A DNA stretch of 64,000 nucleotides, from positions 704,001 to 768,000 of the forward strand of contig CBDBLV010000004.1 in assembly GCA_965207225.1 (NCBI GenBank), read 5' to 3'. The notes under the pieces are model-generated. The model searched no databases. It saw nothing but the letters and a program-made list of their open reading frames with translations, and had not been told where the DNA came from. This DNA is from Dehalococcoidia bacterium (GTDB lineage: Bacteria > Chloroflexota > Dehalococcoidia > Plut-88900). This document shows, piece after piece, positions 1 to 64,000 of this stretch (position 1 is its first letter; each line of letters opens with the position of its first letter). Both the position numbers and the translations under genes were made by a program.

Positions 1-1557
1 GCGACCAGGCGGCGAAACCATCGGGAGCGTCGTGATCGGTGAGGCGCGTGACCCCGGAGCCGTCGGCGTTCATCACGTAGATCTCATAGTCCCCGTCGCG
101 GCCGGAGTCGAACGCGATGCGCTGGCCGTCGGGCGACCAGGCGGGCGACCAATCGATACCGTCGTCGTCGGTGAGGCGCGTGGCTGGCGAAGGCGTGGCT
201 GGTGTAGGCGTAGGTTCTGGCGTGAGTGTAGCAGTAGGCTCCGGCGAGGGCGTGTCGGTCGCCACCGGCGTGGGTGTGGCTGGTGTAGGCGTAGCGGTAG
301 GCTCTGTTCTACGGACAGCCCCGCCGGTAACTCTTCCGTTCACAATGCGGCAACCTGCCGGATCTATGCAGGTGTAGACGGCGTCATAAGTCCAGCCGTA
401 CCCTCCATTGTCCATCAGAATTACAAAGCCGCCGGAACCGGATTGGGCCTGGGCTCCTCCCCCAAATCTTCGCCAATCTGAAAACTCAGCGGGAGAGTTT
501 GGGAGCGTCTCTCCCGCCTCGAACACATTGTCTGGGGTAGGCGTGGGTGTAGCAGTAGGCTCTGGTGTGGGCCTTAGGGAACGCTGTGCAGATTGTCGGG
601 ACTCATAGAAGGTCCAACTCCCTTCAGCGTTGGCGGTGGCTACGATTTCGCTCTGGAAGGCATCGTCGACTTCGAAGCCGTCAGAGTAGCAGAGACGAAG
701 GTTGTCCACATTGAGGGTGATGCCCCCTACCACTTGCTTCGCCGGGCCTCCCTCACGACAGATTGCTCCGTCGTGCGTCACTGACAGAACGACGCTGGCG
801 CGTGGCGTGCCGCCACCGGTGTAGCTGCAACCTTCGCCAGGCTGCAACGTCATGCCGTCCCGGCATATCCCCAAGACTACAGGCGCGAGTTCCGGCGTGA
901 GTGTAGCAGTAGGCTCCGGCGAGGGCGTGTCGGTCACCACCGGCGTGGGTGTGGCTGGTGTAGGCGTAGCGGTAGGCTCTGTTCTACGGACAGCCCCGCC
1001 GGTAACTCTTCCGTTCACAATGCGGCAACCTGCCGGATCTATGCAGGTGTAGACGGCGTCATAAGTCCAGCCGTACCCTCCATTGTCCATCAGAATTACA
1101 AAGCCGCCGGAACCGGATTGGGCCTGGGCTCCTCCCCCAAATCTTCGCCAATCTGAAAACTCAGCGGGAGAGTTTGGGAGCGTCTCCCCCGCCTCGAACA
1201 CATTGTCTGGTGTAGGCGTGGGTGTAGCGGTAGGCTCCGGCGAGGGCGTGGCTGGTGCAGGCGTGGGTTCCACGGCAGGTGTGGCGGTGCGTATCGGGGT
1301 GAGTGTCGACGCAGCGGAACGCCCCGACGTCGATGTCGGCATGGCGGTACTCGTTGGTGGGACCGACGTGAACACGGGCGCGGTCGTCGGTGCGGCAATG
1401 TTCGCGACCGTAGGCGTCGCGCCTGATGTCGCCGATTCCCGTGTGGACGTGGGGTTGGTAGTTGTGTCGTCACTACAAGCGGACGTGGAGAGGGCCACCA
1501 GCACAACCAGCAGCGCCACCGCAAACGGAAGGAACTCTCTCAGCCCCGTCCTTTCAT
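1..1557 (-). CDS. Lipoprotein with Pro/Thr-rich linkers, a duplicated Cys-containing domain and TolB/PD40-like repeats (3' partial; start uncertain)
   Basis: Manual minus-strand translation: hydrophobic signal ending LSTSA-C, PT-rich linkers, then [31 protein letters not shown] (PD40/TolB repeat); runs off the window start. ATG at 1557 is one base out of frame; in-frame CTG at 1543. Confidence 0.8.
219..1236. repeat. Near-identical ~340-bp intragenic duplication (about 219-561 and 894-1236)
   Basis: Same sequence recurs at an offset of 675 bp (in frame) with only a few substitutions. Confidence 0.95.
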
Positions 1558-1751
1558 AATGGCGGCGGGGTTCAGAGGGGAAACGGCCTCCCCGACGGTC
1601 GCTCTCTAGCGAGGAGAGAGGTCGGGTATGCTTAGGACGCCTGTTCGGGGGGGGGGGGGTATAAGTATACGTTCGCACATCTAGGCCACTACCTTCGGTC
1701 ATGACGGTCTCTGCCTCCTGCTATCCGATTTCGAGATTCAATGCTGAACTG

Positions 1752-2471
1752 CTACGTCCCCCGTTGGCGGAGCCTTTCTTCCAACTCCCGGACACGGGCT
1801 TCGGCGCTGTCGGCGCGGGCCTCGGCGCTGTCGGCGCGGGCTCGTTCGCTCTCAAGGCTGGCGATGGGCTCCCCCGTGACAGGGTCGTAGAACATCAGCC
1901 TCCCATCATCCCAACGCAGATACAGGTTCAGCACCGCGCTGTACCCCTGGAGGCTCCCTCCGGGCAACTCCTCTAGCTCTACAGGGACATACGCACCGTC
2001 CACCAGCCGGTCTCCGCCCAGCTTCGCCCCGTGATACGCTCCCGTCTCATCGAATCGCCAGTACTCCGGTATGCTCAGAGCGGTGTAGTCCGCGCGCTTC
2101 TCGGTCACGTCCACTCGCCCCGTGCTTTTGGACGCCACCTCCAGCACGAAGTCCGGCGGCTTCCCCTGCTCCGCGATCACGTAGGCTTCGCTGCGCCGGT
2201 ACGCCCCCGGGTCAACCCCGAAGGCCACCAGCAGGTCGGGATACCGCACCCCGGCCAGGCTCCCCGTGGGCGCCAGCGCCAAGTAGCGCTCACCGGCCAC
2301 CAGCGTCGTCTCTGGGCTGCCCAGATGCACTACCAGGTTGTGGACAATACCGGTGTAGGTCAGACCGTCAAAGCTGGTCATCTTGTCGTCCGGATCTTCC
2401 GGAGGGTCCGGAAACACAAAATGCTCCCGAACCGGCGGCGTCCTGGCAAATGTCGTGTCCGGCGTCGTCAT
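1752..2471 (-). CDS. Uma2-family (DUF820) PD-(D/E)xK endonuclease
   Basis: YPDLLV...PDFVLEVASKST...IPEYWRFD motifs; C-terminal ARADSAE coiled-coil repeat. Confidence 0.9.
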   Translation of the reverse strand: MTTPDTTFARTPPVREHFVFPDPPEDPDDKMTSFDGLTYTGIVHNLVVHLGSPETTLVAGERYLALAPTGSLAGVRYPDLLVAFGVDPGAYRRSEAYVIAEQGKPPDFVLEVASKSTGRVDVTEKRADYTALSIPEYWRFDETGAYHGAKLGGDRLVDGAYVPVELEELPGGSLQGYSAVLNLYLRWDDGRLMFYDPVTGEPIASLESERARADSAEARADSAEARVRELEERLRQRGT

Positions 2472-2684
2472 AGCTCACCTAAACAGTCGGCTCGAAGCCT
2501 GCGCCAACCCCGCCCACTCATCGGCAGGCCAACGGAAAGGCGTCTCCACTCCGAAGCACCTCCAACAAGGTGTTACTCTACGAGTCATACTATACACCGC
2601 CGGGCCAGACCTTGGAACCCCCCGAAAACGAGCACCGCTGAAGCTGAAGTGCGCCTTGCGAATGGACATTTCGCGCCAAGGGCA

Positions 2685-3096
2685 CTATCGGCTGCGGGCG
2701 TTGACGACACGCGTGCGCACGATCTTGTCCCAGAGGCATTGGCGGTCGGCGTCCCAGACGCACCAAAGCGCCGCAACGACGAAGGTAGGCGTGAAGATGG
2801 CCCCGCCCGCCTGCTCTCCCAGCACAGCCACCAATACCCCATTGACCGCGCCGAAAACGATGCATCGCACGACCAGGTCCCTGATCAGCATCCAACCTAG
2901 GTCGGCCGATTGACCATCCCCACGGATGACGCGCGTACGCAGGAGCTGCTTCGGCGGGATCTGTCCGCCTCGCGCCGCGATCAGGTACCATATGCCCCAG
3001 CCGATGCCGAGCGTAAGCACGAATAGAAAGCAGTCGGAGGACGAATCCGGCGAGACGGCGGCCTTGGCTGGCAAGCTCCATGTCGCTGCTGCTCAT
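2685..3096 (-). pseudogene. RDD-family membrane protein, frameshifted by one extra base near 3036
   Basis: N-terminus MELASQGRRLAGFVL in one frame; remainder (DCFLFVL...LIRD...QCLWDKIVRTRVV) in another; GAGGAGG RBS before ATG 3096. Confidence 0.8.
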
Positions 3097-3105
3097 CCCC
3101 TCCTC

Positions 3106-3160
3106 TTACACCTCCAGCTTGAAGGACAAGCGGAAGGTTCTTGATTTTATCAAGTCTGGT
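3106..3160 (-). other. Serine-recombinase att half-site encoding an alternative recombinase C-terminal tail (PDLIKSRTFRLSFKLEV*)
   Basis: GTTCTTGATTTTATCAAGTCTGGT (3137-3160) differs by one base from 4989-5012 and resembles the 3' end of the recombinase at 31614-33260. Confidence 0.85.
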
Positions 3161-3320
3161 AGACATGGTGGCGGCCAGGCGATATATGGAGGCCACGGCG
3201 TCCATCCTGCGTATGAGCAGCGTCAGTCACTCCCTGTACATGGGGTAGGCCCGCACGAAGTCCGAGGGCGTGTCGAAGCGGAGGACCCACGCGGCTTCGT
3301 CGATGCCCTGGGCCGTCAGG
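3161..3320 (-). pseudogene. Internal fragment of a Replic_Relax-type relaxase
   Basis: FVRAYPMYRE*LTLLIRRMDAVASIYRLA aligns with LVRTHPVSAEWRRSLMERMDALDSIYRVA of 26644-28305; ends at the att half-site. Confidence 0.7.
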
Positions 3321-3576
3321 TGGTACTTCTGGCTGGCCGGCCAGTCAGCATCGGAAAGATGACGAGGGCCATTCCGTCGGAGAGCGTCAAAGTGACGCTC
3401 TTGCCGTAGCGGGACACGTTCGTGAAAGAGCGGTCCTCAATGTCCCCGGCCACGTCAATCTCGGATAGCGTCCGAAATACCGTTGGGCGGACGACGCGGG
3501 CAGAGACCACGGAAGCGCCCACCGCGCGGCGCTCCAGCACCTCGCGGACAATGGTGAGTTCCGGCGCCTCTGGCAC
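3316..3576 (-). pseudogene. N-terminal fragment of an Fpg/Nei DNA glycosylase
   Basis: MPEAPEL start, R.GK and MLTG motifs; truncated at about 80 aa. Confidence 0.75.
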
Positions 3577-3606
3577 GGGTTTCGTCCAGCCTGGTTTCTT
3601 ACATGG

Positions 3607-4611
3607 CTACGAACGTATTTGAAAACGGGGCACCCGACCAATACCCAACCAACATCTCAGTCTCTCTGCAATCTCAAGCCCGCCCACCATTCCGGCCGCC
3701 GGTAATGCAACCTCAATCATGAAGCTGAGCGGTGCCGAGAGCACATTCTCCGTGGAACCGCCTTGGTTCCCGAGTACTCCCAAGTTGATGAATATCCATA
3801 GCAACGCGAAGCCGGCAATGAACACGCAGAATATCAGCACTATCTCGATGGCGTACTTTAAGACCGGCAAATGTAATGAAGCCCATGATGCCCCCGTCAC
3901 TGCCAACCAAACTACGATTAGTGTCCAGAAGCGCCAATCCTCACTTTCGTCCAGGGCATCCACGGCAAGCACCAGCACGATGGCCGTGGATATGAATAGA
4001 AACGTGCCGACGAGAGTGCGCTTCCAATTCGACACTACCCAGGGAATCACCCAACGTACAAAGCCAGCGAGAGAGAGTAGTACTACCCATTCGTACACCG
4101 GCTCAGACGTGTCGGCATCGTCGACGTAGAATGCCCATAGCAGGAGAGCTAACCCGGCAAACACCAATCCGCCCCCTGCGACATCGAGCGCAGTTTTCTT
4201 CCAAGAGCTCTCGCGCGTTGCCTCTGGAGGGTCTTCTTTAGATGAGACGAACGATATGCCAGATATGACGAATAGTGCGCCCAAGATCAGGATCACTCCA
4301 GCGGTCCACCAGCGATACACATCGTCGCCAGGCTCCGGCGCAAGTACGAAGGGAACCCATAGCGCCCATGCGACGAAGAGGGCCCCAAGCGCAGTCGCGA
4401 CAAAGACCAACCCGTGGAATAGTCGGGGGTGAATCCTTGATTCAGGTGGCTCTACAGCTACAGAGGCAAGTATCGGCAGCACGGCGAGACCAGGCAGCGC
4501 CCACCAGAAGACCCACCGGGTTACTCCTTCGCCGATATCGACATCTTGCACGTAGTGTCCCCACAGGATAAAGCCAAAGCCTATGATCAGATAGAGGATC
4601 AGGAGCACCAA
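3607..4611 (-). CDS. Polytopic membrane protein of unknown function
   Basis: 334-aa ORF with about 10 hydrophobic segments. Confidence 0.8.
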   Translation of the reverse strand: MVLLILYLIIGFGFILWGHYVQDVDIGEGVTRWVFWWALPGLAVLPILASVAVEPPESRIHPRLFHGLVFVATALGALFVAWALWVPFVLAPEPGDDVYRWWTAGVILILGALFVISGISFVSSKEDPPEATRESSWKKTALDVAGGGLVFAGLALLLWAFYVDDADTSEPVYEWVVLLSLAGFVRWVIPWVVSNWKRTLVGTFLFISTAIVLVLAVDALDESEDWRFWTLIVVWLAVTGASWASLHLPVLKYAIEIVLIFCVFIAGFALLWIFINLGVLGNQGGSTENVLSAPLSFMIEVALPAAGMVGGLEIAERLRCWLGIGRVPRFQIRS

Positions 4612-4988
4612 GCCTGCCTTCTTCAGTCTGTCTCGCGTCAGTTGCGCATCTCCTCACACCTTCCGAACGCGGTTCGACAGTACAGAGTGTAACGTCATGG
4701 CGTGGCTGGCCCCATCGGTAATTCGGTTGGCCTGGGCTCGAGGGTTCGATAGGTTCCCGCGTTCGTGGAAATGACGAGCGGTTCCGTCTCCCGGCTACGC
4801 TCCTGGGCGGCCGCTGCTTTGTCAGTATCTGGTTGGGACACGTCTGCTCCTTTCCCGGGGCACTCTACCTTCAGTCAGGGAGCTCACACCACCTCAAATC
4901 TCTCGGGTTTTCCTATCCCCTCGGGTGTCCCATTATCGCTGACGGTCTACAGATTGGCTACAGGTCCAGAACGAGGGTAAGTGTGAAA

Positions 4989-5039
4989 GTTCTTGATTTT
5001 GTCAAGTCTGGTGGGCCTATTTTGACGGTAGACAGAACC
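4989..5039 (+). other. attL of ICE1 (hybrid site; core TGGTGG 5009-5014)
   Basis: GTTCTTGATTTTGTCAAGTC-TGGTGG-GCCTATTTTGACGGTAGACAGAACC; both arms recur, inverted, at 31668-31719. Confidence 0.9.
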
Positions 5040-5183
5040 GTCTTCGAATTGAGGCTGGGCAGTCTGTAAACCCACCGAAACGATGTTGCGTGGTCTCTCT
5101 TGGGCTGCCTACCAGCGTTGCGCCTATCGTGGCTTCCAGCATATTCAATGGGGCGCACGCATTCACAATCCCAGCATTTTGCG

Positions 5184-5606
5184 TCACTCGTGACTGCCTC
5201 TCAGCAGGGCGACGAATCCAGCCTGCTCAAAGTCTCGGTCGTAGGCGAGCGCCTCAGTCAGGTCACGTTCTTCCATTATGAGGAAGCTCGCGCAGTCCGT
5301 TAGGCTCCAGGTCTGATCCTGGCGTGCCTCGTATCGTCCCACCGCTGTCCAAAACTGGTCCTCAGTAAGCCAGACAACCTCAATGCTTGGTCTGCCACGA
5401 AGACTCTTCGCCCATTCAGTTGCACGCTGTCGCATGTACTCGCCACGGGTCGATGCGAAATTGAGTACCTCGACCACAACCATATGGGTCGTGACCAGTT
5501 GGTCCGCGATGGATTCTGAGCTCAAGTCGAGTGCGCGGGCGTGAAGGTCGTCTCGGTTGTCGAGTAGTGCGATCCAATATCCACTGTCAGCGAACACCAC
5601 ACGCAT
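5184..5606 (-). CDS. vapC: PIN-domain toxin (VapC family)
   Basis: VFADSG...VVEV...SLTDCAS...YDRDF acidic PIN motifs. Confidence 0.9.
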   Translation of the reverse strand: MRVVFADSGYWIALLDNRDDLHARALDLSSESIADQLVTTHMVVVEVLNFASTRGEYMRQRATEWAKSLRGRPSIEVVWLTEDQFWTAVGRYEARQDQTWSLTDCASFLIMEERDLTEALAYDRDFEQAGFVALLRGSHE

Positions 5607-5890
5607 TACGGTTCCTTCTTCGGATGACCGTACATGTAGTGTTTGTAGTTGACAGAGCCATCGGTGGGTCGGTCTCGTCCGTCATCCGGGTACTTCTCAA
5701 TGAGGTGCCTGGCCAACATTGACATGTCTCCGATAGCATTCGCGCCCTTCGCCGCGGCTTGAACGGGAATCTCCTCAATCACCAGGGCCACTTCCGCTCC
5801 CTCGGCAATGTCCAAGGGCTCCAGGGGCGTGAGAACGCCGTTGGAGTACTTGGCCTTCACGTTCGCAATCATGACGCTCCCCTCTGACAT
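5606..5890 (-). CDS. AF2212/DUF104-like antitoxin
   Basis: VKAKYSNGVLTPLEPLDIAEG motif; stop overlaps vapC start. Confidence 0.8.
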   Translation of the reverse strand: MSEGSVMIANVKAKYSNGVLTPLEPLDIAEGAEVALVIEEIPVQAAAKGANAIGDMSMLARHLIEKYPDDGRDRPTDGSVNYKHYMYGHPKKEP

Positions 5891-6010
5891 GGCTACGGCC
5901 TTCGGGCAACTCTCAGCGTCCTATGTGTGCTCAAGACCGTTCTGCCCTCATCATACTCCTGATGGCTGCTGATCATCAATGGAAACGCTGCCTTTTCTTG
6001 GTCGGCGCTA

Positions 6011-6040
6011 TTGACAACATCCGCTTCGGTGGTTTAAGGT
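6011..6040 (+). promoter_or_regulatory. Possible sigma70 promoter for the adhesin genes
   Basis: TTGACA-N18-TAAGGT in an AT-richer intergenic stretch. Confidence 0.35.
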
Positions 6041-6364
6041 AATAGGTGGATAGTAATGATACTATATCTCAATTATCAACGTAATGGTGGCCTTGCCCAC
6101 TGTCCGTGTCGAGACCGTACCTCGTCAATTGGACGCATACGAAGCTCAATACCAATGATCCGAACGTACTCCACGGTTGGCGACGACGGGAACAATGATA
6201 CTAAGACTCAACACGATGGCGGAAACGATAGCTGACGATTGTGATATCAGTCGTCCCGCACGGAGCAAAACCAGTGTAGAAACACGCACCCGTCTTGGGC
6301 GCGAGGCAAAGAACAACGAACCAACTCGATCTAGATTTCGAAAGCAAGGAAGCTAGGAGAATCG

Positions 6365-7999
6365 ATGAACAGCTTTACCAACGCATCAATGCCCCTGAAA
6401 CTCTTCGGCGTCGTCTTGGCGCTGGCCCTAGTAGCGGTGGCCGCCCTGTTGGTCACCCCCACCTCGGCGCAAAGCCCGGACAACACCTACGACGACCCGC
6501 AGCCTTGTGGGTTCGGCCAAGGCGCATCCACTGCATTCCAGGCCGAACCGCACGAGAAGACCACCGGCCACTACGCACTCTTTGACGCCTACTGGGAGGA
6601 TACGGGGCCGGATCAGGCGCAGACCCCAGGGCTGGACCCTGACCAAACCCCTGACAACACCGGCATCCTGCACACCAACGAGTGCCCGCCGCTGTTGACC
6701 ACCGAAACGCAAGACCTCCAAACCGTAACCACCCTGACCGACTCCGGCGTCGACATCGACGAGCTCATAATCCACGTCGAGAACTCGCGTCAGGCGACTG
6801 TGGTGGAGGGCAATCCGGATGATTTCAGCACCCACCATTTGCGTTTGGACCAGTACCCAGGGGTTCGTGACCACGCCAATGTTGGTGAAAAGGTCTGGTG
6901 GCTGCGGCTGGACGACCCCGACCTCAGCGGGGACCAGAAATCCGACCTCACCCTCGGATTCTCGACGCACCGATTCGACAAGAAGTACTGGACCAAGGTT
7001 AGCTACGAGTTCAGGCTCTTGCGCAACCCCGGCATTGCCCCGGGCGAGCATCCCCACCTCCTCGCCTACCGGGCGCGCCAGTCGGGTGTGCCCGGCGCGA
7101 CCAAGGTCTGGGACAGCGCTGAGGCAGGCATCGCATCCATGGAGATGGCGCCCGGCGAACTCATCAATGACCTACAGTGGGTCTTCACCAAGCCCGGGAC
7201 CTACGAAATATCTGCTCAACCCGTGGGGTACGTGCGCAACAAAAACCCTCACGCTGAAGGCGATGAGGAGTACGACGCGAACTGGAAGGCGATCAGTGCA
7301 AACGTCACCGAGGCCGGCGAGGTGAAAAAGTACGTCATCCACGTGGGGCCTCTCGTCGAGGTGGAGCCGCCACTATTGGGCGTCAGCCGCAGCGTGCCGG
7401 AAAACTCCCCGGCCGGGACCAACGTCGGCGACCCGTTCCTGGTCTACTCGGAAGCGAGTGATCTGGGGTACAGCCTCTCCGGCGTCGGCCACGAAAACTT
7501 CGTAGCAACGGCCACGACCGACGCGGACCCCTACGGCGTCCAAATCAAGGTGGCCGAGGGGGCCAGCCTGGACTACGAGACCAAGGCCACCTATGACCTC
7601 ACCTTGGGAGTGACAAACAAGATCGACCACGAGAGCAATCCCGACCCCACCGTAGACGACACCCTGGTGGTGCGGATCAGTTTGGACGACGTCGCCCCCA
7701 CCGTGAGCCTTGCAGTCGATAATGCCAGCCCGGCGGTGGGTGACACGGTGACCTTTAGGGCGGTGTTCCAACACTTCGAAGAAGTGGGAGAGTATCTGTA
7801 TGATTTCGACAGTCTGTCGAATTCCGATACCCTCACTGGGCGGGTTACCACCAACAACGCCATTGTGTACACCACCACCCGAAATAGCGCCCTAACGGAA
7901 ACTTTCACCTTCAGTGCCACTTACGACGTTGATGATGATGGCTCGAACCGACGTGTCATTCACGCCGAGAATGTCACCGTCACCTGGGGCAACCCGTAG
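6365..7999 (+). CDS. Secreted surface protein with TIGR03769/choice-of-anchor-M-like and cadherin-like domains
   Basis: Signal peptide; WVFTKPGTY motif; VPENSPAGTNVG...LDYETKATYDL cadherin motif. Confidence 0.8.
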   Translation: MNSFTNASMPLKLFGVVLALALVAVAALLVTPTSAQSPDNTYDDPQPCGFGQGASTAFQAEPHEKTTGHYALFDAYWEDTGPDQAQTPGLDPDQTPDNTGILHTNECPPLLTTETQDLQTVTTLTDSGVDIDELIIHVENSRQATVVEGNPDDFSTHHLRLDQYPGVRDHANVGEKVWWLRLDDPDLSGDQKSDLTLGFSTHRFDKKYWTKVSYEFRLLRNPGIAPGEHPHLLAYRARQSGVPGATKVWDSAEAGIASMEMAPGELINDLQWVFTKPGTYEISAQPVGYVRNKNPHAEGDEEYDANWKAISANVTEAGEVKKYVIHVGPLVEVEPPLLGVSRSVPENSPAGTNVGDPFLVYSEASDLGYSLSGVGHENFVATATTDADPYGVQIKVAEGASLDYETKATYDLTLGVTNKIDHESNPDPTVDDTLVVRISLDDVAPTVSLAVDNASPAVGDTVTFRAVFQHFEEVGEYLYDFDSLSNSDTLTGRVTTNNAIVYTTTRNSALTETFTFSATYDVDDDGSNRRVIHAENVTVTWGNP

Positions 8000-8005
8000 T
8001 ATCGG

Positions 8006-11000
8006 ATGGCGGTTGCTGTGGCCCTTAGGCTTGTAACGCTGTGCCTGTTTGCAGCGCTGGTCGCCATCGCGACCAGCGCTGCCGAGCCCGCTTTTGCTGC
8101 CCCCTCGCCCCCGGCGAGCAGCATCTCCCTGGACAGTCTGCCGAAGCCAAGAGGAACCTCAAATGTCTGGTGGGAGCTCTTCGTGCGCAACGATCCAGTC
8201 CCCGGTCACCCACCGGCGGCGGCTTATGATGTAGTCGTTCGCATTACCGCCACGGCCAATGGTCAGGAGTACAAGCAGCACACAACTGTTAGCAACCCTT
8301 CATCCGGGTACATTGACCGGGACCGTGGAGTGTGGGTCATCCCCTTTATACCACCGGGGGGCAGCGCTGACGTGATCATTCAGCCCGCAGCATTCTTTCC
8401 TCGATTCAATCAGGATACACCAGTCCGCCTGCACGCTGAATTGGTTTCACATCGTTACCTCGCCAGCGAAGCAGGCAGCCAAGGGAGTATTGAAACCGAG
8501 GATTGGTACATTAGGGCTGCGAATGCTTATCTTTTTGCATGGCCAGGTGCAGAAGTAGGCGTAAGAGTTCGCAGCCTTAACAACAGGGTTCCAGCGTTAG
8601 GTACGCAGACCACGTTTGATGTTCGTGCGATTAATGTACCCTACAATGACCCAGACCCAAGAGTTCTAATAGTACCAAGCAAGCAGATTGGCAAAGTATG
8701 GGATGTGAAGATCAAGATCGATCTTTCGCCGGGGTTGTCTTTAGCTCCCGGATGGACTGCGCCGACCGGCACATCCTTTGACGCCGAAAGCGGTATCTGG
8801 AATGTGGGGTTAATTAGTGGCACAAATACCGGTACGACAATGTCTTTGCCGGTACTCCTCGCCGCGGATAACGTTCCCTTGGAGCAGCGGTGCCTGACGG
8901 CGACGGTGGTGAGCTCCACACCCGACTTCGAGCTGGACCCGGGGGTGCTGGTGAACGACTTCTCCACCGAGTGCCTGGGCGAAGATCCGATATTGAACGA
9001 GGGCGATATTGCTGTTTTCAAGTACGTTTCCTGCGTTGGCCGCACATCTTACCCCTGCACCAGCGATGACACACTGGAATTGGTGGCAAAGCATGAAGCG
9101 GCATTCTGGCAGCCTGAAGATGTCATTGTCCAAGTCAGGGACGTCCAGGGAAGGGTTGAGGCGGGATGGAGCACCGGCAAGACGGCAAGGCACCTTGCTT
9201 CTGTTCCTTCGATCCCTGGTGTTGGTGTCATCTTCGAAGTCATTGATAGCGGGTACAACGCATACACTTTTGCAATTAGCGACGTGGTGCCAAAACAACG
9301 GCCCGGCAAATTTACAGTTGTGGCCGGCAACCAAGGAAACATTACCATCTTGGACGCCGACACAATGCTGTCCGCGGGACCGTACAACCTTAATGAACCA
9401 ATTCCCGCATTAGTAGTTTTCGGCACTTTGGGCACATATAAGGTAAAGATAACCGTTGGGGCTACCAAGTCGGGGACGGCGTACACCGACAGCGGCGTCT
9501 ACACCTTCCACGTGGGGCCGATAGCGGAGCTTGCGGTGCGGGACGGCGGTCGCAGCCCACTGGCGGCGCCGGACCAGCAAGCCTACACCATCCTCGCGGC
9601 CAACAACGGACCAGACGCGGCCTCGGCTGTGGTGGTAACCCTCACAGGCGTACCCCAGGGCGCGGAGGCCATCGTCAGTGGCAGCACCAAGCGCGTGGAC
9701 GACGAAGACGTCAGCGGCAGCGATGGAAGGTACGCGCAGGGCGACTGCGTAGACGGATTCTGCGAAGCCACCTGGACCATCGGAAAGATGTCCGTTTCCT
9801 CTGGCAGGACCTCCATCGGCAAGATGCCCTTCCCCACGCTGACCCTGATCGCCCCGGACGGCGCGTCCACGTCGGGCATTGAGGCCAGCATCGAAAGCAC
9901 CGAGCCCTACTCGGTTACCATCGACGGCACGGTCCACTCCACCGCCTACTTCGACTACATCGATGAGAACAACAGCGCTCACATCGCTGCCCGGGCCGGA
10001 GCCGGCGGGCCAGTGCCGGGAACGCCACAGGACCTGCAAGCGCAGTTCTACACCGTTCCATTCACGACCGCCCTCGTGTGGTGGACCGAGCTTGAGTCGG
10101 TGAACAGCTTCCCTGTGTCCCGCTACGAGGTGTTCACGGAGCGGCCGAATGGTGGAGCCTGCCAGGCGCCGAGTACGGACCAAGCGGGAGAGCGGCTCAC
10201 GGGAACGACGTACGCGGACCGCCGTGCGAAGGAGGGCGAGCTCACGTGCTACTACGTGCGGGCAGTGAATACTCATAAAGTTCCCGGCTACTGGGCGGGG
10301 CCGGTGATGGCGACCGGCGACAGCCCGGACCAGCCGCGGCTGTCGGTGCAGGGAGGCGATCCAGTCGACGAGGGCGACGCCGCCCAATTCACGGTCAGCG
10401 CCTCCCCGGCCCCCGCCGCCGGAGACAGTCTCACCTTTGGCTACACGGTGATCCAGCGTGGCGACTACGTAGCCGACAGAGAGTTGGGCCAGAAGCATGC
10501 AACCATAGGCAACAGCGGCCGCGCCACCATAACCGTCCTCACCGTGGGGAACGATACCGACGACGCCGACGGGGAGATATTCGTCACCCTGAACAACGGC
10601 GAGGGCTACACGGCGTCTTCGGACCGGTCGGCCAGTGTCGAGGTGAGGGACAACGACAATCCCGAGGTGTCCTTCGCCGACGACCCGGCCACGGCCACCG
10701 TGAGCGAGGGAGATGGCGGTTACGACGTGGTGGTCAACCTGGTTCCGGCGCCCCACGCCGCCACCACCATCAGGTACCAGATCGGGGGCGTCGCCGAGGC
10801 CGGCGAGGATTTCACGATCGGCGGCCTGAGCAACGGCTTTGGGTCGGTCTGGGTTGGACCCGGCTCGTCCAGCGTGAACATCCCCGTGCGGCTGATCAAC
10901 GACCGGGAGAGCGAGCAGGAGGATTTCCTGGACATCTACCTGCGCGCGGGAGAGAACTACGACGTGGGAACTCCGTCCCGCTACACGCTGACCATCACCG

Positions 11001-12808
11001 ACAACGACGGCCCCGGGGCGCAGTTCGCCCGGACCGATAGCGAGGTTGGCGAGTCCGACGGGAGCACGACTGTGACCGTCAACCTGGTCCCGGCGCCCAC
11101 CGAGGACGTGACCATAAACTACACCCTTGGCGGCGGCACGGCTCAGAGCGGCGACTACAGCATCGAAGGCTTAACCGGCTCTTCCGGGTCGGTGACGGTC
11201 TCCGCCGGGATCAACAGCGTCGGCATCCCGGTAACCATCAACCCCGACGGCGACTCCGAGCCCGACGAGACGGTGGTGCTGACGCTGGGGAACGGCTCGG
11301 ACTACACCGTCGGGACGACTCGGACGCACACGCTGACCATCCTGGACGACGACCGGCCGCGGGCCAGCTTCGCCTCCGATGCATCCAGCATCATGGAGGC
11401 GGACACCGAGCACCCCGTGAGGGTCAACCTCGACCCTGTGCCCACAGACAACCTGACCCTGAGCTACGGCTTGGCAGGCAGTACGGCCACGCGCAACCGG
11501 GACTACCGGGCGGATGGCACGGTGCAGGTGAACGCAGGCAATGACCACGTTCACATCCCGGTGGAGATCTTCCACAACGGCGAAAGCGAGCCGGACGAGA
11601 CTGTGGTTCTGACGCTGCGGGTCGGCTCGGGAAACAACGTGGGCGAAGAAAGCGTGCATACGCTGACCATCACGGACAACAACCTGCCTATGGTCGCCTT
11701 TGAGACGGCGGAGGGCAGCGTGAGTGAGACGGGCCGCACGCACCGGGCGGTCATCACCCTGGACCCGGCGCCCCACGAGGATCTCACCATCGGCTACACC
11801 GTTGGCGGCACGTCCACGGAGGGAGTGCACGGCCAGCACGGCCCAGGCGACGACTTCACCATCCGTGATTCAGGCACGGTCACGGTCCCGCCCGGACAGA
11901 CTCAGGCCTTCGTGCCGATAACCATCCTCAACGACTCGGACGCCGAGGGAGATGAGACTCTGACGCTGACGTTGACCGGCGGCGACGGCTACGCCCTCGA
12001 TACGTCGGCGAACATCTACGAGCTGACCATCCTGGACGACGACGCGCCGGAGGTATCCTTCACGGCGGCCTCGGGCGAGCCGGGCGAGGGCGCCGGCATG
12101 CACGTGGTGCGGGTCAGGCTGGACGGGCAGACGGACAATCCGGTGACAGTGGGCGTCAGCGTCAGCTTCCCGCCCAATATCGGCTCTGACAGCCCCGCTG
12201 ACCACAGCGCCATTCCCGGCAGCGTTACGATTCCGGCGGGTATGCTTGAAACCGAGATCGAGATAACCATCACCGACGACCCTGACAACGAGGCCGACGA
12301 GGTGGTCGTCCTGACTCTGGAGCCCGGCACGGGGTACTCCCTGTCGCAGGACAAGCCCACGGAGTACACGCTGACCATCGTGGACAACGACGCGGACGAG
12401 AACACCCCGGTGGCCAGTCGCGACCATCCCCATGCCCACGGGCAGGGCTCGACACATTTTGAAGTCTACGAAGGCCATACGCGGATCCCGACGTGGTACG
12501 TGACCGGGAACTTCGCGGGGGATGTGATCTTCCAGTACGTCGGCGGAACGGCGACCCTGGACGAGGACTTCCGCTTGTTCCGCATACAGGGTCAGATCGA
12601 GAAGGTGGGCGACACCTTCACGGTCCGGTCCCTTGACTCCCCCCACGACTCCGACAGGGAAGCGGGCCTCCGTTGGGCCAGGTTCACGTTCGACCCGATA
12701 CGAGACCAGGAGCGGGAAGGCGGCGAGACGGTTATCCTCCGGGTGCTGAACGGCCCGGGCTACACCGTCGAGGAGCCCACCGAGCTCACCATCACCATCA
12801 TTGACTAG
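8006..12808 (+). CDS. Large adhesin-like protein with DUF11, FN3-like and multiple Calx-beta repeats
   Basis: Signal peptide; NNGPDAA (DUF11); repeated D.ESEPDETVVLTL...HTLTILDDD units. Confidence 0.88.
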   Translation: MAVAVALRLVTLCLFAALVAIATSAAEPAFAAPSPPASSISLDSLPKPRGTSNVWWELFVRNDPVPGHPPAAAYDVVVRITATANGQEYKQHTTVSNPSSGYIDRDRGVWVIPFIPPGGSADVIIQPAAFFPRFNQDTPVRLHAELVSHRYLASEAGSQGSIETEDWYIRAANAYLFAWPGAEVGVRVRSLNNRVPALGTQTTFDVRAINVPYNDPDPRVLIVPSKQIGKVWDVKIKIDLSPGLSLAPGWTAPTGTSFDAESGIWNVGLISGTNTGTTMSLPVLLAADNVPLEQRCLTATVVSSTPDFELDPGVLVNDFSTECLGEDPILNEGDIAVFKYVSCVGRTSYPCTSDDTLELVAKHEAAFWQPEDVIVQVRDVQGRVEAGWSTGKTARHLASVPSIPGVGVIFEVIDSGYNAYTFAISDVVPKQRPGKFTVVAGNQGNITILDADTMLSAGPYNLNEPIPALVVFGTLGTYKVKITVGATKSGTAYTDSGVYTFHVGPIAELAVRDGGRSPLAAPDQQAYTILAANNGPDAASAVVVTLTGVPQGAEAIVSGSTKRVDDEDVSGSDGRYAQGDCVDGFCEATWTIGKMSVSSGRTSIGKMPFPTLTLIAPDGASTSGIEASIESTEPYSVTIDGTVHSTAYFDYIDENNSAHIAARAGAGGPVPGTPQDLQAQFYTVPFTTALVWWTELESVNSFPVSRYEVFTERPNGGACQAPSTDQAGERLTGTTYADRRAKEGELTCYYVRAVNTHKVPGYWAGPVMATGDSPDQPRLSVQGGDPVDEGDAAQFTVSASPAPAAGDSLTFGYTVIQRGDYVADRELGQKHATIGNSGRATITVLTVGNDTDDADGEIFVTLNNGEGYTASSDRSASVEVRDNDNPEVSFADDPATATVSEGDGGYDVVVNLVPAPHAATTIRYQIGGVAEAGEDFTIGGLSNGFGSVWVGPGSSSVNIPVRLINDRESEQEDFLDIYLRAGENYDVGTPSRYTLTITDNDGPGAQFARTDSEVGESDGSTTVTVNLVPAPTEDVTINYTLGGGTAQSGDYSIEGLTGSSGSVTVSAGINSVGIPVTINPDGDSEPDETVVLTLGNGSDYTVGTTRTHTLTILDDDRPRASFASDASSIMEADTEHPVRVNLDPVPTDNLTLSYGLAGSTATRNRDYRADGTVQVNAGNDHVHIPVEIFHNGESEPDETVVLTLRVGSGNNVGEESVHTLTITDNNLPMVAFETAEGSVSETGRTHRAVITLDPAPHEDLTIGYTVGGTSTEGVHGQHGPGDDFTIRDSGTVTVPPGQTQAFVPITILNDSDAEGDETLTLTLTGGDGYALDTSANIYELTILDDDAPEVSFTAASGEPGEGAGMHVVRVRLDGQTDNPVTVGVSVSFPPNIGSDSPADHSAIPGSVTIPAGMLETEIEITITDDPDNEADEVVVLTLEPGTGYSLSQDKPTEYTLTIVDNDADENTPVASRDHPHAHGQGSTHFEVYEGHTRIPTWYVTGNFAGDVIFQYVGGTATLDEDFRLFRIQGQIEKVGDTFTVRSLDSPHDSDREAGLRWARFTFDPIRDQEREGGETVILRVLNGPGYTVEEPTELTITIID

Positions 12809-12939
12809 AAGCAACCGGCCGGCGTCCCCACGGGGGCCATGGGCTGAAGGCGGCAGTTCGGCTGCCGACCATTGGACGCCAACGCGCCGGTGCCGATGCG
12901 GACTTGGTGAAACGCAAAGAGAGCGGGATACATGCCGGT

Positions 12940-12978
12940 AGAGAGGGAGGCCATCCAATTCGGATAGCCTCCCTCTCT
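12940..12978. terminator. Hairpin between convergent genes
   Basis: AGAGAGGGAGGC...GCCTCCCTCTCT inverted repeat. Confidence 0.65.
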
Positions 12979-12983
12979 TGTAC

Positions 12984-14141
12984 CTAAGCGGTCGCCGCCC
13001 CCGGCCGCATCAACAGTGCGGAGTAGCCCGGCGCCACCACGTGATCCACGGACACCTTCCCTGCGCCGTCGTACCCAGCGCGGAAGGCGTACTCCACCTC
13101 CGCGCCCCAGGGCACGCGCCCGCCGACGCGCACCGCACCGCCCCTGGCCGTGCCGTCTCTACCGCGAGCGCCGTGCACCACCATCCCGCTGCGCTCTCCC
13201 TTCTTCCAGCCCAGCACCTTCAAGGCCACGGGCATCACCCGCTCTTCCCCCTGCCTCCGCTGGAACAGCGCTCCGTGCAGCTTCTTGAGTACCGTAGCCG
13301 ACGGGTTGCGCTGGCCGTTCATGATCTGGGAGAGGTGGCCGGAGCTGATGCCCGCCCTACGCGCCACCTCGTTCTGGCTGACGTTCAACTCGTCCATCCG
13401 CTCCCAGATGAACTGCCGGTCTACGTCGGGGCACTGGGCGGACTCGACCTTCGCACGTCCCTCAAGCACGGCCTCGACCCTGGCCTGGAGCTTCACCCCC
13501 ATGCTACGGTGCCCTCTGGACACCTGGCTGAGGTACCCGGCGGACACTCCCACCTTCTCGGCCAGCTCCCTCATGGTTAGTCCGAGGGCGCGGGCGGTCT
13601 CCCTGATGAAGCTGCTGGCCTCACTCTCGATCACGTCACCCTGGCGGTTGGCGCACTGTGCGGGGGCGACCCTGGCCGGAGCGTTCAGGACCGACTCGAT
13701 GCTGGCCTGCACCTTGGGTCCCATGTTCCGGCGTCCCCTTGCCACCTGCGTCAAGTACGAGTAGCTCACGCCCGACCGGTCGGACAGTTCCAGCATGGTG
13801 ATTCCTATCTCGCGTGCGCGCTCCCGGATGAAGGTACTTTCTGCATCTACCTCGCGGGTCTGTCGGTAGACGATCCCCTGCCCAGGGACCTCTCCCAGCA
13901 CGGCCATCGCCTTCTCCCGCAGGTTGGGGGTCCAGGGCTTCTTGCCTGTGCCGACCTGGGACAGGTGGCTTGCGCTGACGCCCATCAGGGCCGCAAGCTC
14001 CTTCAAGGTGAGGCCGCGCTTCCTGGCGGCGGCCCTGAGCTCGCTCTCGGGCCTGCCCCTGCGCTCGGCGGTCTCCGCCGCATCCGTCGTGGTTTCCGTG
14101 TCCTTGGTCCGATTGGTCGTCGTGGTGGTTGCCGTCGTCAT
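12984..14141 (-). CDS. Regulator with four tandem XRE helix-turn-helix domains and a beta-rich C-terminal domain
   Basis: Four GLT..ELA...GVS..HLSQ-type repeats; AAAGGAG RBS. Confidence 0.88.
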   Translation of the reverse strand: MTTATTTTTNRTKDTETTTDAAETAERRGRPESELRAAARKRGLTLKELAALMGVSASHLSQVGTGKKPWTPNLREKAMAVLGEVPGQGIVYRQTREVDAESTFIRERAREIGITMLELSDRSGVSYSYLTQVARGRRNMGPKVQASIESVLNAPARVAPAQCANRQGDVIESEASSFIRETARALGLTMRELAEKVGVSAGYLSQVSRGHRSMGVKLQARVEAVLEGRAKVESAQCPDVDRQFIWERMDELNVSQNEVARRAGISSGHLSQIMNGQRNPSATVLKKLHGALFQRRQGEERVMPVALKVLGWKKGERSGMVVHGARGRDGTARGGAVRVGGRVPWGAEVEYAFRAGYDGAGKVSVDHVVAPGYSALLMRPGAATA

Positions 14142-14157
14142 GTCGCTTCTCCTTTCA

Positions 14158-14245
14158 ATGAAGAAGCGGGACGGCCTACCACCCCCGTGGGGTGGAGACA
14201 GTCCCGCTCGAATTGGTTGTCCCGAATGCCGGGACTGTCTCCGTG
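14158..14245 (-). promoter_or_regulatory. Structured leader (attenuator-like), copy 1
   Basis: Mutually exclusive stems GAGACAGUCCCG/CGGGACUGUCUC and GCGGGAC/GUCCCGC-UUCUUC; conserved at 41793-41866. Confidence 0.6.
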
Positions 14246-14313
14246 GGTTTTGTGTTGTCGTTGTGGCCGATGGCCGGCTGCGGCGTCCTCCGTGTCGCTG
14301 TACTGGGCAGGCT

Positions 14314-14367
14314 CTACGTGGGGAAGCCGTGTGCGGGCAATGTCAGTGCCCGTCGTGCGTTGGGCAT
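14314..14367 (-). CDS. Putative 17-aa leader peptide MPNARRALTLPAHGFPT
   Basis: AGGAGG-N4-ATG; stop codon about 70 nt before the structured leader. Confidence 0.35.
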   Translation of the reverse strand: MPNARRALTLPAHGFPT

Positions 14368-14600
14368 AGTTCCTCCTGGGTGGGTGAGTGGATGGGTGGT
14401 GCGGGACTGGGTCCCGCAAGCAAGGGGCGGAGCGGTCAGGCTCCGGCGTGGCAAACGATGTGGAGAGTCGGAACGAGGGGAGCGCTAGCTAGCGGCGCAC
14501 TCGGCCCAAGCAAGCAGGTGTAAGAAGGCAGCGCGTCCTCGCCCGGGTTGCAAGAACAACCGCGCCGCCGATGCGACCGAGGAGGGTGCGGAGAGCCGGG

Positions 14601-15104
14601 TCAAGGGCAAGCCTTCGCTAGAGCCTGCCTCGTACTCGATACGAGAGGCTGGAGGCCCCGGAGGCTGCGCTCCGAGACCAACTTGCCGGGCCGCCAGCGC
14701 ATCCCCAGGACCGCAGCCACCTCCAGCGTCCCGTCGCCGTGGGGAACCAGCGCCGAGACCCTGCCCGTGCCCTGGCTGTAGAGCACGGCGTTCTGGTCCC
14801 CGAACCGCCGCTTCACCAATGCCTTCCACTCGGAGAAGGCCCAGCGAGCCTCCCTCGGCGTGGCCTGCGCCACGTTCGCACTGCCCAGCGCCGCCAGCGC
14901 CCCGTCCACGTCCCCCGCCTGCCTGAGCCGCCGAGCCTCGTGGATGGAGCGGGTTGCGCTCCGCTCAACCGGGTGAGTCTCCGTCTCCCCCGTGAATCCC
15001 ATCGCCGCGAACACCCGGTCCACCAGTTCCTCCAAGCTGCGCCGGGGCCGCATCGTCTCCGTGTCCATCGTCTGTCCGTGAGTCGCCAATGTCGCCGTCG
15101 TCAT
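14601..15104 (-). CDS. Conserved ICE hypothetical protein
   Basis: AGGAGG RBS; truncated paralogue at 41529-41726. Confidence 0.75.
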   Translation of the reverse strand: MTTATLATHGQTMDTETMRPRRSLEELVDRVFAAMGFTGETETHPVERSATRSIHEARRLRQAGDVDGALAALGSANVAQATPREARWAFSEWKALVKRRFGDQNAVLYSQGTGRVSALVPHGDGTLEVAAVLGMRWRPGKLVSERSLRGLQPLVSSTRQALAKACP

Positions 15105-15232
15105 CGTGCACCTCCTACGTGCCTGTGTGTTGCCTTGAATCCGTTACGCCCGCTTTCGGGCAAAGAAGTAGGGGCCGCCCTCGGAGAGAGCGACCCCTGC
15201 GTGTTGTGATGGGTTGTGAGAGCCCGAAGCCG

Positions 15233-15748
15233 TCAGCGTCTGAGTCTGCGGACCGTGCGCCGGGGCATGAACCGCCTGAGCAGCAGCCAGCCGATGCCCA
15301 GACCGAACAGGTTCAGGAAGAACAGCTCCAGGTCGAGGGTGAGCAGCGGCGCGGCGACGACCAGGGCGACGACCCCGGCCACCACGACCTTCTTCCGCTT
15401 CCACCAGGGTTTCTTGGCCTCAGCCCCAACCGCCGCGTCCCTGACCGGCTCGTAGGCCGTCCAGATCGGCAGACCGGTGAGGGCCTCAAGCTCGGTGACT
15501 ATCACGCCGCGACCGCAGCCCCGTGTGTGGCACCGTACGTCGATGCCGTTGCCGTCGGGTCGCTGCCGAAACGCCAGCCCGTCGGACTTCCCGCCGTGGC
15601 ACACCGCCGTGCTGGTCCAGAACCAGCCTCTGTCGAAGCTGACGCGATGCGCCAGCAGGTCTGCGATCCGCGCCGCGCTGGGTCCGGTGTACCGTTCCGC
15701 CATGCTCGTACCTCCTTCTCCGTTGTCCTGTGTCCTTGATTCGTCCAT
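15233..15748 (-). CDS. Hypothetical protein: Zn-binding-like N-terminus (CHGG...CHTRGC) plus two TM helices
   Basis: AAGGAGG RBSs before ATG 15748 and ATG 15703; Cys/His pattern resembling primase zinc-binding domains. Confidence 0.7.
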   Translation of the reverse strand: MDESRTQDNGEGGTSMAERYTGPSAARIADLLAHRVSFDRGWFWTSTAVCHGGKSDGLAFRQRPDGNGIDVRCHTRGCGRGVIVTELEALTGLPIWTAYEPVRDAAVGAEAKKPWWKRKKVVVAGVVALVVAAPLLTLDLELFFLNLFGLGIGWLLLRRFMPRRTVRRLRR

Positions 15749-16415
15749 GTGCGTTACCTCCTTCTGTGTTGTGTGCCGTTGACTCCGTTCCTAAGACGCA
15801 CCCGGACCGCCAGCGATGCAAACGCATGGGAGACCGGGGTGAAAGAAGACGCAGCTCGCCCAAGGTGAAGTCGGTCAGTGGGGAAGAGTTGCGAGACGTG
15901 AAGCGGCCAGCCTGCTCGGAGCGGCAGACCGGCGCGTGTCGTAGCTGCGGTGTAGCCGCGTGCCAGCCATCCCGCAGACGTGTCGAACTGGCCGAGGCGA
16001 CAGGCGCACTTCGACCAGTTTGCCGGGGACGAGGCGCTCATGCGCACCCGTCCTCCTTGGCCCAACGGATGAGGCGATCAACCCCAGCCGTCAGACCTAT
16101 GCCCAGCGGGTGAGGGATCAACGTCAAACTTCAACCGCCGGACTGAGCCGGGGACGGAGGCCCTTGCGTCAACTCCGTCGAATCGGCCCGCGCTGGTTGC
16201 GAAGGACCAACGTCAAACTCCGCATTGCCAGCATTCCCTCTTGGGCGAAGCCCGTGCAACAGGGATCACGCACCCAGGTTTCTATGGTCGGAAACCTTGG
16301 AGAAAGCCAAACAGTGGGGTCATTATCGCAGGTCTCCGACGCCGAAAAGACCCCACGCATGCCCCCACCCTGAGAATTGCTCTGGGGTTCACTCCCGCAT
16401 CGGCAACGCCGGGCG

Positions 16416-17261
16416 CTACTGCGAGGGCCGCCGCCACCTCAGAGTGAGCGCCCGCCACACCTTGGTCACGACCTCGCGCCTGGCCCGCGCTCTCCGCGTG
16501 TCGAAGAGGGCCTTCCTGCGCCAGCTGACCTGGCCGCTGCGGTCGAGGCCGTGCAGGGGCTGCTTCTCCGGAGGCAGCGTCATCCCGTGCTCCTCCAGCA
16601 ATGCAAGCTCCATCTCCAGCAGCCGCTCCCGCTCCATAAGCCAATCAAAGCCCTTCCCCTCGTTGGGGTGAGACTCCTTCAATTCCCGCCACAGGGCGAT
16701 CAGGGACCAGGCGTCTCCGAAGACCTCCTCGTCGTCATCGGCAGGCTCAAGGGTCACCAGATCGGGGTACTCGCGCCGCATCGACGACTTTGACGCAGGA
16801 CTTCCTTCGCTCACTGACCCTGCATCATCGCCTTCCTGGGAGGGACCGGCGCCGGCGTGACCGGCCCCGGTCGTCTTCGGACTCACTGTGCCCTCCTTTG
16901 CCAGAGCCTCCACCGCGCCCTCCACCCTGGACAGCCGCCTGCGCGCCTCCTTGCCCAGCGACTCCATCCCGCTCTCCAACTCCCCCAGGCGCTCCTCCAG
17001 GGCGTCGTTGCGCTCTCGCTGACGGGCCGCCGCAGAACCCACGCCCTCCTGCAAGGCCCGCTCCAGGGACTCCCGCATCCGCCGCGACAGCCTCCCCGTC
17101 CTGGCGCTCTCGGCCACCGTGCGCTGGTCGATCTCCAACACCCGCGCCGCGCCCTTGTATCCCCGCTCCCACACCAGCTCTTGCAGCAACGTCATGAGCC
17201 GCATGTGGTACATGTTCTCGATGTCTCTGCTGTCCTCGATGCCGTGTTCGGTCGTCTTCAT
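16416..17261 (-). CDS. HTH plus coiled-coil conserved ICE protein
   Basis: AARVLEIDQRTVAES HTH; full paralogue at 39966-40799. Confidence 0.85.
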   Translation of the reverse strand: MKTTEHGIEDSRDIENMYHMRLMTLLQELVWERGYKGAARVLEIDQRTVAESARTGRLSRRMRESLERALQEGVGSAAARQRERNDALEERLGELESGMESLGKEARRRLSRVEGAVEALAKEGTVSPKTTGAGHAGAGPSQEGDDAGSVSEGSPASKSSMRREYPDLVTLEPADDDEEVFGDAWSLIALWRELKESHPNEGKGFDWLMERERLLEMELALLEEHGMTLPPEKQPLHGLDRSGQVSWRRKALFDTRRARARREVVTKVWRALTLRWRRPSQ

Positions 17262-17346
17262 GGCAATTTCCTCCTTCTCCGAAGACTCGTTCCAGCTATG
17301 AATTCCACCAAGTCCGTGATTCGCACGATCTCTCGCCTCGCGTAAC

Positions 17347-17572
17347 GCACCCCCACCTCAAGCGGACTTTTCGGCCGTTTTTGTCATCGGGCCGTCGATT
17401 TTGGCCGCGTCATGCACCCCCACTTCAAGCCTCTTTTTGTCATTGGAGACCGGACTCCGCCCTTTCATCAGATTGCTCACCGTTCACCTCCTGTAGAGGG
17501 GGTTTTGCCCCTGATTTAGCTACGAAATCACGACTTTGACCACTCAGTCACAAAAGTCCATTTCCTGTACAC
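17347..17572 (-). promoter_or_regulatory. Conserved cis-element with direct repeats (oriT candidate)
   Basis: GTGTACAG-N35-GATTTCGTAGCT (minus strand, 17572-17518); GCACCCCCACYTCAAGC at 17347 and 17414. Confidence 0.5.
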
Positions 17573-17719
17573 CCCCAATACTGCACGAAACGGGCCTCAG
17601 ATAAGAGGGCATGGATGGTGCCACCATGCGTGGGGTCTTTTTCGGCGTTTGATTTGTTCACACTCTCTGTCGAGGGCTGCGATCCGGCGAATCGCGGCAA
17701 ACCACGAGAGGTGAACATC

Positions 17720-18325
17720 TTGGCGCAGAAATCGAAGCTCCGGTCAAATGGCCGGCTCATTCCGCTGGCGATTGCGTTGCTGCTGGCGGCGCTGGTCGCC
17801 GTCCCCACCAGCAACCTCGCCCTGGCCCAATCGCCGCCCGCTGGCGACATCACCCTGGTCAACACCGACAGAGAATTCGTCGAGCGCAAGAAGGGCGGCG
17901 AGTTCGTCGCACGGCCCCTCTTCGACCGCAAGCTCCAAGACCTCTTCTACGCCGTTCGCGACGCCGACACCGGCGACTGGATATCCGCCATGTACCGGGT
18001 CAGGGGCGGCGAGAAGAAGCGCTCAGACGGCTGAGAGTACTCCTGGGAGTATCCCAGGCTGGACGAGCAGCCCGACCTCGACCCCGACAGGGCCTACCTG
18101 CTGGTCATGCTGGCTCACGCCGAGGACGGCAAGCAGGGAGACTTCTACGCCGTCGTCCCCATCCACGAGCCGGGACGCATCTGGGACAAGATTCTGAGCG
18201 CCCTCAACCCCTCCCGTTGGGCCAGGGCCGCAGCCGGGTGGGTGATCGAGGGAGTCCACGGGACGCTGTGCGGCGTGGTGGAGCGGGCCTCGGGCGAGGA
18301 CGCCGACAACTGTGAGGGGAGTTAG
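17720..18325 (+). pseudogene. Secreted protein heading the transfer operon, with an in-frame TGA at 18032
   Basis: Signal peptide; ORFs 17615-18034 and 18107-18325 share a frame, separated by a single stop. Confidence 0.7.
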
Positions 18326-18328
18326 CTC

Positions 18329-19298
18329 ATGAGCGACATCCTCACCGGGACTCCTCCCGACCTCACCTACGCCCACGACCTTGTCCAGCAGGCGTGGATG
18401 GTCGTCTGGGCCGTCACGTCCGGCGCCCTAATCGTGATCCTGGGCTGGATGGGCCTCTCGCTCATCGTGTCCGAGCACCTCGGAAGGTCTCAGACAGGTT
18501 GGCGGGAGATGGTCCCCAGGCTCGTCCTCGGCCTCGTTGCAGCGGCGTCGTCCCTGTGGTGGTGCGCCCTGGTCATCGACGTTGCCGACGCCGTGTCCGG
18601 CTTCGTCGCGGTATCACTGAACGTCACCGCTCCGTTCAACCCTCAAGACTCTGCTCACCGCAGTTCAGGCGGGGAGCGTGGGCATGGCGTTGCTGCTGGC
18701 CCTTCTCTACCTGGTCTACGGTTTCTTCGTCCTCTACGTCATCGTGCAGATGATCCTGCGCCTTGCGTTGATCGACATCCTGCTGGCGTTGGCCCCCATA
18801 GCCCTGGGGCTGTGGATTCTGCCGCACACGGCGGGCTGGGGGCGGCACTGGCTCAGGCTCTTCATGACGACCACCTTCCAGCAGGCGATCCAGCTCATCG
18901 CCCTGGCGTTGGGATTCGGGTTCCTGAACGAGGTCGCCGCCATCGCTGCCTTCGAGCCGGTGCAGGACCTGGTGTGGAAGCTGTTGATGTCGTTGGCCTT
19001 CGTCTACATGGCGACCAGGGTGCCGTCCCTTCTTGGCAACGCCGGCACCTTCGACGCCTGGCTGTCCACCCTCTACTTCGGGATGAACCTGCCCGCCTCG
19101 ATGGTGCGGTCGGCCCGGACCATCGGGCTTTTGGCCGGAGGAGCGGCGGGAGGCCCGGGCGGCGTTGCGGTGGGCGCGGTTGCCGCCAGCGCGGGGCTGT
19201 CGGCGGCGGCTGGCGGCCTCAGCTCGGCGGCTTCCATGGCCACCCCGTCGGGCGGCGGTGACGCGGGCAGCGAGGCCCCCAGGAGCGCCGGCGAGTGA
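18329..19298 (+). pseudogene. VirB6/TrbL-like membrane protein, frameshifted near 18630
   Basis: Hydrophobic halves in two frames; LLALAPIALGLWILPHT..W..W motif; Gly/Ala-rich tail. Confidence 0.8.
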
Positions 19299-19453
19299 TC
19301 TCAAGGACAACGACGACGAAATCACAGAGGAGCGGCCCAATCCGTGCCGACCGAACCCGCAACGGAGGCAGAGCGATGTGCATGTGACGGAGCTGACGGA
19401 CACCGACCGAGAGAGACGAGCGGAAGGCTCGAAGAACGAGAGGAGAAAAACAG

Positions 19454-19735
19454 ATGGAAAACCTGACACAGACCATATCGAACCTGGTGGGCATCCTGCT
19501 GGGAATCGTGGGCGTCGTGGGCGTGGGCTTCTTCATCTACGGGGCCTACCTGTACCTGACGGCATCGGGAGCGCCCCACCAGATGGAGCGCGGCAAGAGC
19601 GCCATGATGACCGCCCTGGCGGGCATCGTACTGGCGATGGTGGCCTACGGGGTCGTCGAGCTGGTGATGGACGCGGTCGTCGGCTCCCCGGTGGAGATAG
19701 ATGTGCCCGATCCCGACGCCGAAGCAGATGAATAG
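19454..19735 (+). CDS. TrbC/VirB2-like pilin
   Basis: Two TM segments around GAYLYLTASG..QMERGK. Confidence 0.85.
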   Translation: MENLTQTISNLVGILLGIVGVVGVGFFIYGAYLYLTASGAPHQMERGKSAMMTALAGIVLAMVAYGVVELVMDAVVGSPVEIDVPDPDAEADE

Positions 19736-19766
19736 GAGCACGTGAGGAAGGAAAGGGGGGAAAAGA

Positions 19767-21470
19767 ATGAGAGAACACGAGGTACCGACCCACGTGCAGG
19801 CCGAGGACAGGGTGCTGCTGTGGTTCACCTTCCCGCAGATCGTTGCGGTGGTGGCGGTGTGCGCCCTGTCCTACGGCGCATACCGCTACGCACCCGTTGG
19901 GCCGTCCGAGGTGCGGATGGGATTCGCCGTCCTGTTCGGGCTGATGGGCATCGCAGTAGTGGTGGGAAAGATAGGAGGTCGGCGGCTGCCGCTGGTGGCC
20001 GCCGACCTCCTCAAGTACCGGCTGGGAGCCAGGGTCTACGCAGGTTCTGTGTCCCAACTGGTGCGGCCTGAGCCGCCAGTCACGGTACAGCCGGTGAAGA
20101 GCGGCCCCGGCCCCCTACGGCTGATGGCGAGGCGGGTGGGAAAGACCCTCAAGAGGCTGCGCCGCCGCAGGAAGCAGAAGCGCAACGGGGAGAGAAAGCC
20201 CTTCCGACCCCACTGCTGGTTCGGCAAGCGCCGTTCCCGCAAGGCGGGCCGCGACAGCCAGGGCCACGGACCGAAGGGTTGGATAGCGGTCATGGCGGTC
20301 GTCGCAGTGGCGGCCGCCGCGACCGTCCCCCAGTCGGTCCTTGCCGACGGACACGAGCCGTGGCGCGACGAGATCGACTTCGAGATCACGGAGCCGGTGG
20401 AGGGACGGCGGATATTCGTCGAATCCCTCGCCGTCTCCGGCGACCGGGCCGCGGTGACCCTGAGAGCCGCCACCGACCTGGCCATCCGGGTGAGAGCCTT
20501 TGGCGGTAGCCAGGGCACGTCCCTCCGCTTCTGGGGCTCGGCGACGCTGACGGAGAGGGAGAGCATCGACTACTCGCTGCCCCTCAACGGACCAATGCCC
20601 TCCTTCACCGTTTCCTGGGAGGACGCGCTGGGACAGGCGGGGGCGCTCACCGTCGAGAGCGAGCAGATTCCCTATCCCTTGCCCGTCGTTGAAGGCGAGC
20701 TATGCGACCTGCGCATGACCTCACTGGGCTGGACGGCGGGGTCCGTCACCGGCGTCGTCGAGTCCGACTGCGTTGACGCCGTCGAGCACCCGGTCGAGCT
20801 TCAGACGGTGGCCGGACACGAGAGCGTCACCGAGACGGCGCTCATGGACGCTGAGGTGACGGCAGTTACGGGAACGGTGGTTGCAGCCGCCGGAGCGTCC
20901 ACCGCAAGGGTGCCGTTCGTCCCGGACGCGGGGACGAGCTTCCGGCTCGCCGTGCCCACAGGCGAGGCCCTTCACGCGGTGAGCGTGGACGTGAGCCTTG
21001 AGGCGACCCTAAACATCCCCATCCCTCCGCTGACGACGCTCACCCACCACCCGGAGCGGACGGAGAAGCGCACCGAGACGGTGAGCCTGTACAGGCCGGG
21101 GACGACCCGGACCGTCAGCGAGACGGTCACCGTCACCAGCGACGACGGAACGACCACGGAGCACACCGTCTCCGCCACCCTGTCGGTGCCCGGCGAGACG
21201 GTGCAGAGGGACGTGACCCTCACCATCGTCCATCCCGAGCACGTCAAGGCTGAGACGACCGACCGGGAACCCCTCACCAAGACAAGGGAAGAGTCCCTAT
21301 CCCTGGCCTCCGAAATCGGGTCCGACGACGCCTTTGCGGTGCTGATTCTGCCGGAGCCCGAGCCCGAAGACCCGCCCGCCGAGCAGACGCCCGGCGGCGA
21401 CCTGACCGACTGGTTCCGCCGGTTGGGATGGGAGTGGCCCCCCAGTCAAGCTGAGGGCAGGCTCTGGTGA
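19767..21470 (+). CDS. PrgI-family protein with a large exported C-terminal region
   Basis: HEVPTHVQAEDRVLLWFTFPQ N-terminus, two TM segments, a second signal-like segment. Confidence 0.75.
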   Translation: MREHEVPTHVQAEDRVLLWFTFPQIVAVVAVCALSYGAYRYAPVGPSEVRMGFAVLFGLMGIAVVVGKIGGRRLPLVAADLLKYRLGARVYAGSVSQLVRPEPPVTVQPVKSGPGPLRLMARRVGKTLKRLRRRRKQKRNGERKPFRPHCWFGKRRSRKAGRDSQGHGPKGWIAVMAVVAVAAAATVPQSVLADGHEPWRDEIDFEITEPVEGRRIFVESLAVSGDRAAVTLRAATDLAIRVRAFGGSQGTSLRFWGSATLTERESIDYSLPLNGPMPSFTVSWEDALGQAGALTVESEQIPYPLPVVEGELCDLRMTSLGWTAGSVTGVVESDCVDAVEHPVELQTVAGHESVTETALMDAEVTAVTGTVVAAAGASTARVPFVPDAGTSFRLAVPTGEALHAVSVDVSLEATLNIPIPPLTTLTHHPERTEKRTETVSLYRPGTTRTVSETVTVTSDDGTTTEHTVSATLSVPGETVQRDVTLTIVHPEHVKAETTDREPLTKTREESLSLASEIGSDDAFAVLILPEPEPEDPPAEQTPGGDLTDWFRRLGWEWPPSQAEGRLW

Positions 21471-21784
21471 GACGGGCATGGACGGCAATCCTCCTTGCCG
21501 GGGCTGCGTTGGCGACCGTCGGCGCGGCCCCGGCCGAGGAGCGGGCGATGCTGGCCGCCTTCGACGCGGTGCTGACCGCGATGGCCTACGCCGCCGCCGG
21601 ACTCGCCGTCTTCGCCGTCGTCTGGGCGGGGTTCGTCCTGATGGCCGAGGGCGCGGAGGAGCGGGGCGGCGGCAGGGCCAAGACCGCAGTGGTGCTGGCC
21701 GTCATCGGCCTGGCGCTGGTTCTGTCCGCCAAGGGCGTCGCCGCGCTGCTGAGCCACGGCGTCATCCCCATTCCAGTCCCCTAG
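21467..21784 (+). CDS. Second VirB2-like pilin
   Basis: Signal segment plus two TM segments around AGFVLMAEG...RAK. Confidence 0.7.
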   Translation: MRRAWTAILLAGAALATVGAAPAEERAMLAAFDAVLTAMAYAAAGLAVFAVVWAGFVLMAEGAEERGGGRAKTAVVLAVIGLALVLSAKGVAALLSHGVIPIPVP

Positions 21785-21805
21785 TGAGAAAAGGAAGCGA
21801 ACGAA

Positions 21806-24100
21806 GTGAAAGAGTTTTTTCTGAACCTGATGAGAGGCGGAGAGCGGCATCCCTCAGAGGAGGGCGATGTTCAGACGCGCAATGCGAACACCGAAACGAA
21901 GACCCGTTCCACGTCGGAGCCGCCCGCGCCGAAACTCCCGCCCGACCTGCCCCTGTTCTTCATGCTGTCGCACCTGGGCGAGGACGGCCCGGTGCGGCTG
22001 GACGGGGTGCAGCTGGGCGTGTGCGAGGTGATGGGGCTGGAGATCGACGAGCCGAAGCTTGGGGCCTTCGCCGGGGCGCTCAACGCCCTCGACTTCCCGG
22101 TGCAGCTGCTCATGCGCCAGCACCCGCCGCGCCTTGGCGGTCTGCGGGAGAAGCTGCAAGAGGCCCAACCCGACGACCTGCCGCCGCAGACGAGAGCGGC
22201 ATCGGAGTCGCTCAGGCGCCTGCTCACCGACCTAGAGACCCGGGACGGCATCCTGGACCGGCGCTTCTACGCCGTCTGCGAGCACTCCCGTATCGACGAG
22301 CTGCGGGGCCTGCTGGCGAGGGCCGGACTCTCCGTCCACCCCCTCAGGGGCAGGCAGCTTCGAATGTTCCTTGTAGCCGCAGCCCTGGGTGGCTCGCCTG
22401 TTGACGTGGACGAGAACGAAGAGATCGAGGTGCAGGTCAACCGGCGCGACATGCGCATTGGCACGCATCTCATCCGCTCCCTTCACCTGGGCAAGTGGCC
22501 GAGATCGCTGGCCCCGGGGTTCCTGCAAGGACTCATGGCGGCGGGAGCGCCCATGGACCTGTCCATTCATCTGGGGCCGATCCCCGCCGAGCAGGCGGCC
22601 AGGACATTGGAGTGGCAGAAGGTCAGGTTCGAATCGGCGCAGAGTCTCTCGTTCAAGCGTGGCCGCACCATGTCGCCGGAGGCCGAGATCGCCCTGGAGG
22701 ACGTGACAAGGCTCAGGGACGAGGTGCAGAGGGGCAGGGAGCGCCTATTTCACTCCTCTTTATCCGTGACCCTCCACGCGAAGGACGAGGCGTCGCTGAA
22801 GGAGATGACCCAGAGGGCCAAGGCCCATTTTGCCGCCACTCTCGGCAAGCTGGACAACCTGGCGTTCAGGCAGCGGGAGGGGCTGCTATCGACCTTGCCC
22901 CTGGCCCTGAACGCCGTGGCCGAGTGGAGGACCCTGGACACGTCCAGCCTTGCGAGGCTCTTCCCCTTCTCGCCGCCGGACCTGGACACAAGAAGCGGCA
23001 CCCTCTACGGCATCGACATGCGGGCCTGCTCCCCCGTGGTCTACGACCCCTGGGACGGCACCCATCTCAACGCCAACACGGCAGTCCTCGCACGGTCGGG
23101 CAGCGGCAAGTCTTTCGCAACCAAGCTGGGCGTGCTCAGGGGATTGACGCGCGGCGTCACCGCCTACGTCATCGACCCGGAGGGGGAGTACGCGGACATG
23201 GCTCGCGCCGCCGGAGGCCGTGTGCTGTCCCCCGGAGTTGAGGGCCAGGGCATGAACCCCTTCGTCATCGACCGGGGCGACTCCGAGGAGCTGCTCCAGA
23301 GGATCGGGAGCCTGCGCCGTCTGATTGAAGTCATGGTGGGCGAGAGCCTCGGCGCGGAGCGCAGGGCCTCCCTCGACCACGCCCTGGCGGGCTACTACGC
23401 GGAACACCGCGAACGCACCGGCTTCAGGGACTTTTACAAGTATCTCGAAGGGCAGGCCCCGGACATAGCCCACCTGCTGAGGCCCTTCGCCACCGGCAGC
23501 CTCCGCAACCTGCTCTCCGACGAGGGGGACGACCTGCTCGGCAACGAGGCGTTGGTCACCGTCTTCGATCTTCGCCTCCTCGAACCAGAGCTGAGGCCCG
23601 CAGCGGCGATGGTCTGCACCGAGACGGTGTGGGCGGCGGCCGCCCAGAACCCCAAGCCGAGGCTGCTGGTGGTGGACGAGGTATGGAGCATCATGCAGCA
23701 CCCCGAGGGCGCGGCCTTCATGGTGTCTATGGCGAAACGCGCCAGGAAACACCGGCTGGGGCTTCAGTTCATCACCCAGGACGTCCAGGACCTTTTGTCC
23801 GAGGACTCGTCGAGGACCATCACCGGCCATTCGGGGAGGGCGCTTCTCCAGAACGCCGCCTTCAAGCTGCTCTTGCAGCAGGACGCGGCGGCCATAGGCA
23901 CCGTGGGCGACGCGTTCGACCTGCCCGAAGACCTCCAGCGCTGGCTGCTGTCGTGTCCCCGTGGGGACGGACTGTTGCTGGCGAAGGGACACCGCTTCCC
24001 CGTCCGCATCGAGGCCACCCCGGAGGAAACGGAGGTCATCGAGTGGAGGCCGGGCGGACACCGACAGAGAGGCGAGAACGCAGAAGAGACCCATACGTAG
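21806..24100 (+). CDS. virB4: VirB4-like conjugation ATPase
   Basis: Walker A ARSGSGKS; IDPEGEY; LVVDEVW; RARK...ITQ. Confidence 0.92.
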   Translation: MKEFFLNLMRGGERHPSEEGDVQTRNANTETKTRSTSEPPAPKLPPDLPLFFMLSHLGEDGPVRLDGVQLGVCEVMGLEIDEPKLGAFAGALNALDFPVQLLMRQHPPRLGGLREKLQEAQPDDLPPQTRAASESLRRLLTDLETRDGILDRRFYAVCEHSRIDELRGLLARAGLSVHPLRGRQLRMFLVAAALGGSPVDVDENEEIEVQVNRRDMRIGTHLIRSLHLGKWPRSLAPGFLQGLMAAGAPMDLSIHLGPIPAEQAARTLEWQKVRFESAQSLSFKRGRTMSPEAEIALEDVTRLRDEVQRGRERLFHSSLSVTLHAKDEASLKEMTQRAKAHFAATLGKLDNLAFRQREGLLSTLPLALNAVAEWRTLDTSSLARLFPFSPPDLDTRSGTLYGIDMRACSPVVYDPWDGTHLNANTAVLARSGSGKSFATKLGVLRGLTRGVTAYVIDPEGEYADMARAAGGRVLSPGVEGQGMNPFVIDRGDSEELLQRIGSLRRLIEVMVGESLGAERRASLDHALAGYYAEHRERTGFRDFYKYLEGQAPDIAHLLRPFATGSLRNLLSDEGDDLLGNEALVTVFDLRLLEPELRPAAAMVCTETVWAAAAQNPKPRLLVVDEVWSIMQHPEGAAFMVSMAKRARKHRLGLQFITQDVQDLLSEDSSRTITGHSGRALLQNAAFKLLLQQDAAAIGTVGDAFDLPEDLQRWLLSCPRGDGLLLAKGHRFPVRIEATPEETEVIEWRPGGHRQRGENAEETHT

Positions 24101-24115
24101 GGAGGAGTAACAGAA

Positions 24116-26647
24116 ATGAAACAGAACCCGATACGCAAACTATTTGGAAGCGACGACAAGACCCCGGCGCTGCTTGCGGTGACGCCGCCGAGGACGGGCG
24201 AGCGGACGTTGCTGGGCGTGGAGAACCTCCTCCAGTCCATCGCGGTGCCTGAGCCCTTCTCCCTGGAGCTTGCCGGGGACATGGACGGCGTGACGCTGAT
24301 GGCCCGGTGCATCGACGACCGGGTGGTACGCGGCCAGATCTCCGCCCACTACCCCCAGGCCAGGATAGAGAAGGTGGACCCAAACAACGATCCCTTGCGC
24401 CTGGGAGACGGCGAGCAGGCGTGGTCGATGACGCTCAGGGCCGACGGCCCCGAGTATGTCCCCCTGCGCACCTTCCGCGACGACGACCTCCTCGACCCCG
24501 GCTCCGACCCCCTCATCGCCCTCATGGGCGCTCTGTCGTCCCTCTACGAGGGGGAGCGGATTGTGGCTCAACTCAAGCTGAACTCCCTCGGTCCCGACTG
24601 GTCGCAGCACCATCTGGAAAAGGCCCACAAACGGCCCGGCCAGGAGCAGCGGGAGCCCTCCTACACCTACCAGACCAAGCCCCTCCAGATGGACGGGGTG
24701 ACCATGGCCGTGCTCGGCGTCGGCGCTCTCGCCGCCCTCCAGGGCTACCTGTGGGTGCAGGACGGGGAGACGTGGAAAGCCGTGCTGCTGGGCATGGGCG
24801 TTGCCCTGGGCCTTACCGCTGGCGGCTGGGCATGGCACCGCTTCAAGAAAGCCCGCAATCGGGTCGATGACCCGTTGCTCATCAGGGAGAAGGTCTCCCG
24901 CATCGCCTTCGACGCAGAGATACAGGTGACGGCGATCATGCCGGACGACACGGGGCGCGAGCGGGCCGAGGAGCTCCTCAGAAGGGTTGCCGCCGCCTAC
25001 CGGCACTTCGACAACCCGGCAGGGGCGAGGTTCAAGGTGAGCAAGGTAAGGCCCGTCGCTCCCGCCCCGGAGAACCTGCATCCCACAGGCCCCGGCCTGT
25101 TCGGCAGGCGCAGCGTCCTGGGGGTGCGGGAGGCCGCCTGCCTCTGGCACCCGCCGGGAGCGGGGAACGAGACGCCGTTGGTGGAGCGGTCCGGCGCACG
25201 GGCGCTCAGCCCGTCGGCGAAGGGAGTCAGGGGCGGCGCGCTGGTGGGCGACACCACGGCGGGTACCAAGAGGGAGATCAGATTCCCCGACGACCTGCTG
25301 CGCCGTCACCACCTCTACGTGGCCCGCACCCGCATGGGCAAGTCCACGCTGATGCACCACGTGGTCGTTCACAAGATGCGGGAGAAGGCGGCGGGCAGGG
25401 ACGAAGACGCCATCGTCGTCATAGACCCCCACACCGACCTGGTGGCGGGCATCCTCGAACACGTCCCGGAGGAGATAGCCGACAGGGTGAGGCTGATAGA
25501 CCTGTCGGACGCGAGCCGTTCCCCCGGCGTCAATCTGCTGGACACCCGCATATTCGCAGACCGGGACCGCACCGCCGACTCGGTGGTGCGGGTGGCCAAG
25601 GGCCTCTGGGACCAGTGGGGGCCGAGGATGCAATCGATCCTGGAACAGACCGTCAAGACGCTGCACGAGGCCAACGAGCAGATGGAGGCCGAGCAGCAGT
25701 ACACCATCCTCGACGGCCTGAAGCTGCTCTCGGACGATGAGTTCGCCAAGCAGGTGCGCAAGAGGGTCTCCGACCCCTACCTGCTGGAGTGGTGGGCCAG
25801 GGACTTCGGCAAGTGGGGCCGCCAGTACAAGGCGGAGGCCCTGGCCCCCGTCCAGACCCGTCTCTCCTACTACGCATCGTCCAAGCGGGCCAGGGCCATC
25901 CTGGGACAGCGCCGCTCCACCATCGACCTGAGAAGGACCATCCACGACGGCGGCGTGCTGCTGGTCTCCACCTCCCAGGGGGTCGTGGGCAGGGACGTGG
26001 CCGCCCTGGTGGGCGCGTCGCTCCTGAACCTGGTGGACGCCGTGATACGGGAGCAGGGAAGTCTATCTCTCAGGGAACGTCGCGGCGCGCTGGTCGTCGT
26101 GGACGAGATGCAGTCCATGCCCGGCGTGGACTACGAGTCGATGCTCAGCGAGCTTGGGAAGTTCGGGGCGTCCTTCATCCTCGCCACCCAGAGCCTGGCA
26201 AAGCTGGACGACCTCTCCCGCACCATGCGGGACACCATCCTCGCCAACGTGGGGTGCCTCGCCGTCTTCCAGGTGGCCGGCTCAGACGCCAGGACCCTGG
26301 TGTGGGAGCTTGGCAAGGACCGGGTGTCCGAGGACGACATCGTGTCCCTGCCCGTGCACCACTGCTACGTCCGCGCCACCGTGGGCACCGAGCGGATGCC
26401 CGCCTTCTCGATGGAGGTCAGGAAGCCTGAGGAAGGAGACCCATCGGTCGCCGACCGCATACGTGCAGCTACGCAAGGCTACACCGTCTCGGCCCGCCAG
26501 GGAGACTACGCCGACGCCGAGGGCCACGGGAAGGTGGACGAATTTCACAAAGGCGTCGAGGCATTGGAGCAGGCCGAACGGGAGGAGAACGACGAGCAGG
26601 CGACCGAGAACCACACCGACGAAGAGGACGAGGAGGTCGGAGAATGA
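24116..26647 (+). CDS. virD4: Type IV coupling protein (VirD4/TraD-like)
   Basis: Two TM segments; ARTRMGKST; VIDPH; VVVDEMQ; LATQS. Confidence 0.88.
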   Translation: MKQNPIRKLFGSDDKTPALLAVTPPRTGERTLLGVENLLQSIAVPEPFSLELAGDMDGVTLMARCIDDRVVRGQISAHYPQARIEKVDPNNDPLRLGDGEQAWSMTLRADGPEYVPLRTFRDDDLLDPGSDPLIALMGALSSLYEGERIVAQLKLNSLGPDWSQHHLEKAHKRPGQEQREPSYTYQTKPLQMDGVTMAVLGVGALAALQGYLWVQDGETWKAVLLGMGVALGLTAGGWAWHRFKKARNRVDDPLLIREKVSRIAFDAEIQVTAIMPDDTGRERAEELLRRVAAAYRHFDNPAGARFKVSKVRPVAPAPENLHPTGPGLFGRRSVLGVREAACLWHPPGAGNETPLVERSGARALSPSAKGVRGGALVGDTTAGTKREIRFPDDLLRRHHLYVARTRMGKSTLMHHVVVHKMREKAAGRDEDAIVVIDPHTDLVAGILEHVPEEIADRVRLIDLSDASRSPGVNLLDTRIFADRDRTADSVVRVAKGLWDQWGPRMQSILEQTVKTLHEANEQMEAEQQYTILDGLKLLSDDEFAKQVRKRVSDPYLLEWWARDFGKWGRQYKAEALAPVQTRLSYYASSKRARAILGQRRSTIDLRRTIHDGGVLLVSTSQGVVGRDVAALVGASLLNLVDAVIREQGSLSLRERRGALVVVDEMQSMPGVDYESMLSELGKFGASFILATQSLAKLDDLSRTMRDTILANVGCLAVFQVAGSDARTLVWELGKDRVSEDDIVSLPVHHCYVRATVGTERMPAFSMEVRKPEEGDPSVADRIRAATQGYTVSARQGDYADAEGHGKVDEFHKGVEALEQAEREENDEQATENHTDEEDEEVGE

Positions 26648-28305
26648 GACCCGCGGGACTGGAAGCCCACCTCCTCCGCACCCTGGCCGACATGCCCTAC
26701 CTCAATCGCCGGGAGATGGTCCCGGTCACGGGCCGGTCCAAGGGCGCGGTCCACGAGGCCGTGGAGAGACTTCAGGCAGACGGCCTCTGCGGCTCCGTGC
26801 TCCACGCCGTCGATCCCTTTCCACCCTCCCGCAGGTTCCACCTCACCGGGGCGGGGCTGCGCATGCTTGCAGATGAGGACGGGATGTCGCTTGACGACCT
26901 GGTGCGTACCCACCCCGTCTCCGCCGAGTGGCGGCGAAGCCTGATGGAGCGCATGGACGCCCTGGATTCCATCTACCGCGTCGCATCTCTCGCTTCCGAC
27001 GTTGCCTACCCCCTGCGCTTCCGCTGGTACCGCTCATCCAAGCTGGACGCGGGTATAGAACTTCCCGACGGCAGGACCGTCGGAATCGTCAGGCAGGGAC
27101 TCACCGCCGACCGCTCGGTCTTCGCCCAGCGCCTCTGGCGACTGAAGGACGAACCCATGCCCGGAGTCGTCCTCGTCCTCACGATGGACGCCGTCCGTCT
27201 CAGGCACGCCCGCAGGATGCTCTCGACGACCGGCGTACCGGCGTTGCTCGCCATCGAAGGCGAGGCGGTCCTGGCCGGAGCCGACGACCACATCTGGACC
27301 CCGGCCCAGGTCCACGCAGCCGTGGGCCTGCGCTATTCGTTGGACAGGACCGACCCCGGCGGCGCGTTTCCGGGGGAGCCGCAGCCCGGACTGGCGTCGG
27401 TCCCCGCAGACCTGCCCGTCATGGGAACGGTAGCCGACATGGCCGACCACATGCTGCCCGTGACGCTCAGACCCGCCGAGAAGCGCGCCCTCGACCTGGT
27501 ATTCGACTGGCCCTGGATCGCCCTGGGGGACCTCGCCGGTCTGTTGGAAGTATCGCCCCAGCGGGCTTCCCAGCTGGTCAATCCCTTGGAGGGCTTCAGC
27601 CTCGTCGTCAGGCCCCGCGAAGCGGAGGGACGGCTGGCCCTCACCGACCGGGGACTGGCCCTCCTCGCCCGCAGGGACAGGACATCGGTGGCGGCGGCGA
27701 GGAGGAGATTGAGCGTCGCCCCGGAGGACGCCAAAGGGCCTTTCGAGTGGCGCAACCTCACCGGCAGCAGGAGCCGCCAGCTTCTCAGGAACATCGAGCA
27801 CACCGAGGCCGTCCACGTCTTTCTGTCCGCGCTTGCGGCCCAGGCCCGGCACCTGGGCTGGGAGATAGCGCAGCTCGACCCGCCCAGGAGGGCGTCCCGC
27901 CACTTCCGCCACGACGAACGGTTGCGCGCCGTCTACCCCGACGCCTTCGGCGTCCTGCGCAGGGCCGAAGAGACGTGGGCCTTCTTCCTGGAGTGGGAGC
28001 GAAGGGCCGTTCGGCCCTCGACGATGGCGACGCGGCTCGCGCCCTATCTGCGCTACTACTCGTCCCAAAGGCCCATGGACGACCACGGGGCCAGACCCGC
28101 CGTTCTCATCGTCTTCGACGACGACATCGCCGCCACCCACTTCCTGCGCGTGGCGAGGGAGCGGATGCAGGCCAGCCGGGTCAGGGTCCCCCTGTGGGTC
28201 TCCCACAAAGAAGCCATCGACGCCCTGGGGCCGCTGGGACGCGCCTGGCGCACCCCGGACACCGCATGGGAGCCGCCCCAGTCCCTGCCGACGGAAGTGC
28301 AATAG
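26644..28305 (+). CDS. Replication-relaxation (Replic_Relax) family relaxase
   Basis: EHT..VH, YPDAFG, FFLEWER, YLRY motifs; coupled to virD4. Confidence 0.85.
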   Translation: MRPAGLEAHLLRTLADMPYLNRREMVPVTGRSKGAVHEAVERLQADGLCGSVLHAVDPFPPSRRFHLTGAGLRMLADEDGMSLDDLVRTHPVSAEWRRSLMERMDALDSIYRVASLASDVAYPLRFRWYRSSKLDAGIELPDGRTVGIVRQGLTADRSVFAQRLWRLKDEPMPGVVLVLTMDAVRLRHARRMLSTTGVPALLAIEGEAVLAGADDHIWTPAQVHAAVGLRYSLDRTDPGGAFPGEPQPGLASVPADLPVMGTVADMADHMLPVTLRPAEKRALDLVFDWPWIALGDLAGLLEVSPQRASQLVNPLEGFSLVVRPREAEGRLALTDRGLALLARRDRTSVAAARRRLSVAPEDAKGPFEWRNLTGSRSRQLLRNIEHTEAVHVFLSALAAQARHLGWEIAQLDPPRRASRHFRHDERLRAVYPDAFGVLRRAEETWAFFLEWERRAVRPSTMATRLAPYLRYYSSQRPMDDHGARPAVLIVFDDDIAATHFLRVARERMQASRVRVPLWVSHKEAIDALGPLGRAWRTPDTAWEPPQSLPTEVQ

Positions 28306-28627
28306 ACGACGCAGGGAGCGGCGCGAAAACTCCCGCTCAATACCCGATAGGAGATGGAAAGCCGATGCGTTCACCGGATAACGATATAGCAAGAGGCCCC
28401 CGGAGGAGCGGAGGACGGAGCGCCGTCCGGCTCGACGCGGCGGCTCTGGGAGACGGCTCACTTCGGTGATCACCTCCCGGAACCGGCCCGCCGGGGTCGA
28501 TACAGACAGACCCGGTCCCATGTCGAAGTCGGCGCGTGGGGAGCGACCGCCCTCCGGTCGCATCCGCCGCCGGATGCACATGGCCTTGGGAACAACAACC
28601 CAAAGCTTTACGACATGGAGGATAGAC

Positions 28628-28918
28628 ATGACCAACATCGATCACATCGACGGATGGAGCGAGATGGAGCCCCTTCAGGGCGCCGACATGCCCGAGGACT
28701 TCCCCCAGCGGCTCGTGCGCCTCAAGGAGGCCAGCGGCCTCTCCTGGCGCGGCCTGTGCAGGGTCACCGGCATCGACTACAAGCTGCTGCGAAGGTGGCT
28801 CAAGGGCTGGGCGCCCAGCGGAGGCTCCATGCTCACCCTGGTCATCTTCGCCAACCGCATCGGATGCCTTCCGATCCTCCTGGGGGAGGAGCTACGGATG
28901 ACCCACTTCAGGAGCTAG
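28628..28918 (+). CDS. XRE-family HTH regulator
   Basis: RLKEASGLSWRGLCRVTGI...RWLKG; GGAGG RBS. Confidence 0.8.
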   Translation: MTNIDHIDGWSEMEPLQGADMPEDFPQRLVRLKEASGLSWRGLCRVTGIDYKLLRRWLKGWAPSGGSMLTLVIFANRIGCLPILLGEELRMTHFRS

Positions 28919-29084
28919 CCGGCACCCCCCGCCGGCGCCCTAACCGGCGCATCGGCGGCGCGGCGGGGTAGGACACCACAACGCCGCCGGGCGCTCGCAC
29001 CCATCCGTCCGTGCCCGGCGGCCACCCAATACACCTGTAACGAGAGGCCAGCGGCCCAACGAACCGCCGCTGAGATTAGGCAAC

Positions 29085-29303
29085 ATGAAAGACACCAATA
29101 GAGAAGATACGAGGAACCGGCAAAAGAAGAGGCTGGGGAGGGATGCTCCCGAGTCATCCTCCGACAGGCCGATGGAGTCCTATACTCCTCAGCAGCGAAG
29201 GACGATACGCAAGGGGCTGCGCATCCTGGCCAAGGTCGCCGTCCGCGCCCACATGCGCAGGAACGCGGCTCACTCAGAGGATGACGGCGAGGGCAGGCGG
29301 TGA
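29085..29303 (+). CDS. Small basic hypothetical protein
   Basis: 72-aa ORF with amphipathic helix GLRILAKVAVRAH, upstream of the recombinase. Confidence 0.6.
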   Translation: MKDTNREDTRNRQKKRLGRDAPESSSDRPMESYTPQQRRTIRKGLRILAKVAVRAHMRRNAAHSEDDGEGRR

Positions 29304-29399
29304 ACGTCCCGCCCAACCTTGTCCCCGGCAGACTCGTTGGAGATGGCCGCGTGAAGCTAGCATCTTGGCATAGCACGAAAGCCGTGCTATTATGTACTT

Positions 29400-29693
29400 A
29401 TGATTGTCTCATTCAGAGACGGCGGTACAGAGGACATCTTCAACGGGCAATCCACTCAAGCGGCCCTGCGGGCATGTCCCATGCCGATATGGGGAGTGGC
29501 TCATCGAAAGCTTGACCAGATCGATTCCGCCTCCGTTCTGGGAGACCTCAGAATACCTCCCGGCAACCGCCTGGAACGGCTGGCCGGAGATCGAAGCGGG
29601 CAACACGGTATTCGCGTCAACGACAGGTATCGAATCTGCTTCACGTGGACACCTGCCGGACCCGCCGACGTCGAAATCACCGACTATCACTGA
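29400..29693 (+). CDS. higB: HigB/RelE-family toxin
   Basis: DLRIPPGNRLERLAGDRSGQHGIRVNDRYRICF. Confidence 0.93.
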   Translation: MIVSFRDGGTEDIFNGQSTQAALRACPMPIWGVAHRKLDQIDSASVLGDLRIPPGNRLERLAGDRSGQHGIRVNDRYRICFTWTPAGPADVEITDYH

Positions 29694-29701
29694 AGAGGAG
29701 A

Positions 29702-30067
29702 ATGAGCATGGTACGCATTCCCACCGATCGAGAGCCTACGCATCCGGGCGAGATGCTTCTGACGGAGTTCCTGCTGCCCCTCGGAATGACTCAGCGCGAC
29801 CTGTCCAATGCCATTCACGTGCCCTATCAGAGGGTCAACGAAGTCGTCCGAGGGAAGCGGGGGGTCACGCCAAGCACCGCCCTGAGGCTCTCTAGGTTCT
29901 TCGGCACTTCGCCCGGCTTTTGGATGAACCTGCAACTCCGTTGGGACCTCTACCACGCCGAGCGTTCCGAGGCTGAACAGATCGAGGGCATCCTTCCGCG
30001 TGAAATGGTCAGCGCGCTTGGGGAAGACACGGGTTCGATGACGACGATGCCGGGTGTTGCAGGCTAG
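29702..30067 (+). CDS. higA: HigA antitoxin
   Basis: PTHPGEML..EFL.P...TALRLSRFFGTS..FWMNLQ. Confidence 0.93.
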   Translation: MSMVRIPTDREPTHPGEMLLTEFLLPLGMTQRDLSNAIHVPYQRVNEVVRGKRGVTPSTALRLSRFFGTSPGFWMNLQLRWDLYHAERSEAEQIEGILPREMVSALGEDTGSMTTMPGVAG

Positions 30068-30111
30068 TAGTGGCCCACGGGAACGACAGGAAACAGGAGG
30101 AGGACTCACAG

Positions 30112-32043
30112 ATGAACAATAGAAGCGACTACACCCCCGTGGCCCTCTACGCCAGGGTCTCCAGCGACAGACAGGACGTGGACCTGTCCGTGGCCGCACA
30201 GTTGCGGGCGCTCAGGGAATACGCCCAGAAGAACGACTACGTGGTCGTCCGCGAGTACGTGGACGAGGCCGAGAGCGGGCGCGTCGCCGACCGCCCGGAG
30301 TTCCGCAAGATGATCGACGAGGTCGCCAAGCCCGAGGCCCCGTTTAGAAAAATCCTTGTGTGGAAATTTAGTAGATTCACCAGAAAGCGCGAGCACGCCG
30401 TCGCCTTCAAGTCCATGCTCAGGCGAAAGGGCGTCCGCGTCGTCTCCATCACCGAGCAGGCCGACGACACCGCCACCGGCAGGCTCCTTGAGGGCATCAT
30501 CGAGTCCGTCGATGAGTTTTACTCGGAAAATCTTGCGGAAGAGGTTCGCCGTGGGATGCGGGAGGCCGCTTCCAGAGGCTTCTGGGTCGCCAGCCGGACG
30601 CCCTACGGCTACAACCGCGTCATGGTGCAGGACGGAGCCAAGAAGCGGCCCACACTGGAGATCGACCCTGACACTGCTCCCGTCGTCAAGCGCATCTTCG
30701 ACATGGCCGAGTCGGCCACCGGGATGACCGAAATCACCCGCACACTCAACGGCGAGGGCATCGCCAGCGCCACCGGCAAGCTCTGGTCCAAGAACGGCGT
30801 CCACTTCATCCTCAGAAACGAGGTCTACACGGGCACGCTGCTCTGGGGCACTACAGGGAAGGTCAAGTCCGACCCCGTACGCATAGAGAAGGCGTTCCCC
30901 GCCGTCGTCTCCAAGGCCCAATTCAACCGCGTCAAGCGGCTCATGCGCTCCCGCGCCCCCAAAAGGAACCACCCCCGCAGGGTGGGAAGCTCCTACCTGC
31001 TCAGCGGGCTGGTCAGGTGCAAGTCCTGCAACAGGGCGCTCTCAGGCCAGGACGCCAAGAGCGGCCAGTTCGCCTACTACGTCTGCCAGTCCATCATGAA
31101 GCGGGGCAAGAACGCTTGCACGACCCCCAGGCTCAACGCACGACGCTTCGAGGAGATGGTGGTGGAGAGGATACGGGAGAACGTCCTCACCGAGTCCAAC
31201 ATCACCGAACTGGTCAAGATAGTGGACGAGGAGATGGATGGGGTCGCCGCCGAGCAGCGGCAGAAGCTGGAGACCATCGAGGCCGAGCTTGATGAGGTCA
31301 AGCGCAAGCTGGGCCGCGTCTGGCACCTGGTGGAGAACACCGACCTCGACATGGCCGACGCCTCGGAACGCATCAGGGAGCACCGGGAGCGTCAACAGCG
31401 CCTTGAGGACTCGGCGGCCGAGGCCAGGACCATCCTCTCCCAGCGCAGGGAGGTGCTGGACGACGTGGAGACCATCGCGGCCTATGCCCAGGACATGAGC
31501 GAGTTCCTGAAGGAGAGCGAACTGACCGAGCGCAGGGCCTTCATCGAGTCTTTCGTCAAGGAGATCGTCGTCATGCCCGACAACGCCCTCCTCCGGTACA
31601 CCATCCCCATGCCTCAGGATGGACCGGTAGGAGGGAGAAACGCCGAGGAGATGGCCCTGAACGGCTCGGTTCTGTCTACCGTCAAAAATGGTGGACTGGA
31701 CTTGACGAAATCAAGAACCGAGGCCGATTCCTTCGTCACGCCGTCGCTGGGCATGGGGACCGTGTACGTCAGGGTCGCCTCGTCTCCGACCACCTCGATA
31801 CTCTCAACGAAGTTGCGGATGAGCGCCTTGCGCTCGGGGATCGTCCCTTCCTTCAGGAACTCCCTGAAGTCCGCCACGTACTCCCGAATCACGTCGGTTG
31901 TGGGCAGTTCCACCCTGCGCTGCTCAAGTCGGGTCTCCGCGTCCTCCCGCGCAGCCTCAAGCTGCTCCTCGCGGTGCCTTAGAGACATGATGCGGGGCGA
32001 CAGCGCCTCAAGGGTCAGATCGCTCGTCTCGATGGCCTCGTAG
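30112..32043 (+). CDS. Large serine recombinase 1 (ICE1 integrase); conserved part ends at attR, then reads through
   Basis: YARVSS catalytic motif, recombinase domain, CxxC...YVC...C zinc ribbon, coiled coil. Confidence 0.95.
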   Translation: MNNRSDYTPVALYARVSSDRQDVDLSVAAQLRALREYAQKNDYVVVREYVDEAESGRVADRPEFRKMIDEVAKPEAPFRKILVWKFSRFTRKREHAVAFKSMLRRKGVRVVSITEQADDTATGRLLEGIIESVDEFYSENLAEEVRRGMREAASRGFWVASRTPYGYNRVMVQDGAKKRPTLEIDPDTAPVVKRIFDMAESATGMTEITRTLNGEGIASATGKLWSKNGVHFILRNEVYTGTLLWGTTGKVKSDPVRIEKAFPAVVSKAQFNRVKRLMRSRAPKRNHPRRVGSSYLLSGLVRCKSCNRALSGQDAKSGQFAYYVCQSIMKRGKNACTTPRLNARRFEEMVVERIRENVLTESNITELVKIVDEEMDGVAAEQRQKLETIEAELDEVKRKLGRVWHLVENTDLDMADASERIREHRERQQRLEDSAAEARTILSQRREVLDDVETIAAYAQDMSEFLKESELTERRAFIESFVKEIVVMPDNALLRYTIPMPQDGPVGGRNAEEMALNGSVLSTVKNGGLDLTKSRTEADSFVTPSLGMGTVYVRVASSPTTSILSTKLRMSALRSGIVPSFRNSLKSATYSRITSVVGSSTLRCSSRVSASSRAASSCSSRCLRDMMRGDSASRVRSLVSMAS

Positions 32044-33260
32044 AGCCTATCGAGTCGCCTCCTCACGTCCGATAGCTCCGCCTCGACGACCTCCAGCCTG
32101 CCGGATATCTCTCCGGCCATGGCGTCGACCTCCTCCGCCACCATCGTCACAAGCTCGGTGATAGTCTCCTCGTTGAGGATGCGCTCCCTGATCTTCTCGA
32201 CGATGAAGTCCTCGACCTTCGGGGCGCTCAGGTAGCGGGCGCTGCATGTACCCGCACCTTCGGTGGATAGAGTGCCGCAGATGTAGTAGGCGAACTGGCC
32301 GCTCTTGGCTCCCTGCGCGCGATAGGACTTGCCGCAGACACCGCACCTGAGCAGGCCGCTCAGGAGATACTTGCTCCCCACCCTGCCGGGCCTCTGCATC
32401 TTCGGGGCGCGCTCGCTCATCGCCTGCTGCACGTCGTCGAACAGTTCCCTCGATACCAGCGCGGGCCACGCTCCCTCAACCCTCACCGGGTCGGCGGCTT
32501 CTCCGGCCTTGCTGGTCTTGCCCCATACGGCGGTTCCCGTGTACGCCTCGTTTCTCAGAACATAGTGGAGCGTTCCCTTGTACCAGCGCTTGCCCCTGTT
32601 CGTGATGCCTCGGTCGTTCAACTCCTTGCATATCTCCTTGAGTCCGCTGCCCCGCAGGGACTTCTCGAATATCTCCTTCACCACAGGAGCGGTGGCCGGG
32701 TCAACCTCCAGCGTGGGTCGCTCCTTCGCCCTGTCCCGCACCTTGATCTTCCTGTACCCGAAGGGGGCGTTGGAGCCGAGGAAGAAGCCCCGTGACGCGG
32801 CCTCCCTCATCCCCCGGACGACCTCCTGCGCCAGGTTTTCCGAGTAATACTCGTCCACGCTCTCGATGATGCCCTCGAGCAGCCTGCCGGTCGCGTTGTC
32901 CTCGGCCTGCTCGGTGATGGACACCACGCGGATGCCCTTGCGCCGCAGCTGGGCCTTGAAGGCCACGGCGTGCTCGCGCTTGCGGGTGAAGCGGCTGAAT
33001 TTCCAGACGAGGATGACATCGAAGGGAGCCTTGGGCTTGGAGCCCTCCTCGATCATCTCCCTGAACTGCGGCCTGTCGGCGACGCGGCCGCTCTCGGCCT
33101 CGTCCACGTACTCGCGGGTCACGGAATAACCGTTGGCCTTGGCGTACTCCTTGAGCGCCCGTAGCTGGGCGGATACGGACAGGTCCACGTCCTGCCGGTC
33201 GCTGGACACCCTGGCGTACAGGGCCGCCGGCGTGAGCGGCTGCAGGTGCTTCTTCTTCAT
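31614..33260 (-). CDS. Large serine recombinase 2 (ICE2 integrase)
   Basis: Close paralogue of recombinase 1; AAGGAGG RBS before ATG 33260. Confidence 0.95.
   Translation of the reverse strand: MKKKHLQPLTPAALYARVSSDRQDVDLSVSAQLRALKEYAKANGYSVTREYVDEAESGRVADRPQFREMIEEGSKPKAPFDVILVWKFSRFTRKREHAVAFKAQLRRKGIRVVSITEQAEDNATGRLLEGIIESVDEYYSENLAQEVVRGMREAASRGFFLGSNAPFGYRKIKVRDRAKERPTLEVDPATAPVVKEIFEKSLRGSGLKEICKELNDRGITNRGKRWYKGTLHYVLRNEAYTGTAVWGKTSKAGEAADPVRVEGAWPALVSRELFDDVQQAMSERAPKMQRPGRVGSKYLLSGLLRCGVCGKSYRAQGAKSGQFAYYICGTLSTEGAGTCSARYLSAPKVEDFIVEKIRERILNEETITELVTMVAEEVDAMAGEISGRLEVVEAELSDVRRRLDRLYEAIETSDLTLEALSPRIMSLRHREEQLEAAREDAETRLEQRRVELPTTDVIREYVADFREFLKEGTIPERKALIRNFVESIEVVGDEATLTYTVPMPSDGVTKESASVLDFVKSSPPFLTVDRTEPFRAISSAFLPPTGPS
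31668..31719 (+). other. attR of ICE1 (hybrid site; core TGGTGG 31689-31694)
   Basis: GGTTCTGTCTACCGTCAAAAA-TGGTGG-ACTGGACTTGACGAAATCAAGAACC at the overlap of the two recombinase genes. Confidence 0.9.
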
Positions 33261-33322
33261 GCTGTCCTCCTTGCCAAAGTCATCCATCTCAGCGAGTCGT
33301 CGTTCATTACCAGCGTGAACTT

Positions 33323-34159
33323 CTACCCACTGGCGAGCGCAGGATCCCTGCTTGCTTGCTCAGCCTCAAGGACTTCCAAGATCGCGGATGCCTTGTACAT
33401 GTAAGAGATTCCCGAATGTGTATCTTTGCCGGCTGGCAAGTGGCCAGCGTTAATGCCTACAAGCTTCAGGTCGCGGAATCCAGGGAAGGAGATGCCCTTT
33501 CCTGGTTTAGGCCCTTTCTGGAGTGCAAACACAGGGCTGCCTGATGAACCACCGTACGAAAACGCTTCGTAGGCGATGCATTCACCTTGATATTTGGATG
33601 ATGGGTAGTAGTCGTATCTGGGATCGCTTGATATTGTACCCGTTCGGAGTATTGGACGTCGCTGATATTTGTCATGCCACTCTGGGAATCCAGGGAAGGC
33701 CACGAAATCACAGACACTAAACTCTGATTCAAAGTCCATCCTCGTTGCGAGTAGGTCTTGAGGGATCCAATAATCAATCCTTATGTCCGAAGATCCCTTA
33801 GTCGAAGCCACAGCCGGTTCAATCAGACACGCAATGTCATTCTTTGGGACGCTGGAGTAGCTGATCCGCGTGCGGTCGATAATCACTTGCAGATCAATGT
33901 CGATGCTGGGTAGGCCAGATGCGACGTCGGTACCCTTGCCAAGAACGCGCAACTGTTGAAGCGAGTATCCGGCATACTGCGGATCCGCAAATCCTAGGTC
34001 GAGGACGTGTCGGTTTGTTACAAGTGCGGGTCTCGAGTTATCGCTCTGTACCCAGAAACCCGTTCCGGCGCATCTAACCTTGTCACCTTTGCCGCTAATG
34101 AATGTACAGACAAGCTGGTATGCGGAATACAGAAATCTGTTGTCAAGACCGTGGAACAT
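33323..34159 (-). CDS. Trypsin-like serine protease (no signal peptide)
   Basis: GTGF, VTNRHV, NDIA, GGSSGSPV catalytic triad motifs; lower GC. Confidence 0.85.
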   Translation of the reverse strand: MFHGLDNRFLYSAYQLVCTFISGKGDKVRCAGTGFWVQSDNSRPALVTNRHVLDLGFADPQYAGYSLQQLRVLGKGTDVASGLPSIDIDLQVIIDRTRISYSSVPKNDIACLIEPAVASTKGSSDIRIDYWIPQDLLATRMDFESEFSVCDFVAFPGFPEWHDKYQRRPILRTGTISSDPRYDYYPSSKYQGECIAYEAFSYGGSSGSPVFALQKGPKPGKGISFPGFRDLKLVGINAGHLPAGKDTHSGISYMYKASAILEVLEAEQASRDPALASG

Positions 34160-34251
34160 GGTGCCTCCAAGTAAGGAATGCAGGCCACGCCATTCCCGAG
34201 CGGGGATGACCCGGCTTGGAGAGTAGTGTTTCAGCTATCGTGCAGTAGTAG

Positions 34252-34563
34252 CTATGAAACATCCTTATCCTCCCCCACATGGGAGAAGTTGGTGATGGCG
34301 ACCTCTCCCTCGGGAAACTCGGCCACGATCTTCAGCTTCCCGCCAACAGCCTCGATGTATGACCGCAGACTGGACACGTACACGTCGGCCCTATGCTCCA
34401 GCTTGGACACGGCGGGCTGGTTCACCTTCAACAGCTTCGCCATGTCACGCTGGGTCAGCGCCCGCGCCCGGCGAAGCTCGCGCAGCGGCGTTTCGGCGAT
34501 GCGCCGTCGGCGCTCCGGCGTGAAGTCCCTGGTCAGCTCGCTGACCGGGCGGCGTCCACTCAT
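34252..34563 (-). CDS. XRE HTH antitoxin
   Basis: LTQRDMAKLLKVNQPAVSKLE...LRSYIEAVGG. Confidence 0.85.
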   Translation of the reverse strand: MSGRRPVSELTRDFTPERRRRIAETPLRELRRARALTQRDMAKLLKVNQPAVSKLEHRADVYVSSLRSYIEAVGGKLKIVAEFPEGEVAITNFSHVGEDKDVS

Positions 34564-34800
34564 TCGACCAGCCCCTCCTTGCTCAGTTCTTCCACATGCT
34601 CATCATAGCTGTCGTCGGCCACCGGAGTGTACTCCTAGGAATAACTGGTCTTGCCTGTCCTGTCTCCTCCGATGAGCAGGACTGACGTTCACCTGGGGTC
34701 GTGGTCCGCCAAGATCTTGACCTTGGCGGTCACTCCGCCCTGCCAGCCTTCCGAGACCTCCCGCCGCCGCTGCCCGAACTCGTCCGTGTTCCCGACCTTC
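34560..34800 (-). pseudogene. Degraded RelE-like toxin
   Basis: Remnants such as VLLIGGD(K)TG and PVADDSYDEHVEELSKEG abutting the antitoxin start. Confidence 0.6.
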
Positions 34801-34925
34801 CAGGGAACATATGTATTATATTCCTATAACGGAATTAAATGCAATGAAGGGAACTGATCTGAGGCCGTGGAACTCTCCCGATCCAGCATCTGCCTATGAA
34901 TCGAATGTTGTATTGACCGCGCCAC

Positions 34926-35450
34926 TCATCTGACGAATGCATAGGTTGGCTCCAGCGTGTCCGGGCTGCGCCATGCCCTCCCCAGCGGCCCCGCGTTCTC
35001 CAGCGCTTCCCTGGAAGAGACCCACAGGGGCAGCTTAACGCTCGCGCGTTCCATCTCCCTTCGGGCAACGCCGAGGAAGTTCGCCTCCGCAAGGGAGTAT
35101 TCGAACACGATCAGCGCCAGCGGGCGTTCCCCGTGGTCGTCCAGCGGACGGTTGGAGGAGTAGTAGCGCAGGTATGGGGCGAGGCGGGCGGCCATGGTGG
35201 AGGGGTTCAGCGCCCTGCGCTCCCATTCGAGGAAGAAGGGCTTGGACTGCCCATTGGCGCGCACCACACCGAAGGCGTCGGGGTGGATGGAGCGCAGGCT
35301 GCCCGCAAATCTGAAGTGCCGGGCGGCGTGATGCGGCGGGGACAGCTGCGAGACCGCGCAGTTTGGCGTCCCTTCCGCCTGCCGGGCCAGCGCCGCCATG
35401 AAGCGGTGCACCGCCCGCGTGTGGTCTATGGCACGGGCCAAATGAAGTAG
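34926..35450 (-). pseudogene. C-terminal remnant of the ICE2 Replic_Relax relaxase
   Basis: HPDAFG, FFLEWERRA, LAPYLRYYSS match the last third of 26644-28305. Confidence 0.88.
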
Positions 35451-35597
35451 TTCCACTGAATCCCCCGCGTGGCTCGGGCTCAAATATAAACCTCTGGTTA
35501 TTATTCACGAGCCTACCTTAAGGGCGGACATAGCCTATGGTATGGGATGCTGACCAATGCGACACACTTTTCTGCCAAGTTACTTCAGTTCAGAACA

Positions 35598-37143
35598 CTA
35601 GCACTCTAGGCCCAGACCTGAATAAACGCACATATTGAAATCGAATATAGTCGTCGCCTCGTTTCCTCCACCATCTCGCGCGGTTATAGTGACACTGTGT
35701 TTGTGCAATCCGCGTCCAGGCCAAGGCAACTCGGTGACCGGGAAAGTCACCCACCCGCTAACGCTATCTATTTCAAATTTGCCGACCAGTATCCCTTCTG
35801 AGTGGTATTCAACTTCCTCAGGTGAGACTGAGTACTCTACCATGCCACCATCCGGATCCACTGCATTTACGGTGCCAAGATCCCAGACTACGAAGCATCT
35901 TGGGCTCCGCCTGTCGCAACGTGTATGGAATTCATAGAAGGGTCTCTCAAATCTGGGGGGTTCGTCCACATTGACCAAGTTGACAACTACCAATGCAGTA
36001 TCATCCATGACCTTGTCTATCTCGCCGTATCCATCCAGACGATGGGATTCTTCTACCATGAACTCCAGAACGGTTGGGCCGTTGTCATAGTCTTCACCCA
36101 CGCCATCATAGATTATCTCACCCGATCTCCCATTGACCTTGAATCTCCCCTCAAGATCGTCTGAGACCGAGTAAGATACGACATCATCGTTAGGGTCGGA
36201 CGCTTGCAGTTCTCCTAGCGCCACGTCAGTGGCGTTCTCAAGCAAATCAAAGTAGAAAATCTTAGTTGAGAATGTAGGTGGATGGTTATGCGGAGTTGGT
36301 GTAGGGGTAGGTGTTGGCATAGGTGTAGGGGTAGAAGTAGGGACGGGCGTGGGCGTCAGAGTAGGTGCCGGCGTGGGCGTTGCAACATCAAGATTGAAAA
36401 CCAAACTCTCCTTCAGTGAAGGCAGCCTGCGTTCCAGTTCAGATACGGAAACTGCGAACCCTATGCTGCTCACTGGCCTACCGGCATCGGTTTCCTCTAT
36501 TCTGAAACCGTTGACACCGATCATCTCACCATCGCTGTTGATGAGCGGACCTCCGCTGTTGCCAGGGTTAATGGCCGCATCCGTCTGTATCAACTCAACT
36601 CCGTTTGAAGTCCTGGTAGATGAGATGATTCCACGCGTGACGGTCAGGCTCGTACCGATACTTTCCGCAATTGGGAAGCCGAGTGCAAGCACCTCGTAAC
36701 CTACGCGCGCTCCATCAGGGCCTGCAACCGTGAGAGCATCAAACCGATCGTCACCCTCTATCTTCACGAGTGCCAGGTCTGCCGTTGCTTCCTGTTCTAG
36801 AACCCGCCCATCATAGCGGCGTCCATCCGCGAGCCAGACACTTACCACGCTCTCACCAACGACGATATGCTCGCTGGTTATGACCAAGCCGTCTGAATGG
36901 ACGATGGATCCCGAGCCACTGACACCATTTGTAGTGATCCGCACTACTCCGCCCTGAACCCTCTCAATGAGTTCCGCCAGTGACGCCTTTCCCTCATCCG
37001 ATGATTTGGATATCGTCCACGACTTCAACCGATGCAGACGTGTTTGTCTCCGATCCACACCCAGTGATAATGACTATGAGTATCACAACCATCAGCAGTA
37101 CTATGCTGCCAGCGATCGGAGAGGTAGATTTCATCTCAGTCAT
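35598..37143 (-). CDS. Lipoprotein trypsin/HtrA-like protease with cadherin-like domains (frameshift near 37000)
   Basis: Lipobox ITGC in the upstream frame; IQTDAAINPGNSGGPL; PT linker; ASDPND/VDEPPRF cadherin motifs. Confidence 0.82.
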
Positions 37144-37394
37144 TCCCCCTTCTGTCCGATTCTCAGAAACTCGCCGCCAGTATAAGTATCTATTCCAAGC
37201 CGGAAACATCGCAGATTATACACGATAGAATGTAAAATTGGCGTGAGAATTACGGCCAATTTGCATGAGTTTATTGTGATTTTAGCGTCAGGTCTGCCTC
37301 ATTTGCCCAGGCAGCGTCCAATCCGACTCCCCATTCAACGGTCTGTCATGCAACGCGGCCAAGGGTTCTCCGCAGCCACGTAGAGCGGTAAGGG

Positions 37395-37670
37395 ATGGGC
37401 CGGAACGACGTCCAAGAACGGGAGATGCTGGCCCTCAGGAAGGGCAAGGCCGACCTGGAGACGCTGATCGACACCTCTCCCATGGGCGTGGTGGTCTTCG
37501 ACGCCAGGTCGGGAGCGCCGGTCTCCGTCAACCGGAAGATGAAAAGGATCGTGGATGGTCTGCGCAATCGGGACCAGTCAACTGAGCGCCTCTTTGAGGC
37601 GCTGACCGTCTGCCGCGCCGACGGCAGGGAGGCCTCTCTGGAGGAGCTGTCCCCAGGCCCAGGCGCTGGG
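37395..37670 (+). pseudogene. PAS-domain fragment of a sensor kinase
   Basis: DLETLIDTSPMGVVVFDARSG..VSVNR...RADGRE. Confidence 0.65.
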
Positions 37671-37934
37671 TGCGGGACTGACCTCGCGCAGGGCCAGGTC
37701 AGTGACGTCGACGGCTACCGTGTTGGCTCAGGCGGAATCGGCGCTCATGTCAGCGCTAACTCTGGACTGACCCGGCAGCGCCTCTGATCGCGCGCCCAGC
37801 CGTATGATCGGTGGGCGTTGGGGCCGGACGAACTGCACGACCCTGCGGCAGTGGTCCAAGCCTGGGTGAGTGAACCCGACCTCCTACTCCTCTCCTGGAC
37901 GGGCGATGCGGAGTTGTGATCTCCGGGTATATCA

Positions 37935-39955
37935 GTGAATGGACCGGTTCCGGCAAGAATTGTAGAAGTGCAAGTCAGCGAGTGGATGGCTCCAGCCACG
38001 TCACTGCCACACCGGAGCAAGTAGTCCCGAGGGGCCGTCGGAGCCGCCTCAGAGACCAGATGTGATGTATTACCCGTGTACAGGGATTTGCGACAGTTGT
38101 AGAAATGCAAGTCGGAGGCGATTTGAACCTGAAACGGCCCCCAACCGAAGGGGGTTGCCACATCGCGGCAAGAGATCCGGTGAATGGGCGGGTTCCGGCG
38201 AAGGTTGCAGAAATACAAGTCGGAAGACCGGGCTGTGGGTGCGGAGGGCGGCCACGTCTGAGCTACGTCCGAGCAGGCGATTCCGGGGCTGCGCGCAGAC
38301 CACTCAGAGGATCGGCCGTCTGGCGAGCCTTTGGCGGCGTAGCGCCCGTGTACAGACGATCTCCCAGGACGGCGAGTCGCGCCAAGGTCGAATTCGGAGC
38401 GCACGGGTCAGCCTGTCGCATCGGACCACGCAATGTCATTCCGGGGTTCCCACCACCCCTGCGGGACGGTCCCAGCCATGAGATGGGGAAGATGGAACAT
38501 GGACGGCGAAGGGCGGCGTATGGGACCGGGAGAAACCGGGAATCCGCGCTGGCGGGAACGTCGAAGGGCTGACGGCGTTGGATGGGACGATACTGGGTCT
38601 GGGCAATCCGGGCGCTCAACTCAGACATGGCGCGCGTGCCCGGGATCGCACAGAGGCCCCCCTCACAGGGTCAGCCGTCAAGAGGGCCTCTGGCGGCGCC
38701 CTACCCGTGTACAGGCGATCGATTGGAACGGCAAGTTGCATGTTGGGCGATTTCGTAGCTGAAAACGGGGTGAGTCGGCCAATCTGCCACATTGGAGCAA
38801 GCGATTCGATTCCGGGGCTCGTTCCACGGTGGCTGGACAGTCGCAGCTACGAAAGTGGACAAAGCGCCGGTGGCCTGACCGGGCGGGAGTGGACAGCCGC
38901 AGCTACGAAAGTGGACAAAGCGCCGGTGAGGGCTGGGGACGCGCTGAGAACGGGGTTCGAGGCCGCAAATCCGGCCGCTCTGTCCCCGCGCTCGGCCTAC
39001 GCGGGCGGTCAGAGAGAAGCGCCGATACGGGACGCCGCAGGTCTGATGCGTCAGACTACAATCACCCAAGGCGACAATCGCCCCCTGAGGCTTGTAAGGA
39101 GAACCGGAATACATTGCAGAGTGCAATCTAGGTGAGAATCGTACCTCTCTGAAGGGGAATAAGGGGAGGCCCGAAGGGGATCCTGCAAGTGAATTAACTG
39201 CGGGTCCGTGTCGGATTTATTGTAGTGATTGTATTGCGCTTATTGTAGTTTCGGACGCCTGGCGGCTGACCGTGACGAGCCTGTCGCGAATGGGTCTAAG
39301 CGTTCCGGCGACAGCACGAATGTCCGCCTGTCGGACGCCTCCTTGCTGGACCTGCTGGACGCCCTGGTCAATGACCGGGGCAGGGTCGGCGCGGCGGAGG
39401 CCCCGGGGGTGAACTGCCGCATGTTGGCGGCGCGCTGCGACTCCCGCCGCGTATCCCGGCGTAGTGGACCGCGGACGGTCTCCCGGGCGAGGATGCGCAG
39501 CCCGCGCTGGCGGGTCTCACGCGGCCCGTCTATGGATGCCTTCCGCTGGCCCTTCTCAGCCCGCTCCTCGCCGCGGCTCTCGACGCCAAGCGGATGGGAC
39601 TGCGCTGGGCCCGGCGGGTCTGTCTCTCAGCTTGGGCATGGGGCGCGAGCGGGATCGCCGACGCTCCCGGGCACGCGCAGAGGCCCCCCTCCCGAGGCCT
39701 GATATTTGGAGCGCCCGTTGTGGTGTACTACCCGTGTACAGGAGATCGATCGGAACGACAACTTGCGGGGAGAGCGATTTCGTAGCTGAAATCGGGGTGA
39801 ATGGGGCATCCCGCCACATCGGAGCAAGCGCTTCGTATCCGGGGCGGGTTCCACGGGAACCGGACAGCCGTAGCTTTGGAAATTGACAAACGTCAATCGC
39901 GGGCGGGACGCGAAAGTGGACAGCGGCAGCAGTGGAAATTGACAGACGTCAATCG
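37935..39955 (+). repeat. Cluster of degenerate non-coding modules with CCCGTGTACAG cores and module-specific direct repeats
   Basis: Cores at 38073, 38345, 38704, 39731; repeats at 37960/38097/38205, 38834/38890, 39877/39933. Confidence 0.8.
39290..39465 (+). pseudogene. Remnant of a third HTH/coiled-coil paralogue
   Basis: LLDLLDALVNDRGRVGAAEAPGVNCRML...SRRVSRR aligns with the N-termini of 16416-17261 and 39966-40799. Confidence 0.65.
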
Positions 39956-39965
39956 GGAGAGCGAG

Positions 39966-40799
39966 ATGGCGAAAGAAGAGGAGTTCTACCCCGATTCCAG
40001 CCGGAGCCTGGAGAGTCTCCGGCTGGTGCGGCTCATGGCGCTGCTGCGGGACATGATCGAGGCCGAGGACAGGACGAAGGCGGCAGAGCGTCTGGGCGTC
40101 AGCTACCGGACCGTGTCCAGGGCCATCGAGTCTGGCAGGCTGACCGCGCGGATGAGCGCCGCGCTGGAGCGACACCTGCTGCTGGGGGGCGGCTCGGCAG
40201 CCGCGCGGCAGCGTGAGAGGGTAGAGGCTCTTACCGAGCGTGTGGCGTCGCTGGAGGAGAGGCTTGGGACTAGCCTCGAAGCGATTGAGAGCAGATGCGA
40301 GACGACCGGGGAGGAGCAAGCGAAGGCCATCCGGCAACTGGAGCGCCGGCTGGAGCGGCTGGAGTCGGCGAATGACGCGGGAGGAGCGTCGACAGATGCC
40401 GATCCGGACGAGAGACCAACGCCCGCGCCGCCGTGGAGGGAGTACCGCGAACTGGTGACTGAGGAGGCCGAACCCGGCGAGGAGGGTGTGTACGGCGAAG
40501 CCACGCCACTTATCGTGGAGTGGCGCAGGGCAACGGTCGAGCGCAAGCGGACCGCGGCGACTGGTACGGCGCTGGAGAGGGTCGAGGCGAGGATACGCGC
40601 GCTGGAGCTGGAGATAGAGCTGATCGACACCCACGAGCTGACTCTGCCGCCCGACACGTACCCCTGGGACCGGTCGGACCGGCGCGAGCAGCTCCGGCGC
40701 AGGAGGCGGTCTCTGGAGAACGCGCGCGTGGAGCGAAGCCGGGCGCTGCTGCGGCGGTGGCTGCGGCGCGTTCTGACCTTCGGACTGTGGAGGAAGTAG
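39966..40799 (+). CDS. HTH plus coiled-coil conserved ICE protein (ICE2 copy)
   Basis: Paralogue of 16416-17261 (GSAAARQRER, LELELI..H.LTLPP). Confidence 0.85.
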   Translation: MAKEEEFYPDSSRSLESLRLVRLMALLRDMIEAEDRTKAAERLGVSYRTVSRAIESGRLTARMSAALERHLLLGGGSAAARQRERVEALTERVASLEERLGTSLEAIESRCETTGEEQAKAIRQLERRLERLESANDAGGASTDADPDERPTPAPPWREYRELVTEEAEPGEEGVYGEATPLIVEWRRATVERKRTAATGTALERVEARIRALELEIELIDTHELTLPPDTYPWDRSDRREQLRRRRRSLENARVERSRALLRRWLRRVLTFGLWRK

Positions 40800-41528
40800 G
40801 GGCGGTTCCAGCGCCTGCCACATGGCCGCCACAAAGCTGCCACGTCGCAGCAAGCGATCTGGGGTCGAAGGGGCGATTCGACGTTTCTGGGCTTCCATTC
40901 GCCCGTCCGCTCGGGCCATAATCGACCCAGTTTCTGGCTTTTTCCAGTGTTTCATGCCGAGAAAACTGGAGGGTCAGTCCCTGACCCGGAGCGACCTGAT
41001 GGATCGAGCCCCGCTCTCCCGACGGAGTTCCACGAGGGACGAACGCTTCCCGCTGCGTGACGCGGTCTAGGGGTCGAGCTCCGCTCCTCCGACACCGCCT
41101 CGAAAGCAGGTACACGCTGGTTGAAGCGCAGGTAACGCTTCTCCCGGTTCTACATGCCTGCGGCATGGCTGTGAGTTGGTCGGACCGCGGCTTCCACACG
41201 CGCCCGTCTGCCACTCGCAGACCGGCCCCTCATGTCTTCCGCTGCGTTCCCGGGATGCGTTGCGCCCTTGGCGAGCCGCGCTCTTCATGCCCCGCCGTCC
41301 TGTGTTCAATTCGCAGGAGGCCGGTCGCACATCCCACTCAGTAGATTCCCGGAAGGTCCCCTCCCAACGATGTGACCCTGGGCCGAACTGCGTCTTGTTT
41401 CACCCCAATGTCCGATCTCGGCTTCTAGCAATGGGCGTCTTCGGAACGGCATGGGACTCACGGAAGTCAACGATGACGGCGGCGGCAACGGCAACACGAT
41501 GAGCTTCAGCAAGGAGGTCGCAACGACC

Positions 41529-41726
41529 ATGGCGACATTGGCAACCGGAACTCGGACGACGGACACAACGGCGCGGCGCGGACGCAGCCTCGAATATCTG
41601 GTGGACAGGCTGATGGCCACGCGGCTGAGCGAGGAGACCCAGACGGCGTCTCCCACGACAACGCAGAGCTTGGCGCGCTCAGTCCACGACGCGCGGCGAC
41701 TCAGCCAGGCGAGGCTCTATACGTAG
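41529..41726 (+). pseudogene. Truncated paralogue of 14601-15104
   Basis: RSLEYLVDRL...ARSVHDARRL; AAGGAGG RBS. Confidence 0.7.
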
Positions 41727-41792
41727 GCTTGGCCTCCCCACGCGGGGACGCTGGACCGGCCACTCGCCTCAACGGCAACAACAACACCCAAA

Positions 41793-41866
41793 CAGACAGT
41801 CCCGGCCACCGGGACGTGGAACCACGCGGGACTGTCTCCGACACGGGGGCCGTCTCGCTTTTTCAT
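41793..41866 (+). promoter_or_regulatory. Structured leader (attenuator-like), copy 2
   Basis: AGACAGUCCCG/CGGGACUGUCU and GCGGGAC/GUCUCGC-UUUUUC. Confidence 0.6.
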
Positions 41867-41882
41867 TACAGGAGGAAGCGAT

Positions 41883-42750
41883 ATGACGGCTACCAACACT
41901 GCAACCACCAGGAGAGCGGAGACGGCGCTCAGGGCCGCAGCCAGGCGACGGGGGCTGACCATGGGAGAGCTGGCGGACAGGATGGGCGTGAACCCCAGCC
42001 ACCTGTCGAGCATCGCCACGGGGCGCAGGCCCTGGACCCCGGCGATGCGTGAGAAGGCGATGGATGCGCTGGGAGAGGTCCCCAGACAGGGCGTCGTCTA
42101 CCGGCAGGGGGGCGTGGTCGGCGCGGAGAGCAGCTACATCCGTGAGCGGGCACGGGAGATGGGCGGACCTTGCCGAGCGGGCGGGAGTGTCCTACGGCTA
42201 CATGATCCAGGTGTCCCGCGGCCACAGGACCATGGGAGTGAAGGTACAGGCGCGGGTCGAGTCGGCGCTGGAAGCCCCTGCGAAGGTCGCGCCCGAGCGG
42301 TGCGCCGACATGGACCGGCGCGCCGTGTGGGATCGGATGAACGCTCTCGGGGTCAGCCAGAACGAGGTCGCCCGTCGGGCCGGCGTCAGCTCAGGCCACC
42401 TCTCCCAGATCATGACCGGCCGGCGCAGTCCGTCACCTGGGGTACTGAAGAGGCTGCACGCGGCGCTCTTCCAGCCGACCCAGGCCGAAGAGCGAGTGAT
42501 GCCAGCCGAGCTGAAGGTGATGGGGTGGCGAATGGGCGACCGCCGGGGGATGGTGGTGCGCGGTGCGGGAGGACCCGGACGCGGGGACGGCGGCGGCGCC
42601 GTGCGTACCGGCGGCCGGGCGCCGGAGGGGGCCACTGTGGAGTACGCCTACCGCGCCGGGTACGACGGCCGGGGACGGGTGTCTGTGGAGCATGTGGTCG
42701 AGCGGGGCTGCTCCGCCATGCTGAAGCGGCCGGAGGCGGCTATCGCGTAA
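41883..42750 (+). pseudogene. Multi-XRE-HTH regulator of ICE2 (three HTH domains), frameshifted near 42165
   Basis: Paralogue of 12984-14141 split over two frames. Confidence 0.85.
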
Positions 42751-43461
42751 CGCTCTTCGCGTGCGTCCTTCATCCTTCCGCCTGAGCGGAACTCAGGGAT
42801 CTCGCAGAAGGGGGATGACATCGTTGACTGAGCGATGTCATCTCTCTGGCTGCACATGTATGTCGCCCATTTTGCGTTTCTGGCGAGGCCGCTCCCTGTC
42901 GCCCAGGAATGTGTGCGGCCTTTTTTGCGTTTAAGGCCAAGTTAGACAGGAGATCCCTGGCTGCTGCGCAGGCAGATCAGACGAATGGGGCTGCGGCCTG
43001 GACGAGTAGGCATGGTCTAGGGTTACTGGGATGTCGACCGAAAACTGAAGGAGCGAACGATCCCCTTCTCGGGGTCCAACGTTCGTTGCTAACTCCGGAC
43101 GGTCATCTATGCGGCCATTCTTGCGTTTCAGGCGCTGCTCACCCTCCGCATGCGCGGGGCCGATCGTCAAACCGAACTATGATGAACAGGTAGTCGAAGT
43201 GTACGCCAAGCGCCATCTGAAAACGCCAGCGGGGTGTCCACCCGCCCAGCGTCGTGCAGCGCGGCCAGTATGCTGTAGTGAGCGCTTCCCACGGACGGGG
43301 CCGAGTCCAATGCATCCTGCATACGGCGTCCCAGGTCTAGGCTCTCTTTGATACATATGACATCTCCAGACATGATCGAGTAGGGTTACACTATGCTTGG
43401 CGAGTCCCTGGCATGCAGTACAAGTTGCCAGACTTACTTGAATATATGAAAGGTGGCAGCA

Positions 43462-44271
43462 ATGAAATCCGAGTTCTCAGAATTCTCATATGGCTTTGCG
43501 TTTACTGACGCGTTCGTTAGACGTAGGGGCAGTCTCACCACAGCTCCTGTGTTTCCGAACCTGAGGGACGAAGGGTCCAAGGGATGGGACGTGCGCCTGA
43601 ATCTTCCTGGAGCATCCTTTTTTCTGCAGTTCAAGCTCTCTGACCGTCTGACACGTCCAAACGCGACTTACTGGGCTGTTCATGGGGGAGAATACTCTCG
43701 AATTGACATTACACCGCTAGGCAGGTCGCCTCAGCACAACCTGCTAAAGGATCTGAACGACCGTGGCGAGGACAACGTGTTTTACGTCGCTCCGTTCTTC
43801 TACACGATGAGTGAATTCGATGACGCGTACATATCAAACACCATTTACGACCGTAGCCTCCTAGTCCCCGTAAGCAGACTTCGGCGCTTGACTGATTATG
43901 AAGATCACCACATTACTTTCGATGGGTCTAACGACTTTCGTTGGCACACGGACGAGGAAAATCTTCATGGCCAGCTAATTGAGGGTGACTTCTCCGCAGA
44001 ACGCTTGGACAGTCACCTTCTAGAACTATCTCGCCAAGGGTCATTTGAAACCGTAACCCGAGGTTACTTCATGAACCTCAGGGGTCTCTTAGAAGGTATT
44101 CTCGAGAGAGCGCCTGGTGTTGTACTCAAACGGTTTGAGGCCTCGGATACTGCAAATCGTGACACTGACGGTCCCTTTGGAGAAACAATGTCGGCCATCA
44201 AGTATTACCTGACGACCTACTTTGGACTTGAGATGTTCATGGTGTACCAAGAACTAGGGTCTCCGGAGTAA
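43462..44271 (+). CDS. Putative restriction-endonuclease-like protein
   Basis: E...GWDV...FLQFK pattern resembling PD-(D/E)xK; lower GC. Confidence 0.55.
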   Translation: MKSEFSEFSYGFAFTDAFVRRRGSLTTAPVFPNLRDEGSKGWDVRLNLPGASFFLQFKLSDRLTRPNATYWAVHGGEYSRIDITPLGRSPQHNLLKDLNDRGEDNVFYVAPFFYTMSEFDDAYISNTIYDRSLLVPVSRLRRLTDYEDHHITFDGSNDFRWHTDEENLHGQLIEGDFSAERLDSHLLELSRQGSFETVTRGYFMNLRGLLEGILERAPGVVLKRFEASDTANRDTDGPFGETMSAIKYYLTTYFGLEMFMVYQELGSPE

Positions 44272-44342
44272 CTTGGCCCCAACAGCCCGAATGTATATGT
44301 GGCCAAGCGCATCCACATGGGCGCAACTGGGCTCGAATGGGT

Positions 44343-45185
44343 CTACAGTGTGGATGACCGAAAGTATCTGTTCCCCAGATAGTCCAGGTATCCCCGGTCG
44401 ACCTGTCCAAAGGCGCCCAGCCTTGCGTAGAGCTCCTGGTAGGACAATGCCTTGAACCCAAGCTCATGCCCCACCCTCTCTTCGAAGAGATCAACTTCAC
44501 TCCTGTGGGCCTCTGCCCGATCGCCTAGGTAGTCGTAGTACAGGTAGTGGAGGCTGAATCTATTGCCGAGTTGCGTAGCGAGACCAAGCGCGTGCTTGAG
44601 GAGTTGCCGCGGATCTAGGTACTCGAACCGTTGCCAATCGCCACGGCGTTCCTCTGCCCACAGCTCTTCAGCAAGGGCTTGGCAAGCGGGAAGGCCCTTC
44701 TCTGTCCACAGCTGGTGGGGTCCAGGGAAGTAGGCTGTCCTGAATTTTGACTTGCCTCGAGTCGAACGCTTCATGTGCTCTGTGAACTTGGCCTCGACGG
44801 CGATCACGAAGCCGCTGCTCTGCGTTACGGCCACATCAAGATGCGGCGGATTCCCAGGCAGGCCAGTGTCGAACTGAGCTTCGAAGTCAAGGGTTTCTCC
44901 ACCTACGTAATCTACCTCCAAGGCGACCATGAGGGGTCTCATGTCTCTGACAGTCCAGTAGTCGAAGAGGTTGGCGGTGAGCGCAGAGGATGAGTGAAGC
45001 GCTCTCATGCGGCCGCTCAATTCCTTACCGGCCCCTGCTTCAAATGCCCGCCGGGCGCGGGGAGTTAGTGGTTTCCATAAATTGTCCTCAACGCTCTCCA
45101 CGTAACCACGCGAGTCAAAGGCGATATCCTTCGACCTTGCCCAAGCCTTCTGAGCCTGCCTTATCTCTTCGTAGGAGTGTCCCAT
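44343..45185 (-). CDS. PGN_0703-like putative restriction endonuclease
   Basis: HSSSAL..N.F, FEAQF, PHLDV...AVEAKFTE, QLLKH. Confidence 0.75.
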   Translation of the reverse strand: MGHSYEEIRQAQKAWARSKDIAFDSRGYVESVEDNLWKPLTPRARRAFEAGAGKELSGRMRALHSSSALTANLFDYWTVRDMRPLMVALEVDYVGGETLDFEAQFDTGLPGNPPHLDVAVTQSSGFVIAVEAKFTEHMKRSTRGKSKFRTAYFPGPHQLWTEKGLPACQALAEELWAEERRGDWQRFEYLDPRQLLKHALGLATQLGNRFSLHYLYYDYLGDRAEAHRSEVDLFEERVGHELGFKALSYQELYARLGAFGQVDRGYLDYLGNRYFRSSTL

Positions 45186-45880
45186 GCGTCTATCAGGCGC
45201 GTGTCTGCTACCGAGCCTCCCCTGAACCCATGCAAGGAAACGTTTCGACCATGAATCTAACAGAATTCGTGATCCTTATGCCGTATCATACTCTCTGCCA
45301 CCCGGATGAAGTGGATATTCCTATGTGGCCTAGTTACGGGACGGTGGTCTGGATCCACATGGGCCACCCACTATCGCGGGACACGGATTCCCTTGATAGC
45401 TGATCGTACACCTATCGGCTCATCTAAAATTAGTTTGCAGTGCGGGTAATATAGCATATGTCTCAAATGAGATTGGATTATCCACATTCAGATTCCATGT
45501 GGAGAATTCCCACATGGACGTACTTGTGGCTTTGGGACTGTTGCCTACTCTGGTTGAGGAACATGCTATTACAGGCTTCGGACTCCAGGAGGCGGACTGA
45601 GGCTGAGCTTGCGGCCCGGAAGTGCGCGCGGAGCGGTTGTCGTCGCTCTCGCCGTCAGGTGGACGCCTCAAAGCTCTAGTCCAGACTTGCGGGATATCGG
45701 CCTACCGTTAACTGCGCGATGACCGGACGGCCGACGACGAGGTTCATGATATCCTCGCGGCGGGACATCCGACTACGGACCGTCAGAACCCAAGCGCGTA
45801 TTTCGATGCCAGACGCGCCGGACTCTAAGCGTACGCCAACTTGGCGCTTGTGGCCGGGCCCGTCTGTCGAGGGATGGATT

Positions 45881-47367
45881 CTATTTTCCGGCTTCGTATT
45901 CGGAGAACGCCTGCCCGATGATCCTATCTATTCTGGGAAAGTCGTTTTCAGCGAAGTCATCTAACCATCCCATTATCTTGTCTCGCAAACGCTGAGGATC
46001 CGAAAAGTCGCCGACCTCAGTTATTGGACCTGCCCTGTAGAGACTTCTATACGATCTCAGTTCCCGATATGCGCGGTTGAAAAGGACCAAGTGTTGGCGG
46101 GTGGTCGCATATATCTTGCGCCGTATGGGTCCGTTTCCCGGGCCGAGCATCAAGACCAGATATGGATGCCCCAGCGTGTAATCAATTTCAAACAACAGCG
46201 CGGGCGAAGGTTCCCCGACCCTCCAAGCGCCTGCGGTTCCGGTTTTGAAGGAATCGAACTCGTCCCAACCATTGGAACTGAATCGGATATGATTCGGGGA
46301 CCTCCCCTCCTCTTTCCACAACGGACTTCGCGCGATTGCCTCTTGGAAGATTTGCTCCGTCTCAATTACGATGTTCGGTTTATTCTTGTAGATGAGTTCG
46401 ATGGCCTCATGATGCTCCAAGTAGATTTTGCGGGCTAGTTGCTGAGTTTCGGTGGATTCTGGCACGATACGCCTCCTCAATGCTGTGGCGTAGAATTGCA
46501 GAGCGGCGCGGGCTTCCTCACTGATTGGATCGCCCGGATTGGCGATGGTTCGTTCTACCAGTTCCAAGATGGCGGCATAGCCGACGGGAACCCAATGCGC
46601 TCGTTCCGTTTCCTCCTGAGACTGCCTTCCGGTCGGCGTCAGGAATACAAATTGTCTGGTGTAATCTGGGTACGCATCTTCCAAGACTCGACGATAGCTG
46701 GATAACTGGCGGTTGCCTTCTGGGGCTTGGATCTTGTTTTCGATGGCGCACAGGAATTTCGCGGTCGGATCCACGATGAGTATGTCTATACGGCGCTCTT
46801 CTCTACGCGCGTCGCTGGCCGACCAGTCGATGGCGTTGATTTCGCAGGCAGAGGCAACGGCGATTCCAAAGTCTTCCGCCCGCGCCGACACCTCTCGCAG
46901 GAAGTTCTTGAGGAAGTAAGCATCCGCCCGGTGGTCGCCGCTAGGGTGCAACAGCCATCTCAGAAAATTGGAGTGCGCCGCCTCCATTTGGCTGATTCCC
47001 AACGTTCCTAAGAAATCCAGCCTCGGTATCTCTGGTTTGGCCTCAGCCAGCAAATCCTCCAGTTGCGCCAAGTCGTTATCGTCGGCGAAATTCCGAAGGG
47101 ACCTCATCGCGTTCCGTTTCACTGCCGCCCCTTCGTCCGAGACCAGCCTCTCCAGCCGCGCTAGGTCAGGAACCAAGCGGTTCAAGCTCGCTGTTGTCCG
47201 TTCCCCTTCGTCCGAGACCAGCCTCTCCAGCCGCGTCAGGTCGGGAAGCAGGTGGTTCAGACTGGCTGTTGCCCGTTCCTCTTCATCCGCAACCAGCCTT
47301 CCAGTCGCGTCAACTCGGGAAGCAAGTGGTTCAAGCTCTCTGTTTCGCCATCATTGGATTGCAACAT
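45881..47367 (-). CDS. PD-(D/E)xK nuclease (PDDEXK_4-like) with three N-terminal 25-aa repeats; frameshift in the first repeat
   Basis: EAAHSNFLRWLL, RIDILI, AIENKI, QLSSY; AGGAG RBS before ATG 47367. Confidence 0.82.
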
Positions 47368-47513
47368 ATCACTCCTCTTTCGGAGGCTCTGGCTCTCCGT
47401 AGGGCGGTGGAGCATCTGGATATGGTCGATACAGGATCAATCGTAGCGGCGCCAAGTCCACCTCGCCGTTGCTCCCCGCCGGGTTCGAGGCTGGGCGAGG
47501 CCCACACGCCCAC

Positions 47514-50500
47514 TCAGCGTCCCTGATTGCCGAACTCTTGCAAGGTGGAGGTGGAGTCGCCGTCTATATCCGCCTTCATCGCGGGGTACTGCGCCGATGT
47601 CCCGAAGTCCCAGACCACAGCGTCCCAAGCGGAGTATATCCCGACGGCGGATGTAGGAGACTGCAACTCCGCCGTCGTCTTGCCAACGCCACCCGAACTC
47701 GCCGACAGCCCGCTGCTCCCGGTGTCCCAGTAGCTGGCGGATACCTGCGCGCGCCTGTGGCGCGAGCCGACCAGTCCTCCCGCTTGGCTGGAAGCCGTAA
47801 CGTCGCCCGTGGCGTAGCCGCTGGTGATTCTCCCCTCGTTGCGTCCCACCAATCCGCCCGCTTCACTCGATGCCGTAACGTCGCCCGTGGCGTAACCGTT
47901 CGTCATGATCGCATCGTTGCGACCGACGAGACCGCCGATCAGGGTGGCTCCCGACACGTCGCCCGTGGCGTAGCCGACCGTGAGGATCTCGTAGTTCCAT
48001 CCCACCAGGCCGCCCACGTAGTCGTCGCCGCTTACCTCCGCCGACGAGCAACCATTCTTGACGGCTCCGTCGTTCCTTCCGGTTATGCCGCCCACGTAGT
48101 CTCTGCCCGCCACGTCGCCGGAGACGCAGACGGAGGTCACACGCGAGTCGTTGTTGTACCCGACTAGGCCGCCCACCGCGTCTCTACCGGTCACGTCAAC
48201 TGACACCAGCCTGAGGTTTCTGACGGTACTCAGCCCCCCGGTATTGGCGAACAGGCCGACGCGGTCCGTGGAGTCTCTGTCTATGAACAGGTTGGAGAGC
48301 GAGCGCCCGTTGCCGTCGAAGATGGCTCGGAATTCGTTGGAAGAGTCTCCGATAGGGTCCCAGCCGCTGCCGTCGTTCCAGTAGTCGTCCTCGGAGTCCG
48401 CCGAGCCGTCGCCGTCGGTGTCGAAGTCCAGGTCTGCCGTCAACTCGTAGCCCTTGCACCCGGTGGAGGGACACCCCATGCCGTCTGACGCGCGCGGGAA
48501 CGCGACTGCGTGTGAGGCGTTCGTGGACGCCCCGTTTCCGTCTAGGTCCCACCTGACGGCGTCGAGCTGCGCCAGGCTTGACACTTCTATCAGTCCGTCG
48601 TCGTCAGCGTCGTAGTCCACGACGACGCTGAGTATCTCGATCTCCACCGTCGCGCTGTCCGTTCCGCTACGACCGTCGCTCGCTCCCACCGTCAGGGTGT
48701 AGGACGGCGTGGTCGCGTGGTCCAGCTCTCCCGCGACGCTGATGACGCCGGAGCTCTCGCCGATGGCGAACTTGCCGTCTCCGTTGCCCGCCGTGATCGA
48801 GTACGACAGCGCGTCAAGGTCTGCGGCGAATACCGTACCGACCTCGTACCCCGATGAAGCGTCTTCGGCGACGGAGAACGAGTACGCGGACTCAGAGAAC
48901 TCAGGGGCATGGTTGCAATGACCATCCCTCACCAATACGGACGACGGCTCGCCCCATTGGGCAGCGTAGCGAATCCCGTCGCCGTATGAGCGCACCCTGA
49001 ACTCGTAGGACGAAGCGCACCACAGGTCCTGCGAGGGCGCGTACCACTGATTGTCCTCTTCTGCGAACGGCGTGGTGTCAGTCCAGTCCTGAACGCCGGG
49101 AATGCGTGTCTGGAGGGCGTATTGGCTCGCGCCGGACACCGCGTTCCACGCTACCAAGTACCCGTTGCCCGCCCTCGACGAACGCAAGTTCGTGGGCGCG
49201 GGAGCGTAAGGCTCGCGTATCCGAACCATCAGCAGGTCGCCGTCCTCCCACGGCTGGGTTGTCGCCGACCAACTCAGGGCGTTGTTCGCGGCGTCCACCG
49301 TCGCGGCGGAGACGGCCAGCGACAGCGACACCGAGCCGTCCGTCTCGATGAAGTCCACGAAGTGGCCCGCGAGTCCGGTGTGCGGGCTGACCGTCATCTT
49401 CACCGCGCCGGACTCCCACTCTATGCGGCTGACGGTCGCCGCCGCGTCGTTGGCGTCGGTGAACGCGGCGGGTTTCAGAACTCCGTTCGTGGCGTCTGCT
49501 GCGACCGCCGCGCCATCCGCAACCGGGTCGAAGAAGAACTCGTGCAGGGAGCCGACGGGGGACGTCACGCTGACGAACAGCTCAATGGAGTTCCTCGCCC
49601 TGTCCGGAAGGTAACCGCAGGGGATGAACCTACTCGCCTGACGTTTTTTGTAGAAGGCGTACTCGCCGGCGGGCAGCGGACGCTTCGCTAATGTCACGCC
49701 GTTGCTGTGGGACGCGATCTCGAATAGTTCAGCGTCTCCGCCGCCGAGCCATACTCTACTGCCTTCCGCATGGGGGATCGCCTCTACAACGGTCCCGACG
49801 GGCATGCCTGACGCCAGGGAATGGTCATATCGCAGGTACGTACTCCCGCCACTCTCCTTCACGCCGTTCGCGAGAGTTTCGTCCCAGAAGCTCGCCCGGA
49901 TGCATTTGAGATGCCCCTCCACGCCCTCGCCGTCCCTGCGCCACTTCTCCATCCTCGCTGCCAGAGTCCGCATCTCAGCGACGCTAATCGTCTCGGGCTG
50001 CGTCGTCGCATCCAACAGGAAGCGCGCCTCGCCGGACGACGTCCCGGACGCGCCCGCAGACGCCGGCTCAGCCGACGGCAGCCACAATCCGTACTTGCTT
50101 TCTATCGTATAGGCGTATATGCGCCCGAAAGCGTATCGCTCGTCTCCGTCCGTCGAACCGGGCACCGGCTGCCGCGTCAGCATGATGATTGCTTCCCTGC
50201 CGTCCCAGCGCGTGTCGCGGTCGCGGGCCAGGGCTCTGGCGGCCTCCAGAGCAGCCTCCATGCTCGTATAAGGGTTCTCCATGTTGAATCTTCGCCACTC
50301 GAAAGGCTGGCCCCGAACCCCCGTCTCCATGACGCGTCTTATCTCTCCGACCCTCGATTCCACGGTTGCGACTGCGACCAGTTCGTCGCCGCCACCGCCT
50401 TTGAGGTACTCGAAAACCTCGAAGGTGAACTCCACCAGCCCTTGGTATATCTCCGTTCCGTCATCTCGCTCGCCGACGAACTCGGCCGACACCCCGGTAC

Positions 50501-50735
50501 TCTTCAGCTTTGCGCGCGCTATGACGGCGGCTTCGAACACCCGCTCATTCAACCCGGCGTCTCCTAATATGGGAGAAACGAAACTGCCAGATGACCGTCG
50601 TAGGGGCTCGACTGAATGATCGTTGTCCGCGCAGCCGGCTGCGAAGAGCGTCGTCAGCAATGCCAACGCGAGCGGCGTCAACGCGCTGGTCCATATCGAC
50701 AATGAGCGCCATGCTTGCGGTCTTCGCAGAATCAT
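47514..50735 (-). CDS. Large lipoprotein with FN3-like, cadherin and GLUG-repeat domains
   Basis: Lipobox AAGC; NHAPEF..YSFSVAED; repeated VGGLVG.N...YATGDV. Confidence 0.88.
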   Translation of the reverse strand: MILRRPQAWRSLSIWTSALTPLALALLTTLFAAGCADNDHSVEPLRRSSGSFVSPILGDAGLNERVFEAAVIARAKLKSTGVSAEFVGERDDGTEIYQGLVEFTFEVFEYLKGGGGDELVAVATVESRVGEIRRVMETGVRGQPFEWRRFNMENPYTSMEAALEAARALARDRDTRWDGREAIIMLTRQPVPGSTDGDERYAFGRIYAYTIESKYGLWLPSAEPASAGASGTSSGEARFLLDATTQPETISVAEMRTLAARMEKWRRDGEGVEGHLKCIRASFWDETLANGVKESGGSTYLRYDHSLASGMPVGTVVEAIPHAEGSRVWLGGGDAELFEIASHSNGVTLAKRPLPAGEYAFYKKRQASRFIPCGYLPDRARNSIELFVSVTSPVGSLHEFFFDPVADGAAVAADATNGVLKPAAFTDANDAAATVSRIEWESGAVKMTVSPHTGLAGHFVDFIETDGSVSLSLAVSAATVDAANNALSWSATTQPWEDGDLLMVRIREPYAPAPTNLRSSRAGNGYLVAWNAVSGASQYALQTRIPGVQDWTDTTPFAEEDNQWYAPSQDLWCASSYEFRVRSYGDGIRYAAQWGEPSSVLVRDGHCNHAPEFSESAYSFSVAEDASSGYEVGTVFAADLDALSYSITAGNGDGKFAIGESSGVISVAGELDHATTPSYTLTVGASDGRSGTDSATVEIEILSVVVDYDADDDGLIEVSSLAQLDAVRWDLDGNGASTNASHAVAFPRASDGMGCPSTGCKGYELTADLDFDTDGDGSADSEDDYWNDGSGWDPIGDSSNEFRAIFDGNGRSLSNLFIDRDSTDRVGLFANTGGLSTVRNLRLVSVDVTGRDAVGGLVGYNNDSRVTSVCVSGDVAGRDYVGGITGRNDGAVKNGCSSAEVSGDDYVGGLVGWNYEILTVGYATGDVSGATLIGGLVGRNDAIMTNGYATGDVTASSEAGGLVGRNEGRITSGYATGDVTASSQAGGLVGSRHRRAQVSASYWDTGSSGLSASSGGVGKTTAELQSPTSAVGIYSAWDAVVWDFGTSAQYPAMKADIDGDSTSTLQEFGNQGR

Positions 50736-50751
50736 CCCGTCCTCCGTACCT

Positions 50752-52971
50752 TTAGTGGGGACTGTGCCCCGCGTAGTTCGCTTCCATCGCCCTCTTGTCG
50801 TTGTCGGTCAGCCCCGGCTGCGCGGTGTTTTTCTGATACATCACGTCATCGGGTAAGTAGCCATGCCCCAGTCCGGCCGCGTGCCCGAACTCGTGTAGCA
50901 GAGTCTCGGGCCGGTAGTAGTAGTTCGCTTGCTGTGCCAAACTTTGATCTTCGGTCCACTGGGCTTCCACCAGTTCATATACACCCGGAAAGTTCTCCAC
51001 ATAGATGTGAACCGGGTTTATGACGATCATCGTCTGGTTTCCGATGTGGGAGTCGCCGAGTTCCCTGTCATCGGTGACGCAGGCCAAGGCTCCCAACCCG
51101 CCGCACCCGTCGATTCTCGGCGTCGGAGTGGACGGCGCGGCGGGTGTGGGTATGGGCGTCACCACGTCTATGGTTATGCGTCTGCCGTCCGTATTCGAGA
51201 CGCGACAGGCGCCGTCGTCGTCCCCGCAGAAGGAAACGCCCAGGGCAGCGGAGTTCCACTCGCTCGCCGCCGTCGCGATTGCCGCCGGAAAGTCGGGCGT
51301 GGGATAAGGATCGATTGGGACATGTACTGACGTCGGAGTGGGCGTGGCCGTCGGCGGCAAGTCGCCTATCCTGTACATGACGACGTTGTCGGCTTGATGC
51401 GACGCCTGTGGCATGACCACGCTGGCGTAGGTTCCCAAGTCGCGCGCGACGCCGCCGCTGTCGAATGCTCTCGCCATGATCTCCAGTTTCGAGCTTCCGT
51501 CTCCCAGTCCGCAGCGCTCGATGTAGAAGGCGTCGGTCGAAGCTTGCCACGGCGTCTGTGTGTAGGCGACGGGCGAGATCCGCCACAGACACATGTGCTG
51601 GTCGTGGCTCTTCGCCTGGATGCCCGTGGTCGACGGCGCGAGGATGGAGAACTGGTGCGAAGCCGCTTGCGCCTCCACGCCGAGATATACCGTAGCGGCC
51701 GCCATGATCTCGTCGTCGAACCTCTCCAGCGCAATGGCGGGTGAGTGAGCTTGACCGTAGATATGCGTGACCACGGGACTCGGCAGGGGGTGCGTCCTGA
51801 CGATGATCTGGTCGCCCCGCGAGTCGGCGAACTCGCCCTCGACCATGTAATTATTCCCGTCATTGGTTATCTCGGCGGTCACGCTGAATACGTAGTCCGA
51901 ATCCTCGACGAAGCCGTCCCGTCCCGCCACGGAGTGTACCGTGTGCGCTACGTCGGCGGGTGTGGCCGCGCTCAGCGCTGCGGATCCCAGGCAGTCTTGC
52001 CCAGGGAAACTGCAAAATGTACCTGAGGTTTGGTCCCATTCGAGGGTGAGTCTCGACAGGCTGTCCGGAGGGGAAGGACTCCATTACAGCTTCACGAAGA
52101 CGCTGTTAGTGCCAGGGATCACTTCTGAGATTGAGATGCTCGGCGGAACGGGCGTGTTAGTGGGAACAGGCGTGGGCGCGGGCGTGTTCGTAGGCGTCGG
52201 CCTGGGCGTTCTTGTAGGCCTGGGCGGATCGGGTGGGATGGGCGGTACTGGCGTGTATGTGGGCGTAGGCGGCGGCGAGAGCGGCATCCGCCACACTCCG
52301 CCCAACGCGGGGGAGCCGCAGTCCCGCAGCCCGGTGCGCCGACATGCCAGCAGACCGAGCTGGTACCAGTCGCCGCGCCGGATGTTCGTAAACTCGTGGT
52401 CCCCGTCTCCACTGGTAACGTCTTGGCTTCGATAGACCCTAGTGTCGGTGAATTTGCCGGTTCTGGATGCGTACAGGACGATGTTGTAGTGGAATCCGCG
52501 GCCAGGCGACGGCAGACGATACTCGACCTCGACGCTCCGGGCGGATTCGTCAACCGTGTGGGTCGGCGCGTTCAGCGACGGGAACGGAATCGGCGTGGGC
52601 GGATCATCGGGTGGTACAGGCGTATTGGTGGGCACAGGCGTGTTCGTGGGCGGCACCGGCGTATTGGTGGGCGGTACGGGCGTATTGGTGGGCACAGGCG
52701 TGTTCGTGGGCACAGGCGTGTTCGTGGGCACAGGCGTGTTCGTGGGCACAGGCGTGTTCGTGGGCACAGGCGTATTGGTGGGCGGCACCGGCGTGGGCGT
52801 ATGTGTGCAGTCCTCGAAGGGGTCTTCTTCATTGCACTCATGCTCTCCCTCGACCTGCCCGGATATGGGTTGTGAACCGGCCAACGCGACCAACAGGGCT
52901 ATCCCCAGCGCCAGGACGAACAAACCCGCCGCCGGCAGGAGTCTCGAGTGTGGTAGATTCATGCGCGCCAT
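50752..52971 (-). pseudogene. Secreted matrixin (M10)-type metalloprotease with PTNTPV repeats, interrupted by one TAA at 52084-52086
   Basis: ORFs 52084-52971 and 50752-51930 share a frame and the gap is otherwise open; HEFGHAAGLGH plus Met-turn DVMY. Confidence 0.82.
52610..52795 (-). repeat. Tandem 18/21-bp repeats encoding PTNTPV(P)
   Basis: About 10 copies of GTGGGCACAGGCGTGTTC variants. Confidence 0.95.
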
Positions 52972-53169
52972 TATCGCCTCGTCACGTTTTCAGAGAATCT
53001 GGGTACAGGTACATATGTTGATCAAACGGCATAGGTAGGGCCTGATACACGGCATGATGGATCAGAGTTAGAGGCCGCCACGCCAATCGCGGCGTTTCGC
53101 GGAATACGATTCGACAATGGGTTGCTCCCTCCAAGTTTCATTCGCAAGACCGCCTACCGTAACACCGGG

Positions 53170-53420
53170 CGCATTGCGGAGGTTTCTCAAACCTTTCCCG
53201 GTTGTCGCCCACCAGACCGCCCGCTTCGCTAGAAGCCGTCACATCGCCAGCGGCGTAGCTATTCGTAACTCTCCTGTCCTTCCGACCGGCGAGGCCGCAG
53301 ACCAAGCTGTCGCCCGCCACATAGCCGACCCTCACGATCGCGAAGTTTGGGCCGAATAGACCCGGCCACAGTCATGCCGGACGCCCAACCGACTCGGTCC
53401 ATAGTCGTATTCTCCACGGC
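53170..53420 (-). pseudogene. GLUG-repeat gene remnant
   Basis: RVTNSYAAGDVTASSEAGGLVGDN nearly repeats a unit of 47514-50735. Confidence 0.6.
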
Positions 53421-53688
53421 AGTCGAACCGGTGCGTTCCGCGCGGTTCCAGGGTGGGAAGCGGCTTCTGCGATGCCCCAATCGCCCAAAACGCAGCAAGT
53501 GTACCCCAAGCTAGACGAAATGGGTGTAAGGTAGCCGTGAGAACATCGCCAAATATCCATGAATTCGACGTGAGTTTTGGATCGGAACCGCAATAGTTGC
53601 CTTGGCGCGCCCCGATCGGGCTTCCCTTTTGGCCGACTGCCATCGACTGGAGCACCAGGCGTTACGCAGACTAAGCGGAGAGGTAGCG

Positions 53689-53883
53689 ATGAACCACAGC
53701 GATGCGCGACACTTGAAGATACGAGCCCTCAGAGACCGGCTATCATGGATGAGCGAGGCCAGCCTGCGCATCGACGAGAGTCTGGACCACGACACGGTTC
53801 CGCAAGGAGTCTTGGACAGCGCGCGGTCGCTGAGCGGAGCCGGCAACGGGGCCTTCATCACGCTGGACGAATCCGGGAGATAG
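53689..53883 (+). pseudogene. N-terminal GAF-type fragment of a sensor protein, truncated by the IS630 remnant
   Basis: LRDRLS.MSEASLRI.ESLD.DTV.QGVLDSARSL; GGAGAGG RBS. Confidence 0.6.
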
Positions 53884-53889
53884 AGTGCT

Positions 53890-54850
53890 CACTGTCGTCC
53901 GGGCCAACCGCCGGATCCCTGAGGCTGCCGGACCCGCTGAGCCACGTAAGGTCGCACGGTCTTCCCGATCTTCGTCTGCCCGTGGAGGTCGGGCCCTCGT
54001 TGTCCCTTCTAGCGGCGCCGGTCTTCCAATTGGGAAAGCGAGCCTGCATCCAGTCTAGCGCGAGTGAGTGGTCTTCCAAGTGCGGATCCGCAGTCAGAAT
54101 CGTAGGTAGTCGCCATCCGTCTCCACATTTTCGTAGGGTAGGCCTTAGGAGCCTCCCTGCACATTCGACTGCTGGTTTTGCAGCGCGCCGTTCCACCTCT
54201 CGAGAAACTCTCGCCTCGCGCGATGACTCTCGCGTTCCCCGAAGTCCCACTCGCATCTCGTCGGCAAAGTCCAGCGCCGTCTCCCTACTCACTCCCATAC
54301 CTCTGAGAGCGTCGCGGAGTCCACCCTTTTCCACGACTCTTGCGCCTTGAGGTCAGCCTTCTCATGTAGTCATCGATGTGCCCTAGGGGAACATTCCAGT
54401 CTCGAAAGCGGAGCGTACAAGCTCCCCGGCCGAAAGCTCACTCTATACTCGGACTCTATGAACTCCCTGATCTCAGCGCCCGTCCTGAACTGTCCGCTCC
54501 CAACCTCCTCGGTCAGCTCCCTCTCCTGTTCGGCACTCAGAAAGCGGGGCTGACCAAGTCCCCGCATCCTGTGCGTCAGAACCTCCTTCACCCTCCGGCT
54601 CTGTACCAGGACACCCACCTCTGCGGCGTCCGTTAGTGGACTTCGACTACCGACGCCACCTTGCCCATTCGTCGTTCCGAACGCAGCAGCCACAGCGCGT
54701 GCAGTCGCGCGGAGCATGACGCCCTGTTCCGTTCCGACCCGGCATGCTGTCTTCAGAGCCACGGGGGTGTCCTTCGGGTCCCAGTCCACCCGAAATGGTC
54801 GACCAGTCATCTGACGCCCTCCAACTCCATGAGTTGGCATGAGCATAGAC
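53890..54850 (-). mobile_element. IS630-family remnant
   Basis: HTH part (PRFLSAEQEREL...IESEYRVSF) and DDE part (FADEMRVGLRG) with several frameshifts. Confidence 0.8.
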
Positions 54851-54859
54851 CAAATACTA

Positions 54860-55146
54860 GACTACTGACAGACCCTTTGCGGCTGACTCACGATGAAATG
54901 GCATTAGCCGATACTGCCCAACTGGAACGCCTGTCAGTCCTTGCGAATGAGCGCATGCAAGACATCAGCATAAAGTCTGAACTGAAGAAGCAAGGACAGT
55001 TGACTATACAGCAGGCGTTCCCTCGGATGTCCAAGCCTATAATTGATAAAATAGATTGTGTGTTGGCAGAACATTATCGATTCACAGAGGATGGATTGGA
55101 CTTCGTAGTCAAATATGACATAAGATATAGGATGGACTGGCGGTGA
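54860..55146 (+). pseudogene. C-terminal remnant of an Eco57I/type IIG-like methyltransferase
   Basis: SKPIIDKIDCVLAEHYRFTEDGLDFVVKYDIRYRM tail. Confidence 0.6.
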
Positions 55147-55179
55147 CAGGTCTGGTTATCCGTAGATGGAAGGAATCCA

Positions 55180-55812
55180 ATGAGTCGAGAATGGAAACGG
55201 AAAACCATTACAAACATTGTCCGTCTTGTCATAATGCTCATTCCAGGAGCCTGGATACTAAATGGTGCGACGTCACTTGATAATCATATCGTCACGATTC
55301 TGTGTGCAGCGGTTATCGGGGGGCTAGTCTTCGTTCCGGCGAAGAATTTGGCAGATGCGTTGTGGGAATGGGTTTTAGGCATAATGATACCTACGTTGTT
55401 ACAAGTGCCTCACCCAACGAAAAATAGTAAGTCTGATGCTCGTCGTCACAATAGACTCATGCAGACTATAGAGCAGACTACGTTCTGGCCTCTTCTGAAG
55501 AAGAATCTGAAAAATATAGCTACAGCATCAGCAAAAGGCACGCTAGCAATAATTGCACTTTTTGCAATTATCATACTAATGGGGTTGGCAATTACTTGTC
55601 TAGTATCAGTAATCAGTGACGCACCATCCTCTAACGTTTACTCTGAAATAAGTATACTAGGATTCACCATCGGCTTGGCGCTTATGGTAGTAACACTTTG
55701 GATTATATGTGCAATATTCCTTGCCGTAGTTCTGTCCGCACTGCGTGGTTCATCTACGATATGGGATCTACCTTACGTTAATGAGGACGATTTCGATGAC
55801 GCAGAGAAATAG
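55180..55812 (+). CDS. Four-TM membrane protein, low GC
   Basis: 210-aa ORF with four hydrophobic segments. Confidence 0.75.
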   Translation: MSREWKRKTITNIVRLVIMLIPGAWILNGATSLDNHIVTILCAAVIGGLVFVPAKNLADALWEWVLGIMIPTLLQVPHPTKNSKSDARRHNRLMQTIEQTTFWPLLKKNLKNIATASAKGTLAIIALFAIIILMGLAITCLVSVISDAPSSNVYSEISILGFTIGLALMVVTLWIICAIFLAVVLSALRGSSTIWDLPYVNEDDFDDAEK

Positions 55813-55944
55813 TCTCCAACCACCAATCCATGACGCCGGAGACAGTACTATAGCTTACCGCCTGCACGGTCGAGACTGTGGTCCAAGCCGGGCAGGCCGA
55901 GCCACCAATCCAATAGATAACCGCCGATAAAAGGAAAATATGAC

Positions 55945-56400
55945 ATGACCTTGTCTCAAGGTGAATTTGAAGACATACTCAACGATGACACCAAAAGGAT
56001 TTCGACAGACATCGACTGGAGTGATGATCAAGACCACTCTCCTGCCCAAGAGTTTAGGGCTGAAATAGAGTCAGCGTCTGGGCGTTCCATGTTTATCCGA
56101 GGTTGGTACAGCCCGATGAGCGGCAAGTTGTCTTTTGCGATGATACTTCGGGGCGAGGGAAGAATCTACGGACTGGATCTTGGCGCGGACCACCGGAATC
56201 GCAATGGCGTTCGCGTTGGCGAAAAACACAAGAACTGTTGGCGGGAGGGCTACCGGGACAAGTATGCCTACGTCCCGCCGGACATTACGGAACCTTGGGA
56301 ACGTCCCGTTGCGGTGTGGCGTCAGTTTTGCGCTGAGGCAAATTTGACACACTCTGGTACAATGCGGGAACCAGAAGTGCAGAGGGAGGCGCTTCTATGA
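55945..56400 (+). CDS. DUF6978-like protein
   Basis: RIYGLD...HRNRNG...HKN..W..FC...N; stop overlaps next start. Confidence 0.65.
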   Translation: MTLSQGEFEDILNDDTKRISTDIDWSDDQDHSPAQEFRAEIESASGRSMFIRGWYSPMSGKLSFAMILRGEGRIYGLDLGADHRNRNGVRVGEKHKNCWREGYRDKYAYVPPDITEPWERPVAVWRQFCAEANLTHSGTMREPEVQREALL

Positions 56401-57209
56401 ATGCCGATAGCCTATGCACCACCATATCCGACTCGCTGCCCGCTTTGTTTGAGTGTTCACCCGCTCCTCAAGAGGGTGCGCGCGTTCGGACTCCCATGAT
56501 GTACCCGGACGGCGGCATCGTGGACGTATTCATCCTCGCACGTGGAGACGAATACATTGTCACGGATTTCGGAGAAGCCCTAGCTTGGCTCAGATTGCAG
56601 TCAACCTCCACCCGACGCAGCCGGAGGCAGCAGATTTTGGTTGAGGATGTGTGCCAGACGTTGGGGTTGGAGTTGTTCCGCGGTCAACTCGTACTGCGCG
56701 CCATCCGTGGAGACGCGCTGGCAGAAGCCGTAATTCGTATATCGCAAGCTGCGGTGCGCGTCTCCGATCTGTGGTTCACGCTGCGCAGCCGATCCGTCCA
56801 GACCACCGCAGACGAGGTGAATGAGTGGCTCCGTGAGAATGAGATACCTTTCGACACGGGAGTTCATCATTCGGGCAGATCCAACTCCGACTGGAATGTG
56901 GATTTTCTGACTCGCACCGACGAACGAACGACTCTTATGTTCCTGCTGAGCACGGGCGCGCGCGGGTCCGCTCGCCGAATTGCCGAACACGTCCTATCCG
57001 GCTTCGTGGACCTCAGCCATCTTAGGGAAGACCAGCCCCAGCTGGAATTCGTCTCACTGTTCGACGATACCTATGATGTGTGGAGAGAAGAGGAATTCGC
57101 TCTGGTCGAGAGTCATTCGCAAGTTGCGTTGTGGTCTCGCCCTGATCAACTCAAGCTGATACTCCGCCCAGATAATCGCCAAAGTACGCCCTCTGCGTCT
57201 TTGAGGTAA
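56397..57209 (+). CDS. DUF1828/DUF1829-like protein
   Basis: RTPMMYPDGG.VD...VTDFGE N-terminus; nuclease-like GRS...VDF C-terminus. Confidence 0.7.
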   Translation: MNADSLCTTISDSLPALFECSPAPQEGARVRTPMMYPDGGIVDVFILARGDEYIVTDFGEALAWLRLQSTSTRRSRRQQILVEDVCQTLGLELFRGQLVLRAIRGDALAEAVIRISQAAVRVSDLWFTLRSRSVQTTADEVNEWLRENEIPFDTGVHHSGRSNSDWNVDFLTRTDERTTLMFLLSTGARGSARRIAEHVLSGFVDLSHLREDQPQLEFVSLFDDTYDVWREEEFALVESHSQVALWSRPDQLKLILRPDNRQSTPSASLR

Positions 57210-57299
57210 ATCGCCCAACGTCTACTATTGGCACACCCGTTCGATATAGATGCTGTGTTCGCATGATATCCCTGCTCACAATCGAAATACCCCTGCCGA

Positions 57300-57716
57300 C
57301 AGCGGACACCCCCGGGAAGACCTCGAAGAGTTTCTCAAGCCGTCCGGCTCGCTGGTTCGCAGGCCTGCGACGGGACTTCTGGCCGACCTCGGTCGCAAGA
57401 CCGCACCGGACATGGGCAGAGCGGTTGCAGACACGAACTCGCAGCGTCTGCAGGAGTTCCTGACCCGCGCGGCCTGGGATTCCCTGGAGATGGACCAGTT
57501 CAGGGTCCGGTGCATGATGGATCGGGCAAGCGTGGGGGAGCGAGTGCAGATCGTAGATGACACCGGCTTTGCGAAGAAGGGCAGCCGGTCGGTCGGAGTA
57601 GCGCGCCAGTGCTACGGAACGCTGGGTCGCATGGACAACTGCTAGGTACTGGTGACGACCCGCTACGTCGACAGGGTGTATGACTGGCAGGTCACGTCGA
57701 GGGTGTATCTTCCGAT
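57300..57716 (+). pseudogene. IS701-family transposase remnant cut by the IS6 element
   Basis: QRLQEFLTRAAWD, IVDDTGFAKKGSRSVGVARQ.YG.LGR.DNC. Confidence 0.85.
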
Positions 57717-57753
57717 GGTTCCGTTGAGTATTAGGTGGCGGCACATTTTAGGG

Positions 57754-58725
57754 CTACCGGGCGACTGGCGCCGTTCGCCGCCTAGACTTCCGTTTCCGCT
57801 TTGAGGCTGGAAGGAATATTACATTGCGGGGCAGCGAAGGCTTAGGCTTCGCGCTTCTCGGCCTGGATACGCGCCCCTCGCGCTTCACGACGTCCGCCCA
57901 CTCGCTGAAAGGCGCATCCACGCCGGCCACTCTGGCCGGCGGCTTGTGGCCTAAGCTCTCATGCTCGCGGAACAGGTTGTAGGTCAGCGCCCAGCCATCG
58001 AGGTAGCGCTGGCCCGTGCGCCGGTTCTCAAGTCCCCTCAACGTCTTGATGCGCTGTCGGTAAGTGCCTTGCAGTCTCTCCGACAGGTTGTTGTTGGACA
58101 CGATTGACTTCATGCCCTTGGACTTGACGTGCCTCGCCTTGGGGAAGACCCGCTCTATCGCCTTGTCATACGACCATAGGCGGTCGGTCGCAATCTGCTT
58201 TGGCGGCTCGGTCGCCGCGTCCCTCGCCTTCTCCATGACCTTGACCGCGCTGGCGATTGTCCGGGTGGGCGACAGGTGGGACGCGAGGATGTAGCGCGTG
58301 TCGGCGTCCATGACGTTCCAGTTCCACATCTTCTCGCCGCCAACGTCCACCGCCATTTCGTCGGCCACCCACTTGCCGCTTGTGTGGGCTTTGTGGTCGG
58401 CCATGGCCTTGACCGCGGCGTCGGTGTAATCCCGAACCCAAGCGTAGATCGTGGCCTTGTCCGGCTCGCTCATATCGAAGGCGCTAGCCATGTTCTCGCC
58501 GATCTGCTTGTACGACATTCCGGAGTAGAACATCCTGATCGCCGCGCCTATGCGGTCAGCGGGCACTACGCGCCCATGGAGCGCCCCTGTATCGTTGAAG
58601 CGCTTGCCGCAAGGCTTGTTCTTGCACTTGTAGAGCTGCTTGCCGTTCTGCTTGCCGTACTTGATGACGCTCTCGGATTCGCAGTAAGGACAGTTGACGT
58701 TTACGGTCGTTGTGAACTTCGCCAT
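57754..58725 (-). CDS. IS6-family DDE transposase with N-terminal zinc ribbon
   Basis: CPYC...CKNKPC; WVADE, ATDR, NNLSER DDE motifs. Confidence 0.9.
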   Translation of the reverse strand: MAKFTTTVNVNCPYCESESVIKYGKQNGKQLYKCKNKPCGKRFNDTGALHGRVVPADRIGAAIRMFYSGMSYKQIGENMASAFDMSEPDKATIYAWVRDYTDAAVKAMADHKAHTSGKWVADEMAVDVGGEKMWNWNVMDADTRYILASHLSPTRTIASAVKVMEKARDAATEPPKQIATDRLWSYDKAIERVFPKARHVKSKGMKSIVSNNNLSERLQGTYRQRIKTLRGLENRRTGQRYLDGWALTYNLFREHESLGHKPPARVAGVDAPFSEWADVVKREGRVSRPRSAKPKPSLPRNVIFLPASKRKRKSRRRTAPVAR

Positions 58726-58746
58726 GCTATCGCCTCCAACTTCATT

Positions 58747-60134
58747 CTACCCAAACCGCCCGGTCTCCTCATACCATTTCAGATCCCACGCGGAGTCGGC
58801 CATGCGGTTTTCTTGTATGCGCCGCAACCGCAGTTCCGCCAGCGTCAACTTGTTGCCCTTAGCGCCATTGCACGGAGAACACAGCAGCACGCGGTTGCGT
58901 ATATCATCCCGACCGCCCTTCGACTTCGGGACGCGGTGGTCAACCTCGAAGTACTCCTCATGATGCGGGACCCACCCGCAACCCTGACATTTCATCCCGT
59001 CAGCCATGATCAGCCTGGATCGCAGCTCGCGCGCCGTCAACCTCGGTTGTCTGCGCCGCGGGCTTACCAGAATCAGCTCGGGCGCTGCGGGCTCCCCATC
59101 GTCCGAACGGTTCGGCGCGCTGGTCTCGACTCGCACCGCCCTATCCCATGACTGTCTATCTTCGGGTAGTCTCGCTTCGCGTTGGAGACGGTCGCGCACC
59201 ACGGCCTCCGCCTCTTGATTGATGTCAACCGCTATCCACCTTCGACCTTGCCGCTCAGCTGCGATGCTGGTCGTCGCGCAACCGGCAAAGGGGTCGAGCA
59301 CAATGTCGCCTTCGTCACTGGACGCTTTGATGATGCGCTCATATAGCGCAAGCGGCTTCTGTGTGGGATAGCCGACCTTCTCCTTAGACGTGGGGGTTTG
59401 CTGAAACGACATAATATCCCCCCAAACATCCCCTACGGCCTTGCCGGCTTTCTCCACTACATCCAAGTATCTGCGCTTGCCCCGGCCATCAAAGTACCTC
59501 CGGCCATCCCCGTCTATCTTGTTGAAGCGACCAAGATACTTCTCGCTATGTGGCTGCCTAGGGCGATTCCATGCGAAAGAAGACGACTTGCTGTAATAGA
59601 GTATCGTATCGTGTCCGCGAATCCAGTTGCGCGCCTGCGTCTTAAAACCCGATAGCACGGCAATATCCCAAATGATTTCACGCCTGAACCGCTCGCGTCC
59701 GAACACAGCGTCAAGCATTGCCTTGACCCACGCGCCCGCCGTGTGGTCTATGTGCAGGTACAGACTCCCCGTTGATTTGAGTATGCGGTGCATCTCCAAG
59801 ACGCGAACGCCAAGCCAGCATAGATACGCGCCCATGTCTTCCCCCCCCCCCCCGCGTTCGCGGCCCTTATGACCGCATAGAGGTTCGGCTGGTCTTGGCG
59901 TATGCTATCTACCCATTCGGATTGGACGTCGCCCCAAGTCCACACGTCTTTGTAGGTGATTGCCTTGCCCTCGGCGTCCAAGCCTGCGGCGACGATGCCT
60001 TCGAACGCCTTCACGCCCTTGTTGAACGGCGGATCGGTCGCTATCAGGTCAATGCTCTCGGAATCGATGCCGCGCAACACGGGGAGGTTGTCGGCTACGA
60101 ACAGCGTGCGGTTGAATTCGCTGGCGTTCGTCAT
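58747..60134 (-). CDS. N6/N4 DNA methyltransferase fused to an HNH nuclease; frameshifted at a G13 tract (59841-59853)
   Basis: DPPF, YPTQKP, LDPFAGC; C-terminal CQGC...DHRVPKSKGG.D...LCSPCN..K. Confidence 0.88.
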
Positions 60135-60141
60135 TTGAGGG

Positions 60142-60402
60142 CTACCTCCCTGGTTCTGTCTCCCGGCGCTTCTCCACCACGTGCTCGACACCTTCGATCA
60201 CTTTTCCCAACATCCCTCTGGCCATCGTCCACCAGACGCGCCCGAGGCCGGGGGCATCGAAGTCCTCGGGCGATCCGTCCATGATGGAAGCCGCATCTCG
60301 CAGCAGCGCAAGAACCTTTTCGGGCCGATCCCCAAAGAACCCTTCCGCCGCTGTTCGGTCTTGTGCATCCCTCAGTCGTTGCGCAAAGTTGTCGTGTGCC
60401 AT
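60142..60402 (-). CDS. Small hypothetical protein
   Basis: GAGGAG RBS; co-oriented passenger ORF. Confidence 0.55.
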   Translation of the reverse strand: MAHDNFAQRLRDAQDRTAAEGFFGDRPEKVLALLRDAASIMDGSPEDFDAPGLGRVWWTMARGMLGKVIEGVEHVVEKRRETEPGR

Positions 60403-60457
60403 TGCTGCTCCTCTCAATCCCCGCCGCCTCAAAGACGGCGGGGGCGCTAATAAGTGG

Positions 60458-60703
60458 CTATCGCACTACCTTCATGCGATGTTCCCTAACTGGCCTAGGG
60501 CGGCGCTCCAATCGCTTGTTCATGCGACGCTCCCAAGCCAATGCGTTCTTGCGAGTTACCGGCGGACCCTCGATGCGCATCTTGCCCGGCCTGCCGGCTC
60601 GCTCATGCTCGCCAGCTCTACGCTTCGGGTTGTTCGTGATTCCAAAATAGAAAATCCGATCCTTCACGCGCAGAGTGTATTTGTGCGTGTCTCGCTTAGC
60701 CAT
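60458..60703 (-). CDS. Minimal GIY-YIG nuclease-like protein
   Basis: KYTL...YFGITNNPKRRAGEH...ALAWE; AAAGGAG RBS. Confidence 0.65.
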   Translation of the reverse strand: MAKRDTHKYTLRVKDRIFYFGITNNPKRRAGEHERAGRPGKMRIEGPPVTRKNALAWERRMNKRLERRPRPVREHRMKVVR

Positions 60704-61214
60704 AGCGACTCTCCTTTCGGTAGAGTCGCCAGAGACGAGTAACGGTCGAACCAACACGGTCGAGCCGCCCGTTGTGCTTGACACCCCAGAAGCCGCCAGA
60801 TAACCTAGCGGTGTTCGTCTTCTGTTGGGTGTCCTCGCCTCTGGCGCGGACTAAAAGTGAAACGCCCCGTCTGGTTAGCTTCCAAGCGGGGCGTTTTTGA
60901 TTTAATGCTGTTGGCCGTCTATACTGACGGCGTCTGGCGCCCGCATTGCGCTGGATACGAGGGTCTGGACAGTCTCGGGTTCAGGCCCTCACTTTTGTTC
61001 CCGCTCTCCCTTCATCGAAGCGGTGAGATTACAATATCAGCACCGCCCAAAACTGTCAACACCTAATACCCAACGGAACCGGTCAGAGAGAGGCGCGGCG
61101 GAGCAAGGCATCCCTGGTCGCCACGGGGCTGTGGCTGCCCTTTTGGATCTACGATTACGCTCCGTCCGCCGGATGGTCCCGGCGCTATTGCGGACCAGAG
61201 GGGTCGCAGCCGGG

Positions 61215-61516
61215 TCATCCCTAGTCCGTAAAAGGACGCGGCCGTCGTTCTCCACGTCGATGTCCAGGTTGCAACTGTCCATGAGAGCCATGCCCAGCAG
61301 TGGCGTGGCGTCTGCTTCGTCCGCCGACACATGCTTGGACTAGTTGTCCCGGAGAGCGGTGACGCCATACACATCGAAGTTGTCCTCGCTGCCTTTTGCC
61401 GATTCTGCCTGGATGCTACCGAGGTAGGCCAGTTCCAACTCCTCGACAAAGGACGAGAGTAGGGTCAGGAAGCCATTGAGGCCTGTTTCCACCACGGCTT
61501 CGATGTCCCGGTTGCC
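61215..61516 (-). pseudogene. Clan AA aspartic protease remnant
   Basis: IEAVVETGLNGFLTL...TPLLGMALM with an internal stop; 5' part lost at the IS5 end. Confidence 0.7.
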
Positions 61517-62845
61517 CTAGAAGGTTACAGAAGAAGGGATATTAGGGCGGCATAGCGCGCGCTTCGGTCGCACAGGAGGGTCCATTCCGGCGATTTTCGG
61601 GCCGATACGGTCTCATCTGCAGTCCTGAGAGCCCCGACCGGAGTCTGAGTGGCACACCTCGACCACGGAGCGTTAGCTGAAGATGGGCGCTTTGGTCTCC
61701 CGCTCAGCGCTCAGCCTCGACATCCTCACCAGGTTGTACGCCGTAGCCACCAACTCCGCGCACAGTCCGGTCCGCTACAATCCAACGTACCTGCTCCGAC
61801 GGAACCCTCCCACTGTCTTCATCCACCCGAAGATAGACTCCACCCGCTTTCGGACCTTCTGACTTGACCTGTACGCCTCTTGGCGCGTGGTTCGTCCGTC
61901 TATCGCGGACCACCTCCTCTTCTGGGAAATATGCGGAGTGATGTTGATCTCTCTGCGCTCGGCCACGAAGTCCTTCACGTCATAGCCCCTGTCCGTTTCC
62001 ACGCTCAGCCGACGACTGCCGGGTATTGACATCAGCATGTCCAGCGCGGCGTGCCTCTCAGCCATGCCGTTGGCCTCGGTCAGCCGAAAGTCGCTGACCA
62101 GCCCATGTCTGTTGTCCATAAGAGCATGGGCCATGAACACCAGCTTCGCCTCCTCGCCCACACCCTTCCTCATCAGTCTCGCATCGGGATCTGTCACGCT
62201 CCGGTGGCTGGAGTTGCTCAGCTTCTCGCCCCGAAAATCTCCGCTCGCCCCTCTCCATCGCCCCCGGAGTCGTCGTCATCGCGTCTTCTGAAGCTTCTGA
62301 TGGAGGCTGCGGCCTCGATGAACGTACCGTCCACGCTGAAATGCTCATCCGACATCAGTCCACGACGGTCCGCCTTGTGCGCCACCTCCTCGAGCAGCTT
62401 CCTTCCCACCTTGTAATCGAGCAGTCTTCTCATGTTCTTGGTGAACACGGTCGCGTCGAAGCTCGGCTCCATCAGATCCATGTCGAGGAACCAGCGATGG
62501 AGCAAGTTGTAGTCGAGCTCCTGGCAGAACGCTCTTTCACCCCTGATCGAGTACAGCGTGAGCAGCAGCAGAGACCTCAGCAGACGCTCGGGAGGGACCG
62601 CCTCCGATACTGGAGTACATTCGCTCCCACTCGTCTGACATGCGGTCGAGGGCGTCGTCTGTGACACGATTGATGATCCTGAGAGGATGGACCGGAGGGA
62701 CTCGCTCGTCGAGGTTGACGAAGGCGAGCATGGTGGACTGTGGATTGCGCCGGCCTCTCATGGGTCGTTCTCCTGGACTGTTGGTCTGGTGAGGGCGTTG
62801 TATCCCGCCAACCTGGAAGCGTGACTTCAGCAGTCCTTTCGCTAG
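61517..62845 (-). mobile_element. IS5-family element with frameshifted transposase (about 61704-62761)
   Basis: HPLRII, PPERLLR, HFSVDGT, TDPDARL, RKRVESIFGWMK; CTAG at both approximate ends. Confidence 0.82.
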
Positions 62846-62914
62846 CCTACAAATTAATGTGCAAAGCTGGTAGACGCCAAGATTAGGAATCCTCAATCGG
62901 ATCACTGACCACCT

Positions 62915-64000
62915 TCACCCCTTGTACTCCAATCTATATGTCGCAGGATATAAAATCAGTCTTTTTTGTTTCCCCATTTCCACCAACAGGCTGGCACGAA
63001 TCGAGATCGGAGCACCATTCGCATCTATCAATACTAACGAATACAACTCTGGAGTTTGTAGACAGAGCTCCCAGATGTCCGCACCCAAATGTAATGGTTC
63101 TTGCTGGATACAATGTTCTTTGGGCCAGTAATACTGCAAGATGTCCCCTTGGGCGGATCTGAGTTCCCAAGGGAAAGCATTCCCTGAAGTTTTCCCCAAT
63201 GATCTCCCATCCGCATGACCATATTTGCCGGTTCCGTTCGACGCGAATCCCTTCGCTTGCGCGAAGCGTTCAATAAGACTCTGCCGAGGGGGGCTGGCAG
63301 ATCGCCGTGACACGGGAACTTGTGGTTCATTGGCGCCGTTGTCTTCGTCAGCTAGTGGCGCGGATTCACCTACTCGCATATCATCTAAAGCCAGACCATC
63401 TCGTGGTAGGCCAGCAACCGCGCCCTGTTCTTCTCCAGTATCAGGCTGCACCTTCTGGGTATTCGAGCGGTCTAGTTCCTCTTCATCTACCGGCGGCGCA
63501 AGTTTGAAGTTGTCTTCTAGATACTCGTGAACGAAGTCCGTGGACCTGTCGTAGCAGAGCTTGATGGCTTCGGTGATCGCCTGCAGATTGAAAGCCTTAG
63601 CAATCTCTTGAGGTACTAATCTGGCCATCTTCGCGGCAGAACTCTCTTGCACATAGAGACGGTTGTCACGCCACAGTACATCAATCGAACGTGGCGTGCC
63701 GACAGGGGTTCCGTCAATATATGGCTCAGATTTCAGCCCCCGGGCAACTTGCCACCTAGTCTGGGACAGCCGGTGAGCTTGTTCACGAACGCGCTCCATT
63801 TGATTGGGGTCGTCCAAAATAATCCGTTGCAGCCCCGCGCCAAGCGCGATGAGCCAATCCCTTCCCTGGGGATTTGGAAGCCCCGATTGTCCCTGAAATC
63901 GTTCCTCGATTGCTCCGGCTAGTGTTGGGAGGGTCGAGAATGGGTGGCTCTGACATATCTCAGAAGAAAGCGACTGGAAGTCTGCAGTCTTGCCCTTGAC
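62915..64000 (-). CDS. C-terminal part of a large hypothetical protein (5' partial)
   Basis: Frame stays open from 62915 to the window end. Confidence 0.75.
   Translation of the reverse strand, partial: VKGKTADFQSLSSEICQSHPFSTLPTLAGAIEERFQGQSGLPNPQGRDWLIALGAGLQRIILDDPNQMERVREQAHRLSQTRWQVARGLKSEPYIDGTPVGTPRSIDVLWRDNRLYVQESSAAKMARLVPQEIAKAFNLQAITEAIKLCYDRSTDFVHEYLEDNFKLAPPVDEEELDRSNTQKVQPDTGEEQGAVAGLPRDGLALDDMRVGESAPLADEDNGANEPQVPVSRRSASPPRQSLIERFAQAKGFASNGTGKYGHADGRSLGKTSGNAFPWELRSAQGDILQYYWPKEHCIQQEPLHLGADIWELCLQTPELYSLVLIDANGAPISIRASLLVEMGKQKRLILYPATYRLEYKG

Follow-up and report, generated by a model that had tools for sequence, protein, structure and literature searches.

Serine integrase genes that are cut by their own attachment site are known from the ssrA islands of Dehalococcoides. 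In their passages on dsiB, McMurdie et al. (2011; PMC3146451) report that this gene always overlaps attL at its 3′ end, with its stop codon outside the island, and propose that the gene may be whole only when the island is a circle or stands beside a neighbour that supplies the 3′ fragment; CcrAB and CcrC are cited there as the homologue class. In G025, a 1.5 Mb genome of the same class as the one studied here, the homologue of the recombinase in our window (the whole stretch of DNA that was analysed, 64,000 nucleotides long) is an ORF of 541 aa, 68 bp of which lie within the tmRNA gene; the two enzymes share only 31% identity over residues 26-338, and the G025 enzyme is not a named DsiB.

SCCmec islands, which are moved by Ccr large serine recombinases (LSRs), also enter the 3′ end of a gene, form composite and tandem islands, and have some derivatives without ccr. 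To our knowledge, the targeting of sister recombinase genes is not a described feature of SCCmec. Tandem accretion and cis-mobilizable elements (CIMEs) among ICESt1-type elements were reportedly described by Pavlovic and colleagues in 2004. Integrons depend on a tyrosine integrase, IntI, and on folded single-stranded attC sites, and keep their cassettes in ordered arrays behind one promoter. In mycobacteriophages, Broussard and colleagues are said to have found, in 2013, an integration-dependent immunity in which attP lies in the repressor gene and the integrase is of the tyrosine type. Finally, the tycheposons of Prochlorococcus are tRNA-targeting cargo islands that are stacked and leave degenerate remnants; in the parts of their description that concern integration (bioRxiv 10.1101/2020.12.28.424599), 27 of 937 tycheposons carry an LSR, most have tyrosine recombinases, and partial-tRNA repeats serve as att sites.

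The window comes from a sponge-associated Dehalococcoidia genome in which a genome scan found 33 LSR genes, 20 A-like and 13 B-like, and about 27 copies of the arm discussed below. One LSR of each type lies in the window. Both contain the Pfam domains Resolvase (PF00239; E = 2.8e-34 and 1.7e-33), Recombinase (PF07508) and Zn_ribbon_recom (PF13408), and YARVSSDRQ, the N-terminal resolvase motif with the serine nucleophile, is readable in both translations. The SPbeta integrase is among the PDB relatives, in an alignment that covers LSR residues 68-413. By their domains, their zinc ribbon and their sites, both enzymes belong to the large serine recombinase family, and the B-type enzymes would be the catalysts of the exchanges at B-type sites proposed here.

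Each attachment site spans about 50 bp within the last 35 or so codons of a recombinase gene and forms an imperfect palindrome around a central GG; the core TGGTGGGCC, common to all sites, is the complement of a tRNA 3′ end. The palindrome would encode a putative strand-turn-strand peptide (VLxxVK-GGP-xLTxxRT). Because the site is placed within the 3′-terminal part of the gene, integration cuts the final 17 codons (the tail) off it; the island would then have the recombinase body at one end and the 17-codon tail with one arm at the other. The window (Table 1) has the 20-mer GTTCTTGATTTYRTCAAGTC three times, at 3137-3156 (+), 4989-5008 (+) and 31699-31718 (-), with no match in any of 100 shuffles, and 26 of 28 positions are identical on direct reading of 3133-3160 against 4985-5012. 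The initial annotation had seen a second copy of a recombinase arm 1.85 kb from the first and in the same orientation, had taken it for a serine-recombinase half-site, and had noticed a homologous tail beside it. All of this holds: the 20-mer starts at 3137 (+) and at 4989 (+), the arms stand next to displaced C-terminal tails, and the minus strand encodes PDLIKSRTFRLSFKLEV-stop at 3106-3159 and PDLTKSRTFTLTLVLDL-stop at 4958-5011, peptides of equal length in the same reading phase. The genome scan, which that annotation had suggested, found many further arms and recombinases. The repeated 24-base arm is confirmed as a half-site at which a large family of serine-recombinase islands attaches, and is not a chance repeat. 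The B-type tails of the genome are all of one length (13 of 13) and share an alternating hydrophobic pattern; kept in both respects, they look like true C-termini. The motif TGGT GG (G/A)CC follows 11 of the 12 L arms that bear a tail, the sole exception being site 1, with TGGT AG ACA.

Table 1. Coordinates in the window of the half-sites, tails, island and genes discussed in the text
Feature	Position	Strand	Basis and remarks
RDD-family membrane protein gene	2685..3074	-	PF06271, E = 2.4e-10; TTG start; first gene downstream of tail 1
Tail 1: last 9 codons and stop (FRLSFKLEV-stop) of a B-type LSR frame	3106..3136	-	Translations
Half-site 1: 20 nt L arm and TGGT, up to the crossover position	3137..3160		Arm scans and alignment
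Central dinucleotide of junction 1	3161..3162		AG in the window and in G031, GG in 6 further genomes
Left end of the module: internal MarR/Replic_Relax fragment (about residues 59-118)	3163..3341	-	tblastn, paralogues
Fpg/Nei N-terminal fragment, 86 aa ORF	3316..3576	-	PF01149, E = 2e-13, profile positions 1-81 of 117
Gene of a 334-aa polytopic membrane protein, the one gene that is intact in the module	3607..4611	-	ORF
Tail 2, FTLTLVLDL-stop	4958..4988	-	Translations
Site 2, hybrid, 50 bp: L arm - TGGT GG GCCT - R arm	4989..5038		Sequence reading, symmetry
A-type tail (VFELRLGSL-stop), in phase with the R arm	5040..5069	+	ORF 4833-5069
Element A, 26.7 kb multi-copy island	5009..31694	+	Copy comparison
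A-type LSR gene body	30070..31692	+	Pfam domains; ORF listing
B-type LSR gene (recB)	31614..33287	-	Pfam; convergent and overlapping with the A-type gene
Site 3, hybrid, 50 bp: R′ arm - ATGGT GG ACTG - L′ arm	31669..31718		Sequence reading, symmetry

Across the genome, arms mark the ends of islands and have LSR genes, tRNA genes or the tails of other islands as neighbours, and the elements are found at tRNA genes and within sister recombinase genes. An A-type arm begins 3 nt past the CCA end in 6 of the 50 tRNA and tmRNA genes predicted by ARAGORN. Convergent, overlapping recombinase pairs occur at 7 loci of this genome, and of 80 homologous loci in other genomes, 26 lie next to a tRNA in antisense and 15 converge with a B-type gene. 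As in the DsiB ssrA islands, an LSR of about 540 aa sits at the island edge, with its 3′ end over the att site and its stop codon outside, and islands accumulate in tandem, some of them without an integrase (PMC3146451, sections on these islands). In contrast to the DsiB islands as those sections present them, the targets here, instead of ssrA, are tRNA genes (6 of them) and sister recombinase genes, both at their 3′ ends, no DsiA lies nearby, there are 33 copies per genome, and the tails are conserved in length and pattern. A search for a DsiA-like second small serine recombinase over C4 655,000-772,000 (tblastn with both LSRs, E <= 1e-3) returned only the two LSRs, and the tmRNA gene of the genome (C1 198772-199125) is not among the six arm-bearing genes, all of which are tRNAs. 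SCCmec is similar by description only, in that its LSR islands are stacked at gene 3′ ends; unlike here, the Ccr att site lies outside the ccr gene and the target is rlmH/orfX. Tycheposons share the tRNA-gene targets, the successive insertion and the remnants, and the integration sections of the tycheposon account (10.1101/2020.12.28.424599) contain no report of an att site inside the recombinase gene, in contrast to what is found here.

The right-hand part of the locus is element A. Sites 2 and 3, each 50 bp with the central GG (5013-5014 and 31693-31694) on the same (+) strand, are read as attL and attR of this 26.7 kb element. Their left and right halves, as found, are symmetric at 13 and 14 of 24 positions; when the halves are swapped, both products reach 21 of 24 (in 20,000 random 50-mers the mean was 6.35, the sd 2.2 and the highest value 15). 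Further copies of element A align with the window from 5009 and as far as 31694, a second one is present in full at C5 2003423-2032347, and A-type tails identical to that at site 2 are present at C3 11494, C5 2003433 and C5 379103. The cargo includes a PIN/AF2212-like pair, a Replic_Relax gene (26644-28305) and the recA-type LSR. The frames of recA and recB both cross site 3, with recB ending at 31614 and the recA frame staying open to 32043, through antisense recB. An A-type island probably recombined with a B-type site, producing the hybrid sites 2 and 3, and the site before this insertion would be predicted to have the form tail2-L-GG-L′-recB. A tRNA in the window was considered as the original target and rejected, as none was found there. 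Copies of element A contain breaks of the assembly, so the linkage across the element depends on this one contig.

To the left of element A lies a module of 1,852 bp (3163-5014), both ends of which are at a crossover dinucleotide. Its right end, at the central GG of site 2, is a canonical half-site, and its left end (ACATGGTGGCGGCC...) breaks at the crossover dinucleotide and does not resemble the L, R or C arms in a reading of the arm alignments. The initial annotation was correct in reporting a relaxase fragment at the half-site: 3161-3341 (-) matches about residues 59-118 of the MarR/Replic_Relax protein of the window and residues 43-106 of a paralogue. For 3316-3576 (-), a relaxase identity was rejected, since the Pfam match is to the Fpg/Nei N-terminal domain. 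The sole Pfam match of the 334-aa protein is holin-like and below threshold (20.1 bits against a cut-off of 28.4), and homologues of its gene are found in G085 and G213 at 77-79% nucleotide identity. No LSR homology was detected within 3163-5014 by tblastn with both LSRs. Like the CIMEs, the module would be a recombinase-less stretch with att sites that the enzyme of a related element could move; unlike the CIMEs, which depend on tyrosine integrases, this putatively mobile module has one non-canonical half-site, located in a gene fragment.

The module recurs in 7 other genomes and in three sponge metagenomes, at 97-99.9% identity and with unchanged ends. Order-level (12 genomes) and class-level (401 genomes) searches recovered the full module in G000 and G008 only, and the remaining carriers were found by pattern scan. 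In G008 (97% identical), the left neighbour is a C-type tail with a tRNA-like piece that ends in GG, the right neighbour is tRNA-Val(tac), and a 25.9 kb stretch between recB and that tRNA gene has the module as its tail end; the orthologue of this tRNA-Val locus in the genome studied here (C5 130086-130504) is filled by other islands. In G031 (99.9%), the left side is as in the window, with window positions 1-5016 present in one contiguous stretch at 98% identity, and on the right there is an E-type recombinase rather than element A. Five further genomes carry the module at 97.9% identity with a different tail on the left and a different right neighbour; their right flanks are 99.8-100% identical over 500 nt, so they count as one context, not five. 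The metagenome contigs with the module cover 3158-5016, 3346-5016 and 3238-5013 and come from three sponge metagenomes of three studies. Thus, there are three independent contexts from genomes and one from a metagenome contig. Homology with G008, G031 and the five other genomes ends at 5015/5016, the relaxase fragment has the same end point in G008, G031, L095 and L097-L100, and GG stands at both ends of the module in each of the other contexts. Exact-pattern scans of genome contigs for empty target sites, with tail 1 and with the left neighbour of the five genomes, found only occupied loci, and those of metagenome contigs gave no match. No circular or deletion joint from about 3160 to about 5013 was seen among the metagenome contigs listed, which is weak evidence, given that contigs drop rare variants.

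At site 1, an orphan tail and its arm are joined, at the predicted crossover dinucleotide, to the truncated Replic_Relax gene. Upstream of tail 1 and in frame with it, there is no recombinase body. The position that matches junction 1 is GG in 6 of 10 relaxase paralogues; given that it is AG in the window, site 1 is probably frozen. We propose that site 1 would be the tail-end half-site of another B-type island to the left, carrying the RDD gene, Uma2 and further genes; a decayed tail with an RDD paralogue, 74.5% identical, lies at C3 46158-46623. The RDD gene had been described as starting directly after the tail, and this was corrected: the ATG at 3096 is in another frame and the RDD ORF uses the TTG start given in Table 1, a mismatch behind which an assembly frameshift is possible. 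It had also been suggested that site 1 is the left end of an island inserted into the relaxase gene of a sister. The part of this idea that stands is that a tail-end junction meets the fragment at the crossover; the part that does not is the local target, since the fragment ends at the same point in 7 other genomes with differing left neighbours and therefore belongs to the module. The corresponding prediction of a distant recombinase followed by the rest of the relaxase upstream was not borne out, neither having been found, with no family LSR gene that could be the cognate of tail 1 on contig C4 between 29,111 and 734,070, a range that takes in roughly 680 kb upstream.

We consider it likely that the two copies are half-sites of B-type LSRs and that the recombinase-less module between them was placed there by LSR-mediated recombination. 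The module may have been integrated in trans as a small circle, or its flanks may have been exchanged at both ends; the partner would have been a junction of the form tail1-L-GG-x, and the outcome would be two co-oriented tail and L copies serving as the attL-like and attR-like sites of the module. Against this explanation stand the failure to find an empty site, a circular or deletion joint, a canonical arm at the left end or a cognate recombinase for tail 1, and the different origins of recB and the module: the recB of the window and that of the module-bearing G008 island share only 78% DNA identity, and the possibility that recB and tail 2 formed one island split by element A was rejected on the same comparison, in which the module is 97% and recB 78% identical to G008. 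The reciprocal product, the C-terminal part of the relaxase joined to L′-recB, was not seen among the left flanks of B-type sites. A rather unlikely alternative, and one that has several observations on its side, is that 3163-5014 was never mobile alone and is what remains, next to the tail, of a full B-type island from a former tandem array. A single ancestral deletion, from a pseudo-site in the relaxase gene to the junction of the next island, would have produced it, and its varying neighbours would be due to later integration and excision. Its position at the tail end of the 25.9 kb stretch in G008 is what such a remnant would show, the pattern scans revealed no empty site, the left end has no canonical arm, and Dehalococcoides ssrA islands include tandem arrays and integrase-less islands in the sections of PMC3146451 devoted to them. 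However, the left neighbour changes at one and the same nucleotide in all three genome contexts and in the metagenome contig, which would require at least two further exchanges exactly at a non-canonical joint, and both ends of the module have GG in every other context.

Two switching schemes were also weighed, as was the integron-like array of cassettes that the initial annotation had offered as one possibility and that the data do not support. Integron cassettes resemble the locus in that short recombination sites bound co-oriented genes, but the recombinases linked to these arms are of the serine type, and the window has three arms and no ordered cassette array: two are co-oriented, site 3 is the other, and the arms lack regular spacing and lie genome-wide at island ends. 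From the cassette idea it survives that 3163-5014 does behave as one recombination-delimited unit. In one scheme, a programmed tail switch in the manner of a cassette array or shufflon, the stored tails would provide alternative C-termini for the recombinase at 31614-33287, and both tails are indeed intact, conserved in length and in phase to join a B-type body at the crossover. This is nevertheless improbable, because there are just two tails and no array, the central dinucleotide of site 1 is mismatched, and the tails of the genome lie at island ends, as simple integration predicts. Moreover, the three sites have one polarity, so the use of either tail would irreversibly delete 26.7 or 28.5 kb. 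An inversion switch, in which the 26.7 kb between the arms at 4989 (+) and 31699 (-) would flip, is suggested by the inverted orientation of these L arms. The polarity of a serine recombinase site is, however, set by its central dinucleotide, which is GG (+) in sites 2 and 3, with TGGT and then A/G-G (+) in site 1, and not the opposite polarity that inversion needs. Sites 2 and 3 are also L/R hybrids that yield two near-perfect palindromes when their halves are swapped, and element A has further copies, with identical ends, at unrelated sites. On polarity and swapped-half symmetry, we rejected this inversion, which we regard as very improbable. Least credible of all is chance similarity or a joint created by mis-assembly. 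The contamination of the MAG (8.3%), its 5 contigs and the contig breaks in repeats might raise such a suspicion, but the shuffles gave no match, G031 carries the same arrangement contiguously and an independent metagenome contig spans 3158-5016, and for 1-5016 both possibilities are already refuted.

Beyond this locus, the LSR islands of Dehalococcoidia may form a self-targeting network in which the tail acts as a sensor of state and miniature modules are moved in trans, a wider reading that we offer tentatively, as possible rather than probable. In such a network, recombinase genes would end in a palindromic att site with a core that mimics the 3′ end of a tRNA, so that sister islands could use them as landing pads, which would explain the convergent, overlapping recombinase pairs seen at 7 loci here and at 15 of 80 elsewhere. 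The 17-codon tail might sense whether the island is a circle, integrated in a tRNA gene or nested, and tune the activity or the direction of the recombinase accordingly, and modules like 3163-5014 might be moved in trans by means of one canonical arm and one cryptic half-site. As in the integration-dependent immunity of mycobacteriophages, the att site lies in a coding region and integration changes the C-terminus of a protein; by analogy, this change could conceivably have a regulatory effect here. The natural pairs of the same enzyme with different tails make a role of the tail in activity or directionality directly testable.

The arrangement accounts for the odd recombinase genes that converge and overlap in these genomes, as well as for the read-through ORFs there, gives exact island borders for annotation, and shows why MAG assemblies break at these places. 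Furthermore, the arms and the tRNA-like core are candidates for new LSR/att pairs for genome engineering. For the biology of the group, our results extend the 2011 finding of a Dehalococcoides serine integrase gene cut by its own att site to a much larger family. This family, whose targets are tRNA genes as well as its own members, occurs in many uncultured Dehalococcoidia, some of them sponge-associated.

The arm motif that the initial annotation reported on both sides of a 1.85 kb stretch does recur, with three copies in the window (see the table) and no match in 100 shuffled sequences, and in a direct reading of the window sequence, 26 of the 28 positions are identical between 3133-3160 and 4985-5012. 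The homologous tails proposed for these arms were also borne out: the copies at 3137 and 4989 each encode, on the minus strand, the start of a 17-residue peptide with its stop codon at the same distance. These two peptides, PDLIKSRTFRLSFKLEV and PDLTKSRTFTLTLVLDL, are referred to here as tails 1 and 2, displaced C-terminal peptides of large serine recombinases (LSRs). Likewise, a relaxase fragment does follow 3160 on the right: it is an internal MarR/Replic_Relax piece, corresponding to around residues 59-118 of the 553-aa paralogue that the window itself encodes. Two points had to be revised: the ATG at 3096, proposed as the start of the RDD-domain ORF, is not in the frame of that ORF, and 3316-3576 is an Fpg/Nei N-terminal fragment rather than relaxase.

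The two LSR genes of the window, A-type and B-type, are convergent and overlap by around 100 bp at a shared hybrid attachment site, site 3; the A-type frame continues for around 110 codons through antisense recB, to 32043. Sites 2 and 3, between which lies the 26.7 kb multi-copy island called element A, are 50 bp long, bounded by GTTCT...AGAAC, and have a central GG on the plus strand. As they stand, they are poor palindromes (13/24 and 14/24 symmetric positions), but swapping their halves yields two sites with 21/24 symmetric positions each, compared with 6.35 +/- 2.2, and a maximum of 15, in 20,000 random 50-mers. Such half-swap symmetry is the signature of attL and attR sites derived from two palindromic parents, which sites 2 and 3 would therefore represent. 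With L, R, L' and R' denoting arm types, one predicted parent is R'-GG-R in the 3' end of the A-type gene, whose native tail would now stand at 5040-5069, and the other, L-GG-L', would occupy the 3' end of a B-type gene and precede a tail like that at 4958-4988. In window coordinates, other copies of element A start at 5009 and end at 31694, and a second full copy is found on contig C5 (2003423-2032347). Given that sites 2 and 3 have the same polarity, integration or excision is expected rather than inversion, and an inversion switch is a poor fit to the data.

Features of the window and its upstream flank (window coordinates)
Feature	Coordinates	Strand	Description
A-type LSR gene	30070-31692	+	Resolvase, Recombinase, zinc-ribbon domains
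B-type LSR gene (recB)	31614-33287	-	Resolvase, Recombinase, zinc-ribbon domains
Site 1	3137-3160
Site 2	4989-5038
Site 3	31669-31718
Arm motif copies	3137-3156; 4989-5008; 31699-31718	+; +; -
Module	3163-5014		1,852 bp between the two L arms
RDD-domain ORF	2685-3074
Surface protein gene	2-1702	-	Large, Pro/Thr-rich, TolB-like
PIN-domain and AF2212-like pair	5184-5890	-	First genes of element A on its left side; probably toxin-antitoxin
Relaxase paralogue	26644-28305		553 aa
Replic_Relax C-terminal fragment	34926-35483	-	Another gene, 185 aa, beside recB
Third Replic_Relax paralogue	-9009 to -7468		Full-length, upstream of the window

All 13 B-type tails in the genome are equal in length and follow the pattern RTF-x-L-x-[FLV]-x-L-x-[VL]-stop, although their nucleotide sequences diverge. 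This favours the tail as genuine coding sequence, which would be restored on the circular island or beside a suitable neighbour. Among tail-bearing L arms, 11 of 12 continue with TGGT GG (G/A)CC, and site 1 alone reads TGGT AG ACATGG..., so that the likeness to the arm family stops precisely in front of the predicted crossover dinucleotide, and the likeness to relaxase genes begins precisely behind it. In 10 relaxase paralogues, this dinucleotide is GG (six), CG (two), TG (one) or AG (one). The reading frame of tail 1 is intact, in a phase that would connect it to a B-type body; nothing lies in frame upstream of it, and an upstream scan for a cognate recombinase found no family LSR gene on contig C4 between 29,111 and 734,070. 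Thus, site 1 is the tail-end junction of a B-type island to the left whose recombinase end is missing. That island holds RDD and Uma2 genes, and a decayed tail with an RDD paralogue is present at C3 46158-46623.

Two more left ends of the tail type, both from A-like islands, face the window at C4 664769 and 681915 (window -39231 and -22085). No recombinase gene is located between them and site 1, which gives the entire upstream 40 kb the look of stacked island remnants without recombinases. The surface protein gene contains internal repeats of 367 bp that are 97% identical (206-572 and 881-1247), together with tandem repeats with a period of around 132 bp, and window 1-182 also repeats against upstream C4 703404-704050. 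A run of around 11 G (1647-1657) lies upstream of a 567-aa ORF; one contig of the probable source run has an extra G after 1646, which may reflect either an error in homopolymer length or a tract that varies.

The module is found in other contexts. One is provided by G008, from the same genus, where window 3162-5016 recurs at 97% identity and nothing else in the 4.8 kb locus examined is homologous to the window's first 36 kb. Its right side reads tail2-L-TGGT GG and continues into the antisense 3' end of tRNA-Val(tac), while on its left side the relaxase fragment starts at the identical nucleotide, preceded by a C-type tail and then a tRNA-like piece that ends in ...TTAGAT GG. An exact-pattern scan with the left end of the module retrieved seven loci, including this one, and five of them carry the unit (3159-5015, 97.9% identity) flanked by a third neighbour on the left (another tail followed by ...CTCGAGT GG) and also on the right (GG GTTGTCTCG...); as the 500 nt of their right flanks are 99.8-100% identical, these five were counted as one context, that is, one event. 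The seventh locus, in G031, has window 1-5016 at 98%, including site 1 with its AG, and homology ends at 5016, past which element A is replaced by an arm of E-type and by an LSR gene in antisense orientation with 64% identity to the A-type. Sponge metagenome contigs from three runs in three studies cover 3158-5016, 3346-5016 and 3238-5013 at around 98%, one of them with a C-type tail right up to 3158. For 1500-7500, 88-94% of the sampled sequence words were also present in four runs from one further study.

The end points seen in these contexts indicate that the unit has invariant ends at crossover positions; contexts other than the window's have GG at both ends, with at least three different neighbours per side. 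In samples of 12 genomes from the order and 401 from the class, the full unit occurs only in G000 and G008. Its inner part, the Fpg fragment and the 334-aa membrane protein gene (3336-4692), has relatives at 77-79% DNA identity in G085 and G213, genomes of another family of the class, where the two genes may be the ordinary chromosomal pair that supplied the cargo. A tRNA-3'-like motif, GTTCGA(A/G)-N11-GG, lies around 50 nt downstream of several C-type tails (C5 404984, 1469214 and 442091; loci L087/L088 of G008), and the junction with the module in G008 falls directly behind the GG of this motif, a position that corresponds to the last two acceptor-stem bases, where crossover occurs in real tRNA targets.

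The simplest reading is that the unit derives from a B-type island that lost its recombinase and was placed by LSR-mediated recombination. It would retain one canonical half-site (tail 2 and L) and would use as the other a cryptic half-site in the relaxase gene fragment, and the recombination would have put it at a junction arranged as tail1-L-GG-x. Since the left half is an L arm on the incoming as well as on the resident side, the result would look like a direct repeat of tail and arm. Everything said here on mechanism is inferred from sequence. The rival account, in which one ancestral deletion within a tandem array was followed by the traffic of other islands on both sides, would account for the absence of empty sites, none of which were found in exact-pattern scans, but it requires repeated exchange at a non-canonical joint, which is nearly the same mechanism. 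The integron-like array that the initial annotation had offered fits the data poorly, and a tail-switching store is also a poor fit.

The genome (4.03 Mb) contains 20 A-like LSR genes (one N-truncated), 13 B-like genes (one frameshifted) and two fragments, with seven convergent A/B pairs like that of the window. Allowing up to four mismatches, the L arm has 29 matches, two of them doubtful, and the R arm around 25. Once oriented on the common core TGGTGGGCC, the complement of a tRNA 3' end (GGCCCACCA), all sites resolve into combinations of a small number of arm types, and an A-type arm lies 3 nt after CCA in 6 of 50 ARAGORN tRNA/tmRNA genes (Ile, Ala, Lys, Gln, Val and Met). The MAG has five contigs and 8.3% contamination. 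Three contig ends (C3 start, C2 start and C4 end) fall inside copies of element A, so linkage across this element rests on one contig, and the island family probably limits the contiguity of the MAG. The family is common in Dehalococcoidia MAGs, with more than 400 matching stretches, from which 80 loci in other genomes were retained: 26 adjoin an antisense tRNA, another 15 converge with a B-type gene via an L' arm, 15 have other partners and 10 have the core inverted, while in 14 the arm plus core was not found by the criteria used.

In a narrow search of the literature, which included a tycheposon preprint, we found no description of recombinase-in-recombinase nesting or of such mini-modules. 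McMurdie et al. (2011; PMC3146451) described Dehalococcoides islands at ssrA and reported tandem islands and islands without integrases. In their islands, the 3' end of dsiB always overlaps attL, and its stop codon falls beyond the island. The present family has this layout in common with the ssrA islands, but it differs in copy number, is without a nearby small serine recombinase, and targets tRNA CCA ends and sister recombinase genes.

Follow-up and report, generated by a model that had tools for sequence, protein, structure and literature searches.

Related systems

The closest described counterparts of the locus analyzed here are the ssrA islands of Dehalococcoides, in which DsiB, a serine recombinase of about 540 residues, is encoded at the island edge, convergent with the RNA gene (McMurdie et al. 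2011, PMC3146451). The 3′ end of dsiB always overlaps the att site (attL), with its stop codon outside the island; the islands build tandem arrays at a single target, and the primer used for the ssrA repeat starts with TGGTGG (PMC3146451). The same authors suggested in 2011 that dsiB might reach full function solely when carried on the circle or when another island lies adjacent, and very similar proposals to both the tail exchange and the tandem stacking discussed below had already been made for the DsiB islands (PMC3146451).

We analyzed a window of 64,000 nucleotides from the genome of a Dehalococcoidia bacterium, in which an integrative and conjugative element (ICE) with a large serine recombinase (rec1) abuts the gene of a second such enzyme (rec2). 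Both recombinases resemble DsiB in that the integrase 3′ end overlaps att and the stop codon lies outside the element. They also come from the same host class: among 76 loci, their arm sequences occurred only in Dehalococcoidia/Chloroflexota MAGs. Apart from the host class, rec1 and DsiB are linked only in that both are most similar to CcrB. While DsiB islands target ssrA and are bounded by a 20-bp direct repeat, the elements described here use many tRNA genes and the ends of other elements (a rec2-type gene end in the case of this ICE), with just 6 bp in common; the one tmRNA gene of the source genome (contig C1, 198772-199125) adjoins none of the listed recombinase genes. Neither DsiA, the additional small serine recombinase of the DsiB islands, nor their syntenic RecF, ParB and Mom genes accompany rec1 and rec2, and Pfam analysis of the genes upstream of rec1 gave no small DsiA-like recombinase adjoining it, but HigB-like and HTH_3 genes instead. 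Furthermore, the ssrA islands were judged non-conjugative, whereas this ICE carries VirB4-like and coupling-protein genes, and an opposite-polarity second family and conserved tails, both present here, are not described for the ssrA islands in the part of PMC3146451 drawn on here.

The CcrB protein of staphylococcal cassette chromosomes (SCC) is, like rec1 and rec2, a large serine recombinase, which in that case moves a chromosomal cassette. CcrB is also the best NCBIfam match of both enzymes, although their scores (143 bits for rec1 and 173 bits for rec2) are far under the family cut-off of 900, and no CcrA partner is present here. The insertion site of SCC is rlmH, and the recombinase gene does not contain the SCC att site. 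In the SSV1-type archaeal integrases, which are tyrosine recombinases, attP does lie inside the gene, and integration splits the gene in two. The likeness is that integration alters the integrase gene itself, with the intact gene found only on the free circle; the difference is that here a short C-terminal tail is exchanged, leaving the catalytic part whole. Related elements are also known to stack at one attachment site, as in SGI1 tandems and phage-ICE tandems, and mobilizable units are found beside conjugative helpers. These known arrays of ICEs and mobilizable elements mostly involve tyrosine integrases, and their hybrid sites keep the full core. In contrast, the array described here involves serine integrases, and its two families are stacked head-to-head because their cores are inverted.

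Gene content of the integrated element

Positions 5015-31688 appear to constitute an intact conjugative-type element with rec1 as its CcrB/DsiB-like integrase. Just inside the left end lies a toxin-antitoxin-like pair of a PIN-domain and an AF2212-like gene (5184-5890, minus strand; Pfam). The remaining genes discussed here are on the plus strand, and include cargo genes for a 544-aa protein and a surface-protein-like protein of 1600 aa with five Calx-beta repeats (6365-12808; Pfam and NCBIfam), and a gene for a VirB4-like conjugal transfer ATPase (21806-24100; Pfam TraG P-loop, AAA_10 and TraC), which scored 232 bits against the NCBIfam CD1110-family VirB4-like model, under its curated 325. 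These are followed by a coupling-protein-like gene (24116-26647; Pfam TrwB_AAD_bind at 25.8 bits with a cut-off of 20.5, and TraG-D_C slightly under its cut-off), a MarR and Replic_Relax relaxase-like gene (26644-28305; Pfam Replic_Relax at 25.7 bits with a cut-off of 25.3), homologs of which are carried by rec2-type units, and a HigB-like toxin gene and an HTH_3 gene (29400-30067; Pfam) directly upstream of rec1 (30070-31694). Integrase, relaxase, coupling protein and VirB4-type ATPase between defined ends make up the gene set of an ICE, with the qualification that the coupling-protein and relaxase matches are barely over their Pfam cut-offs and the VirB4 match is under the NCBIfam equivalog cut-off. 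This gene set bears out the conjugative-type element proposed in a preliminary description of the locus. The element is colinear and complete over 26,680 bp, with a proper end on each side, and has evidently been mobile in the past, since copies of it occur at several different sites. The assembled contigs of public runs showed neither a circle joint nor an empty-site joint.

Element ends and dyad symmetry

Two TGGTGG cores lie in direct orientation at 5009-5014 and 31689-31694 (plus strand), at the spacing of 26,680 bp already reported for them, and these 6 bp are the only identity between the two ICE junctions. The left core is flanked by the P2′ arm (4989-5008, within a neighboring 1.85-kb unit) and the P1′ arm (5020-5039, plus strand, within the left end of the ICE at 5015-5069), the right core by the P1 arm at the end of rec1 (31668-31688, plus strand) and the P2 arm at the end of rec2 (31699-31719). 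At 4 left and 4 right ends of rec1-type ICEs in the genome, flank identity is lost exactly at the core. We infer that the crossover takes place at the GG of the core, at 5013-5014 and at 31693-31694.

We exchanged the halves of the two junctions computationally, generating two recombinant sites that correspond to the circle and the empty site. Both are dyad-symmetric at 21 of 25 positions (19 of 20 without the inner 5 bp), compared with 13/25 and 14/25 for the present-day junctions, and in both the symmetry centers between core bases 5 and 6, on the same GG. The exchange thereby reproduced the two palindromes that joining had been said to create, and a short, imperfect dyad about a central dinucleotide is characteristic of serine-integrase att sites. 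As a genome-wide control, none of 2,138 TGGTGG sites exceeded 14/25 as they stand; among random site pairs, 6 in 2,000,000 gave two recombinant sites scoring at least 20, and the high-scoring pairs were other junctions of the element families. GGTTCT and GTCAA occur at identical positions in the arms of both families. Measured from GGTTC to the crossover center, the distance is 20 bp in tRNA half-sites (7/7 and 16/16) versus 26 bp in 4/4 element arms, which matches the textbook spacing of large serine integrases, whose attP half-sites are longer than their attB half-sites.

Flanking units and junction classes

To the left, the ICE adjoins a recombinase-less unit of 1.85 kb (mini-E2; 3162-5014, minus strand), which carries a relaxase-like gene reduced to its 5′ part (~3346-3162, minus strand), a 334-aa ORF (3607-4611) and a rec2-type tail coding stretch (5008-4958, minus strand). 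Exactly the same block is found in two other genomes (G041 and G042) at 97-98% identity with other neighbors on both sides, adjoining tRNA-Val(tac) in G041, and contigs covering it (~98% identity) come from three independent metagenome runs. This flank, which occurs on its own in G041 and G042, is an independent unit and does not represent the displaced end of rec2. An arm search allowing 2 mismatches identified the end of a further rec2-type unit to the left, consisting of a P2′-type arm and a degenerate core TGGTAG (3136-3161), and abutting the truncated relaxase-like gene of mini-E2. The alignment breaks at 3161/3162, with the left side homologous to C3:46158-46279 and the right side to a “patch” gene.

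To the right of the ICE, rec2 (31695-33287, minus strand) is followed by the rest of its unit (33288-35483, minus strand), with a trypsin-like ORF and a 165-aa ORF upstream of rec2. The 165-aa ORF region (34178-34675, minus strand) is common to other units, and beyond it lies a C-terminal Replic_Relax fragment (34926-35483, minus strand); at about 35440 the homology with other units stops. A search up to position 64000 gave no far end for the rec2 unit.

The source genome gave 41 recombinase matches (~40 such genes), among which rec2 has twelve paralogs at 81-92% aa identity. At 7 sites in this genome, rec1-type genes adjoin or overlap the 3′ ends (CCACCA) of seven different tRNA genes, and at 7 sites they adjoin rec2-type genes in convergent, overlapping pairs. 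Among 120 matches listed for each recombinase in public data, at least 40 rec1 homologs read antisense into a tRNA T-arm and ~17 end in the tail of another ICE family (hand count), while 53 rec2 homologs form convergent pairs overlapping at the motif (rough pattern sort) and 7 carry a rec2-type tail (E2-E2 type). Convergent overlapping pairs, for which a search had been proposed, are thus common. In a survey of 30 loci of rec1 relatives, 21 of which were left unclassified by arm pattern, 6 of the 9 with an arm-pattern match adjoin tRNA-Val, Met, Ile or Ala, and close rec1 relatives in the genomes of other species sit at tRNA-Val(cac). In other Dehalococcoidia genomes, 16 of 77 sampled rec2-type tail ends lie at tRNA 3′ ends, in the orientation opposite to that of the rec1 type. 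Tandems of one type also occur: genome G043 contains an E2-E2 tandem with an intact rec2-type palindrome, and contig C5 of the source genome carries the array tRNA-Met|ICE|ICE|E2|ICE|E2.

Origin of the junctions

That the ICE lies next to a sister integrase gene seems better accounted for by two related families stacking in a routine manner than by special mutual targeting, and we consider it on balance probable that the ICE and E2 families re-use tRNA-side half-sites. The attP of the rec1 ICE lies within the end of the integrase gene, as had been proposed, and forms a 52-bp imperfect palindrome straddling the last ~18 codons of rec1; every integration is therefore predicted to sever a conserved, translated tail, after which the rec1 ORF would continue into the sequence past the core. 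The core itself is the complement of the tRNA 3′-end CCACCA. The E2 family carries rec2 on units of 10-21 kb with a relaxase-like gene, without VirB4-like or coupling-protein matches, and with the same architecture; since the core of E2 points the opposite way with respect to its gene, these units would insert in the opposite orientation. If the main target of both families is the tRNA 3′ end, newcomers could re-use the tRNA-side half-site, as for the tandem ssrA islands in Dehalococcoides. An E2 arriving beside an ICE would generate convergent overlapping integrase genes, and an ICE arriving beside an E2 a tail-to-tail junction, and both classes are therefore expected when two families of opposite polarity stack. 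The window holds one junction of each class, with the rec2 remnant on the right and the recombinase-less mini-unit on the left. Given tRNA-adjacent ends of both families, as well as ICE-ICE and E2-E2 tandems, one reusable target could yield all junction classes, and the tandems (rec1 homologs with other ICE tails, the E2-E2 tandem of G043 and the C5 array) would require re-use of a hybrid site.

Several observations count against stacking. The ICE is complete, whereas the rec2 unit, expected under stacking to have arrived last, is a ~3.8-kb remnant. None of the 11 rec2-type tail ends in the source genome adjoins a tRNA, 9 of them adjoining ICE tails instead, and no tRNA gene or fragment was found in the window or on the contig beyond 558,243, leaving the array without a visible anchor; likewise, G043 has no tRNA gene within 260 kb, yet contains pairs and tandems. 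ICEs and E2 units alternate strictly, seven times, on contig C3 (1/35 orders under random arrival), and 8 of the 10 closest rec1 homologs among the matches listed (≥93% identity) adjoin rec2-type genes of different alleles, several of these 8 coming from closely related assemblies. According to the preliminary description, the elements target one another's att sites, in which case the ICE would have integrated directly into a rec2-type palindrome at the junction of the rec2 unit and the mini-unit, with rec1 taking the attP-like site of its sister as attB and the families habitually targeting each other. This alternative, which we consider rather unlikely, draws on the same alternation and adjacency, on the complete ICE between two degraded or small pieces, on the motifs shared by both families' arms, and on the intact rec2-type palindromes at E2-E2 junctions, which exist in chromosomes as possible targets. 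However, the rec2 site has the attP-type 26-bp spacing on both arms, and large serine integrases are not known to catalyze attP x attP reactions. The occurrence of close rec1 relatives at tRNA-Val(cac) also argues against it, and it leaves the ICE-ICE tandems and tRNA-adjacent rec2-type ends unexplained, so that stacking is needed anyway. The claim of mutual targeting was therefore not established. As for the empty site, its palindrome could be rebuilt, but the symmetry does not prove that such a site ever existed here, because a palindrome results whichever rec2-type gene end is combined with whichever rec2-type tail end; the symmetry reflects family-wide arm conservation rather than history, and the tail to the left of 5009 is part of a separate unit. 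It is very unlikely, in our view, that the two junctions stem from different insertions brought together by homologous recombination between 84-100% identical copies, or by a repeat mis-join in the MAG. ICE copies of 91-100% identity do occur on four contigs, with three contig ends inside copies, in a 5-contig assembly with 8.3% estimated contamination, and the array is unanchored with a truncated neighboring unit. Against this stand the completeness of the ICE, the identical gene-gene arrangement in other assemblies, and source-run contigs that agree without conflict over 4516-5016 and 5030-6027, though none crosses the left junction.

Conserved tails of the recombinases

Both recombinases contain the Resolvase, Recombinase and Zn_ribbon_recom domains (PF00239, PF07508 and PF13408) of large serine recombinases, all above Pfam cut-offs. 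Up to the core, rec1 comprises 541 codons and rec2 531. Their present ORFs extend to 32043 (657 aa) and 31614 (557 aa), including the antisense extensions into the partner gene that had been described, of 116 and 25 residues. After joining, rec1 has 559 aa, its tail PILTVDRTVFELRLGSL being encoded together with the P1′ arm in the left end of the ICE (5015-5069, plus strand; stop at 5067-5069), while rec2, on the minus strand, has 549 aa and stops at 4958-4960. The frames and stops proposed earlier were thus recovered, and precise excision is predicted to change both C-termini into the conserved tails of each family. In rec2-type tails, the stop is codon 18 in 67/76, and variability climbs to ~1.9 bits right after it; in ICE-type tails from other genomes, which show codon-like variation, it is codon 18-19 in 13/16. 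The second codon position is the least variable in both (0.63 bits in rec2-type and 0.14 bits in ICE-type tails).

Judged by these patterns, both tails are conserved coding sequence, and integration therefore does replace a conserved integrase C-terminus. The idea that the tail has a role survives because this conservation among homologs is present, and the tail may well matter for integrase activity. Alternatively, the tails could be conserved as DNA only, as an extended att or accessory-factor site, in which case the swap would have no effect and the overlap would be a neutral outcome of a compact end. In favor of this, tail codons 1-9 fall in the palindromic arm, where DNA conservation is required, the core lies well beyond the last of the three domains (catalytic, recombinase and zinc-ribbon), and McMurdie et al. 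thought an extension past att unlikely to be functional (PMC3146451). We nevertheless regard this as possible but unlikely, given that the codon pattern continues past the arm, where hydrophobic residues alternate (F.L.F.L), and that conservation is gone immediately after the stop.

Implications

A further, quite unlikely extension is that the att-spanning tail acts as a built-in integration-state switch in a large clade of serine integrases. Only the circle or a tandem junction would then encode the tail-bearing, integrating enzyme, integrated copies would be tail-swapped with altered activity or stability, and the families would use the switch against each other. If this is true, an ICE landing on a rec2-type gene end would remove the tail of the resident integrase, and vice versa, and competition or locking between mobile elements would be written into overlapping convergent genes.

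Exchange between two six-base cores would give two palindromes and complete two integrase reading frames

The ICE, a conjugative-type element of 26,680 bp, is delimited by two TGGTGG cores in direct orientation (5009-5014 on the left and 31689-31694 on the right, 26,680 bp apart). These six bases are the sole identity between the left and right junctions, each of which is a hybrid of two unlike 20-bp arms (an arm being half of a palindromic att site). According to the preliminary description, joining the cores would create two different palindromes and complete two convergent genes for large serine recombinases, namely rec1 at the right end of the ICE and rec2 just beyond it (31695-33287, minus strand). 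This observation was confirmed. Exchanging the junction halves by script reproduced both palindromes and the joined reading frames, which comprise 559 residues (stop 5067-5069) and 549 residues (stop 4958-4960), with the stops as previously reported. At present, the open reading frames have 657 and 557 residues, and run for 116 and 25 codons, respectively, antisense into the opposite gene. Each exchanged site is complementary at 21 of 25 positions (19 of 20 when the inner five bases are left out), with the centre of the palindrome between core bases 5 and 6; the present junctions score 13/25 and 14/25. Among the 2,138 TGGTGG sites in the genome, the maximum single-site score was 14/25, and just 6 of 2,000,000 random site pairs gave two recombinant sites scoring at least 20, all 6 being further junctions of the same families. 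The symmetry of the exchanged sites is far above chance expectation.

Four left and four right ends of the ICE type occur in the genome, and all of them lose their identity to the window precisely at the core, so that the ends of the element are set by comparison as well as by symmetry. Its interior contains genes for a VirB4-like ATPase (21806-24100), a coupling-protein-like product (24116-26647) and a MarR+Replic_Relax protein (26644-28305), as well as surface-protein cargo. Both rec1 and rec2 encode large serine recombinases, for which the closest named relatives are CcrB-type enzymes, far under the family cut-off. Toxin-antitoxin-like gene pairs are found just inside the left end (PIN and AF2212-like, 5184-5890) and inside the right end (HigB-like and HTH_3, 29400-30067).

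The exchanged C-terminal tails are conserved

The preliminary description had the two genes swap their tails, the roughly 18 codons past the core, upon integration, and such tails proved to be conserved among homologues of both types. Among the matches listed, 76 distinct rec2-type tails were obtained from other genomes, with the stop exactly at codon 18 in 67 of them and the pattern PPDL[TIM]KSRTF.L.F.L.[LV]. Past the arm, the second codon position of these tails is the least variable (0.63 bits, versus 1.08 and 1.02), and directly past the stop variability is about 1.9 bits at all positions. For ICE-type tails, the stop falls at codon 18-19 in 13 of 16, with the pattern ..T[VI]..T[IV]FE[ML]W[LM]G.L and codon-position entropies of 0.66, 0.14 and 0.85 bits. 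The tails in the window, PILTVDRTVFELRLGSL (5016-5069) and DLTKSRTFTLTLVLDL (5008-4958, minus strand), match the patterns of their families. Since the tails are conserved coding sequences, only an intact site, as found on the circle or at a tandem junction, encodes the conserved C-terminus of either integrase. Judged by these comparisons of sequence, a conserved C-terminus is replaced on integration, and the exchange is real and family-wide. A predicted fold of a natural tail-bearing rec2-type protein (L117:1441-3054, minus strand; 67-row alignment) had a mean pLDDT of 45.7, with the tail below 50, and was uninformative on the tail.

Both recombinase families occur in many copies in the genome

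A total of 41 recombinase matches were found in the genome. Four are rec1 genes with 98-100% nucleotide identity and nine belong to the subfamily rec1b (about 78% amino-acid identity to rec1), with several more distant copies besides; twelve are full-length rec2-type genes. All full-length copies share the terminal core, which reads TGGTGG in the rec1-type sense and CCACCA in the rec2-type sense. Seven rec1-family genes overlap the 3' ends of seven tRNA genes (Ile, Ala, Lys, two Val, Gln and Met), where the core coincides with the last acceptor-stem pair, the discriminator base and CCA. At 7 junctions, a rec1-type and a rec2-type gene converge as they do in the window; tail-to-tail junctions like that at 5009 number six, with three more involving a third ICE family. 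The rec2-type units, here called E2, span 10-21 kb and have a rec2-type gene at one end. A relaxase-like gene is present, but when five units were compared in translation, nothing in them matched the VirB4-like or coupling-protein genes of the ICE, which suggests that E2 units may be mobilisable and not conjugative.

With about 40 genes for large serine recombinases in 4.0 Mb, the genome bears an unusually heavy load of one integrase clade. Arrays of stacked elements extend from 80 kb to more than 100 kb (C3:1-106880 and C5:1911928-1990313). The rec2-type gene at C5:1988760-1990334 has a damaged core (CCAGTG, not CCACCA) and a frame that stays open for 1072 codons, and may be a fusion or a decayed junction. 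Finally, an N-terminally truncated rec1-like gene (C2:150888-152093, 71% identity) combines a rec1-type arm, a core in the CCACCA sense and a rec2-type tail, making it an apparent hybrid of the ends of both families.

The same ends meet tRNA genes and one another in other genomes

Arm sequences were found at no fewer than 76 loci, among the matches listed only in MAGs labelled Dehalococcoidia, Chloroflexota or SAR202. Of 77 rec2-type tail ends (among the matches listed, with approximate classes assigned by our own text patterns), 16 face a tRNA 3' end across the core, 20 an ICE-type tail, 5 a third-family tail, 6 another recombinase gene in antisense and 1 a rec2-type gene arm; the other 29 have different partners. 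Rec2-type units therefore use tRNA genes as well, with their tail side adjoining. Classified with the same approximate patterns, 53 of the 120 listed public rec2 homologues read past the core antisense into a convergent recombinase gene, the kind of pair that the preliminary description proposed to look for in relatives; 29 of 120 continue in a sense tail of another family, 7 carry their own family's tail and 31 fall in other classes. Among the 120 listed rec1 homologues, of which these patterns left 19 without a motif match and 41 as "other", at least 40 continue into a tRNA T-arm, 17 into a rec2-type gene and, by hand count, about 17 into the tail of another ICE family, the last being ICE-ICE tandems; 2 have their own tail. 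Close relatives of rec1 in the genomes of other species adjoin tRNA-Val(cac). Scanning metagenomes for rec1-type gene ends returned 3 matches, too few for counting.

The left flank is a separate mini-unit

Directly left of the ICE, the 1.85-kb block 3162-5014 recurs exactly, with 97-98% identity, in two other complete genomes (L106 in G042 and L107 in G041), where its neighbours to left and right are not those of the window; in G041, it adjoins tRNA-Val(tac) directly with its tail end. This mini-unit has no recombinase gene. A TGGTGG motif within a truncated relaxase-like gene forms its inner edge, and a rec2-type tail arm its other boundary. Because it is nearly identical at different places in three genomes, it looks like a non-autonomous element that would be moved in trans. 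Contigs from three independent sponge-metagenome runs, which have little or no cover of the ICE part, cover it at about 98% identity; we take this to mean that the left flank exists elsewhere at about 98% identity, and no more. In Logan contigs placed on 2000-9000, a stretch with one of the two ICE junctions, the single joint near that junction (3154 to 4985) is explained by another genomic junction with the same arm variant.

At 3136-3161, a further rec2-type unit ends against the mini-unit. Joints of rec2-type unit ends coincide with or adjoin a TGGTGGCGGC motif both in the window (3136-3165), where the motif lies near the start of the sister unit's relaxase-like gene, and in G043 near 996860 (L127, L150); the rec2-type integrase may use this motif as a secondary target.

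On the right side, the rec2 unit is homologous to other E2 units up to about 35440. Neither its far end nor a tRNA fragment was found up to 64000, and the right flank (33288-37500) had no counterpart in 12 genomes of the family. The right half of the window is accessory DNA throughout, with restriction-type nucleases at 44343-47185 and, at 57754-59835, an IS-type transposase gene (DDE_Tnp_IS240) adjoining a fused N6/N4 DNA methylase-HNH nuclease gene. The region of a 295-aa minus-strand ORF (52084-52971) with a weak Ig-like match also holds short tandem repeats with GTATTGGTGGGC (52626-52781), which have no relation to the att cores.

Stacking as the favoured origin of the arrangement

At tRNA half-sites, the T-loop GGTTC begins 20 bp from the inferred crossover (7/7 here and 16/16 elsewhere), and in element arms it begins 26 bp out (4/4), a difference in spacing that fits the usual one between attB and attP half-sites of serine integrases. 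We dropped the idea of tRNA mimicry by the end of the rec2 gene, where the spacing is 26 bp and not 20 bp. We lean towards stacking as the best explanation, in which a newcomer would recombine with the hybrid site formed by a tRNA half and the arm of an older element. Re-use of such hybrid sites is indicated by ICE-ICE tandems, E2-E2 tandems and an array in this genome that reads tRNA-Met/ICE/ICE/E2/ICE/E2. Because the cores of the two families are opposite in sense, this one rule would give every junction class, including convergent genes and tail-tail joints, and it is rated best for that reason. Nonetheless, several observations fit stacking poorly: the array in the window lacks a tRNA to anchor it; the unit that should have arrived last is a remnant, yet the ICE is whole; along contig C3, ICE and E2 alternate seven times without exception; in this genome, none of the rec2-type tail ends lies at a tRNA; and G043 has pairs and tandems without a tRNA gene in 260 kb. 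Ordering the arrivals by the age of their neighbours was ruled out, since rec1b genes (87-93% pairwise identity) are as diverged as rec2 genes (84-99%).

While the tail exchange of the earlier interpretation stands, its proposal that the elements target each other's sites is unproven, and we consider it unlikely and less probable than stacking. It would involve direct insertion into a rec2-type palindrome, for example at an E2/mini-unit junction. Neither family has an intact palindrome in this genome, and the sole one among the 77 tail ends is the junction of two tandem E2 units in G043. As the mini-unit is independent, the tail that would complete rec2 on excision does not demonstrably derive from a once-continuous rec2 gene at this locus. 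We also considered that the rec2 unit and the mini-unit could be two halves of one unit, given that both are cut inside the same relaxase-like gene; however, about 0.77 kb is missing between the cuts, and other genomes have the mini-unit by itself, ending at the same edge. A smaller rival, which we regard as quite improbable, is rearrangement or mis-assembly at repeats. In its favour, the other ICE copies are 91-100% identical, and several contigs end inside copies.

Relation to known islands and significance

The case is a variant of a kind described in Dehalococcoides by McMurdie et al. (2011), whose account already anticipates the tail exchange (PMC3146451). There, the 540-residue serine recombinase DsiB lies at the edge of ssrA islands that form tandem arrays, the 3' end of dsiB always overlaps attL with its stop outside the island, and the gene is suggested to be fully functional perhaps only on the circle or beside an adjacent island; the same re-use of the RNA-side site by newcomers is described for tandems. 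Compared with the DsiB islands as that paper presents them, the elements analyzed here use many tRNA genes and the ends of other elements instead of ssrA, share six site bases rather than twenty, include conjugation genes, have no DsiA-like partner in the rec1 element, and comprise a second family of inverted polarity with demonstrable tail conservation. The literature searched held no account of convergent overlapping serine-integrase genes, and nothing after 2014 on serine integrases at tRNA genes. A database paper of that year states that targeting of tRNA genes was not known for serine recombinases (PMC4383910); in our data, many tRNA genes serve serine integrases as targets.

Serine integrases are valued as simple, directional tools for genome engineering, and how their direction is set is a central question. 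Across a whole clade with thousands of public homologues, the attachment site is kept inside the integrase gene, so that only the excised or tandem state encodes a conserved C-terminal tail. If the tail affects activity, this would amount to control of directionality without a separate factor. The two families, whose cores are inverted relative to each other, form long arrays in which they alternate in sponge-associated Dehalococcoidia genomes, and this bears on how these genomes gain accessory DNA.
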